This document shows positions 1 to 64,000 of a DNA stretch of 64,000 nucleotides, in pieces. Numbering within the stretch: the stretch's first letter is position 1; each line of letters begins with the position of its first letter. The stretch spans positions 5,152,001-5,216,000 of the forward strand of contig CAWAIF010000003.1 of NCBI GenBank assembly GCA_963782055.1. The letters run 5' to 3'. The notes below the pieces were generated by a model. That model was not told the origin of the DNA. It worked only from the letters and a program-made list of their open reading frames with translations, and did no database searches. This DNA is from an uncultured delta proteobacterium. Lineage in GTDB: Bacteria > Myxococcota_A > Polyangia > Polyangiales > Polyangiaceae. The translations under genes and the position numbers were made by a program.

Positions 1-2116
1 CGACCGTCACGTGCTTGATGCCCGGCACCTTGGTGATCGTGCGCTTGATCTGCCCGGCCATCTTCTCCAGCTCGTGGAGATCCGGGCCGTACACCTTGAC
101 GGCCAGCGAGCTCTTGAGGCCCGTGGACGCCTCGTCCACCGCGTCCTCCGCCGGCTGCGAGTAGTTGAAGATGACGCCAGGGAACGACTTGAGCTTTTCG
201 TCGATGGCCGCGATGAGCTGCGGCTTGGTCTTGATGGGGCCTCTCCAGGTATCGTACGGCTTGAGACCGACGTAGAATTCGCAGTTGAAGAAGCCGGTGG
301 GATCCGTGCCGTCATCCGGACGCCCGTGCTCGTCGGCGACCGTGGAGACCTCGGGGAAGCTCATCAGGAGCTTGCGCACCTTGGGCGCGAGCTTCCGCGA
401 TTCGTCGAAGCTGATGGTATGGGGCATGGTGGCCCGCACCCAGAGCGCGCCTTCGTCCAGCTTCGGCATGAACTCCGAGCCGATGCCGAGCAGGGTGAGG
501 GCGGAGACGCCGAACGCGATGACGCACGCGATCAGGGTCATCTTGGGACGCGCCAGCGCGCGATCCAGCGTCCTGAGATACCAAGCCTTGAAGGCGCCGT
601 AGATACGCCCCTCCCGATCGGTCACGCCCTTCTTCATGAACAGACTACACAGCACGGGTAGCAGCGTCAGCGTGAAGAGGAGTGTCCCGAGGAGCGCAAA
701 CACGACGGTGTCTGCCATGGGCGAGAACAGCCGCGCCTCCGGCCCAGTCAGCGCGTAGATCGGCAGATAGGCGGCGATGATGACGGCCGTGGAGTAGAAG
801 ATGGGCCGGCCCACGTCCTTGGCTGCGCCCAGCACCGCTTCGCGGATCGGCACGCTCTCCTCGCTCTCGCGCCGCTCGCCCAGCACGCGGAAGATGTTCT
901 CGACCATGATCACGCCGGCATCGACCAGGATCCCGAAGTCGACCGCGCCCAGCGACAGCAGGTTCACCGGGACGTGCCGGAGCGTGAGCAGCAAGAACGC
1001 CGTGGCCAGCGCGAGCGGTATCGTCGAAGCGACGATGAGGCCCGTGCGGAAGTTGTGGAGGAACAGGACGAGGATCAGCGTCACGAGCAGCACGCCCAGC
1101 AACAGGTTGTGCTCGACCGTCCTCGTCGTCAGCGTGATGAGGTCCGTCTGGTCGTAGTACGGATGGATCTTCACGTCGCGCGGCAAGATGCGGTCGTTGA
1201 GGTAGTTCGTCTCCTGCTGCACGCGCTTGAGCACGGTCTGGGCGGGATCGCCCGTACGCAGGAAGATCACGCCCTCGACGGCGTCGTCGCGATCCATGTA
1301 GCCGAACTGGCCGAGGCGCGGCGCGTGTCCGATGCGCACCTTGCCGAGGTCGCCGACGTGGATGGGCACTCCGTCGTGCGTGGCGACGACCACGTCCCGG
1401 ATGTCCTCGAGGTCCGTCAGGCGGCCGAGCCCGCGAACGTAGAAGAACTGGCCACCCTGCTGGTAGAACCCGCCGCCCGCGTTCTGGTTGTTGTTGCCCA
1501 GCGTGCCGAGCACGTCGGCCACGGACACGCGGTAGGTGCTGAGCAGGTTCGGGTCGAGGACGACCTGGTACTGGCGCGTGGTCCCGCCGAGCGCCGAATC
1601 GTCGGCGACGCCGGGGATGGCCTTGTACCGGCGGTAGATCGTCCAGTCCTGCAGGACCTTCAGCTCCTGCGGGGAGCGATCCGGACTATCCAGCACGTAG
1701 CGGTAGATGAGACCCGACGGCGAGAAGAGCGGCGTCATCGAAGGGGCCACGCCGTCCGGAAGCGAGGCGTCTCCCATGCGCTGGAAGATCTGCTCGCGGT
1801 TGAAGTACGGGTCCGTCTTGTATTTGAAGATCAGATTGATGTCGGACAGGCCGTAGAGCGAGACGGAACGCTGGACGTGCAACCCTGGCGCCCCGTTGGA
1901 GGCGACCTCGAGTGGAATGGTGATCAGCCGCTCGACCTCCTCGGCCGCGTGCCCAGGCCATTGCGTGACCAGCTCGACCTTCGGCGGAGACAGGTCGGGG
2001 TAGGCGTCGACCGGCGCCCGGCGGAAGGCCCAGCTGCCCGCGACCAGAGTGGCGAGCGCAGCGGCGATGACGACGAATCTCTGACGCAGCGCAGTCGCGA
2101 TCAGCTTGTGGACCAT
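1..2116 (-). CDS. CusA/CzcA family heavy-metal efflux RND transporter (3' end runs off window)
   Basis: Hand translation from ATG at 2116: MVHKLIATALRQRFVV...PVDAYPDLSPPKVELVTQWPGHAAEEVERLITIPLE, the typical HME-RND N-terminus. Lies downstream of MFP and OMF genes. Confidence 0.92.
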   Translation of the reverse strand, partial: MVHKLIATALRQRFVVIAAALATLVAGSWAFRRAPVDAYPDLSPPKVELVTQWPGHAAEEVERLITIPLEVASNGAPGLHVQRSVSLYGLSDINLIFKYKTDPYFNREQIFQRMGDASLPDGVAPSMTPLFSPSGLIYRYVLDSPDRSPQELKVLQDWTIYRRYKAIPGVADDSALGGTTRQYQVVLDPNLLSTYRVSVADVLGTLGNNNQNAGGGFYQQGGQFFYVRGLGRLTDLEDIRDVVVATHDGVPIHVGDLGKVRIGHAPRLGQFGYMDRDDAVEGVIFLRTGDPAQTVLKRVQQETNYLNDRILPRDVKIHPYYDQTDLITLTTRTVEHNLLLGVLLVTLILVLFLHNFRTGLIVASTIPLALATAFLLLTLRHVPVNLLSLGAVDFGILVDAGVIMVENIFRVLGERRESEESVPIREAVLGAAKDVGRPIFYSTAVIIAAYLPIYALTGPEARLFSPMADTVVFALLGTLLFTLTLLPVLCSLFMKKGVTDREGRIYGAFKAWYLRTLDRALARPKMTLIACVIAFGVSALTLLGIGSEFMPKLDEGALWVRATMPHTISFDESRKLAPKVRKLLMSFPEVSTVADEHGRPDDGTDPTGFFNCEFYVGLKPYDTWRGPIKTKPQLIAAIDEKLKSFPGVIFNYSQPAEDAVDEASTGLKSSLAVKVYGPDLHELEKMAGQIKRTITKVPGIKHVTV

Positions 2117-2127
2117 GAGGCGCGCTC

Positions 2128-3243
2128 CTATCGCTCGAGGCTGTCGGCGAACTGGACGAACAACGCCCCGTCGGCCAGCACCTTGTCGCCGTCCGCGAGA
2201 CCGCTCTCGAGGATGGTCTCGTCGTCCACCCCGGCGCCGAGCGTGACGTGCCGCCGCGCGAACTTGCCCTCGGCCACCTCCACGTACACGAAGGGCAGGT
2301 TGTCCGCGTCGCGCAGCACGGCGGCATCGGGGACGAGGGTCGCGACGACCGTCTTGGCCGGGATGATCTGGGCGTCGACGTACATCCCCTGCTTCAGCAG
2401 GCCGTCTTCGTTGTCCGCTGCGATGCGCACCGGGACCGTCAAGGTGTTGGGGTCGATCGAAGCTCCGATGTACGTGATCTTGCCGTCGATGGGCTTCTTC
2501 AGAACCGGGGAGCGAATGACTGCGGTGTCGCCGAGTTGCACGTCGCGCAGGTCCTGCTGGTACAGCTGCGCGATCACCCACGCCGCGGTCGGGTCGGTGA
2601 TCGTGAAGCACGGCGTGCTGCCCGCCGAGACCGCCTCGCCGACCGAGATGTTGCGGGCGACGACGGTCCCCGAGATGGGGGATCGCAACACGGCCTGGCT
2701 GCTGCTCCCGCCGGTGATGGCGGCCTGGGAGACGTCATTGGCGACGGTCGCCTCCGCGGCCTTCACGTCGAGCTCCGCCTGCTGCAGCTCCTCGAGCGAG
2801 ATGGCCTTGTGCTGGTAGAGATCCTGGTCGCGCGCGAGGATGACCTTCTTGGTCGCCAGGGCGGACCGGTCGCGCGAGATGTTGGCTGCCATCGCGGAAG
2901 AGTCCGGGCTCGCGATCGTCAGCAGGATCTGCCCCGACTTCACCTGGTCCCCTTCATGGACCTTGATGGTGGCGACCTTGCCGCTCACCAGCGGGACCAC
3001 GCGACTCGTCTTGAGCTCGTTGAAGTTGACGAGCGCGGGGACCGTCACCGGCAGCGTGACGGGCTTCTTCTTCACCGCGACGACCTGGAGGTGGGCGCGC
3101 TGGTCCTTGGGTACGGAGAAGAGGACCGCTCTGGAAGAAGCGGCCGCCGCCGCCTCGCTGTGGCCTCCGGGCCGCGAACAGCCGCAGAGCGCAGGGACGA
3201 GGAGCAGCCCGACGGCAAGGCCGAATGCGCGATGAGGGGTCAT
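2128..3243 (-). CDS. RND efflux periplasmic adaptor (CzcB/CusB-like membrane fusion protein)
   Basis: 371 aa with lipoprotein-like signal, 'VHEGDQVKSGQIL' and 'LRSPISGTVV' lipoyl-like motifs, and C-terminal 'GLADGDKVLADG'. Confidence 0.9.
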   Translation of the reverse strand: MTPHRAFGLAVGLLLVPALCGCSRPGGHSEAAAAASSRAVLFSVPKDQRAHLQVVAVKKKPVTLPVTVPALVNFNELKTSRVVPLVSGKVATIKVHEGDQVKSGQILLTIASPDSSAMAANISRDRSALATKKVILARDQDLYQHKAISLEELQQAELDVKAAEATVANDVSQAAITGGSSSQAVLRSPISGTVVARNISVGEAVSAGSTPCFTITDPTAAWVIAQLYQQDLRDVQLGDTAVIRSPVLKKPIDGKITYIGASIDPNTLTVPVRIAADNEDGLLKQGMYVDAQIIPAKTVVATLVPDAAVLRDADNLPFVYVEVAEGKFARRHVTLGAGVDDETILESGLADGDKVLADGALFVQFADSLER

Positions 3244-4526
3244 TGCAGGTCATCTCCGGAAACGAACCTGATGTTGGCGGCGGCGAGCACGGCGTTGGCC
3301 TCGGCGGTCCGGTAGGCACGCTGCACGTCGCGGTAGCTGGACTCGGCGTCGAGGAAGTCGAGCAGCGTGCCGCGGCCCGTCTCGTAGGAATGCCGGCTGA
3401 TGTCGAGCGACTCCCTCGCTTGCTTGACGAACTCGTCGTTGTAGTCGCGCAGCCGGTCTTCCACGGTCCGCCAGGCCTGGACGGCGCGGGCCGCGTCGGC
3501 GCGGATCTGCGTGCGCAGGCCCTGGATGGCGAGCGCCGACCTCTCGTAGGCGGCCCGCGCGGTCCGCACGTTGCCCTGGTTCTGGTCGAACAGCGGCACG
3601 GTCGCGGTGAGCTGCAGATCGTAGCTGCCCGCGGTCCCCGGTACGTAGTTGTAGTCGGCGAGCACGCCGACATCGGGGATGGGCTGCCGGCGCGCCTGGG
3701 TCAGGGCGGCGTGTGAGGCATCCTCCTGTGCGCGCAGCGCCTGGTAGTCGCCACGGCTCGCCAGAGCCCGCCGGACGATGGTGCTCACGACGGGCTCGCC
3801 GGGCATGCTCGGAGGCGTGAGGCTCCCGACGACCTGGTAGTTCGGCGCGAGGACCCCCTCGCCGACCAGTCGAGCCAGCTCCTCCCGGTCGTCGACCAGG
3901 TTCTGCCGTGCGTCGCGCACCGCGTCGTCCACCTGCCGGGCCTGGATGCGCAGCTTGAGCACGTCGCCGTAGGAGATCTTGCCGTCCTTGTAGCGGAGCT
4001 CGTTGATCTGCACCGACTGCTGGAAGGTCTGCTGGTCCTCCTTCGCGAAGTCGAGCAGGGACTTGTCGAGCATCACGCTCACGAACGCAGTCTCGACCGA
4101 GAGCGCCAGCTGACGGCGCGTGGCCACGCGCGTCGCCCGCGCCGCGCTGACTCCGGCTCTGGCGCTGGCGATCCCCGCGGCCCGCTTGCCGCCGAGCGGG
4201 ATCGTCCAGGCGATGCCGAACTGGTTGGGGATGGGGGCGTCGGCGGGACTGATCTGGGTGCCCAGCGCGCCCACGAAGATGTCGGGGTTCGGCAGCGCGC
4301 GCGCCTGTTCCTCGACGCCCTGCGCCGCGGACACGTCCTGCTCCGCCGCGCGGCTGTCCGGGTTGTGGGCGAGCGCGAGGTGGATGGCCATCGCGGACGT
4401 GAGCCGGTCCACCCCCTCCGCGCGCGCCGGGCGAGCGGACGAGAGGCCTGCGGCGAGAAGAGCCAGAACGGCGAGTGATCGTGTCGAAACGGCACGTGCG
4501 GACGGAGAACGGTGTTTCTTCCACAT
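3240..4526 (-). CDS. TolC/CzcC family outer membrane efflux protein
   Basis: 428 aa with signal peptide and OEP motifs 'ALAHNPD', 'PLFDQNQG', 'YETGRGTLLDFLDA'. 4-bp overlap with the adaptor gene. Confidence 0.9.
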   Translation of the reverse strand: MWKKHRSPSARAVSTRSLAVLALLAAGLSSARPARAEGVDRLTSAMAIHLALAHNPDSRAAEQDVSAAQGVEEQARALPNPDIFVGALGTQISPADAPIPNQFGIAWTIPLGGKRAAGIASARAGVSAARATRVATRRQLALSVETAFVSVMLDKSLLDFAKEDQQTFQQSVQINELRYKDGKISYGDVLKLRIQARQVDDAVRDARQNLVDDREELARLVGEGVLAPNYQVVGSLTPPSMPGEPVVSTIVRRALASRGDYQALRAQEDASHAALTQARRQPIPDVGVLADYNYVPGTAGSYDLQLTATVPLFDQNQGNVRTARAAYERSALAIQGLRTQIRADAARAVQAWRTVEDRLRDYNDEFVKQARESLDISRHSYETGRGTLLDFLDAESSYRDVQRAYRTAEANAVLAAANIRFVSGDDLQ

Positions 4527-4683
4527 GGCGTGGTGACGTTCCTTGGGAAACAGGCACGCCGCGCCGGAAGCGCGGACGGCGGGGACTGGACGAAGAAATG
4601 GTCGGCGTCGCCTCCAGCGCGACGCCCGGACGGGTCACACGAGGCGGAGTCAGCGGGAAACGGCGCGGGAGGGCGCCGTCACG

Positions 4684-5133
4684 TCACGCCGGTGGACCGA
4701 TCTTCGGAGCGAAGGCGATCTCCCGCCGGCCGGGCAGAAGTCCTTCATCGCGCGCAGGATGAACCAGACGCGTACTGGCAGGCCCTGCGATCTCGACGCC
4801 GCGCGCCGACGGGAGGCACGCCAGCCGCTCGTGAACGAGCATCGCGAGAGCGCAGCGCTCGTGCGAGACGACGTCGGCCGGGGCGTGCGCCGTCGGCCGC
4901 TTGTCCCGCGGAGCTTGCGCCGCCGTCGTGTGAAGCGCGGCGCCATCGAGGACATGCACGTCCTCCAGCCCATGGACGAGGCAGAATCGGTGCGGCACCA
5001 GGACGAAGTGCAGAAGCGCCGAAGCCTGACCCAGGATCAGGAGCACGGTGACGAGGCAGCTCAAGCATGCGACGAGGCCAGGGCGGCCGCGACCACGTCG
5101 CGGAACCTGAAGGCGGGGGGCCTCGTCAGTCAC
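4684..5133 (-). CDS. His/Cys-rich membrane-anchored leader protein (DUF2946-like) upstream of the efflux operon
   Basis: About 149 aa from GTG: one TM segment, HFVLVPHRFCLVHG and HERC motifs, C-terminal APKIGPPA. Same strand and directly upstream of the OMF gene. Confidence 0.6.
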   Translation of the reverse strand: MTDEAPRLQVPRRGRGRPGLVACLSCLVTVLLILGQASALLHFVLVPHRFCLVHGLEDVHVLDGAALHTTAAQAPRDKRPTAHAPADVVSHERCALAMLVHERLACLPSARGVEIAGPASTRLVHPARDEGLLPGRREIAFAPKIGPPA

Positions 5134-5350
5134 GCGGGAAGAAGAGCACCGGACCGGAGGCGAGACAAGGCAATCTACACGCGAACGACGCCGCCCGTGC
5201 CGTCCCGTGCGCGAGAAGGTCGGCCTCGGCGTGGCGCGGCGCGTGCTGCGGGAGGTGGCGAGCGCGTGGTGCGGAGGCTCACTCGCGTGGACGAGGTCGG
5301 GTGGACGGCGGCCAATCCCCGCGTCGCCGTTTGGCGGGTACAATGAGCCC

Positions 5351-5818
5351 ATGACGCGCCGGGTCGCCGTTCGATGGTTGGGCTTGCTCGGGGCCGCGTC
5401 GCTCGCGCTCGCCTGCGCGCAGCGCTCCGGCGCGAAGCCCGAGAGCGTCGCGCTCGCGCCGCCGCCGGACGCCTCGGCGGCAGCCGCGCGCTCGCCCCTC
5501 GTCACGCCTGGGGCCGCGTCTCCGGAGGAGGCGTGGCGCGAGCTGTGCGCCGCCATGCGCGACGGGAGGCCGGTCGAGCCCTTCGCCACGAGCGCGGGCA
5601 TCGAGTCGCTGGAGGCGCAGGTGCGGGGCGAGCCGCGCGCGACGGCATTCGCGCGCTGGGGCGCGAGCTGGAGCTCTCCTCAATGGGAAGTCCGGTGGCG
5701 AAGCCGCGGCGGCAGCCGCGCCGAGGCCGTCGCCGGCCCCGAGTCCAAGGAGCATGGACTGGTGTTCGTGCGCACGCCCGACGGGTGGAAGCTCAATCGA
5801 TGGGTCCCCGGCGAGTGA
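5351..5818 (+). CDS. hypothetical lipoprotein
   Basis: MTRRVAVRWLGLLGAASLALAC lipobox. Confidence 0.6.
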   Translation: MTRRVAVRWLGLLGAASLALACAQRSGAKPESVALAPPPDASAAAARSPLVTPGAASPEEAWRELCAAMRDGRPVEPFATSAGIESLEAQVRGEPRATAFARWGASWSSPQWEVRWRSRGGSRAEAVAGPESKEHGLVFVRTPDGWKLNRWVPGE

Positions 5819-6450
5819 CGCGGTCTCGACTCCTCGCGACGCTCGCGCTCGCCACCGGCCTCGCCGCGGCTCGGTGCGGTGGCGGGCTCGGGGCGAGGGA
5901 CGGCGCGGCCCAGAGGTCACCGAGGTCGGGCGCGCCGAGCGGTGATGCGAGCGAGACCGCCGCTCCGGCGGAGTCGGCGCGTGCAATCGTCAGAACGCCC
6001 GACGACGCGGGGATCGCGGACCCGCCGACCGTCGACGAGCAAGCCGAGGCGAACGCGCGGTGGCTCGCGGCCTGCGCTCCGACCGTGGCCGGCCAGCCGC
6101 CGGTCGTGCACGTGGACGCGCCCGGGCAGGGTCTGGCGTTCGAGCCGATTCGCCGCGTGCTGCGTCGCGACGCCGCCGGGCAAGTCGCGCAGTGCGTGGA
6201 CGACGCACGCAAGGGGGCGCCCCGGCTGAAGGGCGCCGTCCTCGTGCGCTTCGTCGCGACACCCGACGGGACGCTCACCGGAGCCCGCGTGCTCGTCGGT
6301 CCCGGGGATGACGCCTTTCACGCGTGCCTGGTCGACGCCCTTCGGAAGCCGAAGGTCCCGAAGGTTGGCGAGGCAAACGTGACGGTCTCGGGAGTGCCGG
6401 TGGTGCTCTGCGCGGACGGACGCACGCTGCTCTGGCCCGCGCGGCCCTGA
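5815..6450 (+). CDS. lipoprotein with AgmX/PglI (TonB C-terminal-like) domain
   Basis: GTGA overlap with the previous gene. 'VAQCVDDARKGAPRLKGAVLVRFVATPDG...FHACLVDALR' resembles the myxobacterial AgmX/PglI C-domain pattern. Confidence 0.6.
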   Translation: MTRSRLLATLALATGLAAARCGGGLGARDGAAQRSPRSGAPSGDASETAAPAESARAIVRTPDDAGIADPPTVDEQAEANARWLAACAPTVAGQPPVVHVDAPGQGLAFEPIRRVLRRDAAGQVAQCVDDARKGAPRLKGAVLVRFVATPDGTLTGARVLVGPGDDAFHACLVDALRKPKVPKVGEANVTVSGVPVVLCADGRTLLWPARP

Positions 6451-6575
6451 CGCAGACGGTGTCTGGGCTCGGGAGCCGTGAGCTCACTGGCGTGGAGTCC
6501 CCCGGCACCGGCCTGCCGCCGTGCACGCGGGCGAGCACGAGCCCGAGCATGGGGCCCGGAGGGCCCCCCAGGAAA

Positions 6576-9500
6576 TCACCCCAGCTGAAACGCCTTCTGA
6601 AACGTCTGCAAGAGCCCCACGTCGTTGCTCTTCACCGCCCCGCTCATGAACTCCGCCACGCCCGGCACGTACGCCTCCCGCACGATGCGCGTGAAGATCT
6701 CCGGCGTCGTCTTGAGCACGCAGTCGGCCACGCCGCCCTCCGGCTTGCCGCTCGCGACCTCGCACTTGTGCGGGTCCACCCGCAGCGTCCACTTGGAGTG
6801 CTCGTCTGCGCCAAGGGTGAAGTAGAAGCTCACCGCCTTGTCCACCGCGCCAGGCTTGAACTTGGTCTCCAGCTCCTGGAAGAGCGCCACCAGCGGGTGG
6901 GGGCCCTTGTCGCGCCCCGCCTCCTCCGCGCTGCCCATCTTGGACAGGTCGAGCACTCCGCCCTCTTTCAGAGCGAGCACCGCTTCGCGCGCCAGGCGCG
7001 CCACCTCCCGGGCCGCCTCGGCGGGCGTCTTGCCGGCGGTGAGGCGGCGCAGGTCGGACACGCGCAGCGGCATGCCGATGCGCGCGTTGATGCGCCGGCG
7101 CATCGGAACCACGGCGCCACGGGGCATCGCCTCGTAGGTGCCGCCCAGGAAGACCGGCAGGATGTCCACGCCGTGGGCGAGCGCCAGGTGCCCCACCATC
7201 GGCTTGAACTCCTGCACGTCGCCGGTCGGCGTGCGGGTGCCCTCCGGGAAGAGGAGCACCGTCTTGCCGCCGGCGATGACCTCGCTCGCCTGCCGCAGGC
7301 TCTGGCGCACGCCGCCCTTGCGGTCGATGGCCTTGAGGTTGGTGAAGTTCTCGAAGAAGGCGCGCTTGAGGCCCTGGTCGAAGAAGTAGTCCTGCGCGGC
7401 CAGGGAGATGACGTCCTCGCCGTAGGTGCCGAGCGCGTGCCGCACGAACCCCATGTCCAGGTGGCTGGTGTGGTTGGCCACCACGATGGTGTTGCGGTTG
7501 TGCGGGATGAAGGCGCGGCCGGAGACCTTCGGCTTCATCACCTGGCCGTAGAAGGCGTCCTGCAGCTTGCCGATGAAGCCCTTGGCGGCGTCCTGGACCT
7601 GCTCGGGCAGCACGAGGGGCGCCTTCGCGGTCTCGCGGCCCTCGATCCGGGCGCCGGCGGCCCGCTCGGTCTTGTGGAACCTGGAGCGCGCCGCCTCGAA
7701 GAGGCGCTCCACGTCCTCCACGCTGCGGCAGGCCTGCAGCTGCGCCGGGTCGATCACGCGGCCGCGCGCCTCGAGGGCGTCGAGCAGCTCGGTGAGCATC
7801 AACGAGTCGAAGCCGAGCTCGCCCTGCATCGTGGTGTGGGCGCCCAGCTCGCGCGCCGGGCGGCCGGAGACCGCGGCGATCGCCACGCGCACCGGGCCGA
7901 GCTCGGCGCTTGCGTCGTCGGGGGCGGCGGTGGCGGCGATGAGGCGCTCCAGGATGGACCGCACCTCCGGCCGCTTCGCCTTGCGCGTGGCGGTGCGCGG
8001 GAGCGGCGCGTCGTACAGGTGCACGATCGCGGGCTGCTGCCCGTACGGGAGCTTGGCGATCGCCGCGCGCAGGCTCGCCATCGCCCGCGCGTTGCGATCG
8101 GCCCGCGCGGCGAGGCTGTCCGGCGCGGCGGGGTCCGGCGACGGCGCCGGCGGCAGCGACTCGCCTGTCGACGGGCGCACGCCCTCCGGCACCGCGAGGC
8201 ACCCGACGCGCTCGCCGCCCGCCGGCGCGGCCACGCCCACGACGGCCAGCTCGGCGATGCCGGTCACCTCGCCCAGGGCGCGCTCCACGTCGTCGGGGTA
8301 GACGTTCTCGCCGGTGGTGGTGACGATGACGTCCTTGATGCGGCCGACGATGTGCAGCCGCCCGCGCTTGTCCAGCTTGCCGAGATCGCCGGTCTTCAGC
8401 CAGCCGTCCTCGGTCAGCACCTGGCGCGTCGCCTCCTCGTCGGTGTAGCCGGCCATCACGTTGGGGCCGCGCGCCATCACCTCGCCGACGCCGGTCTCGT
8501 CGGCGTTCTCGATCGTCACCTCCACGCCGGGGATGGGCTTGCCCACCTGCCCCGACAGCGCGCGCGGCGAAGGCTGCGAGACGGTGAGGACCGGCGCGGC
8601 CTCCGTCAGGCCGTAGCCCTCGGTGAGCGGCAGGCCCAGGCCGGCGAAGAGCTGGTGCGTCTCCTTCGGCAGAGCGGCGCCGCCGGAGATGAGGATGCGC
8701 AGGCTGCCGCCGAGCGCCTGGTGGACCGGCCCGAAGAGGAGCTTGCCGGCGTCGACGCCCGTCGCCCTGCCCAGCTTGCGGTTCATGTCGGTCGCCAGGT
8801 CGAAGAGCGTGCCGGCGAGCTTGCCGCGGCCCTCCACCTGCGACCGGATGCGCCGCTCCAGGAGCTGCCAGAGCGCGGGGACTCCCACCATCGCCGTGGC
8901 GCGTCCGAGCTCCAGGCCGTGAGCCAGCCGCTCGCCGGAGAGCTCGTCCAGGTACTGCACGCGCGCGCCGCGCGAGAAGGGCAGCAGCAGCCCGCAGGTG
9001 AACTCGAAGGTGTGGTGCAGCGGCAGGACGCTGAGCACGCGGTCGCGCTCGCCCAGCGGGAAGATTGGCGCGAGCGCGGCGATGAGCGAGGCGAAGTTCT
9101 TGTGGGTGAGCCGCACGCCCTTGGGCTTGCCGGTGGTGCCGCTGGTGAAGATGACGCTGGCGACGTCGTCCTCCTCCACCTCCACGGCCGGCGGGACCAG
9201 GCTCGCGTCCTCGGCCGTCGTCTGGTGCAGGTCGAGCGGGCGCAGGCCCGGGAGCAGACCGGCGAGCTCCTCGCCGCTGCGCTCGCGCACGTGCGCGTCG
9301 AAGAGCGCCACCTCCGCGCCGGACTCGCGCGCGACGTTGGCGAGCGCTCGCGCCTCCATCTCCGGGTCCACGGGCACCGCCGTCGCGCCGGCGCGCAGGA
9401 TGCCGAAGTACGCGATGGCCCAGTCGGGGTGGTTGCGGGCGGAGAGCAGGACGAGGTCGCCCTTCTTCACCCCGGCGGCGGCGAGGCGCGCGGCCGTCGC

Positions 9501-11339
9501 GTCGCGCCGCGCGAGCACGTCACGGAAGGTCACCCGCGTGAAGCCATCGTCCTCCAGGCGCGAGAGGGCGAGCGCGTGCTCGCGGCGCTCCGCCATCTCC
9601 TCCACCAGCGAGACCAGCGTGCGGTGCCGGCGGAGCGGACGGAGCTCGCGCTTCATGCGCTTGTCCATCTCCGGCAGGATCCACTTCTCCAGCGCCGGCA
9701 TGTGGACCTTCATGTACCAGTCGGCCCAGTCGATGGAGTCCGGCGTCCAGGCGAGCTTTTGCTTGTATTGTGCAGGCAATCGCGCGTAGGCGCGGCGGGT
9801 GTTCTCGCAGGAGAACGGCCCCAGCGTGCGGCCGGAGAAGGGCGCGAAGAGGTGCAGGAGCTCGCCGATGCGCTTCTGCGACTGCGAGACGCCCTCCAGC
9901 GCCTTCGCCGCCGGGCGGGCGAGCGGGCCCATCGGCGCGGGCGTCTGCTTGAGCGCCACCGCCATCGCGTGCGTCGCGCGGGCGATGGCCGGCGCGCCGA
10001 AGCGGTCGATCGTCTCGATGGAGGTGATGGCCGGCTCGACGTGCGCCTGCAAGAAGTTGACGAGCGGGTTGCCCCCCTTCTGGCGGAAGGCCTTGCGCTT
10101 GTAGAGGCCGGCGAGCTCGCCGTACCGCCCGGAGGTGCAGGGGTTGGAGTCGGACGCGCCGAGCTGATAGACGGGCTTCGGGTCGCCCTCCAGCAGCTCG
10201 GCGAGGGCGAGGATCATCCCGGCGACGACCATGTCGGTGGGGATGAGATCGAGCAGGGTGTCGCCGCCCGGCAGGTGGGTGTGCCCCTTCATGGTGAGGA
10301 ACATGAAGGGCACGGTGGTGGAGATGCCCTCGTTCCACCCGGTGAAGGGGAAGGCCTGCGTCGTCTCGCAGCAGGCGGGCCGCGCGATGGTGAAGGAGAG
10401 GCCGGAGCGGGCGATGATCTGCTCACCGATGCTCTTGGTGTACGTGTACGTGTTGGGCCAGCCCCAGTGCTCCGCGCGCTCCCTGCCCGCCTCTACCAGG
10501 CGATCGCTCACCCAGCGGCGGCGCACCTTGGCGAGCTCCTGCTCCAGCGGTTCGCCAGCGGTGGGCTCGCCGCGCGCGAGCAGGTTCTTGCGCGCCTTCT
10601 CCAGGAACTCGCTCTGCCGGAAGGCGTCGTCGCAGCGGTGCTTGGCCTGCGCGATGACGTCCAGGCAATCGCTCACCTCCCGCTCGGGATCCCACAGCTC
10701 CTTGCCCAGCTCCTCGCAGCGCGGGAAGGGGTGGGTGAAGGGGTCCTCCTCCAGGATGGGTCCCTTGCGGAAGCCGGCGACGTAGCAGGTGCTGGTGTGC
10801 AGCAGCGGGGCGTCGCCCACCGCGCGCGCCAGGGCGACGAGGTTCTGCGCGCCGAAGGCGTTGGCGTCGAGGGCCTCGTCCAGCGGGGGGTTGAAGTCGA
10901 CGACGCCGGCCACGTTGACCACCGCGTCGAGGGTGCCCTTCAGCTCGGCGATGAGCGCCGGATCGATGCCGCACAGGGGCCGCCCGACGTCGCCGTCCAT
11001 GGGCACCACCTTCTCGGCGAAGAAGGCGCGCAGACCATCCTCGCCCAGCCGCTCGCGCAGGGAGCGAAAGGCGTCGCTGGGGATGATCTTCTCCGCGAGG
11101 CGCTCGGCGCTGGTGTGCTTCTCACCGGAGCGGACCAGGAGGTAGACCTTCCCGATCTGCGGGAAGCGGTCGAGGAGCATGGCCAGGAAGACCTTGCCGA
11201 CGAAGCCGGTGCCACCCAAAACGAGCAGGCGCGCGCCGTCGAAGATCCCGGCGACGTCCAGCGGGGTGAGCGCTTCGGGGACATCGCCCGAGGCGTGGGG
11301 GCCCGCCACGCCGTTGGTCTTGGGGACTTCTCGAGGCAC
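6576..11339 (-). CDS. elbD: ElbD-like multidomain ether-lipid enzyme: fatty acyl reductase + acyl-CoA synthetase + ACP + acyltransferase + SCP2-like C-terminus
   Basis: GGTGFVGK and YTYTK (reductase), FTSGTTGKPKG and GYGLTE (AMP-binding), LGFDSLM (ACP Ser), NHTSHLD and FPEGTR (acyltransferase), SCP2-like tail. Start codon uncertain. Confidence 0.8.
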   Translation of the reverse strand: MPREVPKTNGVAGPHASGDVPEALTPLDVAGIFDGARLLVLGGTGFVGKVFLAMLLDRFPQIGKVYLLVRSGEKHTSAERLAEKIIPSDAFRSLRERLGEDGLRAFFAEKVVPMDGDVGRPLCGIDPALIAELKGTLDAVVNVAGVVDFNPPLDEALDANAFGAQNLVALARAVGDAPLLHTSTCYVAGFRKGPILEEDPFTHPFPRCEELGKELWDPEREVSDCLDVIAQAKHRCDDAFRQSEFLEKARKNLLARGEPTAGEPLEQELAKVRRRWVSDRLVEAGRERAEHWGWPNTYTYTKSIGEQIIARSGLSFTIARPACCETTQAFPFTGWNEGISTTVPFMFLTMKGHTHLPGGDTLLDLIPTDMVVAGMILALAELLEGDPKPVYQLGASDSNPCTSGRYGELAGLYKRKAFRQKGGNPLVNFLQAHVEPAITSIETIDRFGAPAIARATHAMAVALKQTPAPMGPLARPAAKALEGVSQSQKRIGELLHLFAPFSGRTLGPFSCENTRRAYARLPAQYKQKLAWTPDSIDWADWYMKVHMPALEKWILPEMDKRMKRELRPLRRHRTLVSLVEEMAERREHALALSRLEDDGFTRVTFRDVLARRDATAARLAAAGVKKGDLVLLSARNHPDWAIAYFGILRAGATAVPVDPEMEARALANVARESGAEVALFDAHVRERSGEELAGLLPGLRPLDLHQTTAEDASLVPPAVEVEEDDVASVIFTSGTTGKPKGVRLTHKNFASLIAALAPIFPLGERDRVLSVLPLHHTFEFTCGLLLPFSRGARVQYLDELSGERLAHGLELGRATAMVGVPALWQLLERRIRSQVEGRGKLAGTLFDLATDMNRKLGRATGVDAGKLLFGPVHQALGGSLRILISGGAALPKETHQLFAGLGLPLTEGYGLTEAAPVLTVSQPSPRALSGQVGKPIPGVEVTIENADETGVGEVMARGPNVMAGYTDEEATRQVLTEDGWLKTGDLGKLDKRGRLHIVGRIKDVIVTTTGENVYPDDVERALGEVTGIAELAVVGVAAPAGGERVGCLAVPEGVRPSTGESLPPAPSPDPAAPDSLAARADRNARAMASLRAAIAKLPYGQQPAIVHLYDAPLPRTATRKAKRPEVRSILERLIAATAAPDDASAELGPVRVAIAAVSGRPARELGAHTTMQGELGFDSLMLTELLDALEARGRVIDPAQLQACRSVEDVERLFEAARSRFHKTERAAGARIEGRETAKAPLVLPEQVQDAAKGFIGKLQDAFYGQVMKPKVSGRAFIPHNRNTIVVANHTSHLDMGFVRHALGTYGEDVISLAAQDYFFDQGLKRAFFENFTNLKAIDRKGGVRQSLRQASEVIAGGKTVLLFPEGTRTPTGDVQEFKPMVGHLALAHGVDILPVFLGGTYEAMPRGAVVPMRRRINARIGMPLRVSDLRRLTAGKTPAEAAREVARLAREAVLALKEGGVLDLSKMGSAEEAGRDKGPHPLVALFQELETKFKPGAVDKAVSFYFTLGADEHSKWTLRVDPHKCEVASGKPEGGVADCVLKTTPEIFTRIVREAYVPGVAEFMSGAVKSNDVGLLQTFQKAFQLG

Positions 11340-11386
11340 CGGCAGGTGTTTCGTACGGGGCGCAACCCTTGTCAATGCGGACGGAT

Positions 11387-12079
11387 TTACGCAGTCACCC
11401 GATAGACGACGCCCACCTTCCGCCCCTTGCCCTCCACCTCGACCGAGGTGGGCATGGGGTAGCGCGCCAGCTCCGTCAGGCCGCGCCCGGGCGTGTATTT
11501 CCGGCCGGGATCGCCCGTCAAGACGGGTTTTTGCCGGGCCAGGCGAGAAAGCCACGCGGTGATGCCCTGGGTCATGGTCGCGTCGTAGAAGACGTCGCCG
11601 GCGGTGATCAGGTCGAAGTCCCCTGCGTCCAGATCCATGGCAGAGCCGACGCGCGGCTCGACCGTGACCCCGTTCTCCTCGGCGTTCAGGGCGCAGGTGG
11701 CGGCCGCCAGCATGTCCACGTCCACCGCCAGCACGCGCGCCGCCCCCGCCCGCGCCGCGGCGACCGCGACGACGCCGCCACCCGACGCCACGTCCAGCAC
11801 CGCCTTGCCGCGCACGCGCGCCGGATCGTCCATGAGGTAGCGTGCGAGCGCCTGACCGCCCGCCCAGGCGTAGGCCCAGAAGGGAATGGGCGCGAGCTCC
11901 GCTCCGGGCTCGGGGGACCGCGGTGCGCCGGCGCGGGCGAAGAAGGCCTGTGTGGCGTGCCACAGCGCGGTGACATCGCCCCCCAGGTGGAAGCGAAGCT
12001 CCGGCAGCAGCGGCAGGGTGCGAAGGCGCGTGCCCTCCTTCACGAAGGCGCGGCACGCCTCCATCGACGGCGCGGGCAT
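11387..12079 (-). CDS. class I SAM-dependent methyltransferase (lysine/nicotinamide N-methylase-like)
   Basis: PFWAYAWAGGQALARY, VLDVASGGG, AGDVFYD and GDPGR motifs. Confidence 0.85.
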   Translation of the reverse strand: MPAPSMEACRAFVKEGTRLRTLPLLPELRFHLGGDVTALWHATQAFFARAGAPRSPEPGAELAPIPFWAYAWAGGQALARYLMDDPARVRGKAVLDVASGGGVVAVAAARAGAARVLAVDVDMLAAATCALNAEENGVTVEPRVGSAMDLDAGDFDLITAGDVFYDATMTQGITAWLSRLARQKPVLTGDPGRKYTPGRGLTELARYPMPTSVEVEGKGRKVGVVYRVTA

Positions 12080-12095
12080 GGAGCGGGGCTCTGGC

Positions 12096-12506
12096 TCAGG
12101 CCGTGCTCACCAGCGCGCCGGCGCGGCGGTCCACCAGGGCGCGCAGGCTCTCGGTGTCGAAGGGCTTGGCGATCCAGGTGTTGGGGATGCTCTCGAGGAA
12201 TGCGCGGACGGGCGGTTCGTCCGGCGCGCCGGTCATGAAGATCATCCGCCGGGCGACGGCGGGGGCGCGGGAGAGCAGCTCGGCGTGGACCGCCTCGCCC
12301 CCCATCTTCGGCATCTGGATGTCGCAGAGGACGACGTCGAACGTGCGAACCGAGACGAGGCGCTCGATGGCGACGCGAGGGTCCGTCTCCCACTCGACGT
12401 AGTGATCGTCGCCGAGGAAGCGGGCGACCGCGAGGGCGAGGAGCCGCTCGTCGTCCAGAACGAAGACTCGACCGATGCGCCTGCGTGTTCCGCTGCTGTG
12501 AGCCAT
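12096..12506 (-). CDS. single-domain response regulator
   Basis: VLDDE...DVVLCDIQMPKMGG...FMTG...KPF receiver motifs. Confidence 0.88.
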   Translation of the reverse strand: MAHSSGTRRRIGRVFVLDDERLLALAVARFLGDDHYVEWETDPRVAIERLVSVRTFDVVLCDIQMPKMGGEAVHAELLSRAPAVARRMIFMTGAPDEPPVRAFLESIPNTWIAKPFDTESLRALVDRRAGALVSTA

Positions 12507-12615
12507 GTGGATCCTCCCCCCTCTCCTGGAGTCGGCCCGCGAAGTTTCAATTATGGATCAGCCGGCGGCGGTTGCAAGACGACCTCCGACTTTGCAAACT
12601 CGCGGGGGGCGCGGC

Positions 12616-12852
12616 TCATTCCCGGCGGCAGCGCAGGTGATCTCTCACCCACGTCCCGCGCGCCCCCGCGGCCGCGCGCGAGCGAGACTGCGGCACCTTC
12701 ATCCCACACCCGGTGCACTCCAGCGACAGGGGGCTGGCGAGGAAGAGCGTCGTCCCCTCCCGCACCACCTTCGCCGTCGTCCGCGGCGCCAGACCCCCGT
12801 CGTAGAGGGCGTCGACCTCCCCCACCAGCCCGTCGGCATCGATCGCGCTCAT
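12616..12852 (-). CDS. small hypothetical protein with CxxC
   Basis: 78-aa ORF preceded by a GA-rich SD-like stretch; contains ECTGCG. Confidence 0.35.
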   Translation of the reverse strand: MSAIDADGLVGEVDALYDGGLAPRTTAKVVREGTTLFLASPLSLECTGCGMKVPQSRSRAAAGARGTWVRDHLRCRRE

Positions 12853-12928
12853 CTCCCGAGTCTACTCCTCCTCTTCGCCCCCTGCCCCCCATCGGGGAAC
12901 CCCCGCCCCTCCGCGCTGTCCCTCCCCC

Positions 12929-14008
12929 GTGCCTCGCCGCCCCACCCTGCTCTTCTTCCTCCTCTCCGCCGCCTGCTCCGCGCCGTCCTCCGTCGAGCAG
13001 GTCCGCGTCGTCCTCGCGCGGTCCGCCCCGCTCCCCGCCTCCGTCGCGGCCGTCCAGAGGGCCCCGCGCTCCACCTGCGTCATCGTGGGCGACGGCGAGC
13101 GGCTGAGCGGCGCAGAGGATCCGCCGCCCTTCGATCTCTTCACCGCCGCGGACGCCAGGGCGCCCGCGCTGGTGGTGGAAGGGAGCTCCAGTGTGGCCAT
13201 CGCGTGGTCGGAGCTCCCGCGCTACCCGGGCTCGAACCACCGCGCACGCGTCGCCCTCGGCGGGCAGAGGCTGGTGCGCTTCACCGGCTGGGCGAGCCTG
13301 AGCGGCCGCGGCTTCCAGATCCGGCTGCGCGCCTTCGACCGGACCGGCCACCTCTGGGCGACCGGCGGCTCGCGCGCGGAGGTGCTCGGCGCCGCCGGCA
13401 AGGAGATCGTGCTGCGCGTCGCGACCGGCTTCGCCGAGCCGTCACGCCTGGAGGTCACCACCGGCTGCGCCAACGTCGCCTATCACCCCTTCAACCTCCC
13501 CGTGACGCACGACGTCGACGCGCCGTCCACCGGCCTTGTCGTGGAGAACCGCGCGGCGCGCATCGCGCTCGCCGACGCGCCGAAGGGGCCAGCCGTCGCG
13601 TCCTTCGTGCTGCCGGCGGACACCACGCTACGCCTCCCGGTGCTGGAGGCGCGGAGCGGCTGGATCCGCATCGCCGCGGAGTACCAGGGCATCGGCTTCG
13701 ACGGCTGGGTGCCGGGCGCCTCGATGGACCAGCCGATGGGCATCGGCCTCGGCGGGATCAGCACGAGCAGCCACTGCGGCGGCGTGAGCTCGAGCACCAA
13801 CCCGCCGCTCCGCGTGACCGCGGACACGCCGCTCTACACGGGGGCGGAGCCCGCGCCGCTGGAGGGTGCCGTCGTGGAGAGCGGGGCGCTCGTCCGGTTC
13901 GACGGCGAGCAGCGCGGGCACCTGCGCTCCTTCCACTTCGAGACGGGGGAGATCGCCGCGCCGGATGGGCAGCACCTCTGGGTGGACGAGCAGGCGGTCG
14001 GGAGGTGA
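12929..14008 (+). CDS. hypothetical lipoprotein
   Basis: LLFFLLSAAC lipobox, 359 aa. Confidence 0.65.
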   Translation: MPRRPTLLFFLLSAACSAPSSVEQVRVVLARSAPLPASVAAVQRAPRSTCVIVGDGERLSGAEDPPPFDLFTAADARAPALVVEGSSSVAIAWSELPRYPGSNHRARVALGGQRLVRFTGWASLSGRGFQIRLRAFDRTGHLWATGGSRAEVLGAAGKEIVLRVATGFAEPSRLEVTTGCANVAYHPFNLPVTHDVDAPSTGLVVENRAARIALADAPKGPAVASFVLPADTTLRLPVLEARSGWIRIAAEYQGIGFDGWVPGASMDQPMGIGLGGISTSSHCGGVSSSTNPPLRVTADTPLYTGAEPAPLEGAVVESGALVRFDGEQRGHLRSFHFETGEIAAPDGQHLWVDEQAVGR

Positions 14009-14118
14009 GGCGCGCCGTGACAGTCCTGCTCCCGCGCCCCGCCAACCTGGTTGTCTGACCGGCAAAGGCAATTCCAACAAACGGTTTCTTCGCCTGACGG
14101 CCATGGCATCATCGTAAG

Positions 14119-16647
14119 ATGACGAAGGCGGGAGCGGGGCAGAGGGGCGCTGGTTGTGGCAAGAGGTGGGCGCGCGCCCTGCTCGGCGCGCTGGCGGTGA
14201 TCGCGGCGGCGAGCTGCGGGAAGGTCGTGCCGGTGGCGGCGCCTCCGACGACGCAGTGCCTCCTCGGCTGCGACGGCACCGACCTCCGGCACGAGTCGAT
14301 CGACAAGGTCGACATCCTCTTCGCGATCGACAACTCGGCGTCGATGGGCGACAAGCAGGCGCTCCTCGCGGCGTCGGTGCCGGACCTCATCGACCGCCTC
14401 CTCCTGCCCGACTGCCTGACCGACCCGGCCGATCCCAGCTCGGTCGTCGCGCGGGTCAACGGCGCCTGCCCCAACGGATCGAAGGAAGAGTTCCCCGCCG
14501 TCTACGACATGCACGTCGGCATCGTCACCTCCTCCCTCGGCGGCGGCGGTGCGCCGGACGTCTGCCAGGACGGCGACCTCAATCCCATCGCCCAGCTCTC
14601 CAAGTTCAACCGCCACAACAACGACAAGGGGCACCTGATCAACCGCAAGAAGCCGGACCTCGCCAACCCGCCGGCCAGCGGCATCGAGGACCCGGTCGGC
14701 AACGCCAAGCCGGTGGACGGCACCGGCGGCGACTTCCTCGCGTGGCTCCCCTCCGACAACCCCAAGAACCAGGGCAAGCTCCCGCCGAACGTCACTCCCT
14801 ACACCACGGCGGCGGACGAGCAGACGCTCGTCACCGACTTCCAGAGCCTGGTCGCCGGCACGCAGGAGTACGGCTGCGGCCTCGAGGCGCAGCTGGAGTC
14901 CTTTTACCACTTCCTCGTCCAGCCAGACCCGTGGGAAGACATCACGCTGGCCCCCAACACCGGCAACCCTGCCAAGGCGCAGCTCGTCGGCGTGGACGCC
15001 ACGATCCTGAAGCAGCGCCACGACTTCCTCCGCGAGGACTCGCTGGTCGCCGTCATCCTGGTCACCGACGAGGAAGACTCCTGGAGCGATCCGCTCGCCA
15101 TCGGGGGGCGCGGCTGGGTCGCCCGCACGGTCACCTACCCGGGTTCGCCCACCGGACAGCAAGCCCCGCTGCCGACCCACGAGTGCGGCACCTTCCAGAA
15201 CGGCGCCTTCGTGCCCTCGGTGCCGGTGGCGGGCCAGGAGACGACGACCGGCCCGAACGATCCCAACTGCACGTCGTGCGGCTTCGCCGGCAACAAGGCG
15301 GACGGCACGTCCATCGCGCAGGACCCCAACTGCCAGACCGCCTGCGGCGCCGGCTGCATCGGCTTCTACACCGCGAAGCAAGACGGACTGAACGTCCGCT
15401 ACACCGACAACATGAAGGCGCGCTACGGGTTTGACCCGCAGTTTCACATCCAGCGCTACATCGACGGCCTGCAGTCGCTCAAGGTGCCCGATCGCGATCA
15501 CGAGACGCACCTGGGCGCCTCGGCGCCCTACGACGCCGTGAGGAACTGCACCAACCCCCTCTTCGCGAAGGGGCCGCTCCCCACCGACCCGAACGACGTG
15601 GGGGCGCTGTGCAACATGCCGCTCGGCCCGCGCACGCCGGACCTGGTGTACTTCGCCGTCATCGGCGGCGTCCCCAACCAGCTCGTCGACGACGCCCAGG
15701 GGAACGTGAAGACGCTCGCCGACACCGACTGGAACAAGATCGTCGGCAAGGATCCGCAGAACTTCGACCTCACCGGCATCGACCCGCACATGATCGAGTC
15801 GGTCGCCCCGCGGCCGGGTCTCCCCTCGCCGAACGGCGCCGCCACCGACCCCGTCCACGGCCGCGAGTGGAACACGACCAAGTCGGTCGTCGGCCAGGAC
15901 CTGCAGTACGCCTGCACCTTCGACCTGCCGGCGCCCAGGGACTGCACCGACCCGGTGAACGCGAACGCCTGCGACTGCGAGGGCATCGCGTCGAGCTCCG
16001 TCGACGGCCCGCCTCTCTGCGGCAGCCCGCCCAGCACGATGCAGGTCAAGGGCAAGGCCTACCCGAGCATCCGCGAGCTTCGCGTCGCGCGCGCCATGGG
16101 CGCCCGCGGGATCGCCGCGTCCATCTGCGCACGGAACACCACCGACGAGAGCAAACCAGACTTCGGCTACCGGCCGGCGATGAAGGCGATCGTGGACCGT
16201 CTGCGCGGCGCCTTCGGCGGGCAGTGCCTGCCGCAGCCGCTGGCGCGCGGGACGGACGGCGCGGTGGCGTGCACGCTCCTGGTGGTGTTCCAGGCGGGCG
16301 TGGACCAGGCCACCATTTGCAATCCGGCCAGGGGGCTCGCCCAGGTCGACAAGAGCATCAAGGACCCGTTCGACGCGAAGCGGCTGGCCGACCTCCGCAA
16401 GGTGACGCCGCAGGCGACGGCAGCGGATCTCGGCCCGGTGTGTCAGCTCACACAGCTCGTACCCCCCGCCGACTTCGCCGCCGGAGGCTCGTGTGCGTCG
16501 TCGCAGACGCCGGGGTGGTGCTACGTCACCGCGCCGGCCGCGAACGGCTGCCCTCAGGGCGTGGCATTCTCCTCCGGCGGCGAGCCCGCCGCCGGGACGC
16601 AGGTCACCCTCCAGTGCTTCGGGCCTGCCGGCGACGGCGGCACCTGA
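14119..16647 (+). CDS. large Cys-rich lipoprotein with vWA-like MIDAS motif
   Basis: Lipobox AAASC, 'KVDILFAIDNSASM' (DxSxS), 'AVILVTDEED', many Cys. Confidence 0.75.
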   Translation: MTKAGAGQRGAGCGKRWARALLGALAVIAAASCGKVVPVAAPPTTQCLLGCDGTDLRHESIDKVDILFAIDNSASMGDKQALLAASVPDLIDRLLLPDCLTDPADPSSVVARVNGACPNGSKEEFPAVYDMHVGIVTSSLGGGGAPDVCQDGDLNPIAQLSKFNRHNNDKGHLINRKKPDLANPPASGIEDPVGNAKPVDGTGGDFLAWLPSDNPKNQGKLPPNVTPYTTAADEQTLVTDFQSLVAGTQEYGCGLEAQLESFYHFLVQPDPWEDITLAPNTGNPAKAQLVGVDATILKQRHDFLREDSLVAVILVTDEEDSWSDPLAIGGRGWVARTVTYPGSPTGQQAPLPTHECGTFQNGAFVPSVPVAGQETTTGPNDPNCTSCGFAGNKADGTSIAQDPNCQTACGAGCIGFYTAKQDGLNVRYTDNMKARYGFDPQFHIQRYIDGLQSLKVPDRDHETHLGASAPYDAVRNCTNPLFAKGPLPTDPNDVGALCNMPLGPRTPDLVYFAVIGGVPNQLVDDAQGNVKTLADTDWNKIVGKDPQNFDLTGIDPHMIESVAPRPGLPSPNGAATDPVHGREWNTTKSVVGQDLQYACTFDLPAPRDCTDPVNANACDCEGIASSSVDGPPLCGSPPSTMQVKGKAYPSIRELRVARAMGARGIAASICARNTTDESKPDFGYRPAMKAIVDRLRGAFGGQCLPQPLARGTDGAVACTLLVVFQAGVDQATICNPARGLAQVDKSIKDPFDAKRLADLRKVTPQATAADLGPVCQLTQLVPPADFAAGGSCASSQTPGWCYVTAPAANGCPQGVAFSSGGEPAAGTQVTLQCFGPAGDGGT

Positions 16648-16762
16648 CGGACGCGGGCGCGGGGCGGCGCGCCCCGCGGCGATCCGATCGCCCACCGCGT
16701 GGAATATATGCCGTAATCTCCCGTCCAACGGCATCGGGGGGACACGCGGAGGATCAAGGACG

Positions 16763-17641
16763 ATGCGCACTCGCGACTGGACACTCGGCGCCCTGGGCGT
16801 GATGGGACTGTGGGCTCTGGGAGCTGGCATCACTCCGGCGTACGGCGCAACGAGCCGCAGCTACGCCGGCGGAACAACCGGGATGGAGCTGGATGGTCGG
16901 CAGGCGGGGTCCCCGAAGTCGGCGACCGGAGGCGACCCGGTCTCCCCGGGCCACTACGGCGACATCACGCTGGAGGCCGGCGCCGGGATGTCCGGGCCCT
17001 TCTACGACTGGATCGCGACCGCCATCAACGGCACGCAGGTCAGGCACCGCGGCAGCGTGGTCTCGCTGAACTACGACTACCACGCCACGTCGCAGCTCCA
17101 GTTCACCGACGCGTTCATCCGCGAGGTGGACCTGCCCAAGCTCATTCCGTTCACAAAGGATGCGGGCTACTTCACGATCAAGATCGCTCCGGGGACCACC
17201 ACGCACGCCACCGCATCCGGCACGTGGCCCCATCCTTCCGCCACCAGCGACAAGGAATGGTTGGAGAGCAACTTCCGCCTCGTCGTCTCCGGCTTGCCCT
17301 GCAACGGCGCGCAGCTCGATCCCATCGCCATCCGCCCCTCCCCCCCCGGGCAGCGGGACCGGCTGCGCGCTCGGGGCCGCACCGCCGTCGACATCTCCCT
17401 CAGCGTCCCCGCCACCGACGCCCGGCCGTGGCAGGCGTGGGCCAACACCTTCATCGGTCAGGGGAAGAACGGACCCGAAAACAAGAAGACGGGGCAGCTC
17501 ACCATCCTGGCGGCGGACAGGCACACCACGCTCTTCGCGCTCAGCTTCAGCGGGATCGGCATCACCCACCTGACGTCCGGGTCCACCACGTCGATCGCCC
17601 TGCACGCCGACAGGGTCACCTTCCGCCGGGGCAGCCTCTGA
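16763..17641 (+). CDS. signal-peptide-bearing protein resembling tandem T4 gp19-like/eCIS tail tube domains
   Basis: 'MELDG..AG..KSATGG..YGDITLEAGAGMSGPFYDWI..RGSVVSLNYDY..QFTDAFIREVDLP', followed by a second 'NFRLVVSGL..WQAW..KTGQLTIL' module. Hydrophobic N-terminus ending AYG-A. Confidence 0.6.
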   Translation: MRTRDWTLGALGVMGLWALGAGITPAYGATSRSYAGGTTGMELDGRQAGSPKSATGGDPVSPGHYGDITLEAGAGMSGPFYDWIATAINGTQVRHRGSVVSLNYDYHATSQLQFTDAFIREVDLPKLIPFTKDAGYFTIKIAPGTTTHATASGTWPHPSATSDKEWLESNFRLVVSGLPCNGAQLDPIAIRPSPPGQRDRLRARGRTAVDISLSVPATDARPWQAWANTFIGQGKNGPENKKTGQLTILAADRHTTLFALSFSGIGITHLTSGSTTSIALHADRVTFRRGSL

Positions 17642-17660
17642 GCGACCCGCGCGACTGTCA

Positions 17661-19241
17661 TCAGAGCGAGACGTCCGCCATCATGAGGGGCGCGAAGTGG
17701 AAGCAGGTGATCTCCGGCGAGGCCGGCGCGGTGCTCTTGGCCATGTCCAGCGCCTCCTGCATGTTCTTCGCCGTCTCGTAGCCGAAGAGCTTGGGCACGT
17801 ACTCGTTGTCGGCCCCGACGACGATGACCCGGCCGAGGTGCTGCCGCCCGGCCTCGCCCCAGTACCACATGAAGAAGGGGTGGGTCGGGTGGTAGGCGTA
17901 GCCCGTCCGGTACATCTGGATGTAGGCGGGGTTCTTCGCGAAGACCGGCTCGAACTCCTTGTGCATCCGCATCGCGTCGCGCGTCTGCGGCAGCACGTCG
18001 TGCACGAACTCGATGTACGGGGCGTGGTGCTCCTTGTCGAAGTGGTCGGTCATCGGGTGCAGCACGATGAGCGTGCCGCCCTTCTTCACCAGCGGGTGCC
18101 CGCGGTAGCAGTTGAACATGTACCCCTCCGCCATCACCTGCACGAGCAGCGGGTTGAGGAAGGAGTTCACGTTGTACGGCGAGATGTACGGGATCCCGGC
18201 GATGAGGATGTCCGCCTGCCCCTTCACCGGCACCATGTACTGCTCGAAGCTCCTGGCGATGGTGTGCTCGTGCACGGCCTCCGTCTCCCCGGCGAAGACG
18301 CCGGTCACGCCGTAGGGGGAGGGCACGCGCTGGAAGACGGCCTGCCGCGCGGGCTGCGGGAGCTTGGAGAGGGTGAAGTTCAGCGCCTTGAGGGCGGTCT
18401 TCTCGGTGCTCGTGAGGTCGTCCTCGTTCTTGGAGAGGAAGGCGAGCGGCGAGTCGAACATCTTGTTGTTGATCGTCGTCTCGATGGTGAAGACGTTGAG
18501 CGCCTTGTTGGTGACGCGGCCCATGCGGACGACCGAGTCGTTGAGCGCGCTCTTCTTCGGGTCCATGTACGAGTGGCACTCGCGCATGACGCTCGGGTTG
18601 TGGTGCGCGCGCAGGCTTCGGTAGCCGCAGAGCCCCACCGTGACCGACTTGTGGCCGCCGTCCATCGGCACCAGGTTCAGGTTCACGTAGATGACCAGAT
18701 CGCTCTCCACGGCGACGCGGTTGAGCTCCACCTCCTCGCCCTGATCCGTCGTGCCCACGAGCTTCATCCCCTTGGGGTCCTCGGCGTCGTGGTTGTAGAG
18801 GCGGTCCGGCCAGTACGACTCGAAGATCTTGTCGCCGACGATGTGGCGCACCTCCGCCGCGGTCATGCGGCGGTGCACGCTGGTGGCGATGATCATGGTG
18901 ACGTCGTCGACGCCGTAGTCGGCGAGCAGGCCGAGCACGATGGTGAGCACCCGCTCGCGCACGTCCGGCCGGCGCATCGGCGGGAGCGGCAGGGAGATGT
19001 CGTCGATGGCGATGCACACCTTCATCCCCGGCTTGAGCTTCGCCCACAGCGGCTCGGCGTTGTGCGGGTGGTTGATCGCGTAGCGGATCGCCGCGTCCAC
19101 GTCCTTGAGCGGCTCCAGCGGCGGGCGCGGGTAGATGACGCGCGTGCCGGCGGGCAGGTCCACCTCCATCAGCCGGTCGCCGTAGAACAGCGTGCGCGGC
19201 GCGCTCTTCTTGTCCAGCGTGACCACCAGGGGATGCGTCAT
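17661..19241 (-). CDS. elbC: lactate racemase N-terminal (DUF2088/LarA-like) domain protein, ElbC-like
   Basis: 'IAIDDISLP', 'IATSVHRRMT', 'NHDAED', 'GGHKS' LarA-like motifs. Adjacent to a HAD gene, as in the Myxococcus elb cluster. Confidence 0.7.
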   Translation of the reverse strand: MTHPLVVTLDKKSAPRTLFYGDRLMEVDLPAGTRVIYPRPPLEPLKDVDAAIRYAINHPHNAEPLWAKLKPGMKVCIAIDDISLPLPPMRRPDVRERVLTIVLGLLADYGVDDVTMIIATSVHRRMTAAEVRHIVGDKIFESYWPDRLYNHDAEDPKGMKLVGTTDQGEEVELNRVAVESDLVIYVNLNLVPMDGGHKSVTVGLCGYRSLRAHHNPSVMRECHSYMDPKKSALNDSVVRMGRVTNKALNVFTIETTINNKMFDSPLAFLSKNEDDLTSTEKTALKALNFTLSKLPQPARQAVFQRVPSPYGVTGVFAGETEAVHEHTIARSFEQYMVPVKGQADILIAGIPYISPYNVNSFLNPLLVQVMAEGYMFNCYRGHPLVKKGGTLIVLHPMTDHFDKEHHAPYIEFVHDVLPQTRDAMRMHKEFEPVFAKNPAYIQMYRTGYAYHPTHPFFMWYWGEAGRQHLGRVIVVGADNEYVPKLFGYETAKNMQEALDMAKSTAPASPEITCFHFAPLMMADVSL

Positions 19242-19302
19242 GTCCTGTTCTCCATCGTCGTGCTCTCCGGGCTCTCGGCCGGCCTCACCGCGCGCTGCGC
19301 CG

Positions 19303-19966
19303 TCACGCGTCGAGCGTCAGCACCGGCCAGCCGTACGCGTGCGCGAGGCGCCGCAGCCGGAGATCGGGGTTGACCGCGGCGGGGTGTCCGACGACCGAGA
19401 GCATGGGCACGTCGGAGTAGCTGTCGGAGTAGGCGTGGCAGTGGTCCAGGTCATGGCCGTGCTCGCGCGCGTGCTCGCGGATGAGGCGCGCCTTCTCCGG
19501 CCCGGCCACCACCGGCCGCAGCAGGCGCCCGGTGGCGTAGTTGCGCTTGAACTCCAGCCGGTTGGCGATGAGAATCGCCCGCGCCCAGGTACTCGCAGAG
19601 GTGCTGCATCACGAAGTCCAGCGCGCCGGAGACGAGCACCACCTCGTGCCCCTCGTCGCGGCAGCGCTGCACGAGCGAGCGCGCGTTGGGGAAGAGCGCC
19701 GGCTTGACCACCTGATCGAAGCACTCGTCGGCGAGCAAGAGCAGCCGGTCGCGGGAGATCCCCTCGTAGGCGGAGTAGAGCAGCTCGTTGAACAGGCGGC
19801 GATCGCGCGTCTCGGCGAGCGCCATCTGCGGGGCCTTGAGCGCGGCGCGCAGGAACCGGCCCGCCGACTGGAGGGGCGTCTGCTGGTTCAGGAGGTAGAA
19901 GACGGTCGGCTGGATGAGGCTGGTGCGGACCAGCGTCCCGTCGACGTCGAAATAGCTCGCGGCCAC
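19303..19966 (-). pseudogene. elbB: HAD-IB phosphatase (ElbB-like), frameshifted near 19570-19580
   Basis: DVDGTL, LVSGA and [12 protein letters not shown] motifs are split across two frames (LGAGD / LIANRLEF). One extra base, possibly a sequencing error. Confidence 0.75.
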
Positions 19967-20031
19967 GGCAGACTTGTCGCGGAAAGGCGGGTGGGTGTCA
20001 ACCGGGGCGGGCGGCGCGGTACGATGACCCG

Positions 20032-21225
20032 GTGAAGGAGGGCGCGCCGAGGAAGGTGGGGATCTGGAGCCGCGTGCGGCCCTGGCTCATCCGCGCGCTG
20101 CTCGCCGTGGCGGCGCTGGTGGTGGCGCGGGTGGCCTGGCACCTGGTCTACACCGAGAGCGCGCGGGCGGTGATCGACGGCCGCGCCGAGGCGCCGATGG
20201 TTGCCAGGCGGAACTACCTGGCCGCCCACCTGGACGACTTCGGCGCGAGCGGGGCGCCCGGAGGCGCCCAGTTCTCCGGGGAGTGGGGGCTGGTCACCCT
20301 CTCCATGACGGCGGCCGCGTGCGGCAACCTGGGGTTCGAGTACCCGGGCACCCTGAAGGACGATCTGCGCCTGGCGCGCCGGGCGGAAGAGCTGGCGCGC
20401 AAGAAGGAGGCGCGCGCCTTCGACACCGACCGGTGGAAGGAGGACGCGCTGGAGGGCCTGGACGGCGACGAGGCGCACATCGGCTACCTCGGCCACCTGG
20501 CGATCATCCTGGAGGCGTACCGACTGCTCGGCGGCGACGACGCCGGCGCGCTCGCCCTGGAGGAGCGGGTGAGCCGGGCGCTCCTGCGACGCGTCCAGAA
20601 CGCAAAGAACCCGATGCTCCCCACTTATCCCGGCGAGACCTACGTCGCGGACAACGCGGTGGTGTGGGCGGCGCTCGCGCTGGCGGACGTGGGACGCCCG
20701 CCGCGGAGCAAGGCGGTGCTCGAGCGGGTCGTCCGCTGGGCGCGGGTGCACCTGGTCGACTCGAGCACCGGGCTGCTCCAGTTCGCGTCCGACGACGCGG
20801 GGGACGGCACGGGCGGGGCGCGCGCGTCCGGCGCGGCGTGGAGCACCTTCTACCTGTACTTCGTCGACGAGACCTTCGCGAAGGAGCAGGCGCAGGCGCT
20901 CCACGATCACTACGTGAAGCACCTCTTCCCCGGCGCGCTCGCCATCTGCGAGACGCCGGCGTGCGCCGGCTCCGGCGACGTGGACTCCGGTCCGCTGGTG
21001 ATGGGCGCGAGCCCCGCGGCGAGCGGGTTCGCGCTGGCCGCGGCGAAGCGGCTGGGAGACGAGAACTTCCTCGGCGGGCTCCTGTCGACGGCGGAGTGGG
21101 CGGGGCTCACCCTTCAGTGGGACGGCGAGCGGAGGTACGTGCTCGCGCCGCTCGTGGGGAACGCCGTCGTGCTGGCGATGGAGACCTCGCGGGCGTGGGA
21201 CGCGAGGTATTTGCCGGGGCACTGA
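20032..21225 (+). CDS. membrane-anchored hypothetical protein (possible alpha/alpha-barrel, linalool dehydratase-like)
   Basis: 397 aa with N-terminal TM and 'TYPGETYVADN', 'GDVDSGP' motifs. Family call is tentative. Confidence 0.55.
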   Translation: MKEGAPRKVGIWSRVRPWLIRALLAVAALVVARVAWHLVYTESARAVIDGRAEAPMVARRNYLAAHLDDFGASGAPGGAQFSGEWGLVTLSMTAAACGNLGFEYPGTLKDDLRLARRAEELARKKEARAFDTDRWKEDALEGLDGDEAHIGYLGHLAIILEAYRLLGGDDAGALALEERVSRALLRRVQNAKNPMLPTYPGETYVADNAVVWAALALADVGRPPRSKAVLERVVRWARVHLVDSSTGLLQFASDDAGDGTGGARASGAAWSTFYLYFVDETFAKEQAQALHDHYVKHLFPGALAICETPACAGSGDVDSGPLVMGASPAASGFALAAAKRLGDENFLGGLLSTAEWAGLTLQWDGERRYVLAPLVGNAVVLAMETSRAWDARYLPGH

Positions 21226-21251
21226 GATGGGGGCCCGGGGCCCCGCCTCCT

Positions 21252-21743
21252 TCAGCGAGCGAGCTTCTTCTCGAGTCGCGCCACGACCGGATCGAGTTTC
21301 GCCAGCCGTTCGACCGTGCCGCCCTCGGAAGGATACAGGCACCACAGCGAGTACCCATCGGACGGGTCCATGAACAGGACGTCCTCGTTTTCGCTGCCGA
21401 TGCTGATCCCCGCGGCCAGCCTCTTGAACGCGAACTCGTGCCCGGCTTCGTCCTGGGTTTCCTCGGCTCCGTCGAACACCCTGCGGAGCGTCTTGGCCCA
21501 GACCTCGAGCTCGCGAATCTGCAGCACCCGGTGTCGGTCGATCTGGGTCTTCCTGTCGAGCTCGTCCACCGTCCGCAGTTGCCAGTCGCGGCCCTTGAGC
21601 CTCAGGGTCGTCCCCTTCGGCATCTTCAGCAGCAGCGCCGCGTAGCTCTCTGGAAGCCTCATTCCGAGCTTCGCCCACACCTTCAGTGCCGCGCGCTTCT
21701 CCTTCAGAGTCAGCGCGGGCTCGACCGTCTTCGCCTTCTTCAT
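21252..21743 (-). CDS. SMI1/KNR4 (SUKH)-like immunity protein
   Basis: 'KLGMRLPESYAALL' and 'ISIGSENEDVLFMDPSDGYSLWCLY...VERLA' SUKH-type motifs. Start uncertain. Confidence 0.65.
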   Translation of the reverse strand: MKKAKTVEPALTLKEKRAALKVWAKLGMRLPESYAALLLKMPKGTTLRLKGRDWQLRTVDELDRKTQIDRHRVLQIRELEVWAKTLRRVFDGAEETQDEAGHEFAFKRLAAGISIGSENEDVLFMDPSDGYSLWCLYPSEGGTVERLAKLDPVVARLEKKLAR

Positions 21744-22210
21744 CGTCTTCGCCTTCCCGGCACCCCGCGGGATCGAGGCCACCAGATAGATCAAACCCTG
21801 CCGCCGTTGCACCACCGCGCGCAAGTTGTACTCGGGATCACCGAGGCGAACCCGTACGTCTCCCGATCTGCGACAAAGTCACCATACACCGGCTCCCTCA
21901 GCACGTCCTGCAACTCCTCGAGTGTCATCCCTTTCCTCAGCGGCAGCTCGAGGGCAGCCGCAAGGCGGCGAGCAGTCACCGTCCGCCGCCAGACCCGGGC
22001 CACGGCCTGCCGGCGACCTTCTGGGCTCATCGTCCCGGTGGCGGGTCAGGCGATGCGTCTCGCGAACGACGAGTTGGTGGTTGCCCCACGGCGCTCTCCC
22101 CGCCTCTCGCGCGCAGTCTACGGCACGGTCCGCCCCGGCGGAAGGCGCTTCGGCGCGCCAGGGTGAGCCGCGCCGCTCGCGTCGCAGCGCCGCGCTGCTA
22201 CGATCGGAGG

Positions 22211-22432
22211 GTGACCCCGGCCGATGATGAAGAGGCCGCGTTCCGCGCGAAGCTCGAAGAGCAGCTCGCCAAGGACCGGCGGGCGCGGGCCTTGTCCTGT
22301 GAGGTCGAGCTGCCCCAGACGGTCGACGGCACCTGGGGGCTCACCCTGAACACCTACCGCCTGCCGATCGCCGCGGGGCTCGCGCTCCTGCTCGTGGGCG
22401 GCATCGTCGCCCTGATCTACTGGCTCTGTTGA
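22211..22432 (+). CDS. small membrane protein
   Basis: 73 aa with a C-terminal TM. Stop codon lies in the IS1380 target duplication. Confidence 0.45.
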   Translation: MTPADDEEAAFRAKLEEQLAKDRRARALSCEVELPQTVDGTWGLTLNTYRLPIAAGLALLLVGGIVALIYWLC

Positions 22433-22433
22433 A

Positions 22434-24088
22434 CCTGGATTTCGCTCGCACCGGTCCTCGGAGCGGGCGCGGGCGTCGCACGGGTCGGCGCGTCCCGGAT
22501 CGGTGCCCGGCACGGCTGCCGCGCACGATAAGCGCGTAGCGTGAGCACACGTCCCCCTTTCCCCCGCCTCGCAAACCAAGTTGTGTGCCGGTCAATTCAG
22601 CATCGGGCGAGGAGCGAGTCGCAGCTGCCAGCGACCCCCGACGCGCAGCAGGCGAGCGGGCACCAGGACGCAGGCGCGACGCATCCAGGTCGCGCGCCAG
22701 TGTGCCACGGCGGTCCCCGGGCACAGCGACAGCACCCAGCGACGCATCAGGTTGTAGGCCAGCAGCTTGAGCAGCAACGCGGCCTCGTTGGCGTCGAAGG
22801 TGTTCGTCGGGGCGTAGCCGATGCCGAAGGCGTTCTTGAGCTCGGCGAAGAGCGGCTCGATCCCCGCCCGGCCGTCGTAGAAGCGCGCCACGTCGTCGGC
22901 GTCGCGGTCGTGATCGTTGGTCAGGTAGACCTGCGCCGAGTAGTCGAGGTCCTCCCAGAGGTGGACCTGCTTGCCGGTGTCGCGCTCGCTGGTCCGCACC
23001 GCCACCACGCGCCAGCCGGGAGGCCAGTCGTCGCGGCGGAAGTCCACCACGGCGACCTGTCGCGTCGGCTCGCCGAAGGCATCGCGATCGGTCGTGCGCC
23101 AGCGCGTCGTGCGCGCGACGGCGCTCATCAGGTTGGCGGTCTGCCGCATCTTCGCCACGAAGTACGCCCCGCCGCGCTCGACCGCAGAAAGCAGCGCTGC
23201 AGACTCTCCGCCGGAGTCGATCCGCATCGTCACCACGGCTTTCGGCGCGGCGCGATGCAGCCGTCCGATCCACTGCGCGATGTCCTCGACGTCGTCCTCG
23301 CCGATGCCCGTGTCGCCCGGCCGCAGCCGCGCTCCGAGCATCGTATCGGTCTCGGCGATGCGCGCCAGGATCGGGTGATAGCTCACGCGGCCGTGGTAGC
23401 GCGGGTTGTAGCCGACGTGCGCTCCCTCTTGCTCGCCGAACAGCGGCGTCACCGTCGTGTCCACGTCGATGGTCAGCTCCTTGGCGCGGAGCTTGGTGAG
23501 CGGCTCGAGCCCCTGCTCGGCCATCAGCTCTTCCAGCCTCTCGAGCTCGCGGCCCCTGAAGCGCCGCAGATCGTCGTAGAGCACGTCGATGCTCGGCACG
23601 ATGCCGCCGGCGAGGTGCCGGAACACCGGGTCCGTCGCGAGCACCTCGAAGTCGAAGATGCGCCGCGCTCCCGCCACCGACGCGTCGAGCAGAAGCTGAA
23701 TCTGCGCCGCCATCGGATAGACCACCTGCGCTCCGGTCTTGAGGTGCCCGAAGTCCCGCCGAAGCCGACGCCCGAGTCCAATCCCCTGCACGAACGCGTT
23801 GAAGGACGCGAGGCCCCCGAGTCCCGACAACCTCGGGTCCGGCCGCCCCACCTCCAGCCCGCTCGCGCGTGCTCGCCGCACCCGGCGATTCGCCCGCTGC
23901 CACTCCCACCCCTCGGGACGCTTGCTTCCGAGCTGCTCTCGTCGCACCTTCTGGGTGCTCGGCGTGTCGCTTGCTGTTGTCTTCATCAACTCCATCAACC
24001 GGCGCGCCGAGCGCTAAATTCCAGGGCGCGCGTCGATTTTCAGGAGCGTGCATCATGCAACCGTCGCCGGAATGGAGCGAAATCTAGG
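22434..24088 (-). mobile_element. IS1380-family insertion sequence
   Basis: Terminal IRs CCTGGATTTCGCTC / GAGCGAAATCTAGG (1 mismatch). 5-bp TSD TTGAA at 22429-22433 and 24089-24093. Confidence 0.9.
22592..23998 (-). CDS. IS1380-family DDE transposase
   Basis: 'TIDVDTT..GEQEG..GYN..YHP', 'RIDSG', 'YDGRAGIEPLFAELK', 'NEAALLLKLLAYNL'. Confidence 0.9.
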   Translation of the reverse strand: MMELMKTTASDTPSTQKVRREQLGSKRPEGWEWQRANRRVRRARASGLEVGRPDPRLSGLGGLASFNAFVQGIGLGRRLRRDFGHLKTGAQVVYPMAAQIQLLLDASVAGARRIFDFEVLATDPVFRHLAGGIVPSIDVLYDDLRRFRGRELERLEELMAEQGLEPLTKLRAKELTIDVDTTVTPLFGEQEGAHVGYNPRYHGRVSYHPILARIAETDTMLGARLRPGDTGIGEDDVEDIAQWIGRLHRAAPKAVVTMRIDSGGESAALLSAVERGGAYFVAKMRQTANLMSAVARTTRWRTTDRDAFGEPTRQVAVVDFRRDDWPPGWRVVAVRTSERDTGKQVHLWEDLDYSAQVYLTNDHDRDADDVARFYDGRAGIEPLFAELKNAFGIGYAPTNTFDANEAALLLKLLAYNLMRRWVLSLCPGTAVAHWRATWMRRACVLVPARLLRVGGRWQLRLAPRPMLN

Positions 24089-24245
24089 TTGAATGAACGC
24101 CTTCCTCGCGCGCTCTTCAGGGCGTGAAGCCGAGCACATCGTCCACTCGCCCCGAGCCGTCGAGGGTCATCGTGCCCGTGGCCGCGTTCTGGTAGCTGTC
24201 GGGATCGACGATGGCCGTGACAAGATGCGAGCGCGACACACTCGC

Positions 24246-24806
24246 TCACTTCGACGGCGCGGCGACCGCACACTGCGAGAACGTGACCTCGCCATTCACG
24301 TGGCCTTTGTCGGCCGTCGTGCAGTCGAACTTCACGTGGCCGTTGAGGTGTCGGACCTTGCCCTTCGGTGTCCAGGTCGAGACGTTCGTCTTCTCCAGCT
24401 TGCCCTCGAGGAGCGTGCACGCCCCCTTCTCGTTGCTGAGGACGAGCCAGTCCTTCATCTTCGGCGGGATCGGGATCTTGACGATGTCGCCCTTGGCTTC
24501 GTCGTGGACGTAACGGAGGCGCAGATCGTCGCTGCCCGAAGCGTAAAAGTCGACGCCATAGAAACCGTCAAGCTCGCCAGACTCACAGTCGGCCAGCGTC
24601 GTGTCCCACGTGCCCGCCGCGCCGCCGACCGAGTGCACCGTCCCGCTCACGGCGCCGTGACTCTGTGCTTGCGCGCTCATCGCCACCGAGACGGCCGAGC
24701 CGATCCCTTGGGTATCCAGGAAGGCTTGCCGGTGTCGCTTGCATCCGGGGGCTGCGATGGCGGGGACGAAAACGAACGCCATGCCAAGGAGACGGAGTGG
24801 CCGCAT
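24246..24806 (-). CDS. hypothetical lipoprotein
   Basis: MRPLRLLGMAFVFVPAIAAPGC lipobox-like signal. Confidence 0.65.
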   Translation of the reverse strand: MRPLRLLGMAFVFVPAIAAPGCKRHRQAFLDTQGIGSAVSVAMSAQAQSHGAVSGTVHSVGGAAGTWDTTLADCESGELDGFYGVDFYASGSDDLRLRYVHDEAKGDIVKIPIPPKMKDWLVLSNEKGACTLLEGKLEKTNVSTWTPKGKVRHLNGHVKFDCTTADKGHVNGEVTFSQCAVAAPSK

Positions 24807-24836
24807 GGCCAGAGAATAGGGCCCATGCGGTCCGGA

Positions 24837-24889
24837 GCATAGGAAATGCTGGCGCGATCGGGCGCGACACTTCACGAAATCCCTCTTAT
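24837..24889 (+). repeat. dispersed bipartite repeat, arm A (copy 1)
   Basis: GCATAGGAAATGCTGGCGCGATCGGGCGCGACACTTCACGAAATCCCTCTTAT. Confidence 0.85.
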
Positions 24890-25027
24890 CCCTCTTCCGG
24901 CGGTCAGGGTCGCGGCGAGGGTGTTCGCCAGCTCGTCGGGCCTGCCCGACGACACCGATGCGATACGCGGATGCCCGTGGGACGCACCGCCGAGATCGCA
25001 CAGGTGACCGCACTGCGCAGGAATCGA

Positions 25028-25741
25028 TCAGCGCCGTCGGGTCAACGCCGACACGCGCTCGCGCCAGAGGGGCTCGCCGTGCTTGCTCGTGACCGCGAGA
25101 TGGCCTCGGTCGAGGACGATGTCCTTGAAGCGGTATCCGAACACGATCTCGTTGGGCTCGGCCTTCAGGATCTGCCGGTCCAGCACGGGCCCGCCGGCGT
25201 CGCTCACGATCAAGCGGAGCGTGAAGACCTCCTGCGTCATGCGGCAGTCGAGCTCCGCGCGCAGGCCCAGCGCGCGGAACGTTCGCTTCTTGTGAACCCA
25301 CTCGTTCTTCATCCCGCCGGCGACGAACGCGTCCAGCCCCTCGACAATCTCGTGCTCGGGAACGCTGACGGAACGCGCGCACTTCGCGACGCCCTCGCGC
25401 AGGCGCTCGACGTAGTAAGTCCCGAGGGTTTCGAGCCCTTCGCCCGACCGGCGCTCGTAGGCGGCACGGTCGAACGGGATGTCCACCGTCGCCGCGCCCT
25501 CTGTGTTCACGAACACCCCTTTCCGCGGCGCCGAGCGCGCCGAGAGGACGATCCGATTGAAGCGCTCGGTCCGGTAGCGGAGCCTCGCGAGCACCTCGCG
25601 CTCCAGGTAGTTGCACACGGACCGCGAGCGCAGCAGGAACGCATACGTGTACGGTACGGGAAGGTCGGGCTCGTCCCCGAGGTACAAGTAGATCTGTCTC
25701 AGGATCACGTTGGCGAATCCTCGTCCGGGGCTCTCGACCAA
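25028..25741 (-). CDS. hypothetical protein (immunity-like)
   Basis: 237-aa ORF with plausible globular composition, flanked by two arm-A repeats. Confidence 0.6.
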   Translation of the reverse strand: MVESPGRGFANVILRQIYLYLGDEPDLPVPYTYAFLLRSRSVCNYLEREVLARLRYRTERFNRIVLSARSAPRKGVFVNTEGAATVDIPFDRAAYERRSGEGLETLGTYYVERLREGVAKCARSVSVPEHEIVEGLDAFVAGGMKNEWVHKKRTFRALGLRAELDCRMTQEVFTLRLIVSDAGGPVLDRQILKAEPNEIVFGYRFKDIVLDRGHLAVTSKHGEPLWRERVSALTRRR

Positions 25742-25785
25742 TCCCCTCGTCGTCCGTCGCTCTCCGCGGGGCCACGTCGAGCCGC

Positions 25786-25825
25786 GGAAATGCTAGCGCG
25801 ATCGGGCGCGTCGTCGAAGTCCCTC
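25786..25825 (+). repeat. dispersed bipartite repeat, arm A (copy 2, degenerate)
   Basis: GGAAATGCTAGCGCGATCGGGCGCGTCGTCGAAGTCCCTC. Confidence 0.75.
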
Positions 25826-25877
25826 CTGGACGAGGCCGCCGCGCGGCAGCGCGATCTCCGACCGCGAGCCTTCGTGA

Positions 25878-26633
25878 ATGGGCATCATGCGCTTTGCATC
25901 CAAGACCGCCATGCACCGCCCCGGCGTCGTCACGGTCTTCGCGTTCTTGGCGCTCGTCACTGCGGCTTGCTCGGCGAGCGACCCCATCACGGGTCCGGCG
26001 GACGCAGCCCCCGACACCAACGCGACCGACGACTCCGGAGTGGTTGGGGACACGGCCGCGCCCACACCGGACGCGGCCATCGCCGACGCCGCGGTCGACG
26101 CAGCGATCGAGGATGGCGGGGCTGCCGCGGCGACGCCCCCCGCAGGCTACAAGCGTTGCGGGCACGGGACGGCAACGCAGGCGGACGCGGCGGCGGCGTG
26201 TGACTTTCAAGGCGATCCCTTCTTCGAGCAGAACCTGCCGCAACGTTCATGCGACGGCGCGACCATCGCGTCCGCATCGTGGGAGGTCTGGTGCGGGAGC
26301 GGTCCGATCTACGTGTGGGTCCGGCTCGACGGGCTTCGAGCGACCGGCAAGTACAAGGGCTGCTTCGACGCCGAGGAGATCGGTCTGAGCTCCGGCTGGA
26401 TCGAGACGAACACGGCGGCGAGCGGCGCCACGCCCACCCCGTCGAACGGGACGTTCTCGACCACGACCACGCTCGACGCCTCGCTACAGTCGCTGGGAAA
26501 CACGACGAACGAGGCGACCGGAACCGGCAACGTCTTCGTCACGGGGAACTTTCCCGCGCCGTGCAACTCGCCAGCTCCGATGAGGGTGATGAGCGGCGTC
26601 TCGATTTCCTGGGATGCGGTGAACGGCAACTGA
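25878..26633 (+). CDS. hypothetical lipoprotein
   Basis: FLALVTAAC lipobox and DA-rich linker. Likely true start at 25911. Confidence 0.65.
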   Translation: MGIMRFASKTAMHRPGVVTVFAFLALVTAACSASDPITGPADAAPDTNATDDSGVVGDTAAPTPDAAIADAAVDAAIEDGGAAAATPPAGYKRCGHGTATQADAAAACDFQGDPFFEQNLPQRSCDGATIASASWEVWCGSGPIYVWVRLDGLRATGKYKGCFDAEEIGLSSGWIETNTAASGATPTPSNGTFSTTTTLDASLQSLGNTTNEATGTGNVFVTGNFPAPCNSPAPMRVMSGVSISWDAVNGN

Positions 26634-26686
26634 CGGGCCGGGCCAGACCGCCCAACGCGCTTTGAATGACTTGCGCGCCGGGCAGG

Positions 26687-27003
26687 TCATCGCTGCATCG
26701 CTGAGCCCTGCGGCGCCTTCTTCGCGTACGCGCGGCGCGGTTCCGCCATGGCCTCGCGGTGCTGCGTCGACCAGTCGAGGAGACCGCGGAGCGGCTTGAC
26801 GAGCGTGCGGCCCATGGGCGTCAGCTCGTAGTCGACGCGCGGCGGGACGGTCGGGAAGATCGTGCGCTTCACGAGGCCGTTCTGTTCCAGGCGCTCAGGC
26901 TCAAGGTGAGCATGCGCTGCGAGATGCCGTCGACCGCGCGCTGGAGCTCGTTGTAGCGGAGCGAGGGGCGCCGCCTCAGCGCGCCGAGGCAGGATCGTCC
27001 ACT
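26687..27003 (-). pseudogene. degenerate partial duplicate of the HxlR regulator at 31345-31734
   Basis: Near-identical DNA to about 31354-31643, with small deletions that break the frame; 5' end missing. Confidence 0.85.
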
Positions 27004-27037
27004 CGACTCGACGCGGCCCTGGTGATACCGTTACCAA

Positions 27038-27544
27038 ATGCTGATCGGAGGTGGCTTTTGGCGAGCAAGTGTGCTGGTCGCCGTCGTCGCGCCTCTGGGC
27101 GGGTGCCACGGCTTCGACCCGGTTGGGAGCTATCACGGAGACGCCACCCGCTCGGGCGAGGTGACCCGCATGAGCTCCGATCTCGGAGCGGACGGCAGCG
27201 CCAAGGGCCACAGCGACCGCTTCCTGACGAAGGTCGGCACGACCGTCACGGTGACGCGCGTGGATGACAGCCATCTCAACGTCGATATCGGCGATTCCTG
27301 CCGCCTGCGCGTTGCGCGGTCGCCCACGCCGAAAGATCACTACAGCATCGTCGACGACCCCCAGAGCTGCCAGATCGCGGTGAAGGACTTCTCCGGCTCG
27401 GTCGTGTTCGTGGGCACGGTGCAGTTCGATCGCAAGCCGCCCGGCGTGCACATCGATTTCGACGGGGACGCCCGAATCGGTGACCCCAACCGTGCCGGCT
27501 TCACCACGCTGCAGTACGGATACGTGTTCGACGGCCATCGCTGA
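27038..27544 (+). CDS. hypothetical lipoprotein
   Basis: VAVVAPLGGC lipobox, 168 aa. Confidence 0.6.
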   Translation: MLIGGGFWRASVLVAVVAPLGGCHGFDPVGSYHGDATRSGEVTRMSSDLGADGSAKGHSDRFLTKVGTTVTVTRVDDSHLNVDIGDSCRLRVARSPTPKDHYSIVDDPQSCQIAVKDFSGSVVFVGTVQFDRKPPGVHIDFDGDARIGDPNRAGFTTLQYGYVFDGHR

Positions 27545-27652
27545 ACGTCGACGCCGAGGCTCCGGCGAAGACGCCGCGAGCGCGCTGACCCTGGCGCCGT
27601 CGGTCGGCGCGCCTGCGCTGCCGAGCGGCGCGCTCGTGATCCAAGCGACTGA

Positions 27653-27694
27653 CGCAGGCTTTTTCCCGACGGTCGCGCTAACACTTCCTATGCG
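27653..27694 (-). repeat. dispersed bipartite repeat, arm A (inverted, degenerate copy 3)
   Basis: Reverse complement reads CGCATAGGAAGTGTTAGCGCGACCGTCGGGAAAAAGCCTGCG. Confidence 0.65.
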
Positions 27695-27719
27695 CTCGAG
27701 ATGTGAGTAGGTAGACGGA

Positions 27720-28766
27720 ATGTCGGCAAGGTCGGTGGTGGCGGTGGCGGTGCTCGGGGCGACGGCGGCGGGGCTCGGCCTCGGGGCCTGCGACGGGGAC
27801 GCGACGTCCCCGGGCGACGGCGGGCCCGACGTGATTGCCTTGGACGCCGCCGGTCCCGAGGCCGGCGTGGACGCGGCCCCCGACGCCCCGACCGACGCCG
27901 CCACCGGGTGCGACACGAGCGCCGCGTTCGGCGCGCCCGTGCTCGTGACCGAGCTCGACGGCCCCGCGGACGACATCGGCGCGCGCCTCTCGGCCGACGG
28001 GCTCACGGTGTACTTCACGAGCAACCGGGCGCTTGGCGACGCGGCCACGCAGGGGCCTCCTGTCACCTTCGGCACCTCGGTCACCATCTACCGCGCGACG
28101 CGGACCGCGGTCGATCAACCCTTCGGCGCGCCGGCGCTCGCCACCGACCTCGACGTGGGCGACAGCACCGGCTTCGCGTCGCTCACGACCGACGGCCTGA
28201 CGGCGTACTTCGCCGCGCAGTGGGACGGCGGCGCGGCCCGGCTGCTCTCGGCGACGCGCGCGACGACGACCGACCCGTTCGGCGGCGCCACCGCCATCCC
28301 CGGCATCGCGGGGAACCTCTCCGACAATCAGCCGTACGTGCTCGGCGACGGCTCGGCGCTCTACTTCGTTTCGGCCCGCACGATCGACGCCGGCTTCAGC
28401 GGCATCCACCTCTTCCGCTCGGGCATCGACGCCGGCGCCGTGGGCGCGCCCGAGCTCGTCCTCGCGAGAACGAACGACGCCGGCCTCGCGATAGTCGTCT
28501 TCTCGCCCGTGGTCAGCGCCGACGAGCTCACCCTCTACTTCGGGTCGCCGGGACCCGGCTTTGGGAGCCACGATGTCTGGCGCGCGACGCGCGCGAGCAC
28601 GTCCGACCCGTTCTCGAACCCCGCGCCCGTCGCCGAGCTGGACTCGACGTCCGACGACATGCCGTCCTACCTCACGCCCGACGGGTGCGCGATCTACCTC
28701 TTCAGCGATCGCCCCGGCGGCGCCGGGCAGTGGGACATCTACCGGGCGAGCAAACCGGCGAAGTGA
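27720..28766 (+). CDS. lipoprotein with PD40/TolB-like beta-propeller repeats
   Basis: Lipobox LGAC; repeated 'LSADGLTVYFTSNR', 'VSADELTLYFGS', 'LTPDGCAIYLFSDRPGG'. Confidence 0.8.
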   Translation: MSARSVVAVAVLGATAAGLGLGACDGDATSPGDGGPDVIALDAAGPEAGVDAAPDAPTDAATGCDTSAAFGAPVLVTELDGPADDIGARLSADGLTVYFTSNRALGDAATQGPPVTFGTSVTIYRATRTAVDQPFGAPALATDLDVGDSTGFASLTTDGLTAYFAAQWDGGAARLLSATRATTTDPFGGATAIPGIAGNLSDNQPYVLGDGSALYFVSARTIDAGFSGIHLFRSGIDAGAVGAPELVLARTNDAGLAIVVFSPVVSADELTLYFGSPGPGFGSHDVWRATRASTSDPFSNPAPVAELDSTSDDMPSYLTPDGCAIYLFSDRPGGAGQWDIYRASKPAK

Positions 28767-28794
28767 CGGCTCGCCGCGTCCCGGTCCCCACTCC

Positions 28795-29955
28795 TCACGC
28801 GCCGCGCTTGAGGACCGACACCGCGTCCACGAGCGCGTCCTGCTCCTCGGCGGCGACTGCGTCGAGGACCGCGCGCAGCTCCGGGTCGGCGACGGCGCCG
28901 GCAATCACCCGGAGGCGTGTCCGGGCTTCCGGCGTGCCCACGACGGCGATCGCCGCGGCGGCCCGCCGCTCCGCCGAGGCGGTCGCATCCTCGGCGATGC
29001 GCCAGCGGACCGCCTCCTCCACCGGGGCCGTGCGGTACGACGCCTCCGCCGTCTGGCGGCGTAGCGCGTCGATCCACTTCGCCGGCTCGACGGTCGCGAG
29101 CGGCCCTGGCTCCGCCTCGGTGGCGGCCTGGTCCTTCGAGCGGACCGGCATCCTCTGGAGGGCGCGCCAGAGCGCGCGGCGCCGGCCGCCCGAGGAGCGG
29201 AGTTCGAGGATCTCGTCGCTGCCGAGGACCAGGGTGAGACCCTCCCTGATCTCGGTGATCGCCCTCCGCGGGAGGAACCTGGAGACGGCGCCGTTGCGGA
29301 GCAGCACGCCGTCGTTGCCCACTGTCACCTGCGTGCGCGCGAGGGTGCCCCGCGCGAGGAGGAAGGCGAGCACGAGCGTGGCGACCGCCGAGAGCGGCGC
29401 GGCGACGATGGCCGTCGCCAGGTCGACGCCGAGCCCGACGCCCGCCGCGATCGCCATCGCGGCGCAGACGGAGGCCGTCGCGGCCACCGCCGTGCGCCCG
29501 GGCGAGACGAGCGACCAGCACGCGACGGTGAAGGTCCGGCAGACGGTCAGGGGCCGCCGCGCGGGGACGAGGACCGTCCGGATGCGCGTCGCGGCCTCGA
29601 GCGGGACGTCGAGGGTGAGGGTCTCGCCCGGGAGCGCGATCTGGAGGACGGGCGCGCCTGGGGTGATCGCCACCGCGTCGACGTCCTGGGCGGTGAGCCG
29701 GCGATCGCCGATCAGGACCGCGACGTCGGTCGTCTGGACGGTGAGCGTCCGTGCGCCTGGGGAGAAGAGCCAGTAGACGAGCGCATCCAGGAGCAGGAAC
29801 GGCAGCAGCAGCAGGTCCCCGTACGGCACCAAGAAGAAGACGAGCAAGCTGACGGCGAGCAACGCGAGGCCGATCGGGACGCGCGTCCGCCAGACCGCGG
29901 AGCTCATCACGGTCACGTCCTGCCGGAACTGCTTCGTCGCCCCCGCCACCGACAC
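28795..29955 (-). CDS. hypothetical membrane protein
   Basis: Several TM segments. C-terminal 'YRTAP..RRAAAAIAV..RLRVIA..PELRAVLDAVA' is shared with 59938-60554. Confidence 0.6.
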   Translation of the reverse strand: MSVAGATKQFRQDVTVMSSAVWRTRVPIGLALLAVSLLVFFLVPYGDLLLLPFLLLDALVYWLFSPGARTLTVQTTDVAVLIGDRRLTAQDVDAVAITPGAPVLQIALPGETLTLDVPLEAATRIRTVLVPARRPLTVCRTFTVACWSLVSPGRTAVAATASVCAAMAIAAGVGLGVDLATAIVAAPLSAVATLVLAFLLARGTLARTQVTVGNDGVLLRNGAVSRFLPRRAITEIREGLTLVLGSDEILELRSSGGRRRALWRALQRMPVRSKDQAATEAEPGPLATVEPAKWIDALRRQTAEASYRTAPVEEAVRWRIAEDATASAERRAAAAIAVVGTPEARTRLRVIAGAVADPELRAVLDAVAAEEQDALVDAVSVLKRGA

Positions 29956-30204
29956 CAGATTACGCCACGGGCCCTCACGGTGCCCGGGCGATGGGCATGG
30001 GCGCGAGCGGCCCGGCGCGAACGACGCGGCGCCACGCTCCGCTCATCGGACGTGAACCGAGCGTCACGCTTGCTCGAGGCGGCGGCGCAGGCGGGACAAA
30101 CCATCGAAGCTTCCAGATGAGGCACCGGGCGAACCGGCGCCGTCGGGCTGCGCCCACGAAGAAGCGCATTGCGCTCCATCGCGGGCTGTGCGTTCCTGCG
30201 CGGC

Positions 30205-30921
30205 ATGAGAAAGCTGGTGATGCTGTTGGCGTGCCTCGCCGTTCTTGGCGCCTGCAAGAAGGCGAAGGAGGGCGGCAAGTGCGACGCGAAGGGGCAGATG
30301 CCGGGGCACGGTCCCGGTGAGTGCATCGACAAGGGCAACGCGCTGGTGTGCGTGGCCGGCACGTTCCAGAAAGTGAAGTGCCAGTCGTCCCCGATCGGTT
30401 GCCAGAAGATCGCCGGCTCCGTGAGCTGCAACGTGATCACCGACGACGGCGAGCCCTGCAACGGCGACAAGAAGGTCGCATGCTCCACGGACGGCAAGAA
30501 GATGCTCGACTGCGCGGACGGCAAGTGGAAGTTGCGCATGTCGTGTAGCCGGCTCTGCGTGGACAACGTGCAGGGCGTGCGCTGCGAGAGCGCGGAGGGC
30601 AGCGAGGGCGATCCGTGCACCGCGAAGCAGAAGGATCAGGGCGTGTGCTCCAAGGACAAGAGCAAGCTCCTGGTGTGCGACGGCTCGAAGATGGTCGTCA
30701 CCAGCACCTGCCGCGGCCAGAACCACTGCCGCGCCGTCGGCTCGAAGCTCGATTGCGACACCTCGATGGCGGAGGTGGACGACCCGTGCGAAGACAAGGA
30801 CACCCTCTCCTGCGACACGGCGAGGAAGACGCTGCTCGAGTGCGACGGCAAGAAGTTCGTGAAGAAGCAGGCGTGCAAGAAGCGCTGCGACAACGCCTTC
30901 GGCAAGTACTCGTGTAACTGA
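30205..30921 (+). CDS. Cys-rich repeat lipoprotein
   Basis: LAVLGAC lipobox; repeated 'GEPC..CS.DGK..L.C.G.K' units. Confidence 0.75.
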   Translation: MRKLVMLLACLAVLGACKKAKEGGKCDAKGQMPGHGPGECIDKGNALVCVAGTFQKVKCQSSPIGCQKIAGSVSCNVITDDGEPCNGDKKVACSTDGKKMLDCADGKWKLRMSCSRLCVDNVQGVRCESAEGSEGDPCTAKQKDQGVCSKDKSKLLVCDGSKMVVTSTCRGQNHCRAVGSKLDCDTSMAEVDDPCEDKDTLSCDTARKTLLECDGKKFVKKQACKKRCDNAFGKYSCN

Positions 30922-30968
30922 CTCTTCTCTCCCATGACCGTGCGAGACCCGCGACCAAGGTCGTTGGA

Positions 30969-30995
30969 CCGGAAGAGCTAGTCTCGCTCTTCCGG
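30969..30995. terminator. GC-rich hairpin, possible terminator
   Basis: CCGGAAGAGC-TAGTCTC-GCTCTTCCGG perfect 10-bp stem after the Cys-rich gene; no U-tract. Confidence 0.35.
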
Positions 30996-31344
30996 CTCGG
31001 CGGCTTCGTCCAGCCATTCGAGCATTCGAGCAGCGCGGCGGCTGGGTTCAGTCGCTTGGCCCCCTACCGCCCGGAACGTGCGCGGAACGTGCGCGCCATG
31101 AGCTCGGCCCACGGCCAGTAGCGACACCCTCGGCCGAAGATCATCCCCAAGCCCGCAGCGACGGCCGCAGCACGGCGAGGCTCTTGCCCGTCTGGTGCAC
31201 GCGTCGCAACGAAACCCGGTGCCCACGGGCGCGCCGAGCGCCTGAAGCGACGACGTATCCCCTGAGAGGGAGGATCAGCAGGTCAGGGGCGCGTCCGCCC
31301 AACACGCCTTGAATGACCTGCGACCTGAATCGCCGAGTCGACGT

Positions 31345-31734
31345 TCAGAGCGGCTTCTTCGCGTACGCGCGGCGCGCTTCCGCCATGGCCTCGCGGTGCT
31401 GCGTCGACCAGTCGAGGAGACCGCGGAGGGGCTTGACGAGCGTGCGGCCCATGGGCGTCAGCTCGTAGTCGACGCGCGGCGGGACGGTCGGGAAGACCGT
31501 GCGCTTCACGAGGCCGTTCTGTTCCAGGCGCTTCAGGCTCAGGGTGAGCATGCGCTGCGAGATGCCGTCGACCGCACGCTGGAGCTCGTTGTAGCGGACC
31601 GAGGGGCGCCGCCTCAGCGCGCCGAGGACCAGGATCGTCCACTTGTCTCGGAGGAGCGCGATCGCTTCGCTCGCCGCGACGCACTGGGTTTGCGCAGGCT
31701 CGTCCATGCGAACGAATTTGTTCGTGGCGCTCAC
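31345..31734 (-). CDS. HxlR family winged-helix regulator
   Basis: 'DKWTILVL..RYNELQRAVDGISQRMLTLSLKRLEQNGLVKRTVFPTVPPRVDYELT'. Confidence 0.93.
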   Translation of the reverse strand: MSATNKFVRMDEPAQTQCVAASEAIALLRDKWTILVLGALRRRPSVRYNELQRAVDGISQRMLTLSLKRLEQNGLVKRTVFPTVPPRVDYELTPMGRTLVKPLRGLLDWSTQHREAMAEARRAYAKKPL

Positions 31735-31782
31735 GAATGTGCCTCCTTGTGCTCGTTCGCGCGCACGGGAACCATGGCGCCC

Positions 31783-32391
31783 ATGACGGACCAGTTGCGG
31801 ATCGGGGTCGTTCTCGGCAGCACGCGTACCGGGCGCTTCTCGGACAGGCCGGCGGAGTGGCTACGCTCGCTCGCCGCGAAGCGGGAAGGCTTGGCGGTCG
31901 AGCTCGTCGACCTGCGCGACTTTCCGCTGCCGTTCTTCGACGAGCCGAAGTCGCCGTTTCGTGCGCCGTCGAAGAACGAGGTGGCGGTGCGCTGGGGGCG
32001 GAAGGTCGCCGATCTCGACGCGTTCGTGTTCGTCACGGGCGAGTACAACCATAGCATCGCCGCGGCGCTGAAGAACGCGCTCGACTATCTCTATGCGGAG
32101 TGGAACCGCAAGCCGGCGGCGTTCGTCGGCTATGGAAACGCGGGCGGGGCGCGGGGCATCGAGCAGCTACGGCTGATGCTGGTGGAGCTGCAGATGGCGC
32201 CGCTCCGGTCGGCGGTGCACCTCGGGCGGGAGGACTACATGGGGTTGCTCATGCACGGCAAGACCTTCGCCGACTTCCCGCACCTCGCGCAGGCGGCGGA
32301 GCTGATGCTCGACGACTTGACGTGGTGGGGCCGCACGCTCCGCGCGGGACGGGAGGGCGCCCGCGCTCTGCTTCCGCTCGACTCTCGCTAG
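31783..32391 (+). CDS. NADPH-dependent FMN reductase
   Basis: 'LGSTRTGR', 'VTGEYNHSIAAALKNALDYLYAEWNRKP', 'GGARGIEQLR'. Divergent from hxlR. Confidence 0.92.
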   Translation: MTDQLRIGVVLGSTRTGRFSDRPAEWLRSLAAKREGLAVELVDLRDFPLPFFDEPKSPFRAPSKNEVAVRWGRKVADLDAFVFVTGEYNHSIAAALKNALDYLYAEWNRKPAAFVGYGNAGGARGIEQLRLMLVELQMAPLRSAVHLGREDYMGLLMHGKTFADFPHLAQAAELMLDDLTWWGRTLRAGREGARALLPLDSR

Positions 32392-32418
32392 CGCGCGCCG
32401 TACGCGCGCGCTAGCGAG
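32384..32418. terminator. perfect 14-bp hairpin at end of FMN reductase gene
   Basis: CTCGCTAGCGCGCG-CCGTACG-CGCGCGCTAGCGAG. Confidence 0.4.
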
Positions 32419-32750
32419 GTACCTGGTGCGCTCGACGACGCCGCCGCGATCCTCCGGGCGTTCGCGGAGCCGGACGAGGACTCCCAGGACGAGGCGTTCC
32501 ACGGCGTGATGGGGACGCTGCATCACCAGGGCGATCTCCACGAGGCGACGGCCTACGCCCTCCCCTTTCTGTGCGCGCTGGCGGCCGATCCGCCTTTCAC
32601 GTCCGAGCCGCGCCTGCTCTGCGGGTTGATCACCATCGCGGGGTGCACGACGTACGAGAAGAACGCGGCGGTCGCGCCGGCCTCCAGCGACGCGCGAGCA
32701 GCTCGGCCACACGTGCCGTGCGGCTTGGAGGAGCGCGGACACCGCACCCG

Positions 32751-33527
32751 TCACGGCATGGCGAGGGTCGCGCCCAGCGGGAGGTGGTCCGACGGCTCCT
32801 GCTCCGACGGCAGCGGCGTCGCGTCGGCGATCGCGCGCGGCGTCTGCGGCGTCGGACGCAGCGGGCCGCGCCACAGGACGTAGTCGATCCGCTTCGCCAC
32901 GCCATTGGCATTGGAGGTGCTGGCCGGGGCGCGCTCGTGCGCGTCCAGGAGGCCGCCGCCGCGGAGCGCGCGCATCACGACGGCCTCCGGCGTCACGTTC
33001 AGATCGCCGCACAGGATCTGCGCCGGGGTGGGCTCGCGGCGCAGGAGGTCGAGCGCCTCGGTCGCCTGGCGCAGCCCCCAGCTCTCGTCCTCCGACGTGT
33101 CCGGGGGGTCCCACTTCAGGTGCGTGTTGAGGACGGCGATGTGCGCGTCGCCCTGCGCGACGACGACGAGCTGCGCGAGGTGGCCCGACGGCGCGCCGCC
33201 GGCGCCGTCGCGGTAGGGATGGCGACGGCTGTCGGCGAGGGTCCACGGGGCGCGCACGAAGGTGGCGCACCCGTCGGGCCTGCCCTCCTTGAGGGCGTGC
33301 GCGGCGGCGTACCCCGCGGGCTCCAGCGTCGCCGCCAGCGCGGCGAAGACGGCGGCGTCGACCTCCTGCAAGCAGAGGACGTCGGCGTCGAGCTCGCGCG
33401 CGCGGCGGACGATGGCCGGGTGACGCCATTGCGGGTCGAGGAACCGCTCGGCGACGCGCGGGTAGAAGGCGCGCCGGATGTAGCCCGTCGCGAGGACGTT
33501 CCAGGTGAAGAAGACGAGCGGTCTCAC
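32751..33527 (-). CDS. endonuclease/exonuclease/phosphatase (CCR4/nocturnin-like)
   Basis: TWNVLA, LCLQEVD, NTHLK, CGDLN, RIDY and SDH motifs. Confidence 0.9.
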   Translation of the reverse strand: MRPLVFFTWNVLATGYIRRAFYPRVAERFLDPQWRHPAIVRRARELDADVLCLQEVDAAVFAALAATLEPAGYAAAHALKEGRPDGCATFVRAPWTLADSRRHPYRDGAGGAPSGHLAQLVVVAQGDAHIAVLNTHLKWDPPDTSEDESWGLRQATEALDLLRREPTPAQILCGDLNVTPEAVVMRALRGGGLLDAHERAPASTSNANGVAKRIDYVLWRGPLRPTPQTPRAIADATPLPSEQEPSDHLPLGATLAMP

Positions 33528-33668
33528 CCGGACCTCGCTCAGCAGGACGAGCCGGGCTCGCGCAGGAAGGCTCGCTCCGCGTCCGTGCTCCCCGAGGGTC
33601 CCATGGCCACCGGAGAGGCTACACCGATTTCCGTCGGGGCGAGTCGATCGCCGGTGACGCGGAGACCT

Positions 33669-34457
33669 TCACGCACGCCGCGCCAGCTGCAGCCGCGCCG
33701 TGGAGTGGCGCTCCACCTGCCCGCCGAACTGGCGGTCGATGATCTCGCCGATGGCGTCGAAGAGGCGCGCGCGCCGGTCGGCGGGCAGCGTGGCGTGGTC
33801 GGAGAAGGTGGCCAGGGTGTCCAGGTAGCGCTGCCGATCGAAGCGGTGCGCCTGGGGGAAATGCCGCTCGGCGAAGTCACGCAGCTCCGGCGTGTCGCGG
33901 ATGGCCTGGCCGATCGCGTCCACCTCGCCGCCCATGCGGTCCACCGTCTCGCGCGAGATCTCCGGCGCATGCGCGCGGTACGCGGGCTGGAGCGCCGCGT
34001 CGACGCGCTCGTCCTCCGCGGTGCGCCGCGGCGCGCCCCAGATCAACGCCAGCGCGCCGCTGGGTTTGAGCACCTTCACCACCTGGCGCAGGGCGCGCTC
34101 GCGATCGAGCCAGTGGAACGCCGAGCTGCACACGACCAGGTCCACGCTCGCGGGCTGCAGCGCCACGTCCTCCAGCTTGCCCACCTCCACGGTGAAGGGG
34201 AACGCCGCCAGTCGCTCCCGCGCGAAGGCGGCCAGGTTCTCGCCGAGCTCCACCGCGTGGATCCGGAAGCCGCGCTCGAGCAGCGGCAGCGAGGCGTTGC
34301 CCGGCCCGCAGCCGATCTCCAGCGCGTCGGCGGGCGGCGGCATGATGGCGACGAGGGCGTCGAGGAGCTCGGGTGGCGGGGACGGGCGCGCGCGGGCGTA
34401 GAGCTCGGCCATCTGGTCGAAGCTGCGGCGGCGTGCGTCGGCGGTGGCGGCGGACAT
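33669..34457 (-). CDS. class I SAM-dependent methyltransferase
   Basis: 'SFDQMAELYARARP', LEIGCGPG, AFHW. Confidence 0.88.
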   Translation of the reverse strand: MSAATADARRRSFDQMAELYARARPSPPPELLDALVAIMPPPADALEIGCGPGNASLPLLERGFRIHAVELGENLAAFARERLAAFPFTVEVGKLEDVALQPASVDLVVCSSAFHWLDRERALRQVVKVLKPSGALALIWGAPRRTAEDERVDAALQPAYRAHAPEISRETVDRMGGEVDAIGQAIRDTPELRDFAERHFPQAHRFDRQRYLDTLATFSDHATLPADRRARLFDAIGEIIDRQFGGQVERHSTARLQLARRA

Positions 34458-34502
34458 CGGTCGATCCTACTCCCTTCCCGCCGCACGACCGGCGCTTCGC
34501 CG

Positions 34503-34550
34503 TATGCGAAATGGGGCCGTCCGGCCTCACTGGAAGGACGGACCAGGGTG
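34503..34550 (+). repeat. dispersed bipartite repeat, arm B alone
   Basis: TATGCGAAATGGGGCCGTCCGGCCTCACTGGAAGGACGGACCAGGGTG. Confidence 0.9.
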
Positions 34551-34565
34551 CGTAGAGTGGGCTGC

Positions 34566-35846
34566 TCAAAGACAGCTGCGTGGCTGCAAGATCAGCCCAG
34601 GCGCGGGGCTCTGGTGAAAGTCGAACGCGCCGAGGAGGTCACCGGCGGTTCCGTCCCGCGCGGTGGGCGACTCGCTCGACATGCGCGGCAGTCCGAAGAG
34701 ATCCTCGATGAGACGTGGGATGGAGGCCTGCTCGGTCGGCGTGTGGTAGACGCCGCCCTTCGCCGTCCACGGCGAGATCAGCAGCGTGGGCACGCGAAAC
34801 CCCGCGTTGAAGGGACCGGCGTCGCCCTGGCAAGGCGCCACGGTCGGCGCGACGTGATCGTAGAAGCCGCCCCAGTCGTCGTAGGTGACGATGAGCAGCG
34901 ACTCGTTCCAGTGCGGGCCCTGCATGATCGCGTTCGCGATGGCGACCGTGTCGTTCTCTCCGAGGCAGATGTTCTGGGGCGGGTGCTCGCTGTGATTGCC
35001 GCCCCAGACGTAGGTGATGTTCGCCATGTCGCCGGCCTTCAGGTCGCCGAGCAGGGCGCTGTTCAGCTTCGTCATGCCGCTCGTGCCCGCCGCGTGGACG
35101 CCCTGGATCGCGTCGAACGGCGAGGCCAGCGGCACCGTCGGCACGTACCGATCGGTGTAGCTGCGCCAGGTCACGCCGTCGGGCAAGTGGTCCACGATCG
35201 AGGGGATCGAGAAGCAGGGCTTCCGCGCGCCGTTCTCCGCGCACGTCGACGGATCGTAGGTGGGGGCCACCGCTTGATCCGTGTCGGCGCAGCTCCAGTC
35301 GACCCCGCTGGGATTCTCGTACGCCGGAGACTGCGCCGAGATGAGGGCCAGATAGCCGGGGAAGCTTCCGCCGAGGGTCGTGCTGAAGAAGGCATCACAC
35401 AGCACGTACTGGTCGGCGTACGCGTAGTAGTTCGGGATCGTCGCCTTCGTGTACTGCTCGAACGGCAAGAGCGGATCGGTGGGCTGCGGTACGAGATCGA
35501 AGCCGTCCATCGCGCCGTGGTCGTAGCTGGTCACGGCGGCCGGGTGTTCGTGCGCGGGGTTACCGTCCAGCGTGCCCTGCGGCATCGGCGTGAGCGGACG
35601 CGTACCGCCATCGGACAGCCTGGCTGCCGACGCGCCGTCGACGCCCGGGTACGCGCCGAAGAGGCTGTCGAAGGTGTGGTTCTCCTTCACGAGCACCACC
35701 ACGTAGCGGATCGGAGACGCGATCCCCGCGTCGGCATCCGGCCCGGCGTCCGGGGGTGGCGCCGTCGAGTCGGGGCTGTCACAGGCCGCCGCCGCGAGCG
35801 TCGCGATCACGACGAGGCCACTCGCCCACCGCACCAAGCTTCGCAT
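34566..35846 (-). CDS. phosphoesterase/phospholipase C-like lipoprotein
   Basis: 'VVLVKENHTFDSLFG', 'SEHPP', 'TYDDWGGFYDHV', 'GFRVPTLLISPW'. Confidence 0.9.
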   Translation of the reverse strand: MRSLVRWASGLVVIATLAAAACDSPDSTAPPPDAGPDADAGIASPIRYVVVLVKENHTFDSLFGAYPGVDGASAARLSDGGTRPLTPMPQGTLDGNPAHEHPAAVTSYDHGAMDGFDLVPQPTDPLLPFEQYTKATIPNYYAYADQYVLCDAFFSTTLGGSFPGYLALISAQSPAYENPSGVDWSCADTDQAVAPTYDPSTCAENGARKPCFSIPSIVDHLPDGVTWRSYTDRYVPTVPLASPFDAIQGVHAAGTSGMTKLNSALLGDLKAGDMANITYVWGGNHSEHPPQNICLGENDTVAIANAIMQGPHWNESLLIVTYDDWGGFYDHVAPTVAPCQGDAGPFNAGFRVPTLLISPWTAKGGVYHTPTEQASIPRLIEDLFGLPRMSSESPTARDGTAGDLLGAFDFHQSPAPGLILQPRSCL

Positions 35847-36037
35847 CCGTCACCGTCCCTCATGTCACTCGCGCGTCCGTTGGGAGAAGAGGCCGTCCAG
35901 AGGGGATCGTACGTCAAAGGGGGCTCGCACGGTGGCGTCTGCCGGGCTACGACGGGGGCGCGAAAAGAATCGTGCGGGGGCGTGTCGATCCGGCGGCGGC
36001 TCCTTCGTCGCGAGATCGGAACCCCGAGGAGGATCCC

Positions 36038-36409
36038 ATGAAGTACCTGACATTCATCCGCCACTCCGAGTCCTACCGCGCCACCCCGCCACCGTCCGCG
36101 CTGATGGACGCCATGCGCGAGTTCGTGGAGCGTTCGTTGAAGGAGGGCACGCTCCTCGACACCGGTGGCCTCTTGCCGAGCAAGGACGGCGTGCGCGTCC
36201 GGCTCGCGGCCGGCAAGATCACCGTGACCGACGGGCCGTTCAGCGAGGGCAAGGAGATCATCGGTGGCTGGGCCATCCTGAAGACCGACTCCAAGGCCGA
36301 GGCCGTCCGCGTCGCGACCGAGTTCATGGAGCTGCATCGAAAGCACTGGCCCGGCTTCGAGGGCGAGTCGGAGGTGAGGCCGATGTTCGACCCCGGCATG
36401 GGGCCGTAG
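36038..36409 (+). CDS. YciI/DGPF-domain protein
   Basis: 'VTDGPFSEGKEIIGGW'; SD GAGGAG upstream. Confidence 0.9.
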   Translation: MKYLTFIRHSESYRATPPPSALMDAMREFVERSLKEGTLLDTGGLLPSKDGVRVRLAAGKITVTDGPFSEGKEIIGGWAILKTDSKAEAVRVATEFMELHRKHWPGFEGESEVRPMFDPGMGP

Positions 36410-36475
36410 CGCGTCGACATCGGGAGCTGGCGCGCGCGCTCGCCGCGACGTTCGTGGTGACGCCCGGAGACGTGT

Positions 36476-38869
36476 GTGAGAGCATGGCCGATCGTGGGTC
36501 ACGCCTATTTCGACCGGGGCGCCGCCAGCCGGCGGTTCGAGGCCGAACGAGCGACGACCCTGCGCTCGCGTGTCCGGACGCTCGTCGTCGTCCTGTCGGT
36601 CTTCTGGCTGCTCCAGCTCGCCTTCGGTGACGCGAAGGTCTTCGCCGCGGCCTGGGCGATCGTCGTCCTTCGCGTGGTCGAGGCCGTCGCGAACGTGGCG
36701 CTCCTCGTCGCGCTTCGAACGCCGAGCGCGTCCCTGCCCGGGCTCGAGCGCCGCACGCTGGCGTGGTTGAGCGCCGTCGTCGTGAGCATGGGTGTGGCGG
36801 TGTTCGGCGCGAGGCCCGAGTTCGTCCCGATGATGATTGGCAGCTACTTCGTCGGGATGCTCGCGTTCACCGGCTTCGGCTTCCGGTGGCGAACGATGGC
36901 GGCGATGCACGCGCTGTGCGTCCTGACGTTCCTCCCCGTGGGGCTGGTGCTGATGCCGGCCTGGCGGTTGGTCTACGTCGTGGTGGTCTCCATCTTCGCG
37001 CTGCCGTTCACGCTCCTCGCGGTCTCCGGGGCGTTCCGCGACCGGAGCGAGCTCGCGGCCATCGACGCCCAGCTCGCCCTCACCGCGACGAACGAGCGGC
37101 TGCGTGCCACCGAGGAGGCGCGGTCCCGTCTCTTCGTGAACCTGAGTCACGACCTCCGGACGCCGCTCGCGATCATCCGCGGGGACGCCGAGCACCTGCT
37201 CGCTGCCGCGCCAAACGCCGACGGCGCACGGTCGCTGCAGCGCATCACCCGCAACGCGGAAACGCTCGTCGAGCTCACGGCGCAGCTCCTCGAGCTGGCG
37301 CGCATCGACGAGGGGCGCCTGCCGCAGCAGCTCGCCAACGTGGACGTCGTGTCGCTGGCTCGCGACATCTGCGCGCAGCTCGCGCCGCCGAAGGGGGTCC
37401 GCTTCGTGTTCGACGGCCACGACGTGGTGGCGCGCGCCGACCCGCGGCACGCCCACCGCGTACTGGCGAACCTCGTGGGGAACGCCGTCCGCGAGCTGCG
37501 CCGCGGCGGCAGGGACGGCACGGTCGAGATCCGCGCGAGCCGCGACGAGCGACGTGGTGCCGTCGTGGTCGACGTGATCGACGACGGGCCCGGCGTGCCC
37601 ACCGACCGCCGAGCCCACCTCTTCGAGCGCTTCGCCCATTTCGACCGGGCCGGCGACACCGGCTCGGGTATCGGCCTGGCGCTCGCTCGCGAGCTCGCCG
37701 AGTTCGACGGCGGCTCGCTCGAGTACGTCGACTCCGCCGCGAGGACGACCTTTCGCCTGACGCTCCCGGAGGCGACGGGAACGGCCGACCCGTTCCCCTG
37801 GAGCTCGCGGGCGCCGAGCGCGCCGGCGCGACCCGTCGACACGACCGGCGTGCGCCCGGAGCACGCGCCGCGCATCCTGGTGGTCGAGGACTGGCCCGAC
37901 ATGAGCGACGTGCTCGTCCGCCTTCTCTCGCCCGCATTCGACGTCGAGACGGCCGCGACCGTGGCCGACGCCGTGGCGACCGCGCGCGCGGTCATGCCGA
38001 CGGCGGTGCTGGCCGACGTGATGTTGCCCGACGGCAACGCGTACGACCTGCTCCAGCGCCTGCGCGCCGACCCCGAGCTGGACGCCGTTCCGGTCGTGCT
38101 CCTCTCGGCGCTCGGCGAGCCCGCGGACCAGGCGCGCGGCCTGGCCGCAGGCGCCGACGACTACGTCGCGAAGCCGTTCTCGCCGCAGGAGCTCCTCGCG
38201 CGGCTGCGCGCCTGCATCGAGCGAGCGGCGACGCGAAGGCGCGCGCTCGCCGAGCAGCGTCGCGAGCTCGCGCTGGAGCTGCACGATGGCGTGGCGGGCG
38301 ATCTCGCGCGCGCCGTGGTGCTGCTCGGCGACGACGCGACGAACGCGCCGGCCCTCGAGGGCGCCCGCGCCGCCGTTCGCGAGGGTCTGCACGAGATCCG
38401 CTCCCTGATGTGGACGACCACGCATGCGCCCGAGTGGCGGGGGCTCGTGGCGAACGTCCGTCGCGGCCTCGCCGAGACATGCGAGGGGGCGGGCCTCGAG
38501 CTCTCGTTCGCCTCTAGCTCCGACGACGACGAGACGCGCGTCCCACCGACCGTCGCCCACGCGCTTCGCCGGATCACGCAGGAGTGGGTGACCAACGTCA
38601 TCCGCCACTCGGGCGCGAAGAAGGTGTCGTGCGTCCTGGTGCACGGCGACGGCTTCGTGCACGCGCACATGGAAGACGACGGCCGCGGGCTGGACGTCGC
38701 GCGTCCGGCCGGTCATGGGCTCGCCGGCATCGCGCGCCGCGCGCGGGCGCTCGACGGCCACGCGTCCTTCTCCAACGGCGACTCGGGCGGCGCGGTGATC
38801 GAAGTGGCGCTCCGGCTGATGCGGCGTCCGCGCGCCACGGGTCATCCGGAGCGCGCATCCGGCGATTGA
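36476..38869 (+). CDS. membrane hybrid histidine kinase with two transmitter modules (HisKA-HATPase-REC-HisKA_3-HATPase)
   Basis: SHDLRTPL, DDGPG and GSGIGL; REC 'ILVVED..DVMLP..KPF'; then ELHDGV, TNVIRHS, DDGRG and GHGL. Confidence 0.85.
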   Translation: MRAWPIVGHAYFDRGAASRRFEAERATTLRSRVRTLVVVLSVFWLLQLAFGDAKVFAAAWAIVVLRVVEAVANVALLVALRTPSASLPGLERRTLAWLSAVVVSMGVAVFGARPEFVPMMIGSYFVGMLAFTGFGFRWRTMAAMHALCVLTFLPVGLVLMPAWRLVYVVVVSIFALPFTLLAVSGAFRDRSELAAIDAQLALTATNERLRATEEARSRLFVNLSHDLRTPLAIIRGDAEHLLAAAPNADGARSLQRITRNAETLVELTAQLLELARIDEGRLPQQLANVDVVSLARDICAQLAPPKGVRFVFDGHDVVARADPRHAHRVLANLVGNAVRELRRGGRDGTVEIRASRDERRGAVVVDVIDDGPGVPTDRRAHLFERFAHFDRAGDTGSGIGLALARELAEFDGGSLEYVDSAARTTFRLTLPEATGTADPFPWSSRAPSAPARPVDTTGVRPEHAPRILVVEDWPDMSDVLVRLLSPAFDVETAATVADAVATARAVMPTAVLADVMLPDGNAYDLLQRLRADPELDAVPVVLLSALGEPADQARGLAAGADDYVAKPFSPQELLARLRACIERAATRRRALAEQRRELALELHDGVAGDLARAVVLLGDDATNAPALEGARAAVREGLHEIRSLMWTTTHAPEWRGLVANVRRGLAETCEGAGLELSFASSSDDDETRVPPTVAHALRRITQEWVTNVIRHSGAKKVSCVLVHGDGFVHAHMEDDGRGLDVARPAGHGLAGIARRARALDGHASFSNGDSGGAVIEVALRLMRRPRATGHPERASGD

Positions 38870-39189
38870 GGCCGGCTCGCCTGACGACGAGGGAGGAGGC
38901 CCCTCGCACGGCCGACCGGGCTCCCGGTTGATCCCCTTAACCCGTGATCGGCTAACACTGACCATTAGACCAGGATTGCAAGCTGTCCGAGCTGTGCGCG
39001 CACGGGCAGAGGAAGCCGGCGACGGTTCGGGTCGGGCGCCTCGCGCAGCAGCAGGCGTCGCAGACGCGCGGCGATGGAGGCTAGCCGGCGCCCCGGGCGC
39101 GCCCGGCGACCGGCCGACCGCGCCCCCCGGACGCGACCTTGCGGGCGAAGGCACCCGGCCTGCCGGCGTTCCTGCGGTGCTCCGCCGGG

Positions 39190-39348
39190 CTGACGTTTGG
39201 GGATCGGCCCCGCGAGGCGCCTGGCCAGGCGCGCGAGCGTGACGTCGTCGACGGGCGCGCGCGCGTCGTGGATGACGCGGCCGCCGAAGACGGCGAGGTG
39301 GTGATCCGCGAGGAGCTTCGCGTCCGAAGCGGCGGTCGTGCGAGGCAT
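39190..39348 (-). pseudogene. N-terminal gene fragment (possibly SMI1/KNR4-associated)
   Basis: MPRTTAASDAKLLADHHLAVFGGRVIHDARAPVDDVTLARLARRLAGPIP, then loses protein-like character. Confidence 0.35.
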
Positions 39349-39735
39349 CTGCAGTCCTTTCCTGGAGACCGGCGGCCCGGGACCCGCCCGAGCGTACCAT
39401 CGCGGGCACGCCGGCCGGGACCACGCCGCCTCGTCTGCGCCGGGATCGGAAGCTGTCTCGGCCTGCCCACGCGACGCCCCGCGTCGAGGCGCCTGCCGAG
39501 GCAGGTGGAGAACCGCACTCGAAATCGTGTGCGCACGATGCCCGCGCGCGAGGGAGGCCCGCTCGAGCGCGCGCGTGTGCTTGTCGTTGTCGGGTTGGCC
39601 TCCTCCTGCGTCGCGCCGGCGGCGGTCGTGCGCTGCGCGGCCTCGGCGGCTGCGAGCCCGCCCTCGAGGTGCGCGACGGGCGCGGCGTGCAGATCGGCCT
39701 TGTTCATGCGGCGATAGTCTGGTGAGTTCGCGATC

Positions 39736-42700
39736 ATGTCGAGTGTCCTCGCCGTGGTCTCCAAGGCCATTTTCGACAAGCAAGCCAAGGGCCTCGCGCC
39801 GGGCGCCGTGTGGGACACCGCCCGCTACGCGAGCCACAACCCGAACCTCGACGCGCTCGCGAGCGGCGGCGGCGACCTGTTCCTCGTCACGGTCCGCCCG
39901 AACGACGTCCTCTGGCTCGTCGCGATTCTCCGCGCGCCCAAGGCGGACGCCGACGGCTGGAAGAGCGCCCCGAACACGACCCCCGTCCGTGACGTCACCG
40001 AGCTCCTCCCGAACCTGAAGTTCTCGACCGGCAAGGGCGTGAAGGCCGACAAGGGCAAGCTCGGCATGTCCCTCCAGACCCCGCGCCAGCTCACCCCCGC
40101 CGACGTCACCCTCCTCGACGGCGCTCCCACGCCCCTGCCCACGCGCACGCCCACGCCCACGCGCACGCCCACGCGCACGCCCACGCCCACGCCCACGCCC
40201 CCGCCGACGACCACGCCCCGCGTCGTCCTCACAGAGACCGTGCGCAAGTGGCTCACGCCCAGCCCACCCAAGCCCCCCGCGCGCTACGTCCGCGCGGCGC
40301 GCGACAAGGCCGCCCAGGACGCGGCGCTCGCGAACGCCAAGCCCGAGGTCACCGCGCTCGCGGCGAAGATCCGCGCGTGGCTCGACGACGGAGCGCGCTT
40401 CACCGCGAAATACGACGACGAGACCCAGGTGGCGGCCGCGAATTTCCTCCAGCGCTTCTTCGGCGTGCCGGATTTCGCCGCGCATTGGGCTCACGAGCTC
40501 GGCGTCGCGCACGCCGCGCGGCTCCTTCTCCACGATCGCCTCGTCGATCTCGGGACCGGGGCCAAGCGAGAGCTCGTGCGCAGCAAGCAACGCCACGACG
40601 CCTACGACCACCAATTCGCGCTCTCGCGTCTGGTCCCCCACGCGCGCGGCCTCTCGCCCGACGAGCTCGCGGAGGTGAAGCGCGAGCTCGAGCCGATCGT
40701 CGCGCCGCTCCATCCGACGGTGCACCTGGCGCTCGCGCGCGTCGTCCGGGACCAGGAGACCATCGACGCCATCGCGCGTCGCGCGGCCAGCGACGCGGCG
40801 TTCTTCCAGAAGGCCGAGGAGATCGCTTCGATCTCGCGCGTCATCGTCGCCGAGTCGCACGACGCGGACGCGGTCGAGGCGATCCTCGTGAAGAAGCCTT
40901 CGTGCGTCCAATTCGGCGGCGCGCGGGGCCTCGCGCGCGCGCTCCAGAACATCCCCGTCGCGACGCTCGAGCGCGCGCTCCTCGCGATCTTGCCCGCCAT
41001 CGAGAAGAAGGCGACGCCCGGAGACTACAAGGAGATCTTGCGCGTGCTCGCGTGCATCGACGACGCGCCCGTCGCCGACTACCTCGCGCAGCGCGCGCAC
41101 GCGAAGCCGGTGCAGCCCGTCGCGCTCGAGTACTTCACGCTGCACCCCCACCACCTCGGCGCGCTCGAGGCGGTGTCGAAGCAGAAGGGCAAAGCGGGCG
41201 CGGCCGCCGCGACGATCCTCGACTCGGCGCGTCGCCACGCGCGTACGCCCGCGCCCACGCCCGCGCCCACGCCCACACCCACGGGCACCGCGGAACCGCG
41301 CGTGGCGATCACCGAGACCGTCCGCAAGTGGCTCACGCGCGACACGTTCAAGCGTCCCGAGCGCTTCGTCCGCGCGAACCAACCGAAGGACGTGCTGAAG
41401 CGGATCGACGACGCGCTCGGGCGCGCGGCCCCCGAGGTCGCGCCCATCGCCGCGAAGATCCGCGCCTGGCTCGCCGACGACGACGGGCGCTTCTCGGCCG
41501 CTCACGACGACGAGACCCAGGTCGCCGCGTCGAACTTGCTCCTGCGGTTCTGCCACGGCCTGCGCTTCCACACGCCGGACTTCGTCGGAAACTGGGTCGA
41601 GGCGTTCGGGGTCGAGCACGCCGCGCGCCTCCTCCTCCGCGACCCGATCGTCGATCTCGACTCCACGTCGCGCGTGGTCGACGAGCGGCTCGTGCGCGCA
41701 GCGGATGCCGGCGGCCGGGCCATCCGACTGGAGTTCGCGCTCCGTACGCTGCTCCCGTACGTGCGCGATTGCGCTCCGGAGGAGCTCGCCCGGCTGAAAC
41801 GCGAGATCGAGCCGCTCGTCGCGGACCTTCCCCCGGTGGTCCACCTCGCCGTCGCGCGCCTCGTGCGCGACCAGGAGACCATCGACGCGATCGCGCGACG
41901 CGCGGCCGAGGACGTGGCGCTCCAGCTGGACCTCGTGCGGTCCGGCGTCTTGAGTGTGCTCGTCGCCGAGTCGCGCGACGCCGATGCCGTCGAGAAGCTC
42001 ATCGTGATGGGGGGCAACGCCGCGCCGAGCCTCGCGTGCGCCCTCGAGCACCTCCCGGTCGCGACCATGAAGCGCGCCATGCTCGCGATCTCGCCGCAGA
42101 GCGAGAAGGCTACGCCGGGCCGTTACAAGGCGTTTCTCGAGGTGCTCGCGTGCATCGTCGACGCCGACGTGGCCGACTACCTGGCGCGCCACGCTCACGC
42201 GAGGCCGGCGCAACCCGTCGCGCTCGAGTACTTCACGCTCCACCCCCACCACCTCGGCGCGCTCGAGGCGGTGTCGAAGCAGAAGGGCAAAGCGGGCGCG
42301 GCCGCCGCGACCGTCCTCGAGTCCGTGCGCCGACGCGCGCCGGCCGGGGCTCCCGTGGCCGCCGCCGCGGCGACCGCGTCCACCGACGGCGTGCCCGTCG
42401 TGCTCCGCGCGCCTCCTTGGAAGAAGAAGGGCGACGGCGACGATCTCGTCCTCGATCTGCCCATCCCGATCGAACCGGTCACCCAGCTCCGCCCCGACGA
42501 GTACGTCAAGTGGGTGCAAGGCCCGCTCTGGACGCGATTCCGGGACGTCGCGAAGCTGAAGGCGCACCTCGAGTCGGGTCACTACCCCCAGATCCGCAAC
42601 GAGTACCTCGAGGGGCTCTTGACCGACCTCGGCCCGGAGGCGGCGCCGGTCGTGATCGAAGCGGCCGCGCGCGAGCCGGCGGCGAACATCGGCTTCCTCA

Positions 42701-44355
42701 CGCACGTCCTGTCGCCGCGCGGCGCGGTCGCGCTCGCGTCCCTGCTCGCTCGGACGAAGGAGGCTCCGGAGGTCCGGGCGTTCTTGATCGATCACGCCGA
42801 CCTCGCCGCGCGCGGGCTCGTGCCCGCCGCTGTCGCCAGGGACGCCAAGCTCCGGCGCGCGGGGCGCGCGGGGATCGCGGTGCTGGCCGACGCCGGCAAG
42901 CTCGACGCCGTCGCGGCCGTCGCGAAGACGCTCGGCGTCGACCCGAAGGCCCTCGAGCCCGATGACGCGCTCCCCGCGCCACGGAAGATGCCGCCGTTCG
43001 CCGACGCGCGCGCCCTGCCCGCGCCGGTCCTCGCCGAGAGCGGCGCGCCGCTGCCCGAGGCGGCCGTCGCCAACCTGCTCGCCATCCTCTCGGTGCTCCC
43101 GAAGGACCACGGCCACCCGAGCGTCGACGCGATCAAGGCGGCCTGCACGCAGGAGTCGCTCGACGCGTTCGCCTGGGCGCTCCTCTCGGACTACGTGCTC
43201 GCGGGCGCGCCGGCGCGCCACGACTGGGCGCTCTTCGCCGCCGGCCACCTCGGCTCGGACGACGTCGCGCGCAAGGTGGACGCCGCGGCGCGCAAGTGGG
43301 TGCAAGTCAGCGTCCCGCTCATGCAGAAGTCGCTCGACGTGCTCGCGCTCATCGGCACCGACGTCGCGCTGTCGCTCTGCTACGAGCGCGGGCTCGCGGC
43401 GAAGTTCGCCGACACGCAGGAGCGCGCGCGCCGGATCCTCGAGCAGGTCGCCGCGCAGCGCGGAATCGACTACGCCGAGCTCGAGGACCGCCTCGTGCCC
43501 GAGCTCGGCCTCGACCGCGGCCCGATCGTGCTCGACTACGGCGCGCGAACCTTCGAGGTGAAGCTGGACGAGCACCTCGCGCCCTACGTCGCGGTCGACG
43601 GCGTGCGCCGTGAGGCGCCTCCCAGGCCGGCGAAGTCGGACGACGCGGCGAAGGCCAAGGTCGCGGCCGCGCGCTACGCGACGCTCGCGGAGGACCTCTC
43701 GCACGTCGCGCGGACGCAGATCCTCCGCCTCGAGCGCGCGATGCGCGAGGGGCGCGTCTGGCCGCGCGACGCGTGGCTGCGCGAGGTGGCCGAGCACCCG
43801 CTCCTTCGCCACCTCGCGCCGCGCATCGTCTGGCGCGCGGGCGACGCCCTCGTGCGCATCGCGGAGGACGGCACCTTCTCCGACCCGAACGACGAGCTCG
43901 TCACCCTCGACGGCGCGGTCGAGGTCCGCGTCGCCCACCGGCTCGACGAGGATCCCACGCAGTGGGCGAAGATGTCGCAGGTCTTCGGCGACTACGAGAT
44001 CCTCCAGCCGTTCGACCAGCTCGGGCGCGAGACGTTTCGGCCGACAGGTGCAAAATACACGGATTCGGTCGGGCGCAAGGCGCCGTGGGCGGCGGTCGAC
44101 GAGCTGCTCACCGGGCGCGGCTGGATCCGCACGCCGCCGGACGACGGCACGGTCAAGACGCTCGCCTTCCCGCTCGACCGCGTCGGCGTGGCGGGGGCGC
44201 GCGCGACGCTCGGGATCACGCCGGGCCTCACGATCGGCCCGGTCAAGGCGCGCCCCGAGCAGACGGTGGGCGAGCTCGTGCTGCACGGCGTCACGTTCGA
44301 GGAGCTCCAGCCGCGCGTCGCGAGCGAGCTCACGCGCGACGCCGCCACGCTCTAG
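39736..44355 (+). CDS. DUF4132-domain protein with PT linker and internal tandem duplication
   Basis: C-terminal 'ELEDRLVPELGLD..LDYGARTF..HPLLRHLA..W..D..V.VAH..W..VFGDYEILQPFDQLGR' DUF4132 pattern, plus two repeats of about 340 aa. Confidence 0.85.
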   Translation: MSSVLAVVSKAIFDKQAKGLAPGAVWDTARYASHNPNLDALASGGGDLFLVTVRPNDVLWLVAILRAPKADADGWKSAPNTTPVRDVTELLPNLKFSTGKGVKADKGKLGMSLQTPRQLTPADVTLLDGAPTPLPTRTPTPTRTPTRTPTPTPTPPPTTTPRVVLTETVRKWLTPSPPKPPARYVRAARDKAAQDAALANAKPEVTALAAKIRAWLDDGARFTAKYDDETQVAAANFLQRFFGVPDFAAHWAHELGVAHAARLLLHDRLVDLGTGAKRELVRSKQRHDAYDHQFALSRLVPHARGLSPDELAEVKRELEPIVAPLHPTVHLALARVVRDQETIDAIARRAASDAAFFQKAEEIASISRVIVAESHDADAVEAILVKKPSCVQFGGARGLARALQNIPVATLERALLAILPAIEKKATPGDYKEILRVLACIDDAPVADYLAQRAHAKPVQPVALEYFTLHPHHLGALEAVSKQKGKAGAAAATILDSARRHARTPAPTPAPTPTPTGTAEPRVAITETVRKWLTRDTFKRPERFVRANQPKDVLKRIDDALGRAAPEVAPIAAKIRAWLADDDGRFSAAHDDETQVAASNLLLRFCHGLRFHTPDFVGNWVEAFGVEHAARLLLRDPIVDLDSTSRVVDERLVRAADAGGRAIRLEFALRTLLPYVRDCAPEELARLKREIEPLVADLPPVVHLAVARLVRDQETIDAIARRAAEDVALQLDLVRSGVLSVLVAESRDADAVEKLIVMGGNAAPSLACALEHLPVATMKRAMLAISPQSEKATPGRYKAFLEVLACIVDADVADYLARHAHARPAQPVALEYFTLHPHHLGALEAVSKQKGKAGAAAATVLESVRRRAPAGAPVAAAAATASTDGVPVVLRAPPWKKKGDGDDLVLDLPIPIEPVTQLRPDEYVKWVQGPLWTRFRDVAKLKAHLESGHYPQIRNEYLEGLLTDLGPEAAPVVIEAAAREPAANIGFLTHVLSPRGAVALASLLARTKEAPEVRAFLIDHADLAARGLVPAAVARDAKLRRAGRAGIAVLADAGKLDAVAAVAKTLGVDPKALEPDDALPAPRKMPPFADARALPAPVLAESGAPLPEAAVANLLAILSVLPKDHGHPSVDAIKAACTQESLDAFAWALLSDYVLAGAPARHDWALFAAGHLGSDDVARKVDAAARKWVQVSVPLMQKSLDVLALIGTDVALSLCYERGLAAKFADTQERARRILEQVAAQRGIDYAELEDRLVPELGLDRGPIVLDYGARTFEVKLDEHLAPYVAVDGVRREAPPRPAKSDDAAKAKVAAARYATLAEDLSHVARTQILRLERAMREGRVWPRDAWLREVAEHPLLRHLAPRIVWRAGDALVRIAEDGTFSDPNDELVTLDGAVEVRVAHRLDEDPTQWAKMSQVFGDYEILQPFDQLGRETFRPTGAKYTDSVGRKAPWAAVDELLTGRGWIRTPPDDGTVKTLAFPLDRVGVAGARATLGITPGLTIGPVKARPEQTVGELVLHGVTFEELQPRVASELTRDAATL

Positions 44356-44370
44356 GTTCACCCCGGAGGC

Positions 44371-44429
44371 CGCATAGGAAATGCTGGCGCGGTCGGGCGC
44401 GAAAGCTTGCGAAATCCGTGATATGCGAA
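44371..44429 (+). repeat. dispersed bipartite repeat, arm A plus degenerate core (copy 4)
   Basis: CGCATAGGAAATGCTGGCGCGGTCGGGCGCGAAAGCTTGCGAAATCCGTGATATGCGAA. Confidence 0.9.
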
Positions 44430-44499
44430 GCTACCGTACGGCGCTGGCTGCGCACGGATCCACGCGCATCGGGCGACGCAGATCGTGTATGAAGCCTCC

Positions 44500-45168
44500 A
44501 TGACAATCTCCGTCGTCACGGGCGCCAACAGGGGTATTGGGCTCGCACTCGTCGCCGAGCTCACGAAGCGCGGCCACACGGTGCTCGCCGCGTGTCGCAA
44601 GGCCTCGCCCGAGCTCGAGAAGCTCGGCGCCGAGGTCGTCGTTGGCGTGGACGTCTCGACCGACGAGGGCATCGCCGCGCTCGTCGCCGCGGTCGGCGCG
44701 CGCTCGGTCGACCTGCTCGTGAACAACGCGGGCATCCTCGTATGGGGCGACCGCCTGGGAGCGCTGAACGTGGAGGGCATCCGCAAGCAGTTCGAGGTGA
44801 ACGCACTCGGGCCGCTCCGCCTCACCGATGCGCTGCGCGACAGGTTCCCCCGCGGGGCGAAGGTCGCGCTCGTCACCAGCCGCATGGGCTCGATCGACGA
44901 CAACTCGTCGGGCGGCGCGTACGGCTACCGCATGAGCAAGGCCGCGCTCAACATGGCGGGGAAGTCGCTCGCCGTGGACCTTCGCGAGCGAGACGTCGCC
45001 GTGGCGATCCTCCACCCCGGCATGGTCAAGACCGACATGGTCGGCGCGCACGGTGGCCAGGTGGAGCCCGCGGACGCCGCGCGCGACCTGCTCGCGCGCG
45101 TGGACGAGCTCACCATGGAGACCTCGGGCGGCTTCTGGCACGCGAACGGGCAGCGCCTGCCCTGGTAG
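44500..45168 (+). CDS. short-chain dehydrogenase/reductase (CsgA-like SDR)
   Basis: TGANRGIG, NNAG, SRMGSIDDN, YRMSK and HPGMVKTDM. Confidence 0.9.
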   Translation: MTISVVTGANRGIGLALVAELTKRGHTVLAACRKASPELEKLGAEVVVGVDVSTDEGIAALVAAVGARSVDLLVNNAGILVWGDRLGALNVEGIRKQFEVNALGPLRLTDALRDRFPRGAKVALVTSRMGSIDDNSSGGAYGYRMSKAALNMAGKSLAVDLRERDVAVAILHPGMVKTDMVGAHGGQVEPADAARDLLARVDELTMETSGGFWHANGQRLPW

Positions 45169-45939
45169 CTCCCCGCCTCGACCTCGACGAGCGGCGGGTG
45201 CGTCCGTCGTCGATCGCGGGGCTCGTCGCGCTCGCGGTCCTGATGGTGGCGTGCCGCTCGTGACGACGCGAAGCGCGGGGCCCGAGAAGCCTCGCGCGGC
45301 CGCTGCGCCGGAGCCGCGCGACTCGAGCGACATCGACTGCGACCCGCCGCTCGGTCCGGCCTCGGGCCTTGCCGAGCCGCTGCGGATGCCTCATCGTCGC
45401 CCGCGTGAGATCGATCGACGAGCTGCTACGCCACGGCGCGAGACACCTGCAGTTGGACCGCGGCTTCCCGAACGGCTCGCTGCCCGCCGAAGACAAATCC
45501 ATGACGTCGTCGCCCACGTGAACGCCGCGCTCGAACGAGACGCGAGCCGGTATCGTCTGTACGGCTTCGCCGAGGACGTCGCCGGGTGGGAGAGTGACGA
45601 GCCGGTGATCATGCTCCTCACGGGGAGCGAGCGCGGCCGGCTCGTGGAGAGCGGAGTCGTGCGGGCCTAGCTCACCACGGGATCGTGGCGTTCTCCCGGC
45701 GCGTGAACGTCCCGGTCGGCCCGTCCGGACCCAGCAACGCCACGCGCACGGCCTCGCGCGAGCCCACCTCGATGGATTCGGTGCCCTCGAAGCCGTTGAG
45801 GTTCGTACTCGTGAACCGTGATGCCACGCGCTGCGAGCCGCTTCGCGACCTCGAGCCCGACGCCTTGGTTTGCCCCGGTGACGAGGGCGACGCGTTTGTC
45901 CCGCGCACGCGCGCGAACTTCAAGGCGTCGTCTGGTGTG

Positions 45940-46240
45940 GCCGCGGTGATCGTCCGCGTCGAACCAGGTTGGTCGACGACGCGAACAATCCCAGGGTCGT
46001 CGCGCAGGTCGAGCCGCAGTGCGCCGACCGGAAGGCCGCCAGCGTCGTGACGTGGTCGTGCCGCTGCCAGAACGCCGCCGGTCGCACCGAAGACGGCGCG
46101 AGCTACTGCTCGTGGCCGGAGGGCACGCAGTGCGTTCAGCTGTTCAGCTGGTGGCCCCCATCGGACCGCCGCCGCCGGGCAGAGCGACTTGGCGGGCGCT
46201 TACTGCATCCCCGCCGGCCCGCGCTCACTGGAGCAGGCGG
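45940..46240 (+). pseudogene. fragment of a Cys-rich myxobacterial lipoprotein
   Basis: 'QCADRKAASVVTWSCRCQNAAGRTEDGASYCSWPEGTQCVQL', with a YCIP tail in another frame and no clean start. Confidence 0.35.
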
Positions 46241-46429
46241 TCCTTGACCGCGATGTTGAGCGTCATCACCGCCGAGGCCTCGCTCGCGACCGACGAGAAG
46301 CCGGCGTTGGGCTCGTTGCATGCAAAGTACACAGAACGGACCCCGGCGCCGTAGGCGGCTGAGCACGCCGAGCCCGGCTCGGGGCGCGTTCTACGTGCGT
46401 CGCGCGCACCGCGGCCCCGGGTCCGCCGC

Positions 46430-46597
46430 TCAGGCGACCTCGTCGTAGCCGGAGACTCTGCGCAGCACGCGGCTCTGCCAGAACGGAGGCCCTCGCGCCG
46501 GAGCGCGGGGCGGGAGCGACGTGGGCTCGCCCAGCGTGCGCAGGAACCGGGCGATGCTCTTGTCCTCCAGGACCATCGCGACGAGGCGCATCCGACC
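46430..46597 (-). mobile_element. C-terminal remnant of an IS91-family (Y2) transposase
   Basis: Hand translation GRMRLVAMVLEDKSIARFLRTLGEPTSLPPRAPARGPPFWQSRVLRR, matching the IS91/ISCR C-terminal 'GRMR....I..IL..LG.P...P..APARGPP' pattern. Confidence 0.7.
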
Positions 46598-46692
46598 CTG
46601 GACTCAACTCTCCCGTCCCCGAGCCCCTTTCCATGCCTCCCGGTTTCCGCTGAGGACCGCCGGAAGGCCCATGCCGTTACCGAGACATGCTC

Positions 46693-47292
46693 CTAGTAGA
46701 AGCGGAAACCAGATTCGTACGCTATTAACCACTTTGGAGGCATAGGGCCAGATCCGGCGAACATTGTCCGAGCGCACGGACCATTCCAGGATTCGACCAC
46801 CTGGATTGCGGCCTTCTGCCAGTCGGTCTCTTCTTTGTCCGCGAGTCTCTCCCCCTCATCGCCTTTACTACAGCTGCCTGCCATTTGTGCGACATAGAGT
46901 GCCGATCCCAACGCCCGAGCGGTCGCGACAACGGCCTCATTCTCATTCGAGGTGATGGCCTCGACGATTCGGAGTGAAACCGTTGCCGAGGAGGCGAGGA
47001 TTGTGATTCCTTCTTCGTTGAGGTACGCCACGACATCCTTGAGGCTGATAAGCAATCCAGTTCTTGCTGCGGTGTCGATCTCCTCGCTTCCAGATGCATG
47101 CTTCCATCCAAATTCAACCGCCTCCTTGACGGCCGGATAGTGGTTGCCGACCCAATGTTTGTCATAGACTTGGTGCGCGCGTTCTCCACACGCACTGGCC
47201 AAAGCAACGCGCGCGCGGAGTGCGACTGGTGCCAATCTCTTTTTCCTGAGGGAGTGCGTGGGAGTGCGTTCAGAACGATTGTGTGGCCGCAT
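46693..47292 (-). CDS. lower-GC hypothetical protein (immunity-like); putative ATG lies inside repeat arm A
   Basis: 199 aa; visibly AT-richer than its surroundings; 'ARVALASACGERA..VKEAVEFGW'. Confidence 0.6.
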   Translation of the reverse strand: MRPHNRSERTPTHSLRKKRLAPVALRARVALASACGERAHQVYDKHWVGNHYPAVKEAVEFGWKHASGSEEIDTAARTGLLISLKDVVAYLNEEGITILASSATVSLRIVEAITSNENEAVVATARALGSALYVAQMAGSCSKGDEGERLADKEETDWQKAAIQVVESWNGPCARTMFAGSGPMPPKWLIAYESGFRFY

Positions 47293-47374
47293 AGGAAATG
47301 CTAGCGCGGTCGGGCGCGAAAGTTTGCGAAATCCATGGGGCCGTCCGGTCTCACTGGAAGGACGGACCAGGGTG
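47288..47374 (+). repeat. dispersed bipartite repeat, arms A+B joined with core deleted (copy 5)
   Basis: CGCATAGG...TTTGCGAAATCCAT|GGGGCCGTCCGGTCTCACTGGAAGGACGGACCAGGGTG. Confidence 0.92.
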
Positions 47375-47790
47375 GCGAGGTCGACGGCGTCATCGACCAG
47401 ACGATGCCGTCCGGATCGACCCCTTCGTAGCTGCCGCCAGGCTCGGGCGCCGCCGTCGCGAGATCGACGACGCCGTTCGCGTCGGCGTCGAACGTCGCGC
47501 TCGCGCCCCAACCCGTGAAGCGCGCGGTGACGGTGATCTGGGCGACCGGATCGAGACCGGTGACGCGGACGTCGAGCGCGTTCGCCCAGAGCATGCGCGT
47601 CACCGCGACGGGCGTCGTGCCCGAGACGTCGAAGAAGGTGACGGCCGGCGACGGCGGCGTCCCGGCGTCGGGGCTGCCCGCGTCCGGCGCGTCGGGCGCG
47701 GACCCGCCGCACGCGAGCGCGGCGAGCGCGACGAGCGCGACGAGCGCGACGACCGGCGGAAAACGAGGCGGAGGCGGAAGCGCATCCTCG
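47375..47790 (-). pseudogene. truncated acyl-CoA thioesterase/BAAT N-terminal-domain lipoprotein
   Basis: 'LDVRVTGL..ASATFDADANGVVDLATAAP..GSYEGVDPDGIVWSM' is cut off at the end of arm B. Confidence 0.7.
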
Positions 47791-48162
47791 CGCTGCAAAC
47801 AAGTTTCGTGCCGCCAGCGATGCCTGGCGCTTCGCGCGGCCACGCCTCGGACCGACAGTTTGCTAACGGATCGCACGTCACCGGCGAGGCGACGCTCTCG
47901 CACTGCGCGGTGATCGAGTAGGAGTCAGGAGGGCGTCGTTCGCGGTGCGCTCGTGATAGGTGGGCGCGACCGCGCGCAGGACGTCCGTCACGTCGGCGCG
48001 CGTCGCCAGGAGCCGCCGAAGCGCGAGCCTCCGCACACGGTCGTCCGCGCGCTGGTACCAGGTGACGAAGCTCTTTTCGACGATACGACGAACCACGTTC
48101 TTCACGCGCGAAAGCTGGCACGCCCGCGCGGATCGCGGACGTTACATCGCGTTACGCGGCCG

Positions 48163-49779
48163 TCAGAGCCCGGTGACCTTGCCGTCGCGCGCGATGCGGA
48201 AGGCCTTGACGCCCGCGTTGCTGTTGATGGTCTCCACAAAGAGCACGGCCGCGTCTCGACGCGCCACCAGCTCGAAGTCGTCTTGGATGACGCTCGACAT
48301 GAACGGCTCGCCGCCGCTCGTGGTGTCGTCGTAGATCGGGCGGTCTTCCGTCTTGTCGATGTCGCCCGGCTTCGCGACCACGTACCTCACGCCGCGACGG
48401 CTCGACCGCCACACGACGACGACGGCGTCGCCGAGGCCGACCGCTCGCACGTCCGAAGGCGCGCGCGGTCGCGCCGGCTCGGCGAGACGCGAGAATGCCT
48501 TGCGCAGATCGACCGTGTCGACCGGAGCGCACCCGCGGGCCGTGCATCGCGCGACGTGAAGCGTGAGCCCGTCCGCCGATGCGTCGACCAAGCTCGTGAA
48601 GGTCACCGCATCCACGCCGCACGACGCGGCGCTGTGCCTTTCGGCGCTGCCGATCGATCGCGGAATCGTGAACGTGTGAACGGGCGAGTGCTCGTCGTCA
48701 TGAAAGAACACCACGTAGCCCGGTCCGTAGATCGTCAGCGCGTCACGCACGAAGCAGCCGGCGAAATACGACGGCTTCGGGACGACGCCGATGTCTTCGA
48801 TCCCCGACGCCGTCGTGCCGACGAAGCGCCTGGCGAACAGATGCCGGGTGCCGTCCTTGGCGTCTTCGAGCCAAACCGCGCGGTCGCCGAGGAGGGTCAC
48901 GTCGGCGTTGGCCTCGGTGGTCCACTTGGCGTCGACGAGCGGCCCGTTCCCGCGGGACGCCGCATACGAGAACGTGGAGTCGCTGCCGGGGTTGCTCGAT
49001 TGTCGCGAGAGCACGAGCACGCTGCCGTCGCTCTCGCCAAACGCGGTGCACGCGCGACCCGTGCAGAACGGACGGGCGTCGTCCGCGCGGTGGACGGAGT
49101 CGCCGGACGAGTGCCAATCTTGTTGCCCCGTCGGCGCGACGAGAAGCGGCGCTCCGTCGGCGCTGCCGGCGAGGACCGACTTCGGGACGAGCGCACCCGG
49201 ACGGCACGCGATCTTCCCGATGGGCGCGCGCGACTCGCACAACGTGGTGCCGCCGAGGATGAAGTGGAGGTCCGCGCCCGGCACGGGATCGAAGCTCGCG
49301 CCGATCAAGCTCGCACGAAGAGCGAGCGGTGTCGTGCGCTCGTCCGCGACGTCCGCATAGGGAGGCGCGGCCGGTACGTCGTCAGGAGGCGGGCGCGTGC
49401 TCGGGCGCACGCCGAAATACGCGTCGAACGCGTAGGGCGAGCTCTCCACCGTGTCGACGTCGATGACGGGCGACGGTGCCTGCAGGTCGATGCCTTCGAG
49501 CGCCTCGTCGACCTCCTCGTAGTCGCGAACGTACTTCTCGCATCGCGCAGGCCAGCCCTTGGGCGGATGGCCGAGCATGATGCGATGAAGCCGAGCCGAT
49601 GCTTCCTCCTTCGGTAGAAGCGGCGCGCCGAACAGGCATTTGTGCACCGACGCCAGCGATGCAGCGGCGCGGCGAACCCGGTAAACCCGCGTGGCGTAGG
49701 TGACGGCGAAATAGGCCGCGACGCACCCCGCGGCGAGCCCGCCGAGCTTGACCCATCTTCGGCCGTTCACGGTGGGCAC
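48163..49779 (-). CDS. hypothetical membrane-anchored protein
   Basis: 538 aa with N-terminal TM. GTG start overlaps the left end of an arm-A repeat. Confidence 0.65.
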   Translation of the reverse strand: MPTVNGRRWVKLGGLAAGCVAAYFAVTYATRVYRVRRAAASLASVHKCLFGAPLLPKEEASARLHRIMLGHPPKGWPARCEKYVRDYEEVDEALEGIDLQAPSPVIDVDTVESSPYAFDAYFGVRPSTRPPPDDVPAAPPYADVADERTTPLALRASLIGASFDPVPGADLHFILGGTTLCESRAPIGKIACRPGALVPKSVLAGSADGAPLLVAPTGQQDWHSSGDSVHRADDARPFCTGRACTAFGESDGSVLVLSRQSSNPGSDSTFSYAASRGNGPLVDAKWTTEANADVTLLGDRAVWLEDAKDGTRHLFARRFVGTTASGIEDIGVVPKPSYFAGCFVRDALTIYGPGYVVFFHDDEHSPVHTFTIPRSIGSAERHSAASCGVDAVTFTSLVDASADGLTLHVARCTARGCAPVDTVDLRKAFSRLAEPARPRAPSDVRAVGLGDAVVVVWRSSRRGVRYVVAKPGDIDKTEDRPIYDDTTSGGEPFMSSVIQDDFELVARRDAAVLFVETINSNAGVKAFRIARDGKVTGL

Positions 49780-49828
49780 GTAGGAAATCCTAGCGCGGTC
49801 GGGCGCGAAAGTTTACGAAATCCATCTT
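49777..49828 (+). repeat. dispersed bipartite repeat, arm A (copy 6, left of insertion)
   Basis: CACGTAGGAAATCCTAGCGCGGTCGGGCGCGAAAGTTTACGAAATCCATCTT. Confidence 0.9.
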
Positions 49829-50006
49829 GGACGAAGCCGCTGCGCGGCAGCGTGGCTCCGCATCAAGCTCGCTCGCGACCCGGGAGCCCCGCGAGCCGTG
49901 TGCGCGCTGACGAGCCCGCCTCGTAGCCCTCGCGTGCCGTGATGCGGGCGATCCTGCGGCGCGCGCCGCCCGCTCGTGGGCGCGCGCGGAGCCGAAGGAG
50001 GCCGCG

Positions 50007-50852
50007 ATGGGTGCGAAGCGAAGACTGCGGGACACGATGAGCGAGGACCTCGCGCTGCGAGGGATGAGCGCCAACACGATCGCCACGTACGTGGGGTGCG
50101 TGCGGCGGTTCGCGCAGTACCACGGGCGGTCGCCGTGCGCGCTGGGGGCGGCGGAGATCCGGACGTTCCTTTTGCACCTGGTGGCGGAGCGCAGGCTGGC
50201 GGCGCTGACGGTCAACGTGCACGCGGCCGCGCTGAGGTTTCTCTACGAGGTGACGCTGGAGCGGCCGGAGGCGACGCTGGGGATGGCGCGCATGCGGGTG
50301 CCGATGCACGTGCCGGTGGTGCTGACGAGCGCGGAGGTGGCGCGGCTGCTCGCGTCGCTCACGAGCCACAAGCACCGGGCCCTGGTGATGCTCGCCTACG
50401 GGGCGGGGCTGCGCGTGAGCGAGGTGTGCAAGCTCCGGGTGGACGACATCGATCCGAAGCGGATGCTCCTGCACGTGCGGCACACCAAGCGCGGGCGTGA
50501 GCGCTACGTGATGCTCAGCGCGAGGCTGCTGGCGACGCTGCGCGCGTACTGGAAGGCGTCACGACCCGCAGGACCGCAACTGTTTCCGGGGCGCGTGCCC
50601 GGGACGCTCCTCACGCGCGCGGCCGTCCACCGGGCGATCCTCAAGGCGGCGCGGCGCGCGGGCATCACCCGGCGCGTGTCGCCGCACACGCTGCGCCACA
50701 GCTTCGCCACGCACCTGCTCGACGCAGGGACCGACCTTCGCACGTTGCAGGTCTTGCTCGGGCACGCGTCGCTCAGGAGCACGATGGCCTACCTGCACGT
50801 GAGCACCGCCCGCGTGCAGTCGATTCAGAGCCCCCTCGACGCGCTGCCCTGA
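50007..50852 (+). CDS. site-specific tyrosine recombinase/integrase
   Basis: GLRVSE, HTLRHSFATHLL and LGHASLRSTMAY catalytic motifs; SAM-like N-domain; no IntI-specific insertion seen. Confidence 0.93.
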   Translation: MGAKRRLRDTMSEDLALRGMSANTIATYVGCVRRFAQYHGRSPCALGAAEIRTFLLHLVAERRLAALTVNVHAAALRFLYEVTLERPEATLGMARMRVPMHVPVVLTSAEVARLLASLTSHKHRALVMLAYGAGLRVSEVCKLRVDDIDPKRMLLHVRHTKRGRERYVMLSARLLATLRAYWKASRPAGPQLFPGRVPGTLLTRAAVHRAILKAARRAGITRRVSPHTLRHSFATHLLDAGTDLRTLQVLLGHASLRSTMAYLHVSTARVQSIQSPLDALP

Positions 50853-50858
50853 GCCCCG

Positions 50859-51815
50859 ATGCACCCGTCGTGTGCGCCCGCGCGCACGCGCGCGGCGCCC
50901 ATCGAGCTCGCGGACGTGGTGCGCGCCCACGGCGAGGCCTTCGCCGGCGGCCGCGTGCTGCGTCCCGAGGAGCGGTCGGCGCTGCGGGCGATCGAGCGAT
51001 GCCGGACCGCCGCGCTGGGCGGACATCTGGACGTGTGCACCGCGTGCGGGCTCGAGCGACCGTCGTACAACTCGTGCCGCAACCGGCACTGTCCCAAGTG
51101 CCAGTCGCTCGCGCAGGCGCGGTGGGTCGCCACGCGGCTCGAGCGCATTCTGCCCGTGCACTACTTCCACGTCGTCTTCACGCTCCCCGCCGAGCTGCGC
51201 GCCGTCGCGCGGCGCTCGCGCGCGCGGGTCTTCGACATGCTCTTCGCGAGCGCGGCCGACACGCTGGCCACCCTCGCGCGGGATCCGAAGTGGCTCGGCG
51301 CCGAGCTCGGCGTCACGATGGTCCTGCACACCTGGACGCGCGCGCTGCTCTTCCACCCCCACGTGCACGCCATCGTCACCGGCGGCGGACTCACCGGCGA
51401 CGCCGCGCGCTGGGTGCGCGCGCGCCGTCGCTTCCTCTTCCCCGTGCGCGTGATGGGCGTCTCGATGGGCGAGCGCGGCGTCACCTTCCGCACCAGAGAC
51501 GGCAAGTCGGTCACCGTCCCGGCCGAGGAGCTGCTCGCGCGCTTCGTCCAGCACGTGCTGCCGCGCGGCTTCGTCAAGATCCGCCACTACGGCCTGCACT
51601 CCGCCAGCCACGCCACCACGCGCCTCGAGACCGCACGCCGCAGACTGGGTCCGCACGCGCCCGCTGCGCGACCGGAGCGCCGTGCCGTCGCCGCCGACCT
51701 GCTGCTGCGAATCGCGGGCATCGACCTGCGCCGCTGCCCCGCTTGCCACACGCCTGCCCTCGTGCGCACCGCGCTGCCCGAGCCCCGAGCTCGCGCCCCG
51801 CCGAGGGCCGCATGA
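50859..51815 (+). pseudogene. IS91-family transposase with in-frame internal deletion
   Basis: Zn-finger SCRNRHCPKC, HVVFTLP, HPHVH (HUH) and IRHYG are present, but no YxxRY catalytic segment between FLFPVR and VTFR. Confidence 0.8.
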
Positions 51816-52142
51816 TCTCCCCGCGTCGTGCTCCACTGCGCTCGCTCCACGAGTGCGGCCCAGGCCCCTGTCCATCCGCGCCACCAAAAACCGCCCTCCG
51901 AGCACGCACGGCTGCCCGCTGCGCGCTCCGGGACGCCCGCGTCGAGCGCCGTCCCGCCGCCCGCTCGGCACCTCGCGCACCCGCACACGTGACCCACACG
52001 CCGCCAACTTCCCCATAGGGCTCCGAGGCCACCGCCTCGCCGCTGCCGCGCACCGGCTTCGTCCAACCGTCGATTTCGCGACCGCGCACCCGCGCCACGC
52101 GACCGCCGCCGCGACCCGGCGCGCTCACGCAATCGACTCTTA

Positions 52143-52190
52143 CTTATGCGAAATGGCCGTCCGGTCTCACTGGAAGGACGGACCAGGGTG
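52143..52190 (+). repeat. dispersed bipartite repeat, arm B (copy 6, right of insertion)
   Basis: CTTATGCGAAATGGCCGTCCGGTCTCACTGGAAGGACGGACCAGGGTG. Confidence 0.9.
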
Positions 52191-52251
52191 AGCGGTGAGA
52201 GAGGGGCGGTGAGGCGCCGGGCCCGTCACTTCGGGACGCCACCTCATCGCT

Positions 52252-52944
52252 TCACGGTTCGAGCGACGCCAGGTAGACGCTGCTCGGAAAGCGCGTCTCC
52301 AGGGTGCGCAGACCACGCTCGGCGCCGGCGCGATCCCCGGTCAGCCGCAGCGCACGAACTCGCAGCGCGAGCGCCTCTTCCTCGAAGGTTCCCCGTGGGT
52401 GCGACGCCGCGTAGGCATCGAGGGCGTCGAGCGCCCCCTTTCCGTCGCCAGCCACGACGAGCGAGCGCACGTGTCGGATCTCGTTGAGCTCGCCGACGAT
52501 CGAGGGCGTCGCACTCGCCGCGACGGTGGGGCGTGGAGCGGCCGTCGACCGAGCGGCGGTGGTCGACGCGGGCGGGGGCGGGATGATCTCGACGGCTCGC
52601 GCGACCACGCGAGCTCGCTGCGGCGCGACAACCTGCACCGGGTCCGCGCTCCCGGCGGTCGCGCTCGACGGTTGCCCGCCGTCGACGGCGCGCTCGTGCA
52701 TCCCGCGGATGACGTACGCGCCGCCGCTTGCTGCCGCCACCGCCACGATCGCGACGCCGAGCTTCGAGAACGCCGCGTGCCGGATCGCCACGGCGAGCCT
52801 GCCGACCGATGGCCCTGCCGTCACGACGCCGAGCGATACCATCAACCCCGGAACGAGCGACGCGGGTGCGGCGTCGCGCTCTGCTCCCCGGAGCAGCGAC
52901 CGCGCAGCGGGCGATCCGGCGGTGGCGAGTCGTTTCGGATCCAT
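52252..52944 (-). CDS. putative anti-sigma factor / TPR-like membrane protein
   Basis: Coupled to the ECF gene; TM segment plus C-terminal 'ALDALDAY...HPRG...EEALALRVRAL...RFPSS'. Confidence 0.7.
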   Translation of the reverse strand: MDPKRLATAGSPAARSLLRGAERDAAPASLVPGLMVSLGVVTAGPSVGRLAVAIRHAAFSKLGVAIVAVAAASGGAYVIRGMHERAVDGGQPSSATAGSADPVQVVAPQRARVVARAVEIIPPPPASTTAARSTAAPRPTVAASATPSIVGELNEIRHVRSLVVAGDGKGALDALDAYAASHPRGTFEEEALALRVRALRLTGDRAGAERGLRTLETRFPSSVYLASLEP

Positions 52945-53486
52945 CACGCTCCTCCCTGGCGCAGCGCGGCGCAAAGCTCCTCGAAGCGGGCGCGGGCTCG
53001 CCGCAAGCGCGACGCGACCGTGCCGGGGGCGAGCTCCAGCGTCTCGGCGATCTGCGCCATGGTCTGCTCCTCGATCTCGTAGAGCACGAACACCGCGCGG
53101 AGCGACCCGTCCATCGCATCGAGCAATCGATCGAGCTGATCGACGGCCTCGCGGCGGGCGTACGCCTCGTCGGGCGGCGCGCCATCGACCAGCCGCTCCG
53201 GCACGGAGCCGGGGCTCTCGTGTCGCCGTCGGATGGCCCGGCGCGTCTCCGACGCGACGAGCGTGGCTGTCCGGAGCAAGAAGGGAAGCTCGCCTCCCTC
53301 GTCGACCGACGACAGGCGCCTCGACAGGATCACGAAGACACGCTGCACGGCGTCCTCCGCCTCCGACGCGGGGACGCCGTTGCGGCGGAGCACGCGCCAC
53401 ACGGCGGGCGAGTGAGCTTCGATGCACGCGCGCAGCCGTCCGTTGTCGGCTGCAGCGAGCGGCATCTCGGGCGCGATCGCAGCCAC
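52944..53486 (-). CDS. ECF RNA polymerase sigma factor
   Basis: 'VWRVLRRNGV..AEDAVQRVF' and 'RAVFVLYEIEEQTMAQIAETLELAPGTVASRLRRAR'. Confidence 0.92.
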   Translation of the reverse strand: MAAIAPEMPLAAADNGRLRACIEAHSPAVWRVLRRNGVPASEAEDAVQRVFVILSRRLSSVDEGGELPFLLRTATLVASETRRAIRRRHESPGSVPERLVDGAPPDEAYARREAVDQLDRLLDAMDGSLRAVFVLYEIEEQTMAQIAETLELAPGTVASRLRRARARFEELCAALRQGGA

Positions 53487-53491
53487 CGCGC

Positions 53492-54277
53492 TCAGAACGT
53501 CACCGTGACGGTGGCGCCGGTGGAGCCGATGGGTCCCGCCTCGACGGAGACGTGCTTGCGCCGGAGCCCCAGCACCGACACGACCAGACCGCCCACGGCG
53601 AGCCCTGCGCCGGCGCCGATGATGGCGATCCCGGTGCCGTCGGCGCTCTGACCCCGGCAGCTCGGGGCAGCCGGACAGGCCGCGGTGGCGGCGTCCGCGG
53701 TGACGATGTGCAGCACGCCGAAGGGAATGGCGGCGATCCCGACGGTCGCGATCGCGATGCCCACGCCGAGGAGCGTCGGGCTCGCCATCCGGGTCTCGTC
53801 GCGGCGCGTCGCAGTCGTCGGAGCGGAAGGTACCTGCACCACCGAGGGCACGACGGCCACCGCGACGGGCGTTCGCGGCGCGGGCGGTGGTGGCGCGGGC
53901 GGTGGTGGCGCGGGCGGTGGTGGTGCGGCGCGGAGCGGCGGCTGCGCCATCGCGATGATGGTGGCGAGGGCGGCGGTGACCTCGTCGCAGCTCGAGGCAC
54001 GAAGCTCGCGCGTTCCACCCTCAATCTCGAGCGTCCCGATGTAATCGCGCTCGTGTCGAATGGTGACCGCGAAGCGCCACGGCCGGTCCGGATTGCGCTC
54101 GCGCGCGACCTGCGTCGCGACGAGCTGCTGAAAGGCGTCGGCGGTCGCGCACTCTGCCGGCGCCGCGTAGCTCACGATGACGGGGAGCTCGTCCGTCTGC
54201 GCGCGCGCGCGGCCGGCGACGGTGAGGGTCGCGCCGCACACCAAGAGAGCCAGCGTCGAGCTCCATCTCCTTGCCAT
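53492..54277 (-). CDS. secreted/membrane hypothetical protein in ECF operon
   Basis: Signal peptide, 'YAAPAEC', 'RELRASSCDEV', Pro-rich linker. Confidence 0.65.
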   Translation of the reverse strand: MARRWSSTLALLVCGATLTVAGRARAQTDELPVIVSYAAPAECATADAFQQLVATQVARERNPDRPWRFAVTIRHERDYIGTLEIEGGTRELRASSCDEVTAALATIIAMAQPPLRAAPPPPAPPPPAPPPPAPRTPVAVAVVPSVVQVPSAPTTATRRDETRMASPTLLGVGIAIATVGIAAIPFGVLHIVTADAATAACPAAPSCRGQSADGTGIAIIGAGAGLAVGGLVVSVLGLRRKHVSVEAGPIGSTGATVTVTF

Positions 54278-54379
54278 GGTCTAAACGGTTATATGGCCAC
54301 CTCCGGGTGGTTTGATCACCGAAGCCGCAGAAAACAGCTCGGGATGCTCGACGGCGTCGCCTTCCGCAGGGTTGCAAGC

Positions 54380-54808
54380 CTACGGGGTGGCCACCGAGAA
54401 GCCGTCCACCCCGTTGCCGGTCACGTCTCCGGCGCGCACGTCACCCTGCGCGTAGTAGAGAGGGTGGTCATCGTAGGTGGCCTGGAGGCTGCCGTCGGGC
54501 CGCGCGAGGATGCCGAACGTCCCGTTCACGCCAGGCGCGCCGACGGCCTGCTGGCCTTTGGGCACGGTCAGCGGCGGCCACGTCGTCGCGCACGAGCCGG
54601 TGCACGTGGAGAGCGTCGCGCTGTCGCCGGCTCTCGTGTAGAGCGACATCCCGTTCGTCCCCACGAGGATCGTGCCGAGCGGCGTCTTCGTCGTGCCGAT
54701 CGGGACGGGCGCGCCGGAATCCGAGCTCGGGTTGGGGATGCCGGCGTCCACCCCGCACGCCGCCGCAGACAGGACCAGCAGTACACCCAGGGATTGCAGA
54801 AAGCGCAT
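54380..54808 (-). CDS. COG4315-type lipoprotein (Yx(FWY)xxD repeats)
   Basis: 'GMSLYTRAGD..CTGSCATTWPP' and 'QATYDDHPLYYAQGD..GDVTGNGV'. Confidence 0.85.
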   Translation of the reverse strand: MRFLQSLGVLLVLSAAACGVDAGIPNPSSDSGAPVPIGTTKTPLGTILVGTNGMSLYTRAGDSATLSTCTGSCATTWPPLTVPKGQQAVGAPGVNGTFGILARPDGSLQATYDDHPLYYAQGDVRAGDVTGNGVDGFSVATP

Positions 54809-54936
54809 ACCTTGAAATGGCCACCGGCGCGGTGATTGATCACGCGGGCCCCCTGTGTCAGAGGAGTTGTCCGGTCCGCAGGCCTCGCGATGAGGCGGCG
54901 GAGGGCATCAACGCTGGGGGCGGCTGAGGTTGGATC

Positions 54937-55449
54937 GTGACGGAGTACAGCGCGGCCTTCAAGGCCAACATGGTGAAGAAGCTGATTGTGCCCGGGGGCC
55001 CGACGGCGTCGGTGCTCTCGATTCGATCGGGAGTCTCGCAACCAACATTGTCCCGGTGGCTTCGGGATGCGAAAGAGGAGGGCATGTCCCACCGCAATCC
55101 CTCCGCGAGAGTCCCCCGTCGTCCCAGTGAATGGAAGCCCGAGGAGAAGCTCCGAGTCCTCGCGCAGGCTGACGGCCTCGCGGGTGACGCGCTCGGGGAG
55201 CTTCTGCGTCGGGAGGGACTTCACGAGGCCGACCTCGCCGGGTGGCGGCGTGCGGCACTCGGGGCTCTGGGGCCGAGCTCGAAGACGACGAGCTCCGCGG
55301 AGGCGAAGCGGGTGCGGGAGCTCGAGCGGGAGCTTTTGCGCAAGGACAAGGCGCTGGCGGAGACCGCCGCGCTGCTCGTTCTGAAAAAAAAAGTCCAGGA
55401 GTACTGGGGGGACGAGGACGACAGCACGAAGAAGGAGACCGACAAGTGA
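54937..55449 (+). CDS. IS3 transposase OrfA
   Basis: HTH region and 'ELERELLRKDKALAETAALLVLKKK'. Confidence 0.88.
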   Translation: MTEYSAAFKANMVKKLIVPGGPTASVLSIRSGVSQPTLSRWLRDAKEEGMSHRNPSARVPRRPSEWKPEEKLRVLAQADGLAGDALGELLRREGLHEADLAGWRRAALGALGPSSKTTSSAEAKRVRELERELLRKDKALAETAALLVLKKKVQEYWGDEDDSTKKETDK

Positions 55450-56462
55450 TCGTGGACCTGGTGGAGGAGGCCGTCAGGGCGGGGGCGCGACGCGACAGGG
55501 CCTGCGCGATCATCGGCCTGTGCCCACGCACCCTCGCCCGGTGGCGCGCCGACGGCGGCGGCAAGGACAGGCGCGGACAGAGCGCCGTGTCCCCCGTGCA
55601 CAAGCTCACCGAGGCGGAGAGGGCCCAGATCGTCGCGCACGCCACGTCGCCCGAGTACCGCGACCTGTCGCCGCGCCAGATCGTGCCCCTGCTCGCGGAC
55701 AAGGGGGTCTACGTCGCGTCCGAGTCGAGCTTCTACCGCGTGCTGCATGAGCACGGCCTGATGAGCCACCGGGAGCCGTCTCGCCCACGTACGCACCGGC
55801 GTCCGCCGGAGCACGTGGCCATCGCGCCGAACACGGTCTGGGCGTGGGACATTACGTACCTGCGGAGCCCGGTGCGGGGGATCTTCTTCTACCTGTACCT
55901 CGTCCTGGACATCTTCAGCCGCAAGGTCGTCGCCTACGAGGTCCACGAAGTCGAGTCGGCGGACCTCGCCTCGAGCTTGGTGGAGTGGGCCTGCGAGCGC
56001 GAGGGAGTGGCGCGGGACGCGCTCGTGCTGCACGCCGACAACGGGGCCCCGATGAAGGGCTCGACCATGCTCACGACGCTGCAGCGCCTCGGCGTCGTCG
56101 CCTCCTTCAGCCGTCCGAGCGTGAGCGACGACAACCCTTTCGCCGAGGCCATCTTCCGGACGCTGAAGTACCGCCCGGGCTACCCCAAGAAGCCCTTCGC
56201 CAATCTCGCCGAGGCCACGGCCTGGGTCGACGGCTTCGTCGCCTGGTACAACGGCGAGCACCTCCACAGTGGCATCCGCTTCGTCCGCCCCATCGACCGC
56301 CACGAAGGCCGCGACAAGGCCATCCTCGCCGCCAGGCACCGGCTCTACACCAGGGCCAAGGCCCGCACCCCGCGCCGGTGGACCCGAGGCACCCGCAACT
56401 GGACACCAGTCGGCGCCGTCCGACTGAACCCGGAGAAGTCGGACGCGTGCATCATGCACTGA
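55446..56462 (+). CDS. IS3 transposase OrfB (DDE), reached by -1 frameshift
   Basis: WAWDITYL, LDIFSRK, HADNG, DNPFAEAIFRTLK and YNGEHLHS. Confidence 0.9.
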   Translation: MIVDLVEEAVRAGARRDRACAIIGLCPRTLARWRADGGGKDRRGQSAVSPVHKLTEAERAQIVAHATSPEYRDLSPRQIVPLLADKGVYVASESSFYRVLHEHGLMSHREPSRPRTHRRPPEHVAIAPNTVWAWDITYLRSPVRGIFFYLYLVLDIFSRKVVAYEVHEVESADLASSLVEWACEREGVARDALVLHADNGAPMKGSTMLTTLQRLGVVASFSRPSVSDDNPFAEAIFRTLKYRPGYPKKPFANLAEATAWVDGFVAWYNGEHLHSGIRFVRPIDRHEGRDKAILAARHRLYTRAKARTPRRWTRGTRNWTPVGAVRLNPEKSDACIMH

Positions 56463-56489
56463 CCGTTCCATTGGACAACTCCCTTGACA

Positions 56490-56583
56490 CTCACCGCCGG
56501 TGGCCCCTTCATGCTGCGAAAGGGGTGGCCCCATCATCCTGCGAAAACTGCCTCGGAGTGCCCCATGAGGCTGCGAACTGGCA
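56490..56583. mobile_element. remnant end of an IS21-like element with triple subterminal repeats
   Basis: Three repeats of about 22 bp (GGTGGCCCCTTCATGCTGCGAA, GGTGGCCCCATCATCCTGCGAA, GAGTGCCCCATGAGGCTGCGAA) ending in CA. Truncates the adjacent gene. Confidence 0.55.
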
Positions 56584-56798
56584 GCCAGCACCTCCCGCAG
56601 TGATCCCAGCGCGGTGTGATAGCGAGCCTGCTTGTTCTTCCCCCGCCCATAAGCGCCTTCCGCGACGTTGAGCGGCACGCTCGTCAACGCCCGCCGACAC
56701 TGCCGGGCAAGATCGGAGTCATGCCGCTCCAGCACCCGCACCAGCGGCCCAACCTCCCGCACCAGCTCCAGCACCACCGCATAGATTCGAAGGTTCAT
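56584..56798 (-). pseudogene. four-helix-bundle (23S rRNA IVP/bAvd-like) protein, 3'-truncated
   Basis: MNLRIY..DLARQCRRALTSVPLNVAEG..ARYHTALGSLREV, then cut off. Confidence 0.8.
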
Positions 56799-56999
56799 CG
56801 ACAGCTCCTTGCCCGCGCCCCGCGCACCTCGCACGGGGGCAGCCGCCCCAACCCGCCGCGCGCAGGAGCTGTCGAGGCTGCGAGCGCAGCGAGCACCGCC
56901 CGGAGCCACGCGCAGGGCGCGAAGCGCCCGAGCATGGCGAGGACGGCCCGGCCTCGACAGCTCCGAGCACGGCGGGACAATCCCCTCCCCCGAGCGAGC

Positions 57000-57102
57000 C
57001 CCCTCCCCCTTTCCCCTCCCCCTTTCCCCTCCCCCTTTCCCCTCCCCCTTTCCCCTCCCCCTTTCCCATTCCCCTTCCCCGTTCCCCTTTCCCATCTCCC
57101 CT
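57000..57102. repeat. 13-bp tandem repeat (CCCCTCCCCCTTT)x5 plus degenerate tail
   Basis: Directly visible; near-pure pyrimidine top strand. Confidence 0.95.
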
Positions 57103-57401
57103 ACCCATGGAGCGCCGGGACGCGCTGGTGATCGTAGAGCATCACCCGGATGTGCTCGCGTCGGCGGACTGCCTGGGTTGTGGAGCCGGGCCCGGAGGGC
57201 GGCGCAGGAGGCGGGCGTGTGGTGCACGAGGGGAGCCGAGGGCGATCGGGAAGGCGAAGACGGCGACCGGCAGGTGCTTCCTGGGGGCGGCGCGAGCCTG
57301 ACCCTGCACTTCCGCCCTCGTGCTCCACGGCTCGAGCGCAGCCCCATGGTGGCGGACCACCGGCATTGCTCAACGTCGGGTTTCGGACCGTGCGCCAGCG
57401 T

Positions 57402-57776
57402 TCAGGGTCCCGTCCAGTTGTGGCAGGAGGCGTTCACGCCGAGGTGAATGCACACGCCGTTGCCCGCGTCGTCCGTGCAGCAGGTGTGGAGCAGATCGCA
57501 CTCCGCCGCGTCACCGCAGTAGCAACTCACTCCGTCGAAGTACCCGTCGCAGCAGTACCCCTTCTGGCAGTCCCCTCCGTACACGCAGTCCTCGACGCTC
57601 TGGCAGCGGAGCCGGCCGGCGTCGTGACCAGCATCCGGCCCGTGCTCTTGGCCGGCGTCCGCCGCGCCGTCCATCCCGGCGTCGAGCGCGCCGCCCGGCT
57701 CGGTCCTGGTCCCGCAGTAGAGGAGCCCCACGCCGCACAGCGAGGTCAGGGCGACGGACGCGAACCAGCGTCTCAT
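57402..57776 (-). CDS. small Cys-rich lipoprotein
   Basis: Signal 'MRRWFASVALTSLCGVGLLYC' and a CC-rich C-terminus. Confidence 0.6.
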   Translation of the reverse strand: MRRWFASVALTSLCGVGLLYCGTRTEPGGALDAGMDGAADAGQEHGPDAGHDAGRLRCQSVEDCVYGGDCQKGYCCDGYFDGVSCYCGDAAECDLLHTCCTDDAGNGVCIHLGVNASCHNWTGP

Positions 57777-58192
57777 CACCCGGCGTCCCCTCCGCACAGA
57801 TCCGGATCGGCGAGGCACTCCGGGACGTAGTCGCCGTTGCGCGCGCAGCAACGCATCGGCGGGATGCAGTAGACGTCGCCGCAGACGCACCGGCCGTGAA
57901 GCTCGACGGCCGCGCAGCACCAGCCGGTCATGGTGTCGCACCACGCGTAGTCGTTCTTCCCGCAGTTCGGGCCGAGAGGGGCGCAGAGCTTGCCGCCCGG
58001 GGGTGGATACTCGCCCGGACGCGGCGGCGCCTCCGGCCGGTAGCTGGCATCCGGAAAGTTCGTGTACCACGGCGCGTCCGCGCCGGCGTCTTCCGCCGAG
58101 GCGCTTGCGTCGAGTGTTGCACCGGTCGGCGCCACTTCCCCGCCGCAGCCCGCTGCCAGAACCAGCAGCAGCACGCTGCCCAGCCTCACCAT
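57776..58192 (-). CDS. small Cys-rich lipoprotein
   Basis: LLLVLAAGC lipobox; TGATG coupling to the next gene. Confidence 0.65.
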   Translation of the reverse strand: MVRLGSVLLLVLAAGCGGEVAPTGATLDASASAEDAGADAPWYTNFPDASYRPEAPPRPGEYPPPGGKLCAPLGPNCGKNDYAWCDTMTGWCCAAVELHGRCVCGDVYCIPPMRCCARNGDYVPECLADPDLCGGDAG

Positions 58193-59907
58193 ACGACGCT
58201 CTCCAGATGCTGGTCGAACACCACGGGCACGTTGGCGGTCGTGCAGCCGAGGCGCGAATCCGTGTGCGTCGTGACGATCCACGGGTACGGGACGTTGTTC
58301 AGGACGTTCTGCGAACCGCCGGGGAAGCCGAGCGTCCCGTGAAAGACGCGCCCGGGGATGACCACCGAGCCGAAGTAGTCTCCCCAGTAACCATTCGCCG
58401 TCGTGCACGGCAAGTACGGGTCGGTCTCGAGGATGTCGAAAGGCCCCACGGGGCCGGAGGCGAGGCCGTCGTTGGAGAAGATCCCGTAGACGGCCAGGCG
58501 ACGATCGTCTGCCTGCGGTACTGTCCCGCTGAAGCCGTCACTCTGCTGCCCGTACCACGTCAGCACCACGCCCTCGCTGCTGCGGGACGCGGAGACGCTG
58601 GGCTGAAGCTGGTCGCCCGAGGGCACAAGGTTGTTCTGCTCGCTCACGAAGGGCGAGTAGAAGTCCCAGTGCCGCCACCCGAATGTCGTCCCGTCGGAGC
58701 CGACGCCGCAGATGCCCCCGTTGCCGAAGTGCGGGCAGTCATCGAGCTGCGCCGAACTCACCATCGTGTCGTCGTCGGGCCGATTGCGAAGCCCGGTGTA
58801 CGCGATGTAGAGGTGGTCCCCGTTCGTTCCCACGGCGAAGCTCATCGGGATCCCGTCGCGCCACGTTCCGTTCCCACCGTTCGGATTTGCCCGGTGCAAA
58901 GGGTGGATCTGAACGTTGTCCCGTTCGTAGACGAGGACCGAGCTCCACGGCGTGAAGCCGCCGGGATCGGCGAGGTTGATGCTGCGCGTGAGGCGAAGGA
59001 TCTTCAGATCGACGAGGTCGTCGCCGGAATTCATGATCGGCTTCAACACCATGTACGCGAGGAAGCCGGTGGTCGGCGAGGTGAGCCGGATGACGGGGTT
59101 CTGGAGCGAGCACCCCGCGCAGAGGCTCTCGTGGACGACCTCCTCCGAGAACCAGCCCGGCGGGAACGGCGCGATGAACGTGGACGCGACGAGCCGGATG
59201 CGGCTGAAGTTCTGATCCGCGACATTCGTCGCTGCGGTGTCTTGCACGAACGCCGCCACGGCCGTCTCCCCGATGGCGGAGATGGAGGGCTTGTCCATGG
59301 TGTCGGTGAGCGGCACCTTGTAGGCGACCGTGAAGGGCGTCCAGTCGATACCGTCCGCCGAGGTGGCCACGGCGAGCGCCAGCTCGGAGTATCTGAAGTC
59401 CTGGAAGCCAACGTGCTCTACCTTCTTCGTCCAGCCGATCATCGAGTAGAACGCGGTGGTCCCGTCGAAGGCGAGCCACGGATCGCTGTCGAGCCCCACG
59501 ATGCAGTTGCCGGACGACGCGCCGCAGCCCGTGTCCGGCGGCAGCGGACCGCGGCGAAGCCAGTGCAGACCCCCATCCGTCGAGTACGAGAGGCCCGCGG
59601 CGGTGGCGTTGTCCCGCAGGACCGTCGTGCTCCCGGACAAGAAGAAGGCGGAGAGGTCGTTGTACGCGGCGAGCGTCACGCCCTCGGGGAAGCGGACGGT
59701 GCCTGGTAAGAAGAGCATGCTGGGCTCGGAGGCCGGGTAGCCCTGCACCGTGCCCTGCGGGTCCGACGCGTTACTCTCCACCGCGCTGTTGGTGCAGGCG
59801 GAGGCCGTCGCCATGGCGACGATCGTCAGCGCTCCCAGACCTAGCGGAAGCTTCCCCCCCCCCCCCCAACTTCCCCACGTGACGAGCTGCACGACCCATC
59901 GGCTCAC
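58186..59907 (-). CDS. secreted BNR/Asp-box (sialidase-like) repeat lipoprotein with G14 tract near start
   Basis: 'YSTDGGLHW', 'TSADGIDW', 'SDPWLAFD', 'DKPSI' and 'YWGDYFG'. Start uncertain. Confidence 0.7.
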   Translation of the reverse strand: MSRWVVQLVTWGSWGGGGKLPLGLGALTIVAMATASACTNSAVESNASDPQGTVQGYPASEPSMLFLPGTVRFPEGVTLAAYNDLSAFFLSGSTTVLRDNATAAGLSYSTDGGLHWLRRGPLPPDTGCGASSGNCIVGLDSDPWLAFDGTTAFYSMIGWTKKVEHVGFQDFRYSELALAVATSADGIDWTPFTVAYKVPLTDTMDKPSISAIGETAVAAFVQDTAATNVADQNFSRIRLVASTFIAPFPPGWFSEEVVHESLCAGCSLQNPVIRLTSPTTGFLAYMVLKPIMNSGDDLVDLKILRLTRSINLADPGGFTPWSSVLVYERDNVQIHPLHRANPNGGNGTWRDGIPMSFAVGTNGDHLYIAYTGLRNRPDDDTMVSSAQLDDCPHFGNGGICGVGSDGTTFGWRHWDFYSPFVSEQNNLVPSGDQLQPSVSASRSSEGVVLTWYGQQSDGFSGTVPQADDRRLAVYGIFSNDGLASGPVGPFDILETDPYLPCTTANGYWGDYFGSVVIPGRVFHGTLGFPGGSQNVLNNVPYPWIVTTHTDSRLGCTTANVPVVFDQHLESVVW

Positions 59908-59937
59908 CCCCCCGCTGCCCGTGATGCTACCGCGTCC

Positions 59938-60554
59938 ATGCCCAAGGTCAACGCGTACGGCGAAGTCGCGAGCACTCACAAGTGCGCACATCGCGGTCCA
60001 CGTGTCGTTCCACGCCCGTCCCGCTTCGTACCCTTTGCGGCGATCGCGTCGGTGGCCGTCGACCCGTACGACGTCGTGGTCCAGCTCCACGACGGGAGCA
60101 CGATCGCGTGGCACCGGACGCGAGGGCAGCTCAAGGGCCTTCGCGAGCACTTCCGCGGCTTCGGCGCGCGGATCGAGCGAGGGCTCGCCGCGCACCGCGT
60201 CCAGGCCGCGGCGCAGGGCGTCGTCCAGCTTGCACGCGGCGCGCGCTGGGTGGAGGTGTGGGTGCGCGATCACCGCGTCGCCGGCGATCCCGGCCGCAGC
60301 ACCTAACCGGATCGCCGCGGTGCCGCCCGACGAGATCTGGAAGACCCTGGAGAGCGCGACCGGCGGCACCCACCGCGCGCGCCGGCGCGGCCGTCGCCCT
60401 GCAGCGCGGCCTCGACGGTCCAGGCCGGAAGCGCGTCCGCCACATTGCCGCGACCTGCGCGTCCGACGACCTGCGCCGCGTACTCATGGCGGCGGCGAGC
60501 GACGATCCCGAGCTCGAACGCCGCCTCCAGGCGCTCCACGACAGCGCCCGCTGA
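59938..60554 (+). pseudogene. frameshifted paralogue of the C-terminal domain of 28795-29955
   Basis: Frames switch near 60304 and 60361; '..RIAAVPPDEIWKTLES..ARAGAAVAL..RVRHIAATCASDDLRRVL'. Confidence 0.55.
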
Positions 60555-60650
60555 GTGGCGTCCCCTCAGTGCGCGCCGACCAGCCGCACCAGCGTGCCCA
60601 TCACGTGCCGGAACCGCCCGCGCAGCACCTCGTCCAGCTCCGGCATGTAG

Positions 60651-60701
60651 CGCATAGGAACTGCTAGCGCGGTCGGGCGCGAAAGTTTACGAAATCCATC
60701 T
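60651..60701 (+). repeat. dispersed bipartite repeat, arm A (copy 7, abutting the intron 3' end)
   Basis: CGCATAGGAACTGCTAGCGCGGTCGGGCGCGAAAGTTTACGAAATCCATCT. Confidence 0.92.
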
Positions 60702-61259
60702 ATCGGCATAGGGGCCCCGGGTTTCCCCGGGGACCCCTGCCACACCACCGGACAGGCGGGTCCGCATCCGGCGGTTCGGAGAGTTGAGGTCACGTGTCGA
60801 GCCGGGGAAGCCCCAGCTCGTCGAAGAGCTTGTTCGGCAGAGCCACGCTGAGGACGCGCATTCCCGAGGTTCGCCACCAGCGCGTCGTATTTGCTGCCGC
60901 GCGGCGAGCGTCGACGGGAGGGATCCCCCGTCGGCGCAGTTCTCGGAAGACGGTGACTCCTCGCACCCACTGCTTCAACTGCAGTGCGCGGAGTCGGTGC
61001 CGGATCCAAGAGTCCAGCTCGCGAAAGAGCGTGCGGAGCTCGACAAGCTGGAAGTAGTTCTTCCAGCCTGGCAAGTACCCTCGCAGATCTCGGCAGACCT
61101 GGGCCAGGCTCCGACCGCGCATGCGGCTCGTCATGTGCCGCACGCGGTCCTTCATCGTGTCGAGGGCCTTGCGCGCGATCGTGCAGCGGACCTCGTTCTT
61201 CGACGACAACCAAAAGGTGTAGCCGAGGAACTTCCGGTCTTGCACGGGTGCCACCGCGC

Positions 61260-62704
61260 CATGCCCGATCTCTTAAGCACCGATCGCCCCAAGTTTGAGG
61301 GCGATTCGTTTCCTGGAGCGTGAAGGTTGTCGTTCGCGTGCCAGAGCGACGAGTGCCGCGCCCACGGTGGTCACGACGGCAGTCCACGCGGCGGTGCTCA
61401 GGGAGACGAGGGCGTCGACCAGGTCCCGCGCGTAGGCGCGCACGACGTGCAACGTCGCCAGGGGGCGCAGTTGCTCGAGAGGGACGTCGCGCGCGAGTGC
61501 AGCCTGGATCCTGACCGAGCGCACGAGCGCGTGGGCGAGCATCGCGCCGTAGGTGAGCGCCTTGATCGCGTGGGGATCGGCGGTGAAGGAGCGGCCGAGG
61601 TCGGCGGTCTGCTTCAGCTCGCGAAAGAGCAGCTCGATCAGCCAGCGGAGTCGGTAGGTCTGGATGATCTGCCGTGGCGAGAGCACGCTGCGCGGCACGG
61701 TGGTCAGGTACCAGCGGATGACGGTCGACTTGTGCGCGAGTCCCACGAGCCGCAATGCGACGGTGTCCTTGCCCTTGCCCCACGTCACGTCGAGGTCGAA
61801 GATCGTCCCGCGCTTGCGCGACACGCTCTGCAGGTAGTAGCCAAGCGACCAGTTGTGGAGCGGGGTGTGGCCGTTCTCCGAGATGTGCGCGGTCACGCGT
61901 ACCTTCGCCGTGGTCTTGAGGCGCATCAGCACGTGCGCGCCGGCAGCCTTCGCCTGGGTGAACAGAGCGCGCTCGAAAAAGCCGAGGTCGAAGAGGTAGA
62001 GCACCCCGCGCGTGAAGCTCGGGACCAGCTTCCGCCACAGCGGCGTCTCCGACGCGGTCTCCGCGTCGGAGACGCCGTGCTCGAGCAGGCCGGTCTTGAT
62101 GCTGTAGCCCATCACCCACTTGGTGCCGGCCTTGCCCTTGGTGCATCCCGGCAGCAGCTCGCGCCCGCGCGGTGGCACGCGCTGCCCCGTACCGTCGTAG
62201 ACCCGCACGTCCTCGAAGCGGGCGAGCGGCCCGCTCAGCTCCAGGCCCGCCGCCTTCGTCACCGACGCCACGAGGTGCTCGAGCGCCGCGCGGAAGAACG
62301 CCGCCGCCGACTCCTGCTTGAACCGCTTCTGGAACGGGCACGGGCGCATGAAGCCGAAGCGCCTCACGAAGATCGCCCGCAGCGACTCGAACGACAGCGT
62401 CTGGCCCGCGAGGAACCCCTCGACGACCGTGAGCACCAGGCGGAACGCGGTGGCGCGCCGCTGCCGCGGGTTGTAGCCGGTGCGGCCCCGAAGCTCGTCG
62501 ATGACCGCCGGCGTGAAGGTCCGCTGCAGCTGCTCCTCCACCGCGCTCGCCTCTTCGCTCGGGTCTGGACGGCTGCTCGTGGCTCGGGTAGCTCTCGTCG
62601 TCATCGGGCGTCCTCTCCTTGTTGGTGTCGCAACCGAACAACGAGAAAGGCGCCCGATTTATTTCCATCATTCCGCCACGTTATGTCCAAAGGATCTGGC
62701 CATG
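61260..62704 (-). mobile_element. IS4-family insertion sequence inside the intron RT
   Basis: CATG-terminated imperfect IRs; 10-bp TSD GCCACCGCGC at 61250-61259 and 62705-62714. Confidence 0.9.
61273..62604 (-). CDS. IS4-family DDE transposase
   Basis: VYDGT, LFDLGF and YRLRWLIELLFRELKQ (YREK motif). Confidence 0.92.
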   Translation of the reverse strand: MTTRATRATSSRPDPSEEASAVEEQLQRTFTPAVIDELRGRTGYNPRQRRATAFRLVLTVVEGFLAGQTLSFESLRAIFVRRFGFMRPCPFQKRFKQESAAAFFRAALEHLVASVTKAAGLELSGPLARFEDVRVYDGTGQRVPPRGRELLPGCTKGKAGTKWVMGYSIKTGLLEHGVSDAETASETPLWRKLVPSFTRGVLYLFDLGFFERALFTQAKAAGAHVLMRLKTTAKVRVTAHISENGHTPLHNWSLGYYLQSVSRKRGTIFDLDVTWGKGKDTVALRLVGLAHKSTVIRWYLTTVPRSVLSPRQIIQTYRLRWLIELLFRELKQTADLGRSFTADPHAIKALTYGAMLAHALVRSVRIQAALARDVPLEQLRPLATLHVVRAYARDLVDALVSLSTAAWTAVVTTVGAALVALARERQPSRSRKRIALKLGAIGA

Positions 62705-64000
62705 GCCACCGCGCTCTTCGACTCGTTGATCTGGAGATGGAGCTTCGCGTAGAGACGCCGCAGCGCCTGCATGACCCGCTCGCCCGCTCGCCGTGACCGC
62801 ACGTAAACGTTGCTGTCATCGGCGTAGCGCACGAAGGCGTGTCCGCGCTTCTCCAGCTCCTTGTCGACTTCGTCGAGGAGCACGTTCGCAAGCATTGGCG
62901 AGAGAGGACCGCCCTGGGGCGTTCCCTCGTCGCGATCCATCACGACGCCGTTCGCCATGATGCCGGCGTTCAGGTAGCGACGGATGAGTCCCAGCACGCG
63001 CCGATCCTCGATTCGTTTGGCCAGTCTCCCCATGAGCACGTCGTGGTTGACGCGGTCGAAGAAAGCTTCGAGATCCACGTCGACCACCCATCGTCTTCCT
63101 TGCTGCACATACCGCTTCGCCTCGCGCACGGCGTCGTGCGCGCTGCGCCGCGGCCGGAAGCCGTGGCTGTGCTCCGAGAAGGTCGGATCGAATCGAGGCT
63201 GCAGGACCTGCAAGAGGGCCTGCTGGATGAGTCGGTCGAGCACCGTCGGGATGCCGAGCTGTCGCTCGCCGCCGCCGCTCTTCGGAATCACGTGCCGTCG
63301 CACCGGCTGCGGCTGGTACGTCCCCGCGAGCAGCTGCTCGCGGAGGGACGGCCAGTGCACGCGAAGGTGGTCCGGTAGCTCCTCCACCGTCATCCCGTCG
63401 ATGCCGGGACTGCCCTTGTTCCGCTTCACTCGCTTCAGCGCGGCCTGAAGGTTCTTGCGCGTGAGCGCCGCCTCCATCAGCCCGCTCGTTCCTGAGCGCT
63501 CGGTTCCATGGGTCGCCGAATCCGCTTCCACGCGTCGGTCGTCGCTCGGGGCTTCACCATCCGCGGCGGTCGGCGTCTCGCTCTTGGACTTCTGTGGCTG
63601 CGCGTTCTCGAGATCCATGGGCGTTTCGCCCTCCTCTCCGTTTGGCCCTTCGCAGCGATAGAGACTTCCGGGGTTCGGGGGGGGTCCCTGCCCGGCTCCT
63701 TCGCCGCTACTACGGCCTCTGCTGACTTCTCGCTCCGTCCGACGTTGTCGCCGGCCGTCGCCCTTTCAGGCGCGAGGCGAGATCTCCCCAGGTAAGAGCA
63801 TCAACCTTCACCGCACGACCGCCGGATATACGCCGCCGAGCTTCGGTCACGAGAGCTTCGCGGGTTCCAGTCCGCTCGCCCTGCTCGGCCACGCCTCCGA
63901 TCCGATTTCTGTACGTCGGCCCGCGGCTTCGCTCCCCACTTCCTCCAGACGGTCCCTCACGGTTCCGCCCTTGTGGTTCGCTTCTGTCATTGTGACCAAT

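Follow-up and report, generated by a model that had tools for sequence, protein, structure and literature searches.

To judge by its sequence, the dispersed repeat that runs through this window (by which we mean the whole stretch of 64,000 nucleotides that was analysed) belongs to a rolling-circle element of ISCR type, of which it forms the oriIS end module, 100 bp long. The window holds the far end, old and decayed, of a row that spans 90 kb and in which 18 matches to the repeat share one orientation behind a single head element. The genome holds three such rows behind three heads, and we think it rather probable that they were built by an HUH transposase joining both ends of arbitrary fragments to modules, with XerCD predicted to bind a mimic of the chromosomal dif site within the module. 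Such rows likely represent an undescribed integron-like mode of gene collection; in the literature searched, which lay mostly outside subscription journals, we found no description of ISCR end-module rows or of a dif mimic in an ISCR end. The capture of many resistance genes is ascribed to ISCR elements, by a mechanism deduced mostly from single clinical structures. The step at which foreign DNA is picked up becomes directly testable in natural rows, which offer dated junctions by the tens, donors free of the unit and a module defined to 100 bp. Were the capture reading true, integrons and CRISPR would be joined by a third way of building arrays, one that an HUH transposase runs and that stores whole functions here (kdpABC, a type I restriction-modification system with PD-Lambda-5-like genes, Rhs toxins and a Panacea antitoxin all lie within the arrays), and a dif mimic that tracks its host would be a new use of XerCD.

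The first-pass annotation had described nine segments of a bipartite repeat, arms A and B, breaking at a central CTT, and all nine are present where it placed them. A nhmmer profile built from 20 full-length genomic copies and run on the genome recovers eight (E 1e-21 to 0.094, the segment at 25786 being the weakest); the inverted segment at 27653 has no nhmmer match and a blastn E of 0.18, and its arm-A score of 45, set against best-match scores of 37-43 in 18 control windows of 64 kb, suggests a copy that is probably real, though marginal. The genome has 71 unit matches in total and carries 19 intact, near-identical 99-nt copies and one diverged full-length copy, so the search that the annotation had proposed does find intact A-CTT-B units. 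Its reconstruction of the intact unit came close to the real one, save that the third motif reads GAAGT rather than GAAAT and that a constant G ahead of the 99 nt, missing from the reconstruction, brings the length to 100 nt. The unit folds no better than its shuffles (z about -1.3), in keeping with the view that this is no canonical attC; the inverted pair CGCATA/TATGCG is, by inspection, absent from the modules of other genomes. We rejected this pair and three supposed direct motifs as separate signals; they correspond to the oriIS tip and two Xer-like arms. Apart from a group II intron, Rfam has no match in the window, whose relevant features are as follows.

24837..24890, plus strand: decayed end module, ori-side half (arm A) to the start of the XerD-like arm; 41/51 arm matches, the most distal match of its array
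25786..25855, plus strand: decayed arm A, then the decayed left end of a recombinase+IS91 element, from alignment to that element's left end
27653..27695, minus strand: weak inverted remnant, the oriIS tip of arm A (E=0.18; score 45 against a control maximum of 43)
34503..34550, plus strand: arm B alone, with XerD-like arm, small hairpin and inner module end (nhmmer profile)
44370..44441, plus strand: diverged module, arm A and a complete but degenerate 11-6-11 site, the remainder of arm B lost
47287..47374, plus strand: module that lacks its XerD-like arm through a 12-bp deletion
49776..49826, plus strand: arm A (oriIS tip, XerC-like arm, 6-bp centre) of a module split by the inner element
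49827..52143, plus strand: inner element, 2317 bp, at the bond between centre and XerD-like arm of that module
50007..50852, plus strand: tyrosine recombinase of the inner element; best NCBIfam match the integron integrase TIGR02249, 198 bits, under the 265 cut-off
50859..51815, plus strand: IS91-family Y2 transposase of the inner element, this copy lacking about 200 bp of full-length copies
52144..52190, plus strand: arm B completing the module begun at 49776
60650..60701, plus strand: arm A of a module split by intron and inner element
60702..64000, minus strand: group II intron, one base into the left end of the inner element and extending 47 bp past the window

Three of the segments had been called arm A alone and are not: that at 44371 retains the whole 11-6-11 site, that at 25786 adjoins the decayed left end of the 2.3-kb inner element, and that at 60651 is followed by the group II intron and then the inner element, with its arm B partner just beyond the window at C3:5218366-5218415. 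The left flank of this last module cuts a multicopy gene family mid-sequence, and the RT/maturase of the intron is itself split by an IS4-family element at about 61260-62705. The 'core deletion' reported at 47288 does exist, but it takes 12 bp, the entire XerD-like arm, between 2-bp AT microhomologies and involves no break at CTT; a gene fragment (BAAT N-terminal domain, minus strand) enters the inner end of the same module. The breaks at the central CTT are made mostly by a second element inserting at one bond, and the pair at 49777/52143 was rightly read as arms split by an insertion, with a tyrosine-recombinase element between them and attL/attR-like junctions.

What identifies the unit is its place at the head of each row, where it forms the terminal 100 bp (the oriIS end) of three ISCR-type elements, 36 bp past the transposase stop. 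The unit is thus the end of an insertion sequence and no orphan att-site family; the annotation had itself named a match to the end of an already catalogued IS as counting against its proposal, and in spirit this outcome does. The transposase is about 40% identical to those of ISCR1 and ISCR2 over 66-72% of its length and has the same HUH and RY-x-x-RP motifs; the head protein carries PF04986 and PF14319, and its best NCBIfam match is ISCR clade Ia (275 bits, under the 925 cut-off). As in the published oriIS of ISCR1 and ISCR27, the oriIS lies downstream of the gene and its terminus reads TTCCTAT plus 4 nt. Homology between two heads starts at an imperfect palindrome, a candidate terIS, some 110 bp before the gene. 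The head element has no terminal inverted repeats, there is no target duplication, and junctions overlap by at most 1 bp. A purine adjoins 29/30 inner ends and 35/37 ori ends; at the latter, IS91 proper (IS91, IS801, IS1294) has a tetranucleotide target (PMC13181058), whereas here only the purine is conserved.

Of the 71 matches, 50 fall in three rows, each within 90 kb on the ori side of its head, with none within 700 kb on the opposite side, and 20 lie outside the rows. Orientation follows that of the head in 18/18, 22/27 and 5/5 matches, and the head transposase of the window's own row sits at C3:5265302-5267017, some 49 kb past the window end; another head transposase lies at C3:4409734-4411449. 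In both long rows, arm identity drops with distance from the head (rho -0.85 and -0.62); the short row at 2.74 Mb has no decay trend. Over the 50 kb nearest each head, identity shows no steady gradient, and two alleles of arm A alternate, both along rows and from head to head, so that strict addition at the head stays a proposal.

Both outer ends of the unit cut genes and IS interiors at arbitrary positions, and the spacers, which range from 0 to 12 kb, contain truncated genes (kdpD, IS interiors) and are rich in IS, introns and fragments. Among the 27 complete non-head units, 16 could be tested for the contiguous flanks of a simple insertion and none has them, and on this count we dropped a freely hopping mini-element as the identity of the unit. 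One 4-kb block, 99.9-100% identical, occurs in three spacers with six different endpoints. Unit-free donors match entire spacers at 95-100%: this holds for spacers of 340 and 302 bp, which match unit-free DNA elsewhere, and genome G179 has a 179-bp spacer that matches its unit-free donor end to end. A single donor position serves as left flank for a unit of one row and as right flank for a unit of a second row, as would be expected if a simple insertion had later recombined. Since spacer DNA is bounded at the outer ends, at arbitrary positions, recombination at the unit centre cannot produce these boundaries.

The likeness of one arm to the XerD arm of dif, noticed at first pass, holds for the entire module centre, an 11-6-11 mimic of chromosomal dif whose arms match the host site at 19/22 positions. 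The host dif sits at the KOPS and GC-skew switch, the genome has xerD and a xerC-like gene, and we predict that host XerCD binds the mimic. Further afield, 73 loci were examined, of which 50 had a C-terminal transposase match and 42 remained once 8 were set aside (self, mis-anchored or with too little downstream DNA); a dif-like score of at least 14/22 was found at 14 of these 42 ends versus 0 of 240 control windows. The mimic is no general feature: with this genome's dif as the sole reference, 9 of the 11 loci that bear arrays score below 14/22. It does appear to track its host: module arms fit their own host's dif, presumed for the other genomes from a pattern match without skew confirmation, better than the dif of other hosts (permutation p about 1e-4 over 10 genomes, some related and so not independent). 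The 6-bp centre differs from that of the host dif in 10/10 genomes and is uniform within a lineage. At least four dif-pattern sites occur in 10 of 300 other genomes, and all 10 have a related transposase, compared with 120 of the 300 overall; no link to a transposase was established for the modules of G049 and G106.

Metagenome contigs scanned for the exact pattern of arm A, and genome contigs for that of arm B, gave no match either way, and a DNA search of 40 related genomes gave a single partial arm A, in one genome; the unit sequence being so lineage-specific, relatives were reached via the transposase. Precisely bounded end modules lie downstream of the transposase at 11 of 25 related loci, the other 14 having none within the downstream DNA covered. 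Downstream there are 23 modules in 393 kb, 21 of them in the same orientation, and upstream there are 0 in 86 kb; G179 has at least 73 modules. In G136, G290 and G309 the rows have no recognisable mimic, and the single dif-pattern site of each genome lies elsewhere. As rows stand behind these 11 related transposases, often without a recognisable mimic, the transposase is likely the builder and the role of XerCD probably accessory.

The second element, to which most of the central breaks trace, inserts at one bond. All 14 of its left junctions lie there (11 right after the unit core and 3 behind a group II intron one base in), and 12 of 13 right junctions run on into the XerD-like arm. It has the layout of the subgroup that combines IS91 with a tyrosine recombinase, an integron-like recombinase gene lying upstream of a Y2 transposase, and the recombinase matches inside the arrays are its own and score under the IntI cut-off. 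The element repeats its left end in inverted form about 85 nt inside the right end, from which we predict a long hairpin once the two ends are joined; the bottom strand folds with z -9.0 (z -6.2 in the homologue L011).

The mechanism that we infer draws on features read directly from the sequence, namely module identity, position and orientation, arbitrary outer junctions, unit-free donors and dif likeness. The transposase would nick oriIS and a second, ter-like site 100 nt inside, much as for miniature IS801 products, and the module, rather than simply inserting, would have its ori end and its inner end joined to two different points on a donor strand. The resulting unit of module plus fragment would then be added to a resident module, mostly close to the head element, so that older modules are pushed outwards and decay with time. 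At the mimic, XerCD would aid the insertion or exchange of units, or the resolution of multimers, and could be dispensed with in some lineages. The central breaks are mostly the work of the second element, a parasite whose ends, joined and single-stranded, are predicted to fold into an attC/CTX-like site for its own recombinase to insert at the XerD-like arm; the arm of that element is itself the target of a group II intron. We are slightly less than evenly inclined to a bolder version, in which this is a widespread, transposase-run analogue of integrons: an ISCR head would capture arbitrary fragments singly and store them outside oriIS in a polar row, tagged by its own 100-180-bp end, several lineages having given the tag a host-tracking dif mimic through which XerCD integrates or reshuffles units, while recombinase-IS91 elements and group II introns parasitise it.

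The strongest challenge to capture is that miniature one-ended products merely hop locally, inserting simply near their parent, and that the DNA between modules is afterwards deleted, inverted and swapped as modules recombine, homologously or through Xer, leaving rows that are scars in junk-rich islands. IS801 yields fixed-length right-end miniatures at high frequency, proposed to serve mainly as portable homology (PMC3189936), and the insertion site split across two rows, the alternating arm-A alleles and the abundance of IS, introns and fragments in spacers would all follow. We nevertheless think this unlikely, at perhaps one chance in four, because none of the testable units has contiguous flanks even though young units are 96-100% identical to the head, because unit-free donors match whole spacers, and because rows keep to one side of the head, here and in relatives.

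Far less probable is the strong form of the first-pass model, in which Xer-type cassettes like the Acinetobacter dif modules, or attL/attR half-sites, cross over at the centre through a tyrosine recombinase. A host-matched dif mimic whose centre is uniform within a lineage is what it would lead one to expect, and chromosomal dif-module islands are known in Acinetobacter (PMC12907356). A central crossover would, however, keep cassette ends identical, and the shared 4-kb block has six different ends; nor does it account for truncated genes in spacers, for the rows lacking a recognisable mimic or for the oriIS terminus. As an origin of the spacers it is largely refuted, and with it the idea of arms as free half-sites shuffled to organise the region; overall, the first-pass interpretation is partly supported. 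We give hardly any credence to the converse proposal that the recombinase+IS91 element really ends in arms A and B, the 100-bp unit being the remnant left once its recombinase excises the genes. Every left junction of that element does lie at the unit centre, but its genes point away from the oriIS-like arm, the reverse of the IS91 layout, at three heads the unit is contiguous with a different transposase gene, relatives of the element occupy dif-like sites with other flanks, and the two junction centres differ, making a clean double-strand excision unexpected.

For the module rows that we favour, the closest precedent is the miniature ends of IS801, an IS91-family element (Bardaji et al. 2011, PMC3189936), which are likewise pieces of fixed length that retain the ori end, have their other end at an internal ter-like site and make no target duplication, with a transposase able to act in trans. 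Those miniatures, however, measure 229, 360 and 679 nt, were trapped as insertions with a tetranucleotide end and are rare in genomes (PMC3189936), whereas the present modules have an intact ori end and a fixed internal end at about 100 nt, come in tens in one-way rows behind their parent, never have contiguous flanks where testable and hold a dif mimic. ISCR1, ISCR2/ISVsa3, ISCR27 and ISCR28 have a related single-Tyr-motif HUH transposase, an oriIS downstream of the gene and rolling-circle gene capture, and for ISCR28 a report cited in PMC12772301 has a captured gene sandwiched by a remnant that carries an extra oriIS. Capture by ISCR is on the ter side, with re-entry via homologous recombination, in the passages of PMC13023784 consulted, whereas here cargo lies outside oriIS between short modules. 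Four plasmid ISCR ends (ISCR1, ISCR2 and two others) score 10-12/22, with no dif-like site.

In integrons, too, the gene of a platform enzyme heads a polar row of foreign DNA and sites in direct repeat, and their sites attract specialised IS and group II introns. The present heads are HUH transposases rather than IntI, the sites have no attC-like fold, and the spacers are fragments with cut genes, unlike single-gene cassettes. The annotation was also right to set CRISPR aside, as the repeats are 100 bp, the spacers variable and of kilobase scale, and no Cas family is among the array proteins scanned. The pdif modules of Acinetobacter and the IMEX (CTX, VGJ and TLC phages) share XerC/XerD-type 11-6-11 sites outside the terminus, and arrays, and dif-module sites are targeted by other IS (the IS1202 subgroup, 10.1101/2022.12.17.520857). 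In contrast to these, the present site lies inside a transposon end, its copies are direct repeats, nothing is integrated at the chromosomal dif, and cargo, instead of having fixed ends at recombination sites, is joined 30-40 bp away at outer module ends that vary for the same block. The inner element, at 2.3-2.5 kb, has the same gene pair as the IS91-family elements with an integron-like tyrosine recombinase in 10.1101/542381, the available part of which describes neither a target site nor a foldable joined end. Its target here is one bond of a dif mimic, and it offers a way to test the purpose of the recombinase in such elements.

We think it near certain that the dispersed bipartite repeat is the oriIS module of an ISCR-type element, and that this module carries a mimic of the chromosomal dif site. 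All nine segments marked by the first-pass annotation are present where it placed them, and its observation of the repeat is confirmed; of its interpretation, the likeness to dif holds up, and the picture of half-sites shuffled by a tyrosine recombinase gives way to a transposase end. A Y2 transposase search, which also recovered the element that splits modules at their centre, located three parent elements, here called heads, on contig C3 of the source genome (G000):

C3:4409734-4411449, head transposase, 572 aa
C3:5265302-5267017, head transposase, 572 aa
C3:2741281-2742741, damaged copy of the head transposase

At all three heads the unit starts 36 bp past the stop and forms the end of the common sequence. 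The head transposase is about 40% identical to those of ISCR1 and ISCR2, with the same motifs, and the unit terminus, read outward from the gene, is TTCCTAT plus four bases, as reported for the oriIS termini of ISCR27 (PMC8894482) and ISCR1 (PMC13023784). Searching the 7.58-Mb genome with a profile made from 20 of its full-length copies gives 71 matches; among these, 19 intact, near-identical 99-nt copies each have G directly 5'. The window holds the more decayed copies: the profile recovers eight of its nine segments, and the inverted one at 27653 is a marginal match. The copy at 47288, described as lacking its core, has instead lost the XerD-like arm through a 12-bp deletion; 44371, listed as arm A alone, is a whole site that has diverged; and 60651, listed likewise, belongs to a unit split by a group II intron and the 2.3-kb element, with arm B just outside the window.

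One profile match, at C3:3558737, sits at the switch in KOPS polarity and in cumulative GC skew, and for this reason we take it as the chromosomal dif; none of the genome-wide matches adjoins it. This presumed dif reads AGTTTACATAA TGTATC TTATGCGAATT and the dif-like site of the unit AGTTTACGGAA (or ...GAAA) TCCATC TTATGCGAAGT, so that 19 of 22 arm positions match and the centre differs. Against the NCBIfam cut-offs, xerD passes and a xerC-like gene narrowly misses; judged by conservation, XerCD is predicted to bind the mimic, and Xer sites are usable outside FtsK control, as IMEX biology shows (PMC9226527).

On their ori side, the three heads have 27, 18 and 5 of the 71 matches within 90 kb, oriented as the head in 22/27, 18/18 and 5/5 cases, and on the ter side there are none within 700 kb; the remainder are dif itself and 20 elsewhere, including three adjoining a decayed head on contig C2. 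Arm identity declines away from the head in both long rows (rho -0.62 and -0.85), stepwise and with the first 50 kb almost uniform, and shows no drop with distance in the short one; the window corresponds to distances of 52-88 kb from the head at 5.27 Mb. Along the rows, arm A alternates between two alleles, which implies either that rows swap material or that modules come from more than one head.

The spacers between modules look like captured fragments. Where flanks have a paralogue, the outer ends of units are seen to cut them at arbitrary points, including the interiors of insertion sequences and kdpD; we found no target duplication at units, and a purine stands beside 35/37 ori ends and 29/30 distinct inner ends. 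There are 27 complete non-head units, and in none of the 16 testable ones are the flanks contiguous in the paralogue. One 99.9-100% identical block recurs in three spacers with six distinct endpoints. Most other spacers have no second copy in the genome, and the G+C content of most of these is below that of the genome (59-74%, mostly 60-70%, versus 71.6%). The cargo, from a scan of 94 and 53 of 150 predicted ORFs, includes kdpABC, Rhs proteins, kinases, many insertion sequences and a type I restriction-modification operon with PD-Lambda-5-like genes, the last in a 10.4-kb spacer (L022:13944-19648; C3:5229941-5238057) with a Panacea-domain antitoxin nearby.

Transposase-driven capture is the best-supported reading, and on the sequences available we hold it to be moderately probable. 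On the simplest account, two strand transfers would join a donor strand to modules at two points, one through the ori end and the other through the inner end, and the product would then be added to a resident module, preferentially near the head; XerCD acting at the mimic might serve integration, exchange or resolution. The chief competing explanation is that modules hop locally and then recombine with one another. Contrary to pure capture, one and the same donor position serves as left flank to a unit in one row and as right flank to a unit in another. A 340-bp spacer is identical to C2 DNA without a unit, and a 302-bp spacer 98% identical to DNA without one at 6.83 Mb. IS91-family transposases are described as starting at oriIS and stopping at a ter site, with a bottom-strand circle and no duplication (PMC13181058), and IS801 as often halting at internal sites to give fixed-length right-end miniatures (PMC3189936). 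The module is compatible with this chemistry, but the product differs, since each event brings new junctions on both sides and donors lack the module. ISCR/IS91 ends and miniature ori-end products are already known, and ISCR28 remnants sandwiching a gene (PMC12772301), dif-module islands (PMC12907356) and IS91 elements with integron-like recombinases (10.1101/542381) have been described; in the openly accessible papers searched, we found no account of fixed ISCR end modules set in polar rows and bounding captured DNA, nor of an ISCR end with a dif mimic that tracks the host.

In genome and metagenome DNA searches the unit sequence is private to the lineage of G000, and relatives of the head transposase are present in 120 of the 300 genomes sampled from the order, as well as among named records of Myxococcota, Acidobacteriota and others, so that a myxobacterial host is probable. 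Of 63 loci taken for a row test, 25 allowed the stop to be located and had 2.5 kb or more of sequence after it, and 11 of these, in regions chosen downstream by design and with several loci from one genome, carry further end-module copies of 90-170 bp with a sharp inner boundary. This amounts to 23 copies in 393 kb downstream, 21 oriented as the head, and none in 86 kb upstream. Whole-genome searches gave rows in G122, G317, G073, G054, G081, G088 and G179. The last, the densest example found (at least 73 end modules, on contigs C49, C141, C149, C164, C271 and others) and the best test material, yields 73 matches to the pattern; 40 of 48 pairs of neighbours are co-oriented, the median spacer is 1.5 kb, and a 179-bp spacer aligns end to end with a donor without a unit.

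Scored against the G000 dif only, 14 of 42 related ends contain a site with a dif likeness of 14/22 or more, as does none of 240 controls; the ends of four plasmid ISCR elements reach 10-12, and 9 of 11 array-bearing loci fall below 14 on the G000 scale. Module arms track their own host's dif, presumed from a pattern match (permutation p ~1e-4 in 10 genomes, the related ones among them not being independent; 22/22 in G179), and the module centre is unlike that of the presumed host dif in 10/10. The transposase is present in 10/10 other genomes with at least four dif-pattern sites, the modules of G049 and G106 having no linked transposase, and in G136, G290 and G309 modules fail the pattern that picks out one presumed host site. 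The common denominator is the transposase end, not the dif mimic.

In the heads of six related loci (L100, L103, L104, L106, L053 and L243), a TTG(G/C)A-like motif, resembling that preceding oriIS, stands some 10 nt ahead of the inner boundary of the module; it is missing from their module copies, may mark the second cut, and is not evident in the heads of G000. A second ISCR-type family (G000:C3:2732868-2734271) is accompanied by dispersed end pieces of its own, at most about 250 nt long, with remnants on C3 at 954665, 2260636, 2268043, 2285575, 4431360, 6195996 and 6775558, and units of the first family cut some of these pieces.

The 2317-bp insert at 49827-52143 codes for two enzymes, a tyrosine recombinase of integron-like type and a transposase of the IS91 family. 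Genome-wide, its left junctions lie at the bond between centre and XerD-like arm in 14/14 cases (three behind an intron), and 12/13 right junctions run on into the XerD-like arm. Its right end contains an inverted copy of the left, and the joined ends form a strong bottom-strand fold (z -9.0; -6.2 in the homologue L011). Homologues from other genomes, in L009, L011, L012 and L013, are preceded by a XerC-like arm plus 6 bp, that of L011 in a different ISCR end. The group II intron targets the element's arm, at the left end and the inverted copy alike. In G317 and G054 other elements likewise split the module centre, an interruption resembling IS1202-type elements at Xer sites (10.1101/2022.12.17.520857). 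A CCCATA motif conserved about 120 bp inside the right end (window 52005-52020; also in L011 and L013) is possibly the element's own rolling-circle origin, which would then be internal, not terminal.

Several features of G000 deserve mention in their own right. Two modules stand in tandem without a spacer, with a 100-bp period (C3:4433280-4433478). A second lineage of modules, which differs in its 6-bp centre and in its arm B (C3:4412503-4412585, 6191333-6191405 and 6199913-6199971), serves the inner element and the intron as well, and its centre is that of the G242 modules. An IS66-family element lies within the XerD-like arm of a module, with an apparent 8-bp duplication (C3:4450610-4452123), and a lone module with the inner element sits between two diverged tandem paralogous segments, 75-93% alike (C3:5976388-5980806). 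In the window, which covers a decayed part of its row, a piece of an HxlR-like regulator gene is duplicated at 97-98% identity (26713-26989 and 31350-31627), and a 1539-aa DUF4132 protein (39736-44355), which contains a repeat of roughly 1.1 kb, ends 15 bp short of the module at 44370.

Follow-up and report, generated by a model that had tools for sequence, protein, structure and literature searches.

The element and its two genes

The window, i.e., the whole 64-kb stretch of DNA that was analysed, carries on its plus strand a 2317-bp element (49827-52143) that belongs to the IS91 family, in the subgroup with an integron-like tyrosine recombinase upstream of the transposase; intact copies measure 2521 bp, and one of them lies at C3:2728949-2731469. 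The recombinase gene (50007-50852, plus strand) is intact and encodes 281 amino acids with R136, K161, H227, R230, H253 and Y262 all present, and the catalytic residues are invariant in an alignment of 12 recombinases. Its product is IntI-like without the IntI insertion, scoring 199 bits against TIGR02249 (cut-off 265) and leaving model positions 180-238 without a match; together with its place directly upstream of the transposase, this is the pattern that defines the subgroup. No IntI above the TIGR02249 cut-off was found in the host genome, and a host IntI was therefore rejected as the mover of the element. The following gene (50859-51815, plus strand) encodes an IS91 (Y2 HUH) transposase of 318 amino acids, which reaches 296 bits against NF033538, compared with 390 bits for an intact copy and a cut-off of 125. 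In the window copy, a 201-bp in-frame deletion after 51459 has removed the catalytic motif YLGRY with the catalytic tyrosines; the transposase is predicted to be inactive and, judged from its sequence, the copy appears disabled. This transposase deletion is common to 4 of the 12 copies examined, at different sites. In 135 of 155 loci the transposase gene comes next after the recombinase gene.

Ends and folding

The left end (49827-49852, plus strand), the putative outer arm of a folded attachment site, comprises two carried bases TT (49827-49828, preceded by ...CCATC), a terIS-type tetranucleotide, GTCC on the bottom strand (49829-49832; assigned by the IS91 end rules, PMC13181058), and a subterminal palindrome (49838-49852), so that the tetranucleotide adjoins the palindrome upstream of both genes. 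On the right, an oriIS-like motif with a CCCCATAG core (52005-52020, plus strand) lies internally, about 125 bp before the end, and is followed by an inverted copy of the left end (52041-52067, plus strand) that closes in an R''-like box, GTCCAAC (52061-52067); the two copies of this inverted repeat (49827-49852 and 52041-52066) differ by a single base out of 26, leaving 25 matches. An inner hairpin, which belongs to the attachment site (52069-52137, minus strand), and a bulge of six bases (52138-52143, plus strand) complete the element, which ends in ...CTCTTAC at 52143, the right crossover, and gives way to TTATGCG. Ends of the cassette type are present, with TTRRRY at the start and RYYYAAC plus a hairpin at the close, and the coordinates that a sequence-only reading had assigned to them (TTGGAC start, GTCCAAC box, stem GTCGATT at 52069 with AATCGAC at 52131, C|TTATGCG) were all borne out. 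An Rfam scan matched group II intron domains only.

Folding of both strands, which the same reading had proposed as a check, indicates that the hairpin is real and that the bottom strand folds better, at -27.1 kcal/mol with a modest z of -2.6, against z -1.8 for the top strand. With the ends joined, the fold is far more stable and reaches -66.3, where the integrated junction gives -37.1; this gain follows from the inverted repeat itself. In relatives the element extends beyond the 26-bp inverted repeat, through a hairpin that is conserved and covaries among them. The description of this hairpin as attC-like holds for a bottom-strand fold with cassette-like boxes and fails for a canonical attC, because the stem spacing of AA-7-TT and AA-11-TT departs from the canonical one, 1x1 mismatches stand in place of extra-helical bases, and the recombinase has no IntI insertion.

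Relatives occur in 291 plasmid records, and element ends across loci were called with a motif-anchored parser; the locus counts take related and multi-copy elements together, and the left-flank and pairing, left-tetranucleotide and oriIS-motif, and right-junction counts leave out 10-14 loci whose right ends had been miscalled. The oriIS-like motif is found in 41 of 55 right ends, against 2 of 55 control windows. A left tetranucleotide GTTC, GTCC or GTAC (bottom strand), as in the terIS and target sites of the IS91 family, occurs in 118 of 155 loci, a count in which the search pattern itself fixed most of the tetranucleotide. In IS91 and IS1294, oriIS lies 3-4 bases from the nick, whereas here about 125 bp separate the motif from the element's terminus, so that the right-end cut would not be canonical.

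Target site and copies in the host genome

The element interrupts a 100-bp repeat that forms the oriIS end module of an ISCR-like element, with the left half at 49776-49826 and the right half at 52144-52190 (both plus strand). Within this repeat lies the target, which mimics the chromosomal dif in an 11-6-11 layout: a XerD-like arm (49810-49820) and a 6-bp spacer (49821-49826), read on the minus strand over 49810-49826, precede the element, and a XerC-like arm (52144-52154) follows it, the assignment of the two arms being our assumption from the dif consensus. The XerD-like arm is identical to the chromosomal dif (C3:3558767) at 9 of 11 positions and the spacer at 4 of 6. Insertion has occurred at the arm/spacer border on the XerC side, and the chromosomal dif itself is empty. 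Arm matches number 24 in the genome, the chromosomal dif among them, and many empty repeats there share this core; within the 64-kb window, a search allowing up to 3 mismatches did not find the predicted empty site. The repeat copies at 24837 and 44372 are in register with the interrupted one, as the sequence-only reading had maintained. The 100-bp repeat was also considered as an attC and rejected, since folding of the tested copies does not surpass that of shuffled sequences (z 0.0, 0.3 and 2.0); it is consequently taken as a double-stranded dif-type site.

The host genome holds 13 left ends and 13 right ends of the element. Ten of the left ends directly follow the spacer of the repeat (after C in nine, after G in one), and a group II intron interrupts three; the right ends are followed by TTAT in 12 cases and by TTTAT in one. 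Relatives occupy the same arm/spacer border in other sites, namely attC-like hairpins (L040 and L041), palindromic GCATAA-N6-TTATGC cores (L202 and L221) and, in another case, the end of a three-recombinase element. Six G215 copies with two recombinase genes appear to have a one-sided, AT-rich target, which counts against the movement proposed below. Conservation in the bases that follow 50 right junctions does not exceed 0.17 bits, so that no IS91-type target tetranucleotide is seen there. Among 110 distinct left flanks, 25 have AA at -8/-7, the other 20 positions giving 2-13. The folded partner strand agrees with target base -1 in 45 of 54 pairs, where shuffling gives 18.8 on average (0 of 20000 shuffles). 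A match of target to partner strand at the crossover is likewise found in attC x attI recombination (PMC2811028) and in CTX (PMC4246890). The window element breaks this pairing rule, with C or G in the target, G in the partner and C as its own end base.

Crossover and the two-base fingerprint

With two empty alleles for comparison, the crossover can be located 5' of the element's first two bases. In Rhizobium, comparison of T1473 with T136 reveals that the target GT stays on the right and AT arrives on the left; similarly, between Mesorhizobium AR07 and AR02, AT stays on the right and TT arrives on the left. The earlier placement of the crossover 5' of TT is therefore upheld, by these alleles and by the junctions of relatives, while the "non-canonical CTT core" is not a property of the element, because the base before TT is derived from the target and varies among G, A and C. 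At least one copy in the host genome uses G before TT; in G152 the empty sites read G|TT, against A|TT at the element end, and with C|TT in the window copy neither end carries the GTT triplet of cassettes.

The fingerprint rests on these two empty alleles, one of which differs at four spacer bases, and on six copies on one Microvirga plasmid; among plasmids, no empty alleles were found for L201, L210 and L214. The Microvirga copies carry TT, AT, GA, AT, AT and GA on the left and AT, CA, GA, GA, GT and AA on the right. A two-base target duplication was rejected, left and right dinucleotides being unlike in five of the six, and since both vary, neither enzyme alone predicts the pattern. The first two bases differ between near-identical copies, and they end at the IS91 terIS cut site; in the host genome the carried dinucleotide is TT throughout.

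Comparison with known systems

The two-gene layout is that of ISShvi3 and ISWz1, IS91-family elements with an upstream tyrosine recombinase, whose recombinases group with IntI and are without its helical insertion according to 10.1101/542381. The subgroup is accordingly already catalogued; in the literature searched, there was no account of its end architecture, dif-mimic targeting or mechanism. With IS91, IS801 and IS1294 the element shares the Y2 HUH transposase, a terIS tetranucleotide with a palindrome, an oriIS-like motif and no target duplication; in contrast to them, it has a 26-bp inverted repeat and a hairpin past the ori motif, no tetranucleotide target, and a recombinase where they have Orf121. 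With integron cassettes (attC x attI) it shares the N|TT start, the close in an R''-like box and hairpin, the bottom-strand fold and a match of 1-2 bases at the crossover, but it has its own recombinase without the IntI insertion, no invariant GTT, and its AA-7-TT and AA-11-TT spacing. By analogy, the element may be cassette- or CTX-like in its working without being a canonical cassette. CTX phage and IMEXs would share with it a rolling-circle single strand (here proposed), a folded attachment site with unequal overlaps and entry into a dif-type site at its XerC-side border (here the mimic instead of the chromosomal dif); unlike CTX, which encodes no recombinase (PMC4792948), the element encodes one, avoids the true dif in the host genome and has no phage genes. 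SE elements and Tn554 would share a copy-out route that carries flank bases to the new site, but with six bases, several recombinases and no HUH protein (PMC10214605).

Proposed movement and alternative explanations

Anatomy, copy set, target, crossover position and the variable carried dinucleotide were obtained directly, and movement in two steps is, in our judgement, the probable explanation, namely HUH copy-out of a bottom-strand circle followed by single-strand paste-in through the element's own recombinase. An intact transposase, acting in trans for the window copy, would make its left-end cut after GTCC and its right-end cut two bases inside the flank, and would likely copy out a bottom-strand circle, which is the active intermediate of IS91 (PMC13181058). 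The circle junction would fold into outer arm, bulge and inner stem; the recombinase would cut the bottom strand after the two carried bases, and at the border of the target core with its 6-bp spacer. The folded circle would then likely be pasted in by a single strand exchange, and replication would resolve the junction. As the exit and entry cuts lie two bases apart, the left end of each copy would start with two bases taken from the right flank of its parent. The targets are two-armed recombinase cores, so that a tyrosine recombinase is the likely agent of paste-in. No end-to-end circle joint was found in the contigs of four soil runs of low cover.

An autonomous cassette, excised and integrated by its own recombinase, with the HUH protein dispensable or merely replicating the circle from the internal ori-like motif, is an unlikely alternative. 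The cassette-like geometry agrees with it, as does the internal position of that motif, and recombinase-only SE elements and Tn554 also carry flank fingerprints, although those of SE are 6 bp long, not 2 (PMC10214605). The shared transposase deletion points the same way, yet intact copies in the host genome could serve in trans, and the presence of a transposase gene after the recombinase gene at most loci counts against this reading. Excision at the entry bond would fix the first two bases, which vary; moreover, the two-base offset stops at the terIS tetranucleotide, and the full fold requires joined ends. The G152 recombinase-only copies L031 and L032 were rejected as evidence of transposase-free movement, because unrelated DNA follows the recombinase and no right end was found. 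The purely integrase-driven cycle of the sequence-only reading is thus disfavoured, the terIS tetranucleotide, oriIS-like motif and variable fingerprint pointing to HUH-made circles: its excision half would give way to the transposase, and integration by the recombinase is still likely.

It is also doubtful, and rather improbable, that host XerC inserts a circle of HUH origin into dif mimics, as in CTX, with the element's recombinase a resolvase or passenger. The XerC-like and XerD-like arms of the target, the crossover at the XerC-side border, the 7 of 11 bases that the element's outer arm has in common with the XerC-like arm, and the unequal overlaps of the folded site, which are CTX-like (PMC4246890), would all suit such a route, and the XerC and XerD candidates in the host genome, together with the resemblance of the target to dif, count against the two-step model; the true dif is nevertheless empty, relatives occupy the attC-like sites, palindromic cores and three-recombinase element end rather than dif, and the catalytic residues of the recombinase are invariant. 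Guide pairing occurs in other HUH transposons, and the partner-target matching could be of that kind. Classical IS91 transposition, in which excision and insertion are both the work of the HUH transposase, the hairpin serves as an oriIS palindrome and the recombinase plays a minor part, would further accord with the one-sided look of the G215 copies and with subterminal palindromes at IS91 ends (PMC13181058). It is very improbable all the same, in that the entry cut in the empty alleles lies two bases off the GTCC cut, the target tetranucleotide is absent, the targets are two-armed with a 6-bp spacer, and family members are described without terminal inverted repeats (PMC13181058).

Significance

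The offset between exit and entry cuts in the two-step model affords a simple sequencing test that would separate the roles of both enzymes, and intact copies, dead copies and empty targets are all at hand in the host genome. According to Escudero et al. (PMC4792948), CTX is the only similar reaction and is incomplete, since no integrase is encoded; the element would be the complete version of a CTX-type system. Whether these widespread minimal elements are a complete, self-encoded CTX-type integration, in which an HUH circle and an integron-like recombinase from before the I2 helix use the sites of other systems (dif mimics, attC and three-recombinase element ends), is close to an even question, leaning slightly to the negative. 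If so, the intermediate proposed between Xer and integrons would have living models in these elements, and the two-base fingerprint would record the lineage from parent to daughter. The likely two-step route, being self-contained, would connect three systems, namely IS91 transposons, the integration of cholera phage and integron cassettes. Relatives of the ISWz1 type are reported (PMC11322121) beside resistance genes and forming circles, so that the mechanism would bear on gene spread. It would likewise bear on the role of the recombinase in common IS91-like elements, and on the origin of single-strand recombination in integrons.

Structure and Coding Genes of the Element

The motifs and coordinates put forward in the sequence-only reading are all present in the sequence. 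The element, an IS91-family insertion with an upstream tyrosine recombinase, occupies 49827–52143 (2317 bp); its first 26 bases recur as an inverted repeat at 52041–52066 (25 of 26 matching), followed by GTCCAAC, a hairpin stem spanning 52069–52137, and another six bases. The top NCBIfam match of the 281-aa recombinase is the integron integrase TIGR02249, at 199 bits and thus under the cut-off of 265. R136, K161, H227, R230, H253, and Y262 are all kept and are invariant among 12 aligned relatives, while the IntI insertion is absent, leaving model positions 180–238 of TIGR02249 unmatched and about 40 residues of IntI4 without a counterpart. The second gene encodes an IS91 transposase, matching NF033538 over its cut-off; in the window copy, a 201-bp in-frame deletion after 51459, common to 4 of the 12 element copies examined, has removed the YLGRY motif.

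The element belongs to the recombinase-bearing IS91 subgroup, and its gene pair is already catalogued. The recombinases of IS91 elements are reported to cluster with IntI but to lack the IntI insertion (10.1101/542381); ISShvi3 has been placed next to an attC (PMC9229058), and circle formation is recorded for ISWz1 (PMC11322121). A search of the largely open-access literature returned no description of the end structure or mechanism.

Relatives and the Right-End Hairpin

Recombinase relatives occur in 24 of the 201 family genomes and 29 of the 401 phylum genomes covered, and in 291 plasmid records; metagenomes yielded at least 597 stretches with a relative, and 80 of these were retained. Among 156 parsed loci, which include multiple copies of the same elements, the recombinase is present in 155, with the transposase behind it in 135; the left-end motif was found in 118 of the 155 and the right end in 74. 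The right-end layout is constant: a complementary box, a short spacer, a sequence-variable hairpin, five to nine bases, and the junction. When 12 right ends are aligned, compensatory changes appear at 7 of the 16 pairs predicted, and, in 47 distinct hairpin modules chosen for having a stem, the fold z lies below −2 on the bottom strand in 46 and on the top strand in 39. Hence the ends do not stop at the inverted repeat and lie in unrelated targets, an outcome named beforehand as fatal to a cassette-like element; they run on through a covarying hairpin, and the targets share a core geometry.

The right-end hairpin is duplicated in tandem, wholly or partially, or one right end directly abuts another left end (L041, L095, L150, L152), and a solo hairpin without genes (L269/L272, W04:C1:807611-807699) carries mirror-image ends, with a GCATAA arm on one side and TTATG on the other. 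A 3.5-kb variant in genome G215 (L149–L154) has an AT-rich, one-sided target and two recombinase genes, the first apparently missing its catalytic residues.

Junctions and Target Geometry

The non-canonical CTT core proposed earlier does not hold among relatives, in which the base 5' of the junction differs: genome G152, with a recombinase 76% identical, shows G|TT in empty sites and occupied left junctions, and A|TT at the element's own end. This base is A in 41, G in 37, T in 18, and C in 14 of 110 distinct left flanks; AA at −8/−7 occurs in 25 of them, against 2–13 at other positions. The common ground of the targets is recombinase-core geometry rather than CTT, as they include attC-like hairpins (L040, L041), palindromic arms flanking a 6-bp spacer on rhizobial plasmids, and the terminus of an element with three recombinases. 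No IS91-type target tetranucleotide emerged from 50 scored right junctions. In 54 element–target pairs, with kin pooled and ten loci with miscalled right ends removed beforehand, the folded partner strand presents the target's −1 base in 45 (shuffle mean 18.8) and its −2 base in 35 (15.7); the window element's type is an exception at −1. A first-base match is needed for attC × attI (PMC2811028) and determines specificity in CTX (PMC4246890).

In G152 (L031, L226, L228, L229), several differing left halves meet one right half at the identical CGCCCG|TT border of dif-like sites, which behave as if they were exchange points of a cassette-like array.

In the source genome, with 13 left and 13 right ends, the right ends are followed by TTAT (one exception, TTTAT). 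Ten left ends lie directly 3' of the left half of a 100-bp repeat, after C in nine and G in one; the other three are broken by a group II intron (one after C, one after G, one rearranged). This repeat forms the terminus on the downstream side of an ISCR-like Y2 transposase and closes with the motif that closes the oriIS of IS91 and IS1294. Three copies of the transposase gene exist, and each stands at the edge of a repeat cluster in which most members share one orientation. An 11-6-11 site within the repeat agrees at 10/11, 4/6, and 9/11 bases with a unique site, very likely the chromosomal dif, at C3:3558767, where the cumulative GC skew peaks. The element is inserted where the spacer meets the arm that we take, from the dif consensus, to be XerC-like.

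The repeats lie at 24837, 34503, 44371, 47288, 49776, and 60650, and at G000:C3:4411500-4487000 and 5176800-5265300; their identity to the gene-attached copy drops with distance, suggesting polar growth of the array. A different insertion with short terminal inverted repeats breaks another copy within the XerC-like arm (G000:C3:4450600-4452200), which makes the repeat a hotspot for insertions of several kinds. On the minus strand at 48163–49779, a 538-aa ORF with no Pfam match has its GTG start inside the repeat's outer end, one base away from an ATG in the repeat consensus, and genes next to a repeat might thus obtain their start codons from it. At 60701–64000 (G000:C3:5212701-5216046), the left junction of another copy carries a group II intron in reverse orientation between its two T's, and a multi-copy 1.45-kb element in turn splits this intron. 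Introns interrupt the same position in two more source-genome copies and in L039, and lie close to it in three or four copies from Mesorhizobium, a pattern reminiscent of attC-targeting group IIC introns. Two overlapping ORFs at 54937–56462 resemble an IS3-family transposase pair.

Entry Cut and Proposed Exit Signals

The entry cut lies 5' of the element's first two bases, as fixed by two empty alleles. Rhizobium T1473 joins the flanks of the T136 copy L218 without a gap, with the target's GT kept at the right and AT brought in (sister copies have TT); Mesorhizobium AR07 joins those of the AR02 copy L200 with four spacer differences, with AT kept and TT brought in. Two bases inside this cut, the bottom strand reads GTCC or GTTC next to a palindrome, the arrangement that marks a terIS. 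An oriIS-like motif precedes the box by 27–59 bases in 41 of 55 right ends, compared with 2 of 55 control windows. The joined ends fold into a long bottom-strand hairpin (−66.3 kcal/mol; integrated junction, −37.1 kcal/mol) whose overlaps, 7 and 11 bases long, are near the 5–7 and 12 given for CTX attP (PMC4246890).

Probable Mechanism and Alternatives

From these sequence features, the element probably moves through two enzymes: the HUH transposase would copy it out, and its own recombinase would paste it in. A bottom-strand circle is the active intermediate of IS91 (PMC13181058). A cassette moved by its recombinase alone, as first proposed, appears unlikely; exit and entry at the same bond by one enzyme would leave one side fixed, whereas both junction dinucleotides vary in six Microvirga copies, in which the left values AT and GA recur as right values in other copies. 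Hijacking of host XerC at the dif mimic is favored by the element's target here and is still rather improbable; the chromosomal dif is unoccupied. Classical IS91 transposition is the least credible, and the element fails two canonical IS91 end rules. Against copy-out and paste-in by two enzymes stand the displacement of the ori motif from the element end, the one-sided target in six G215 copies, and the two-base fingerprint being known from few cases and invisible in the source genome. The element is neither a canonical integron cassette nor an IMEX, yet works like both.
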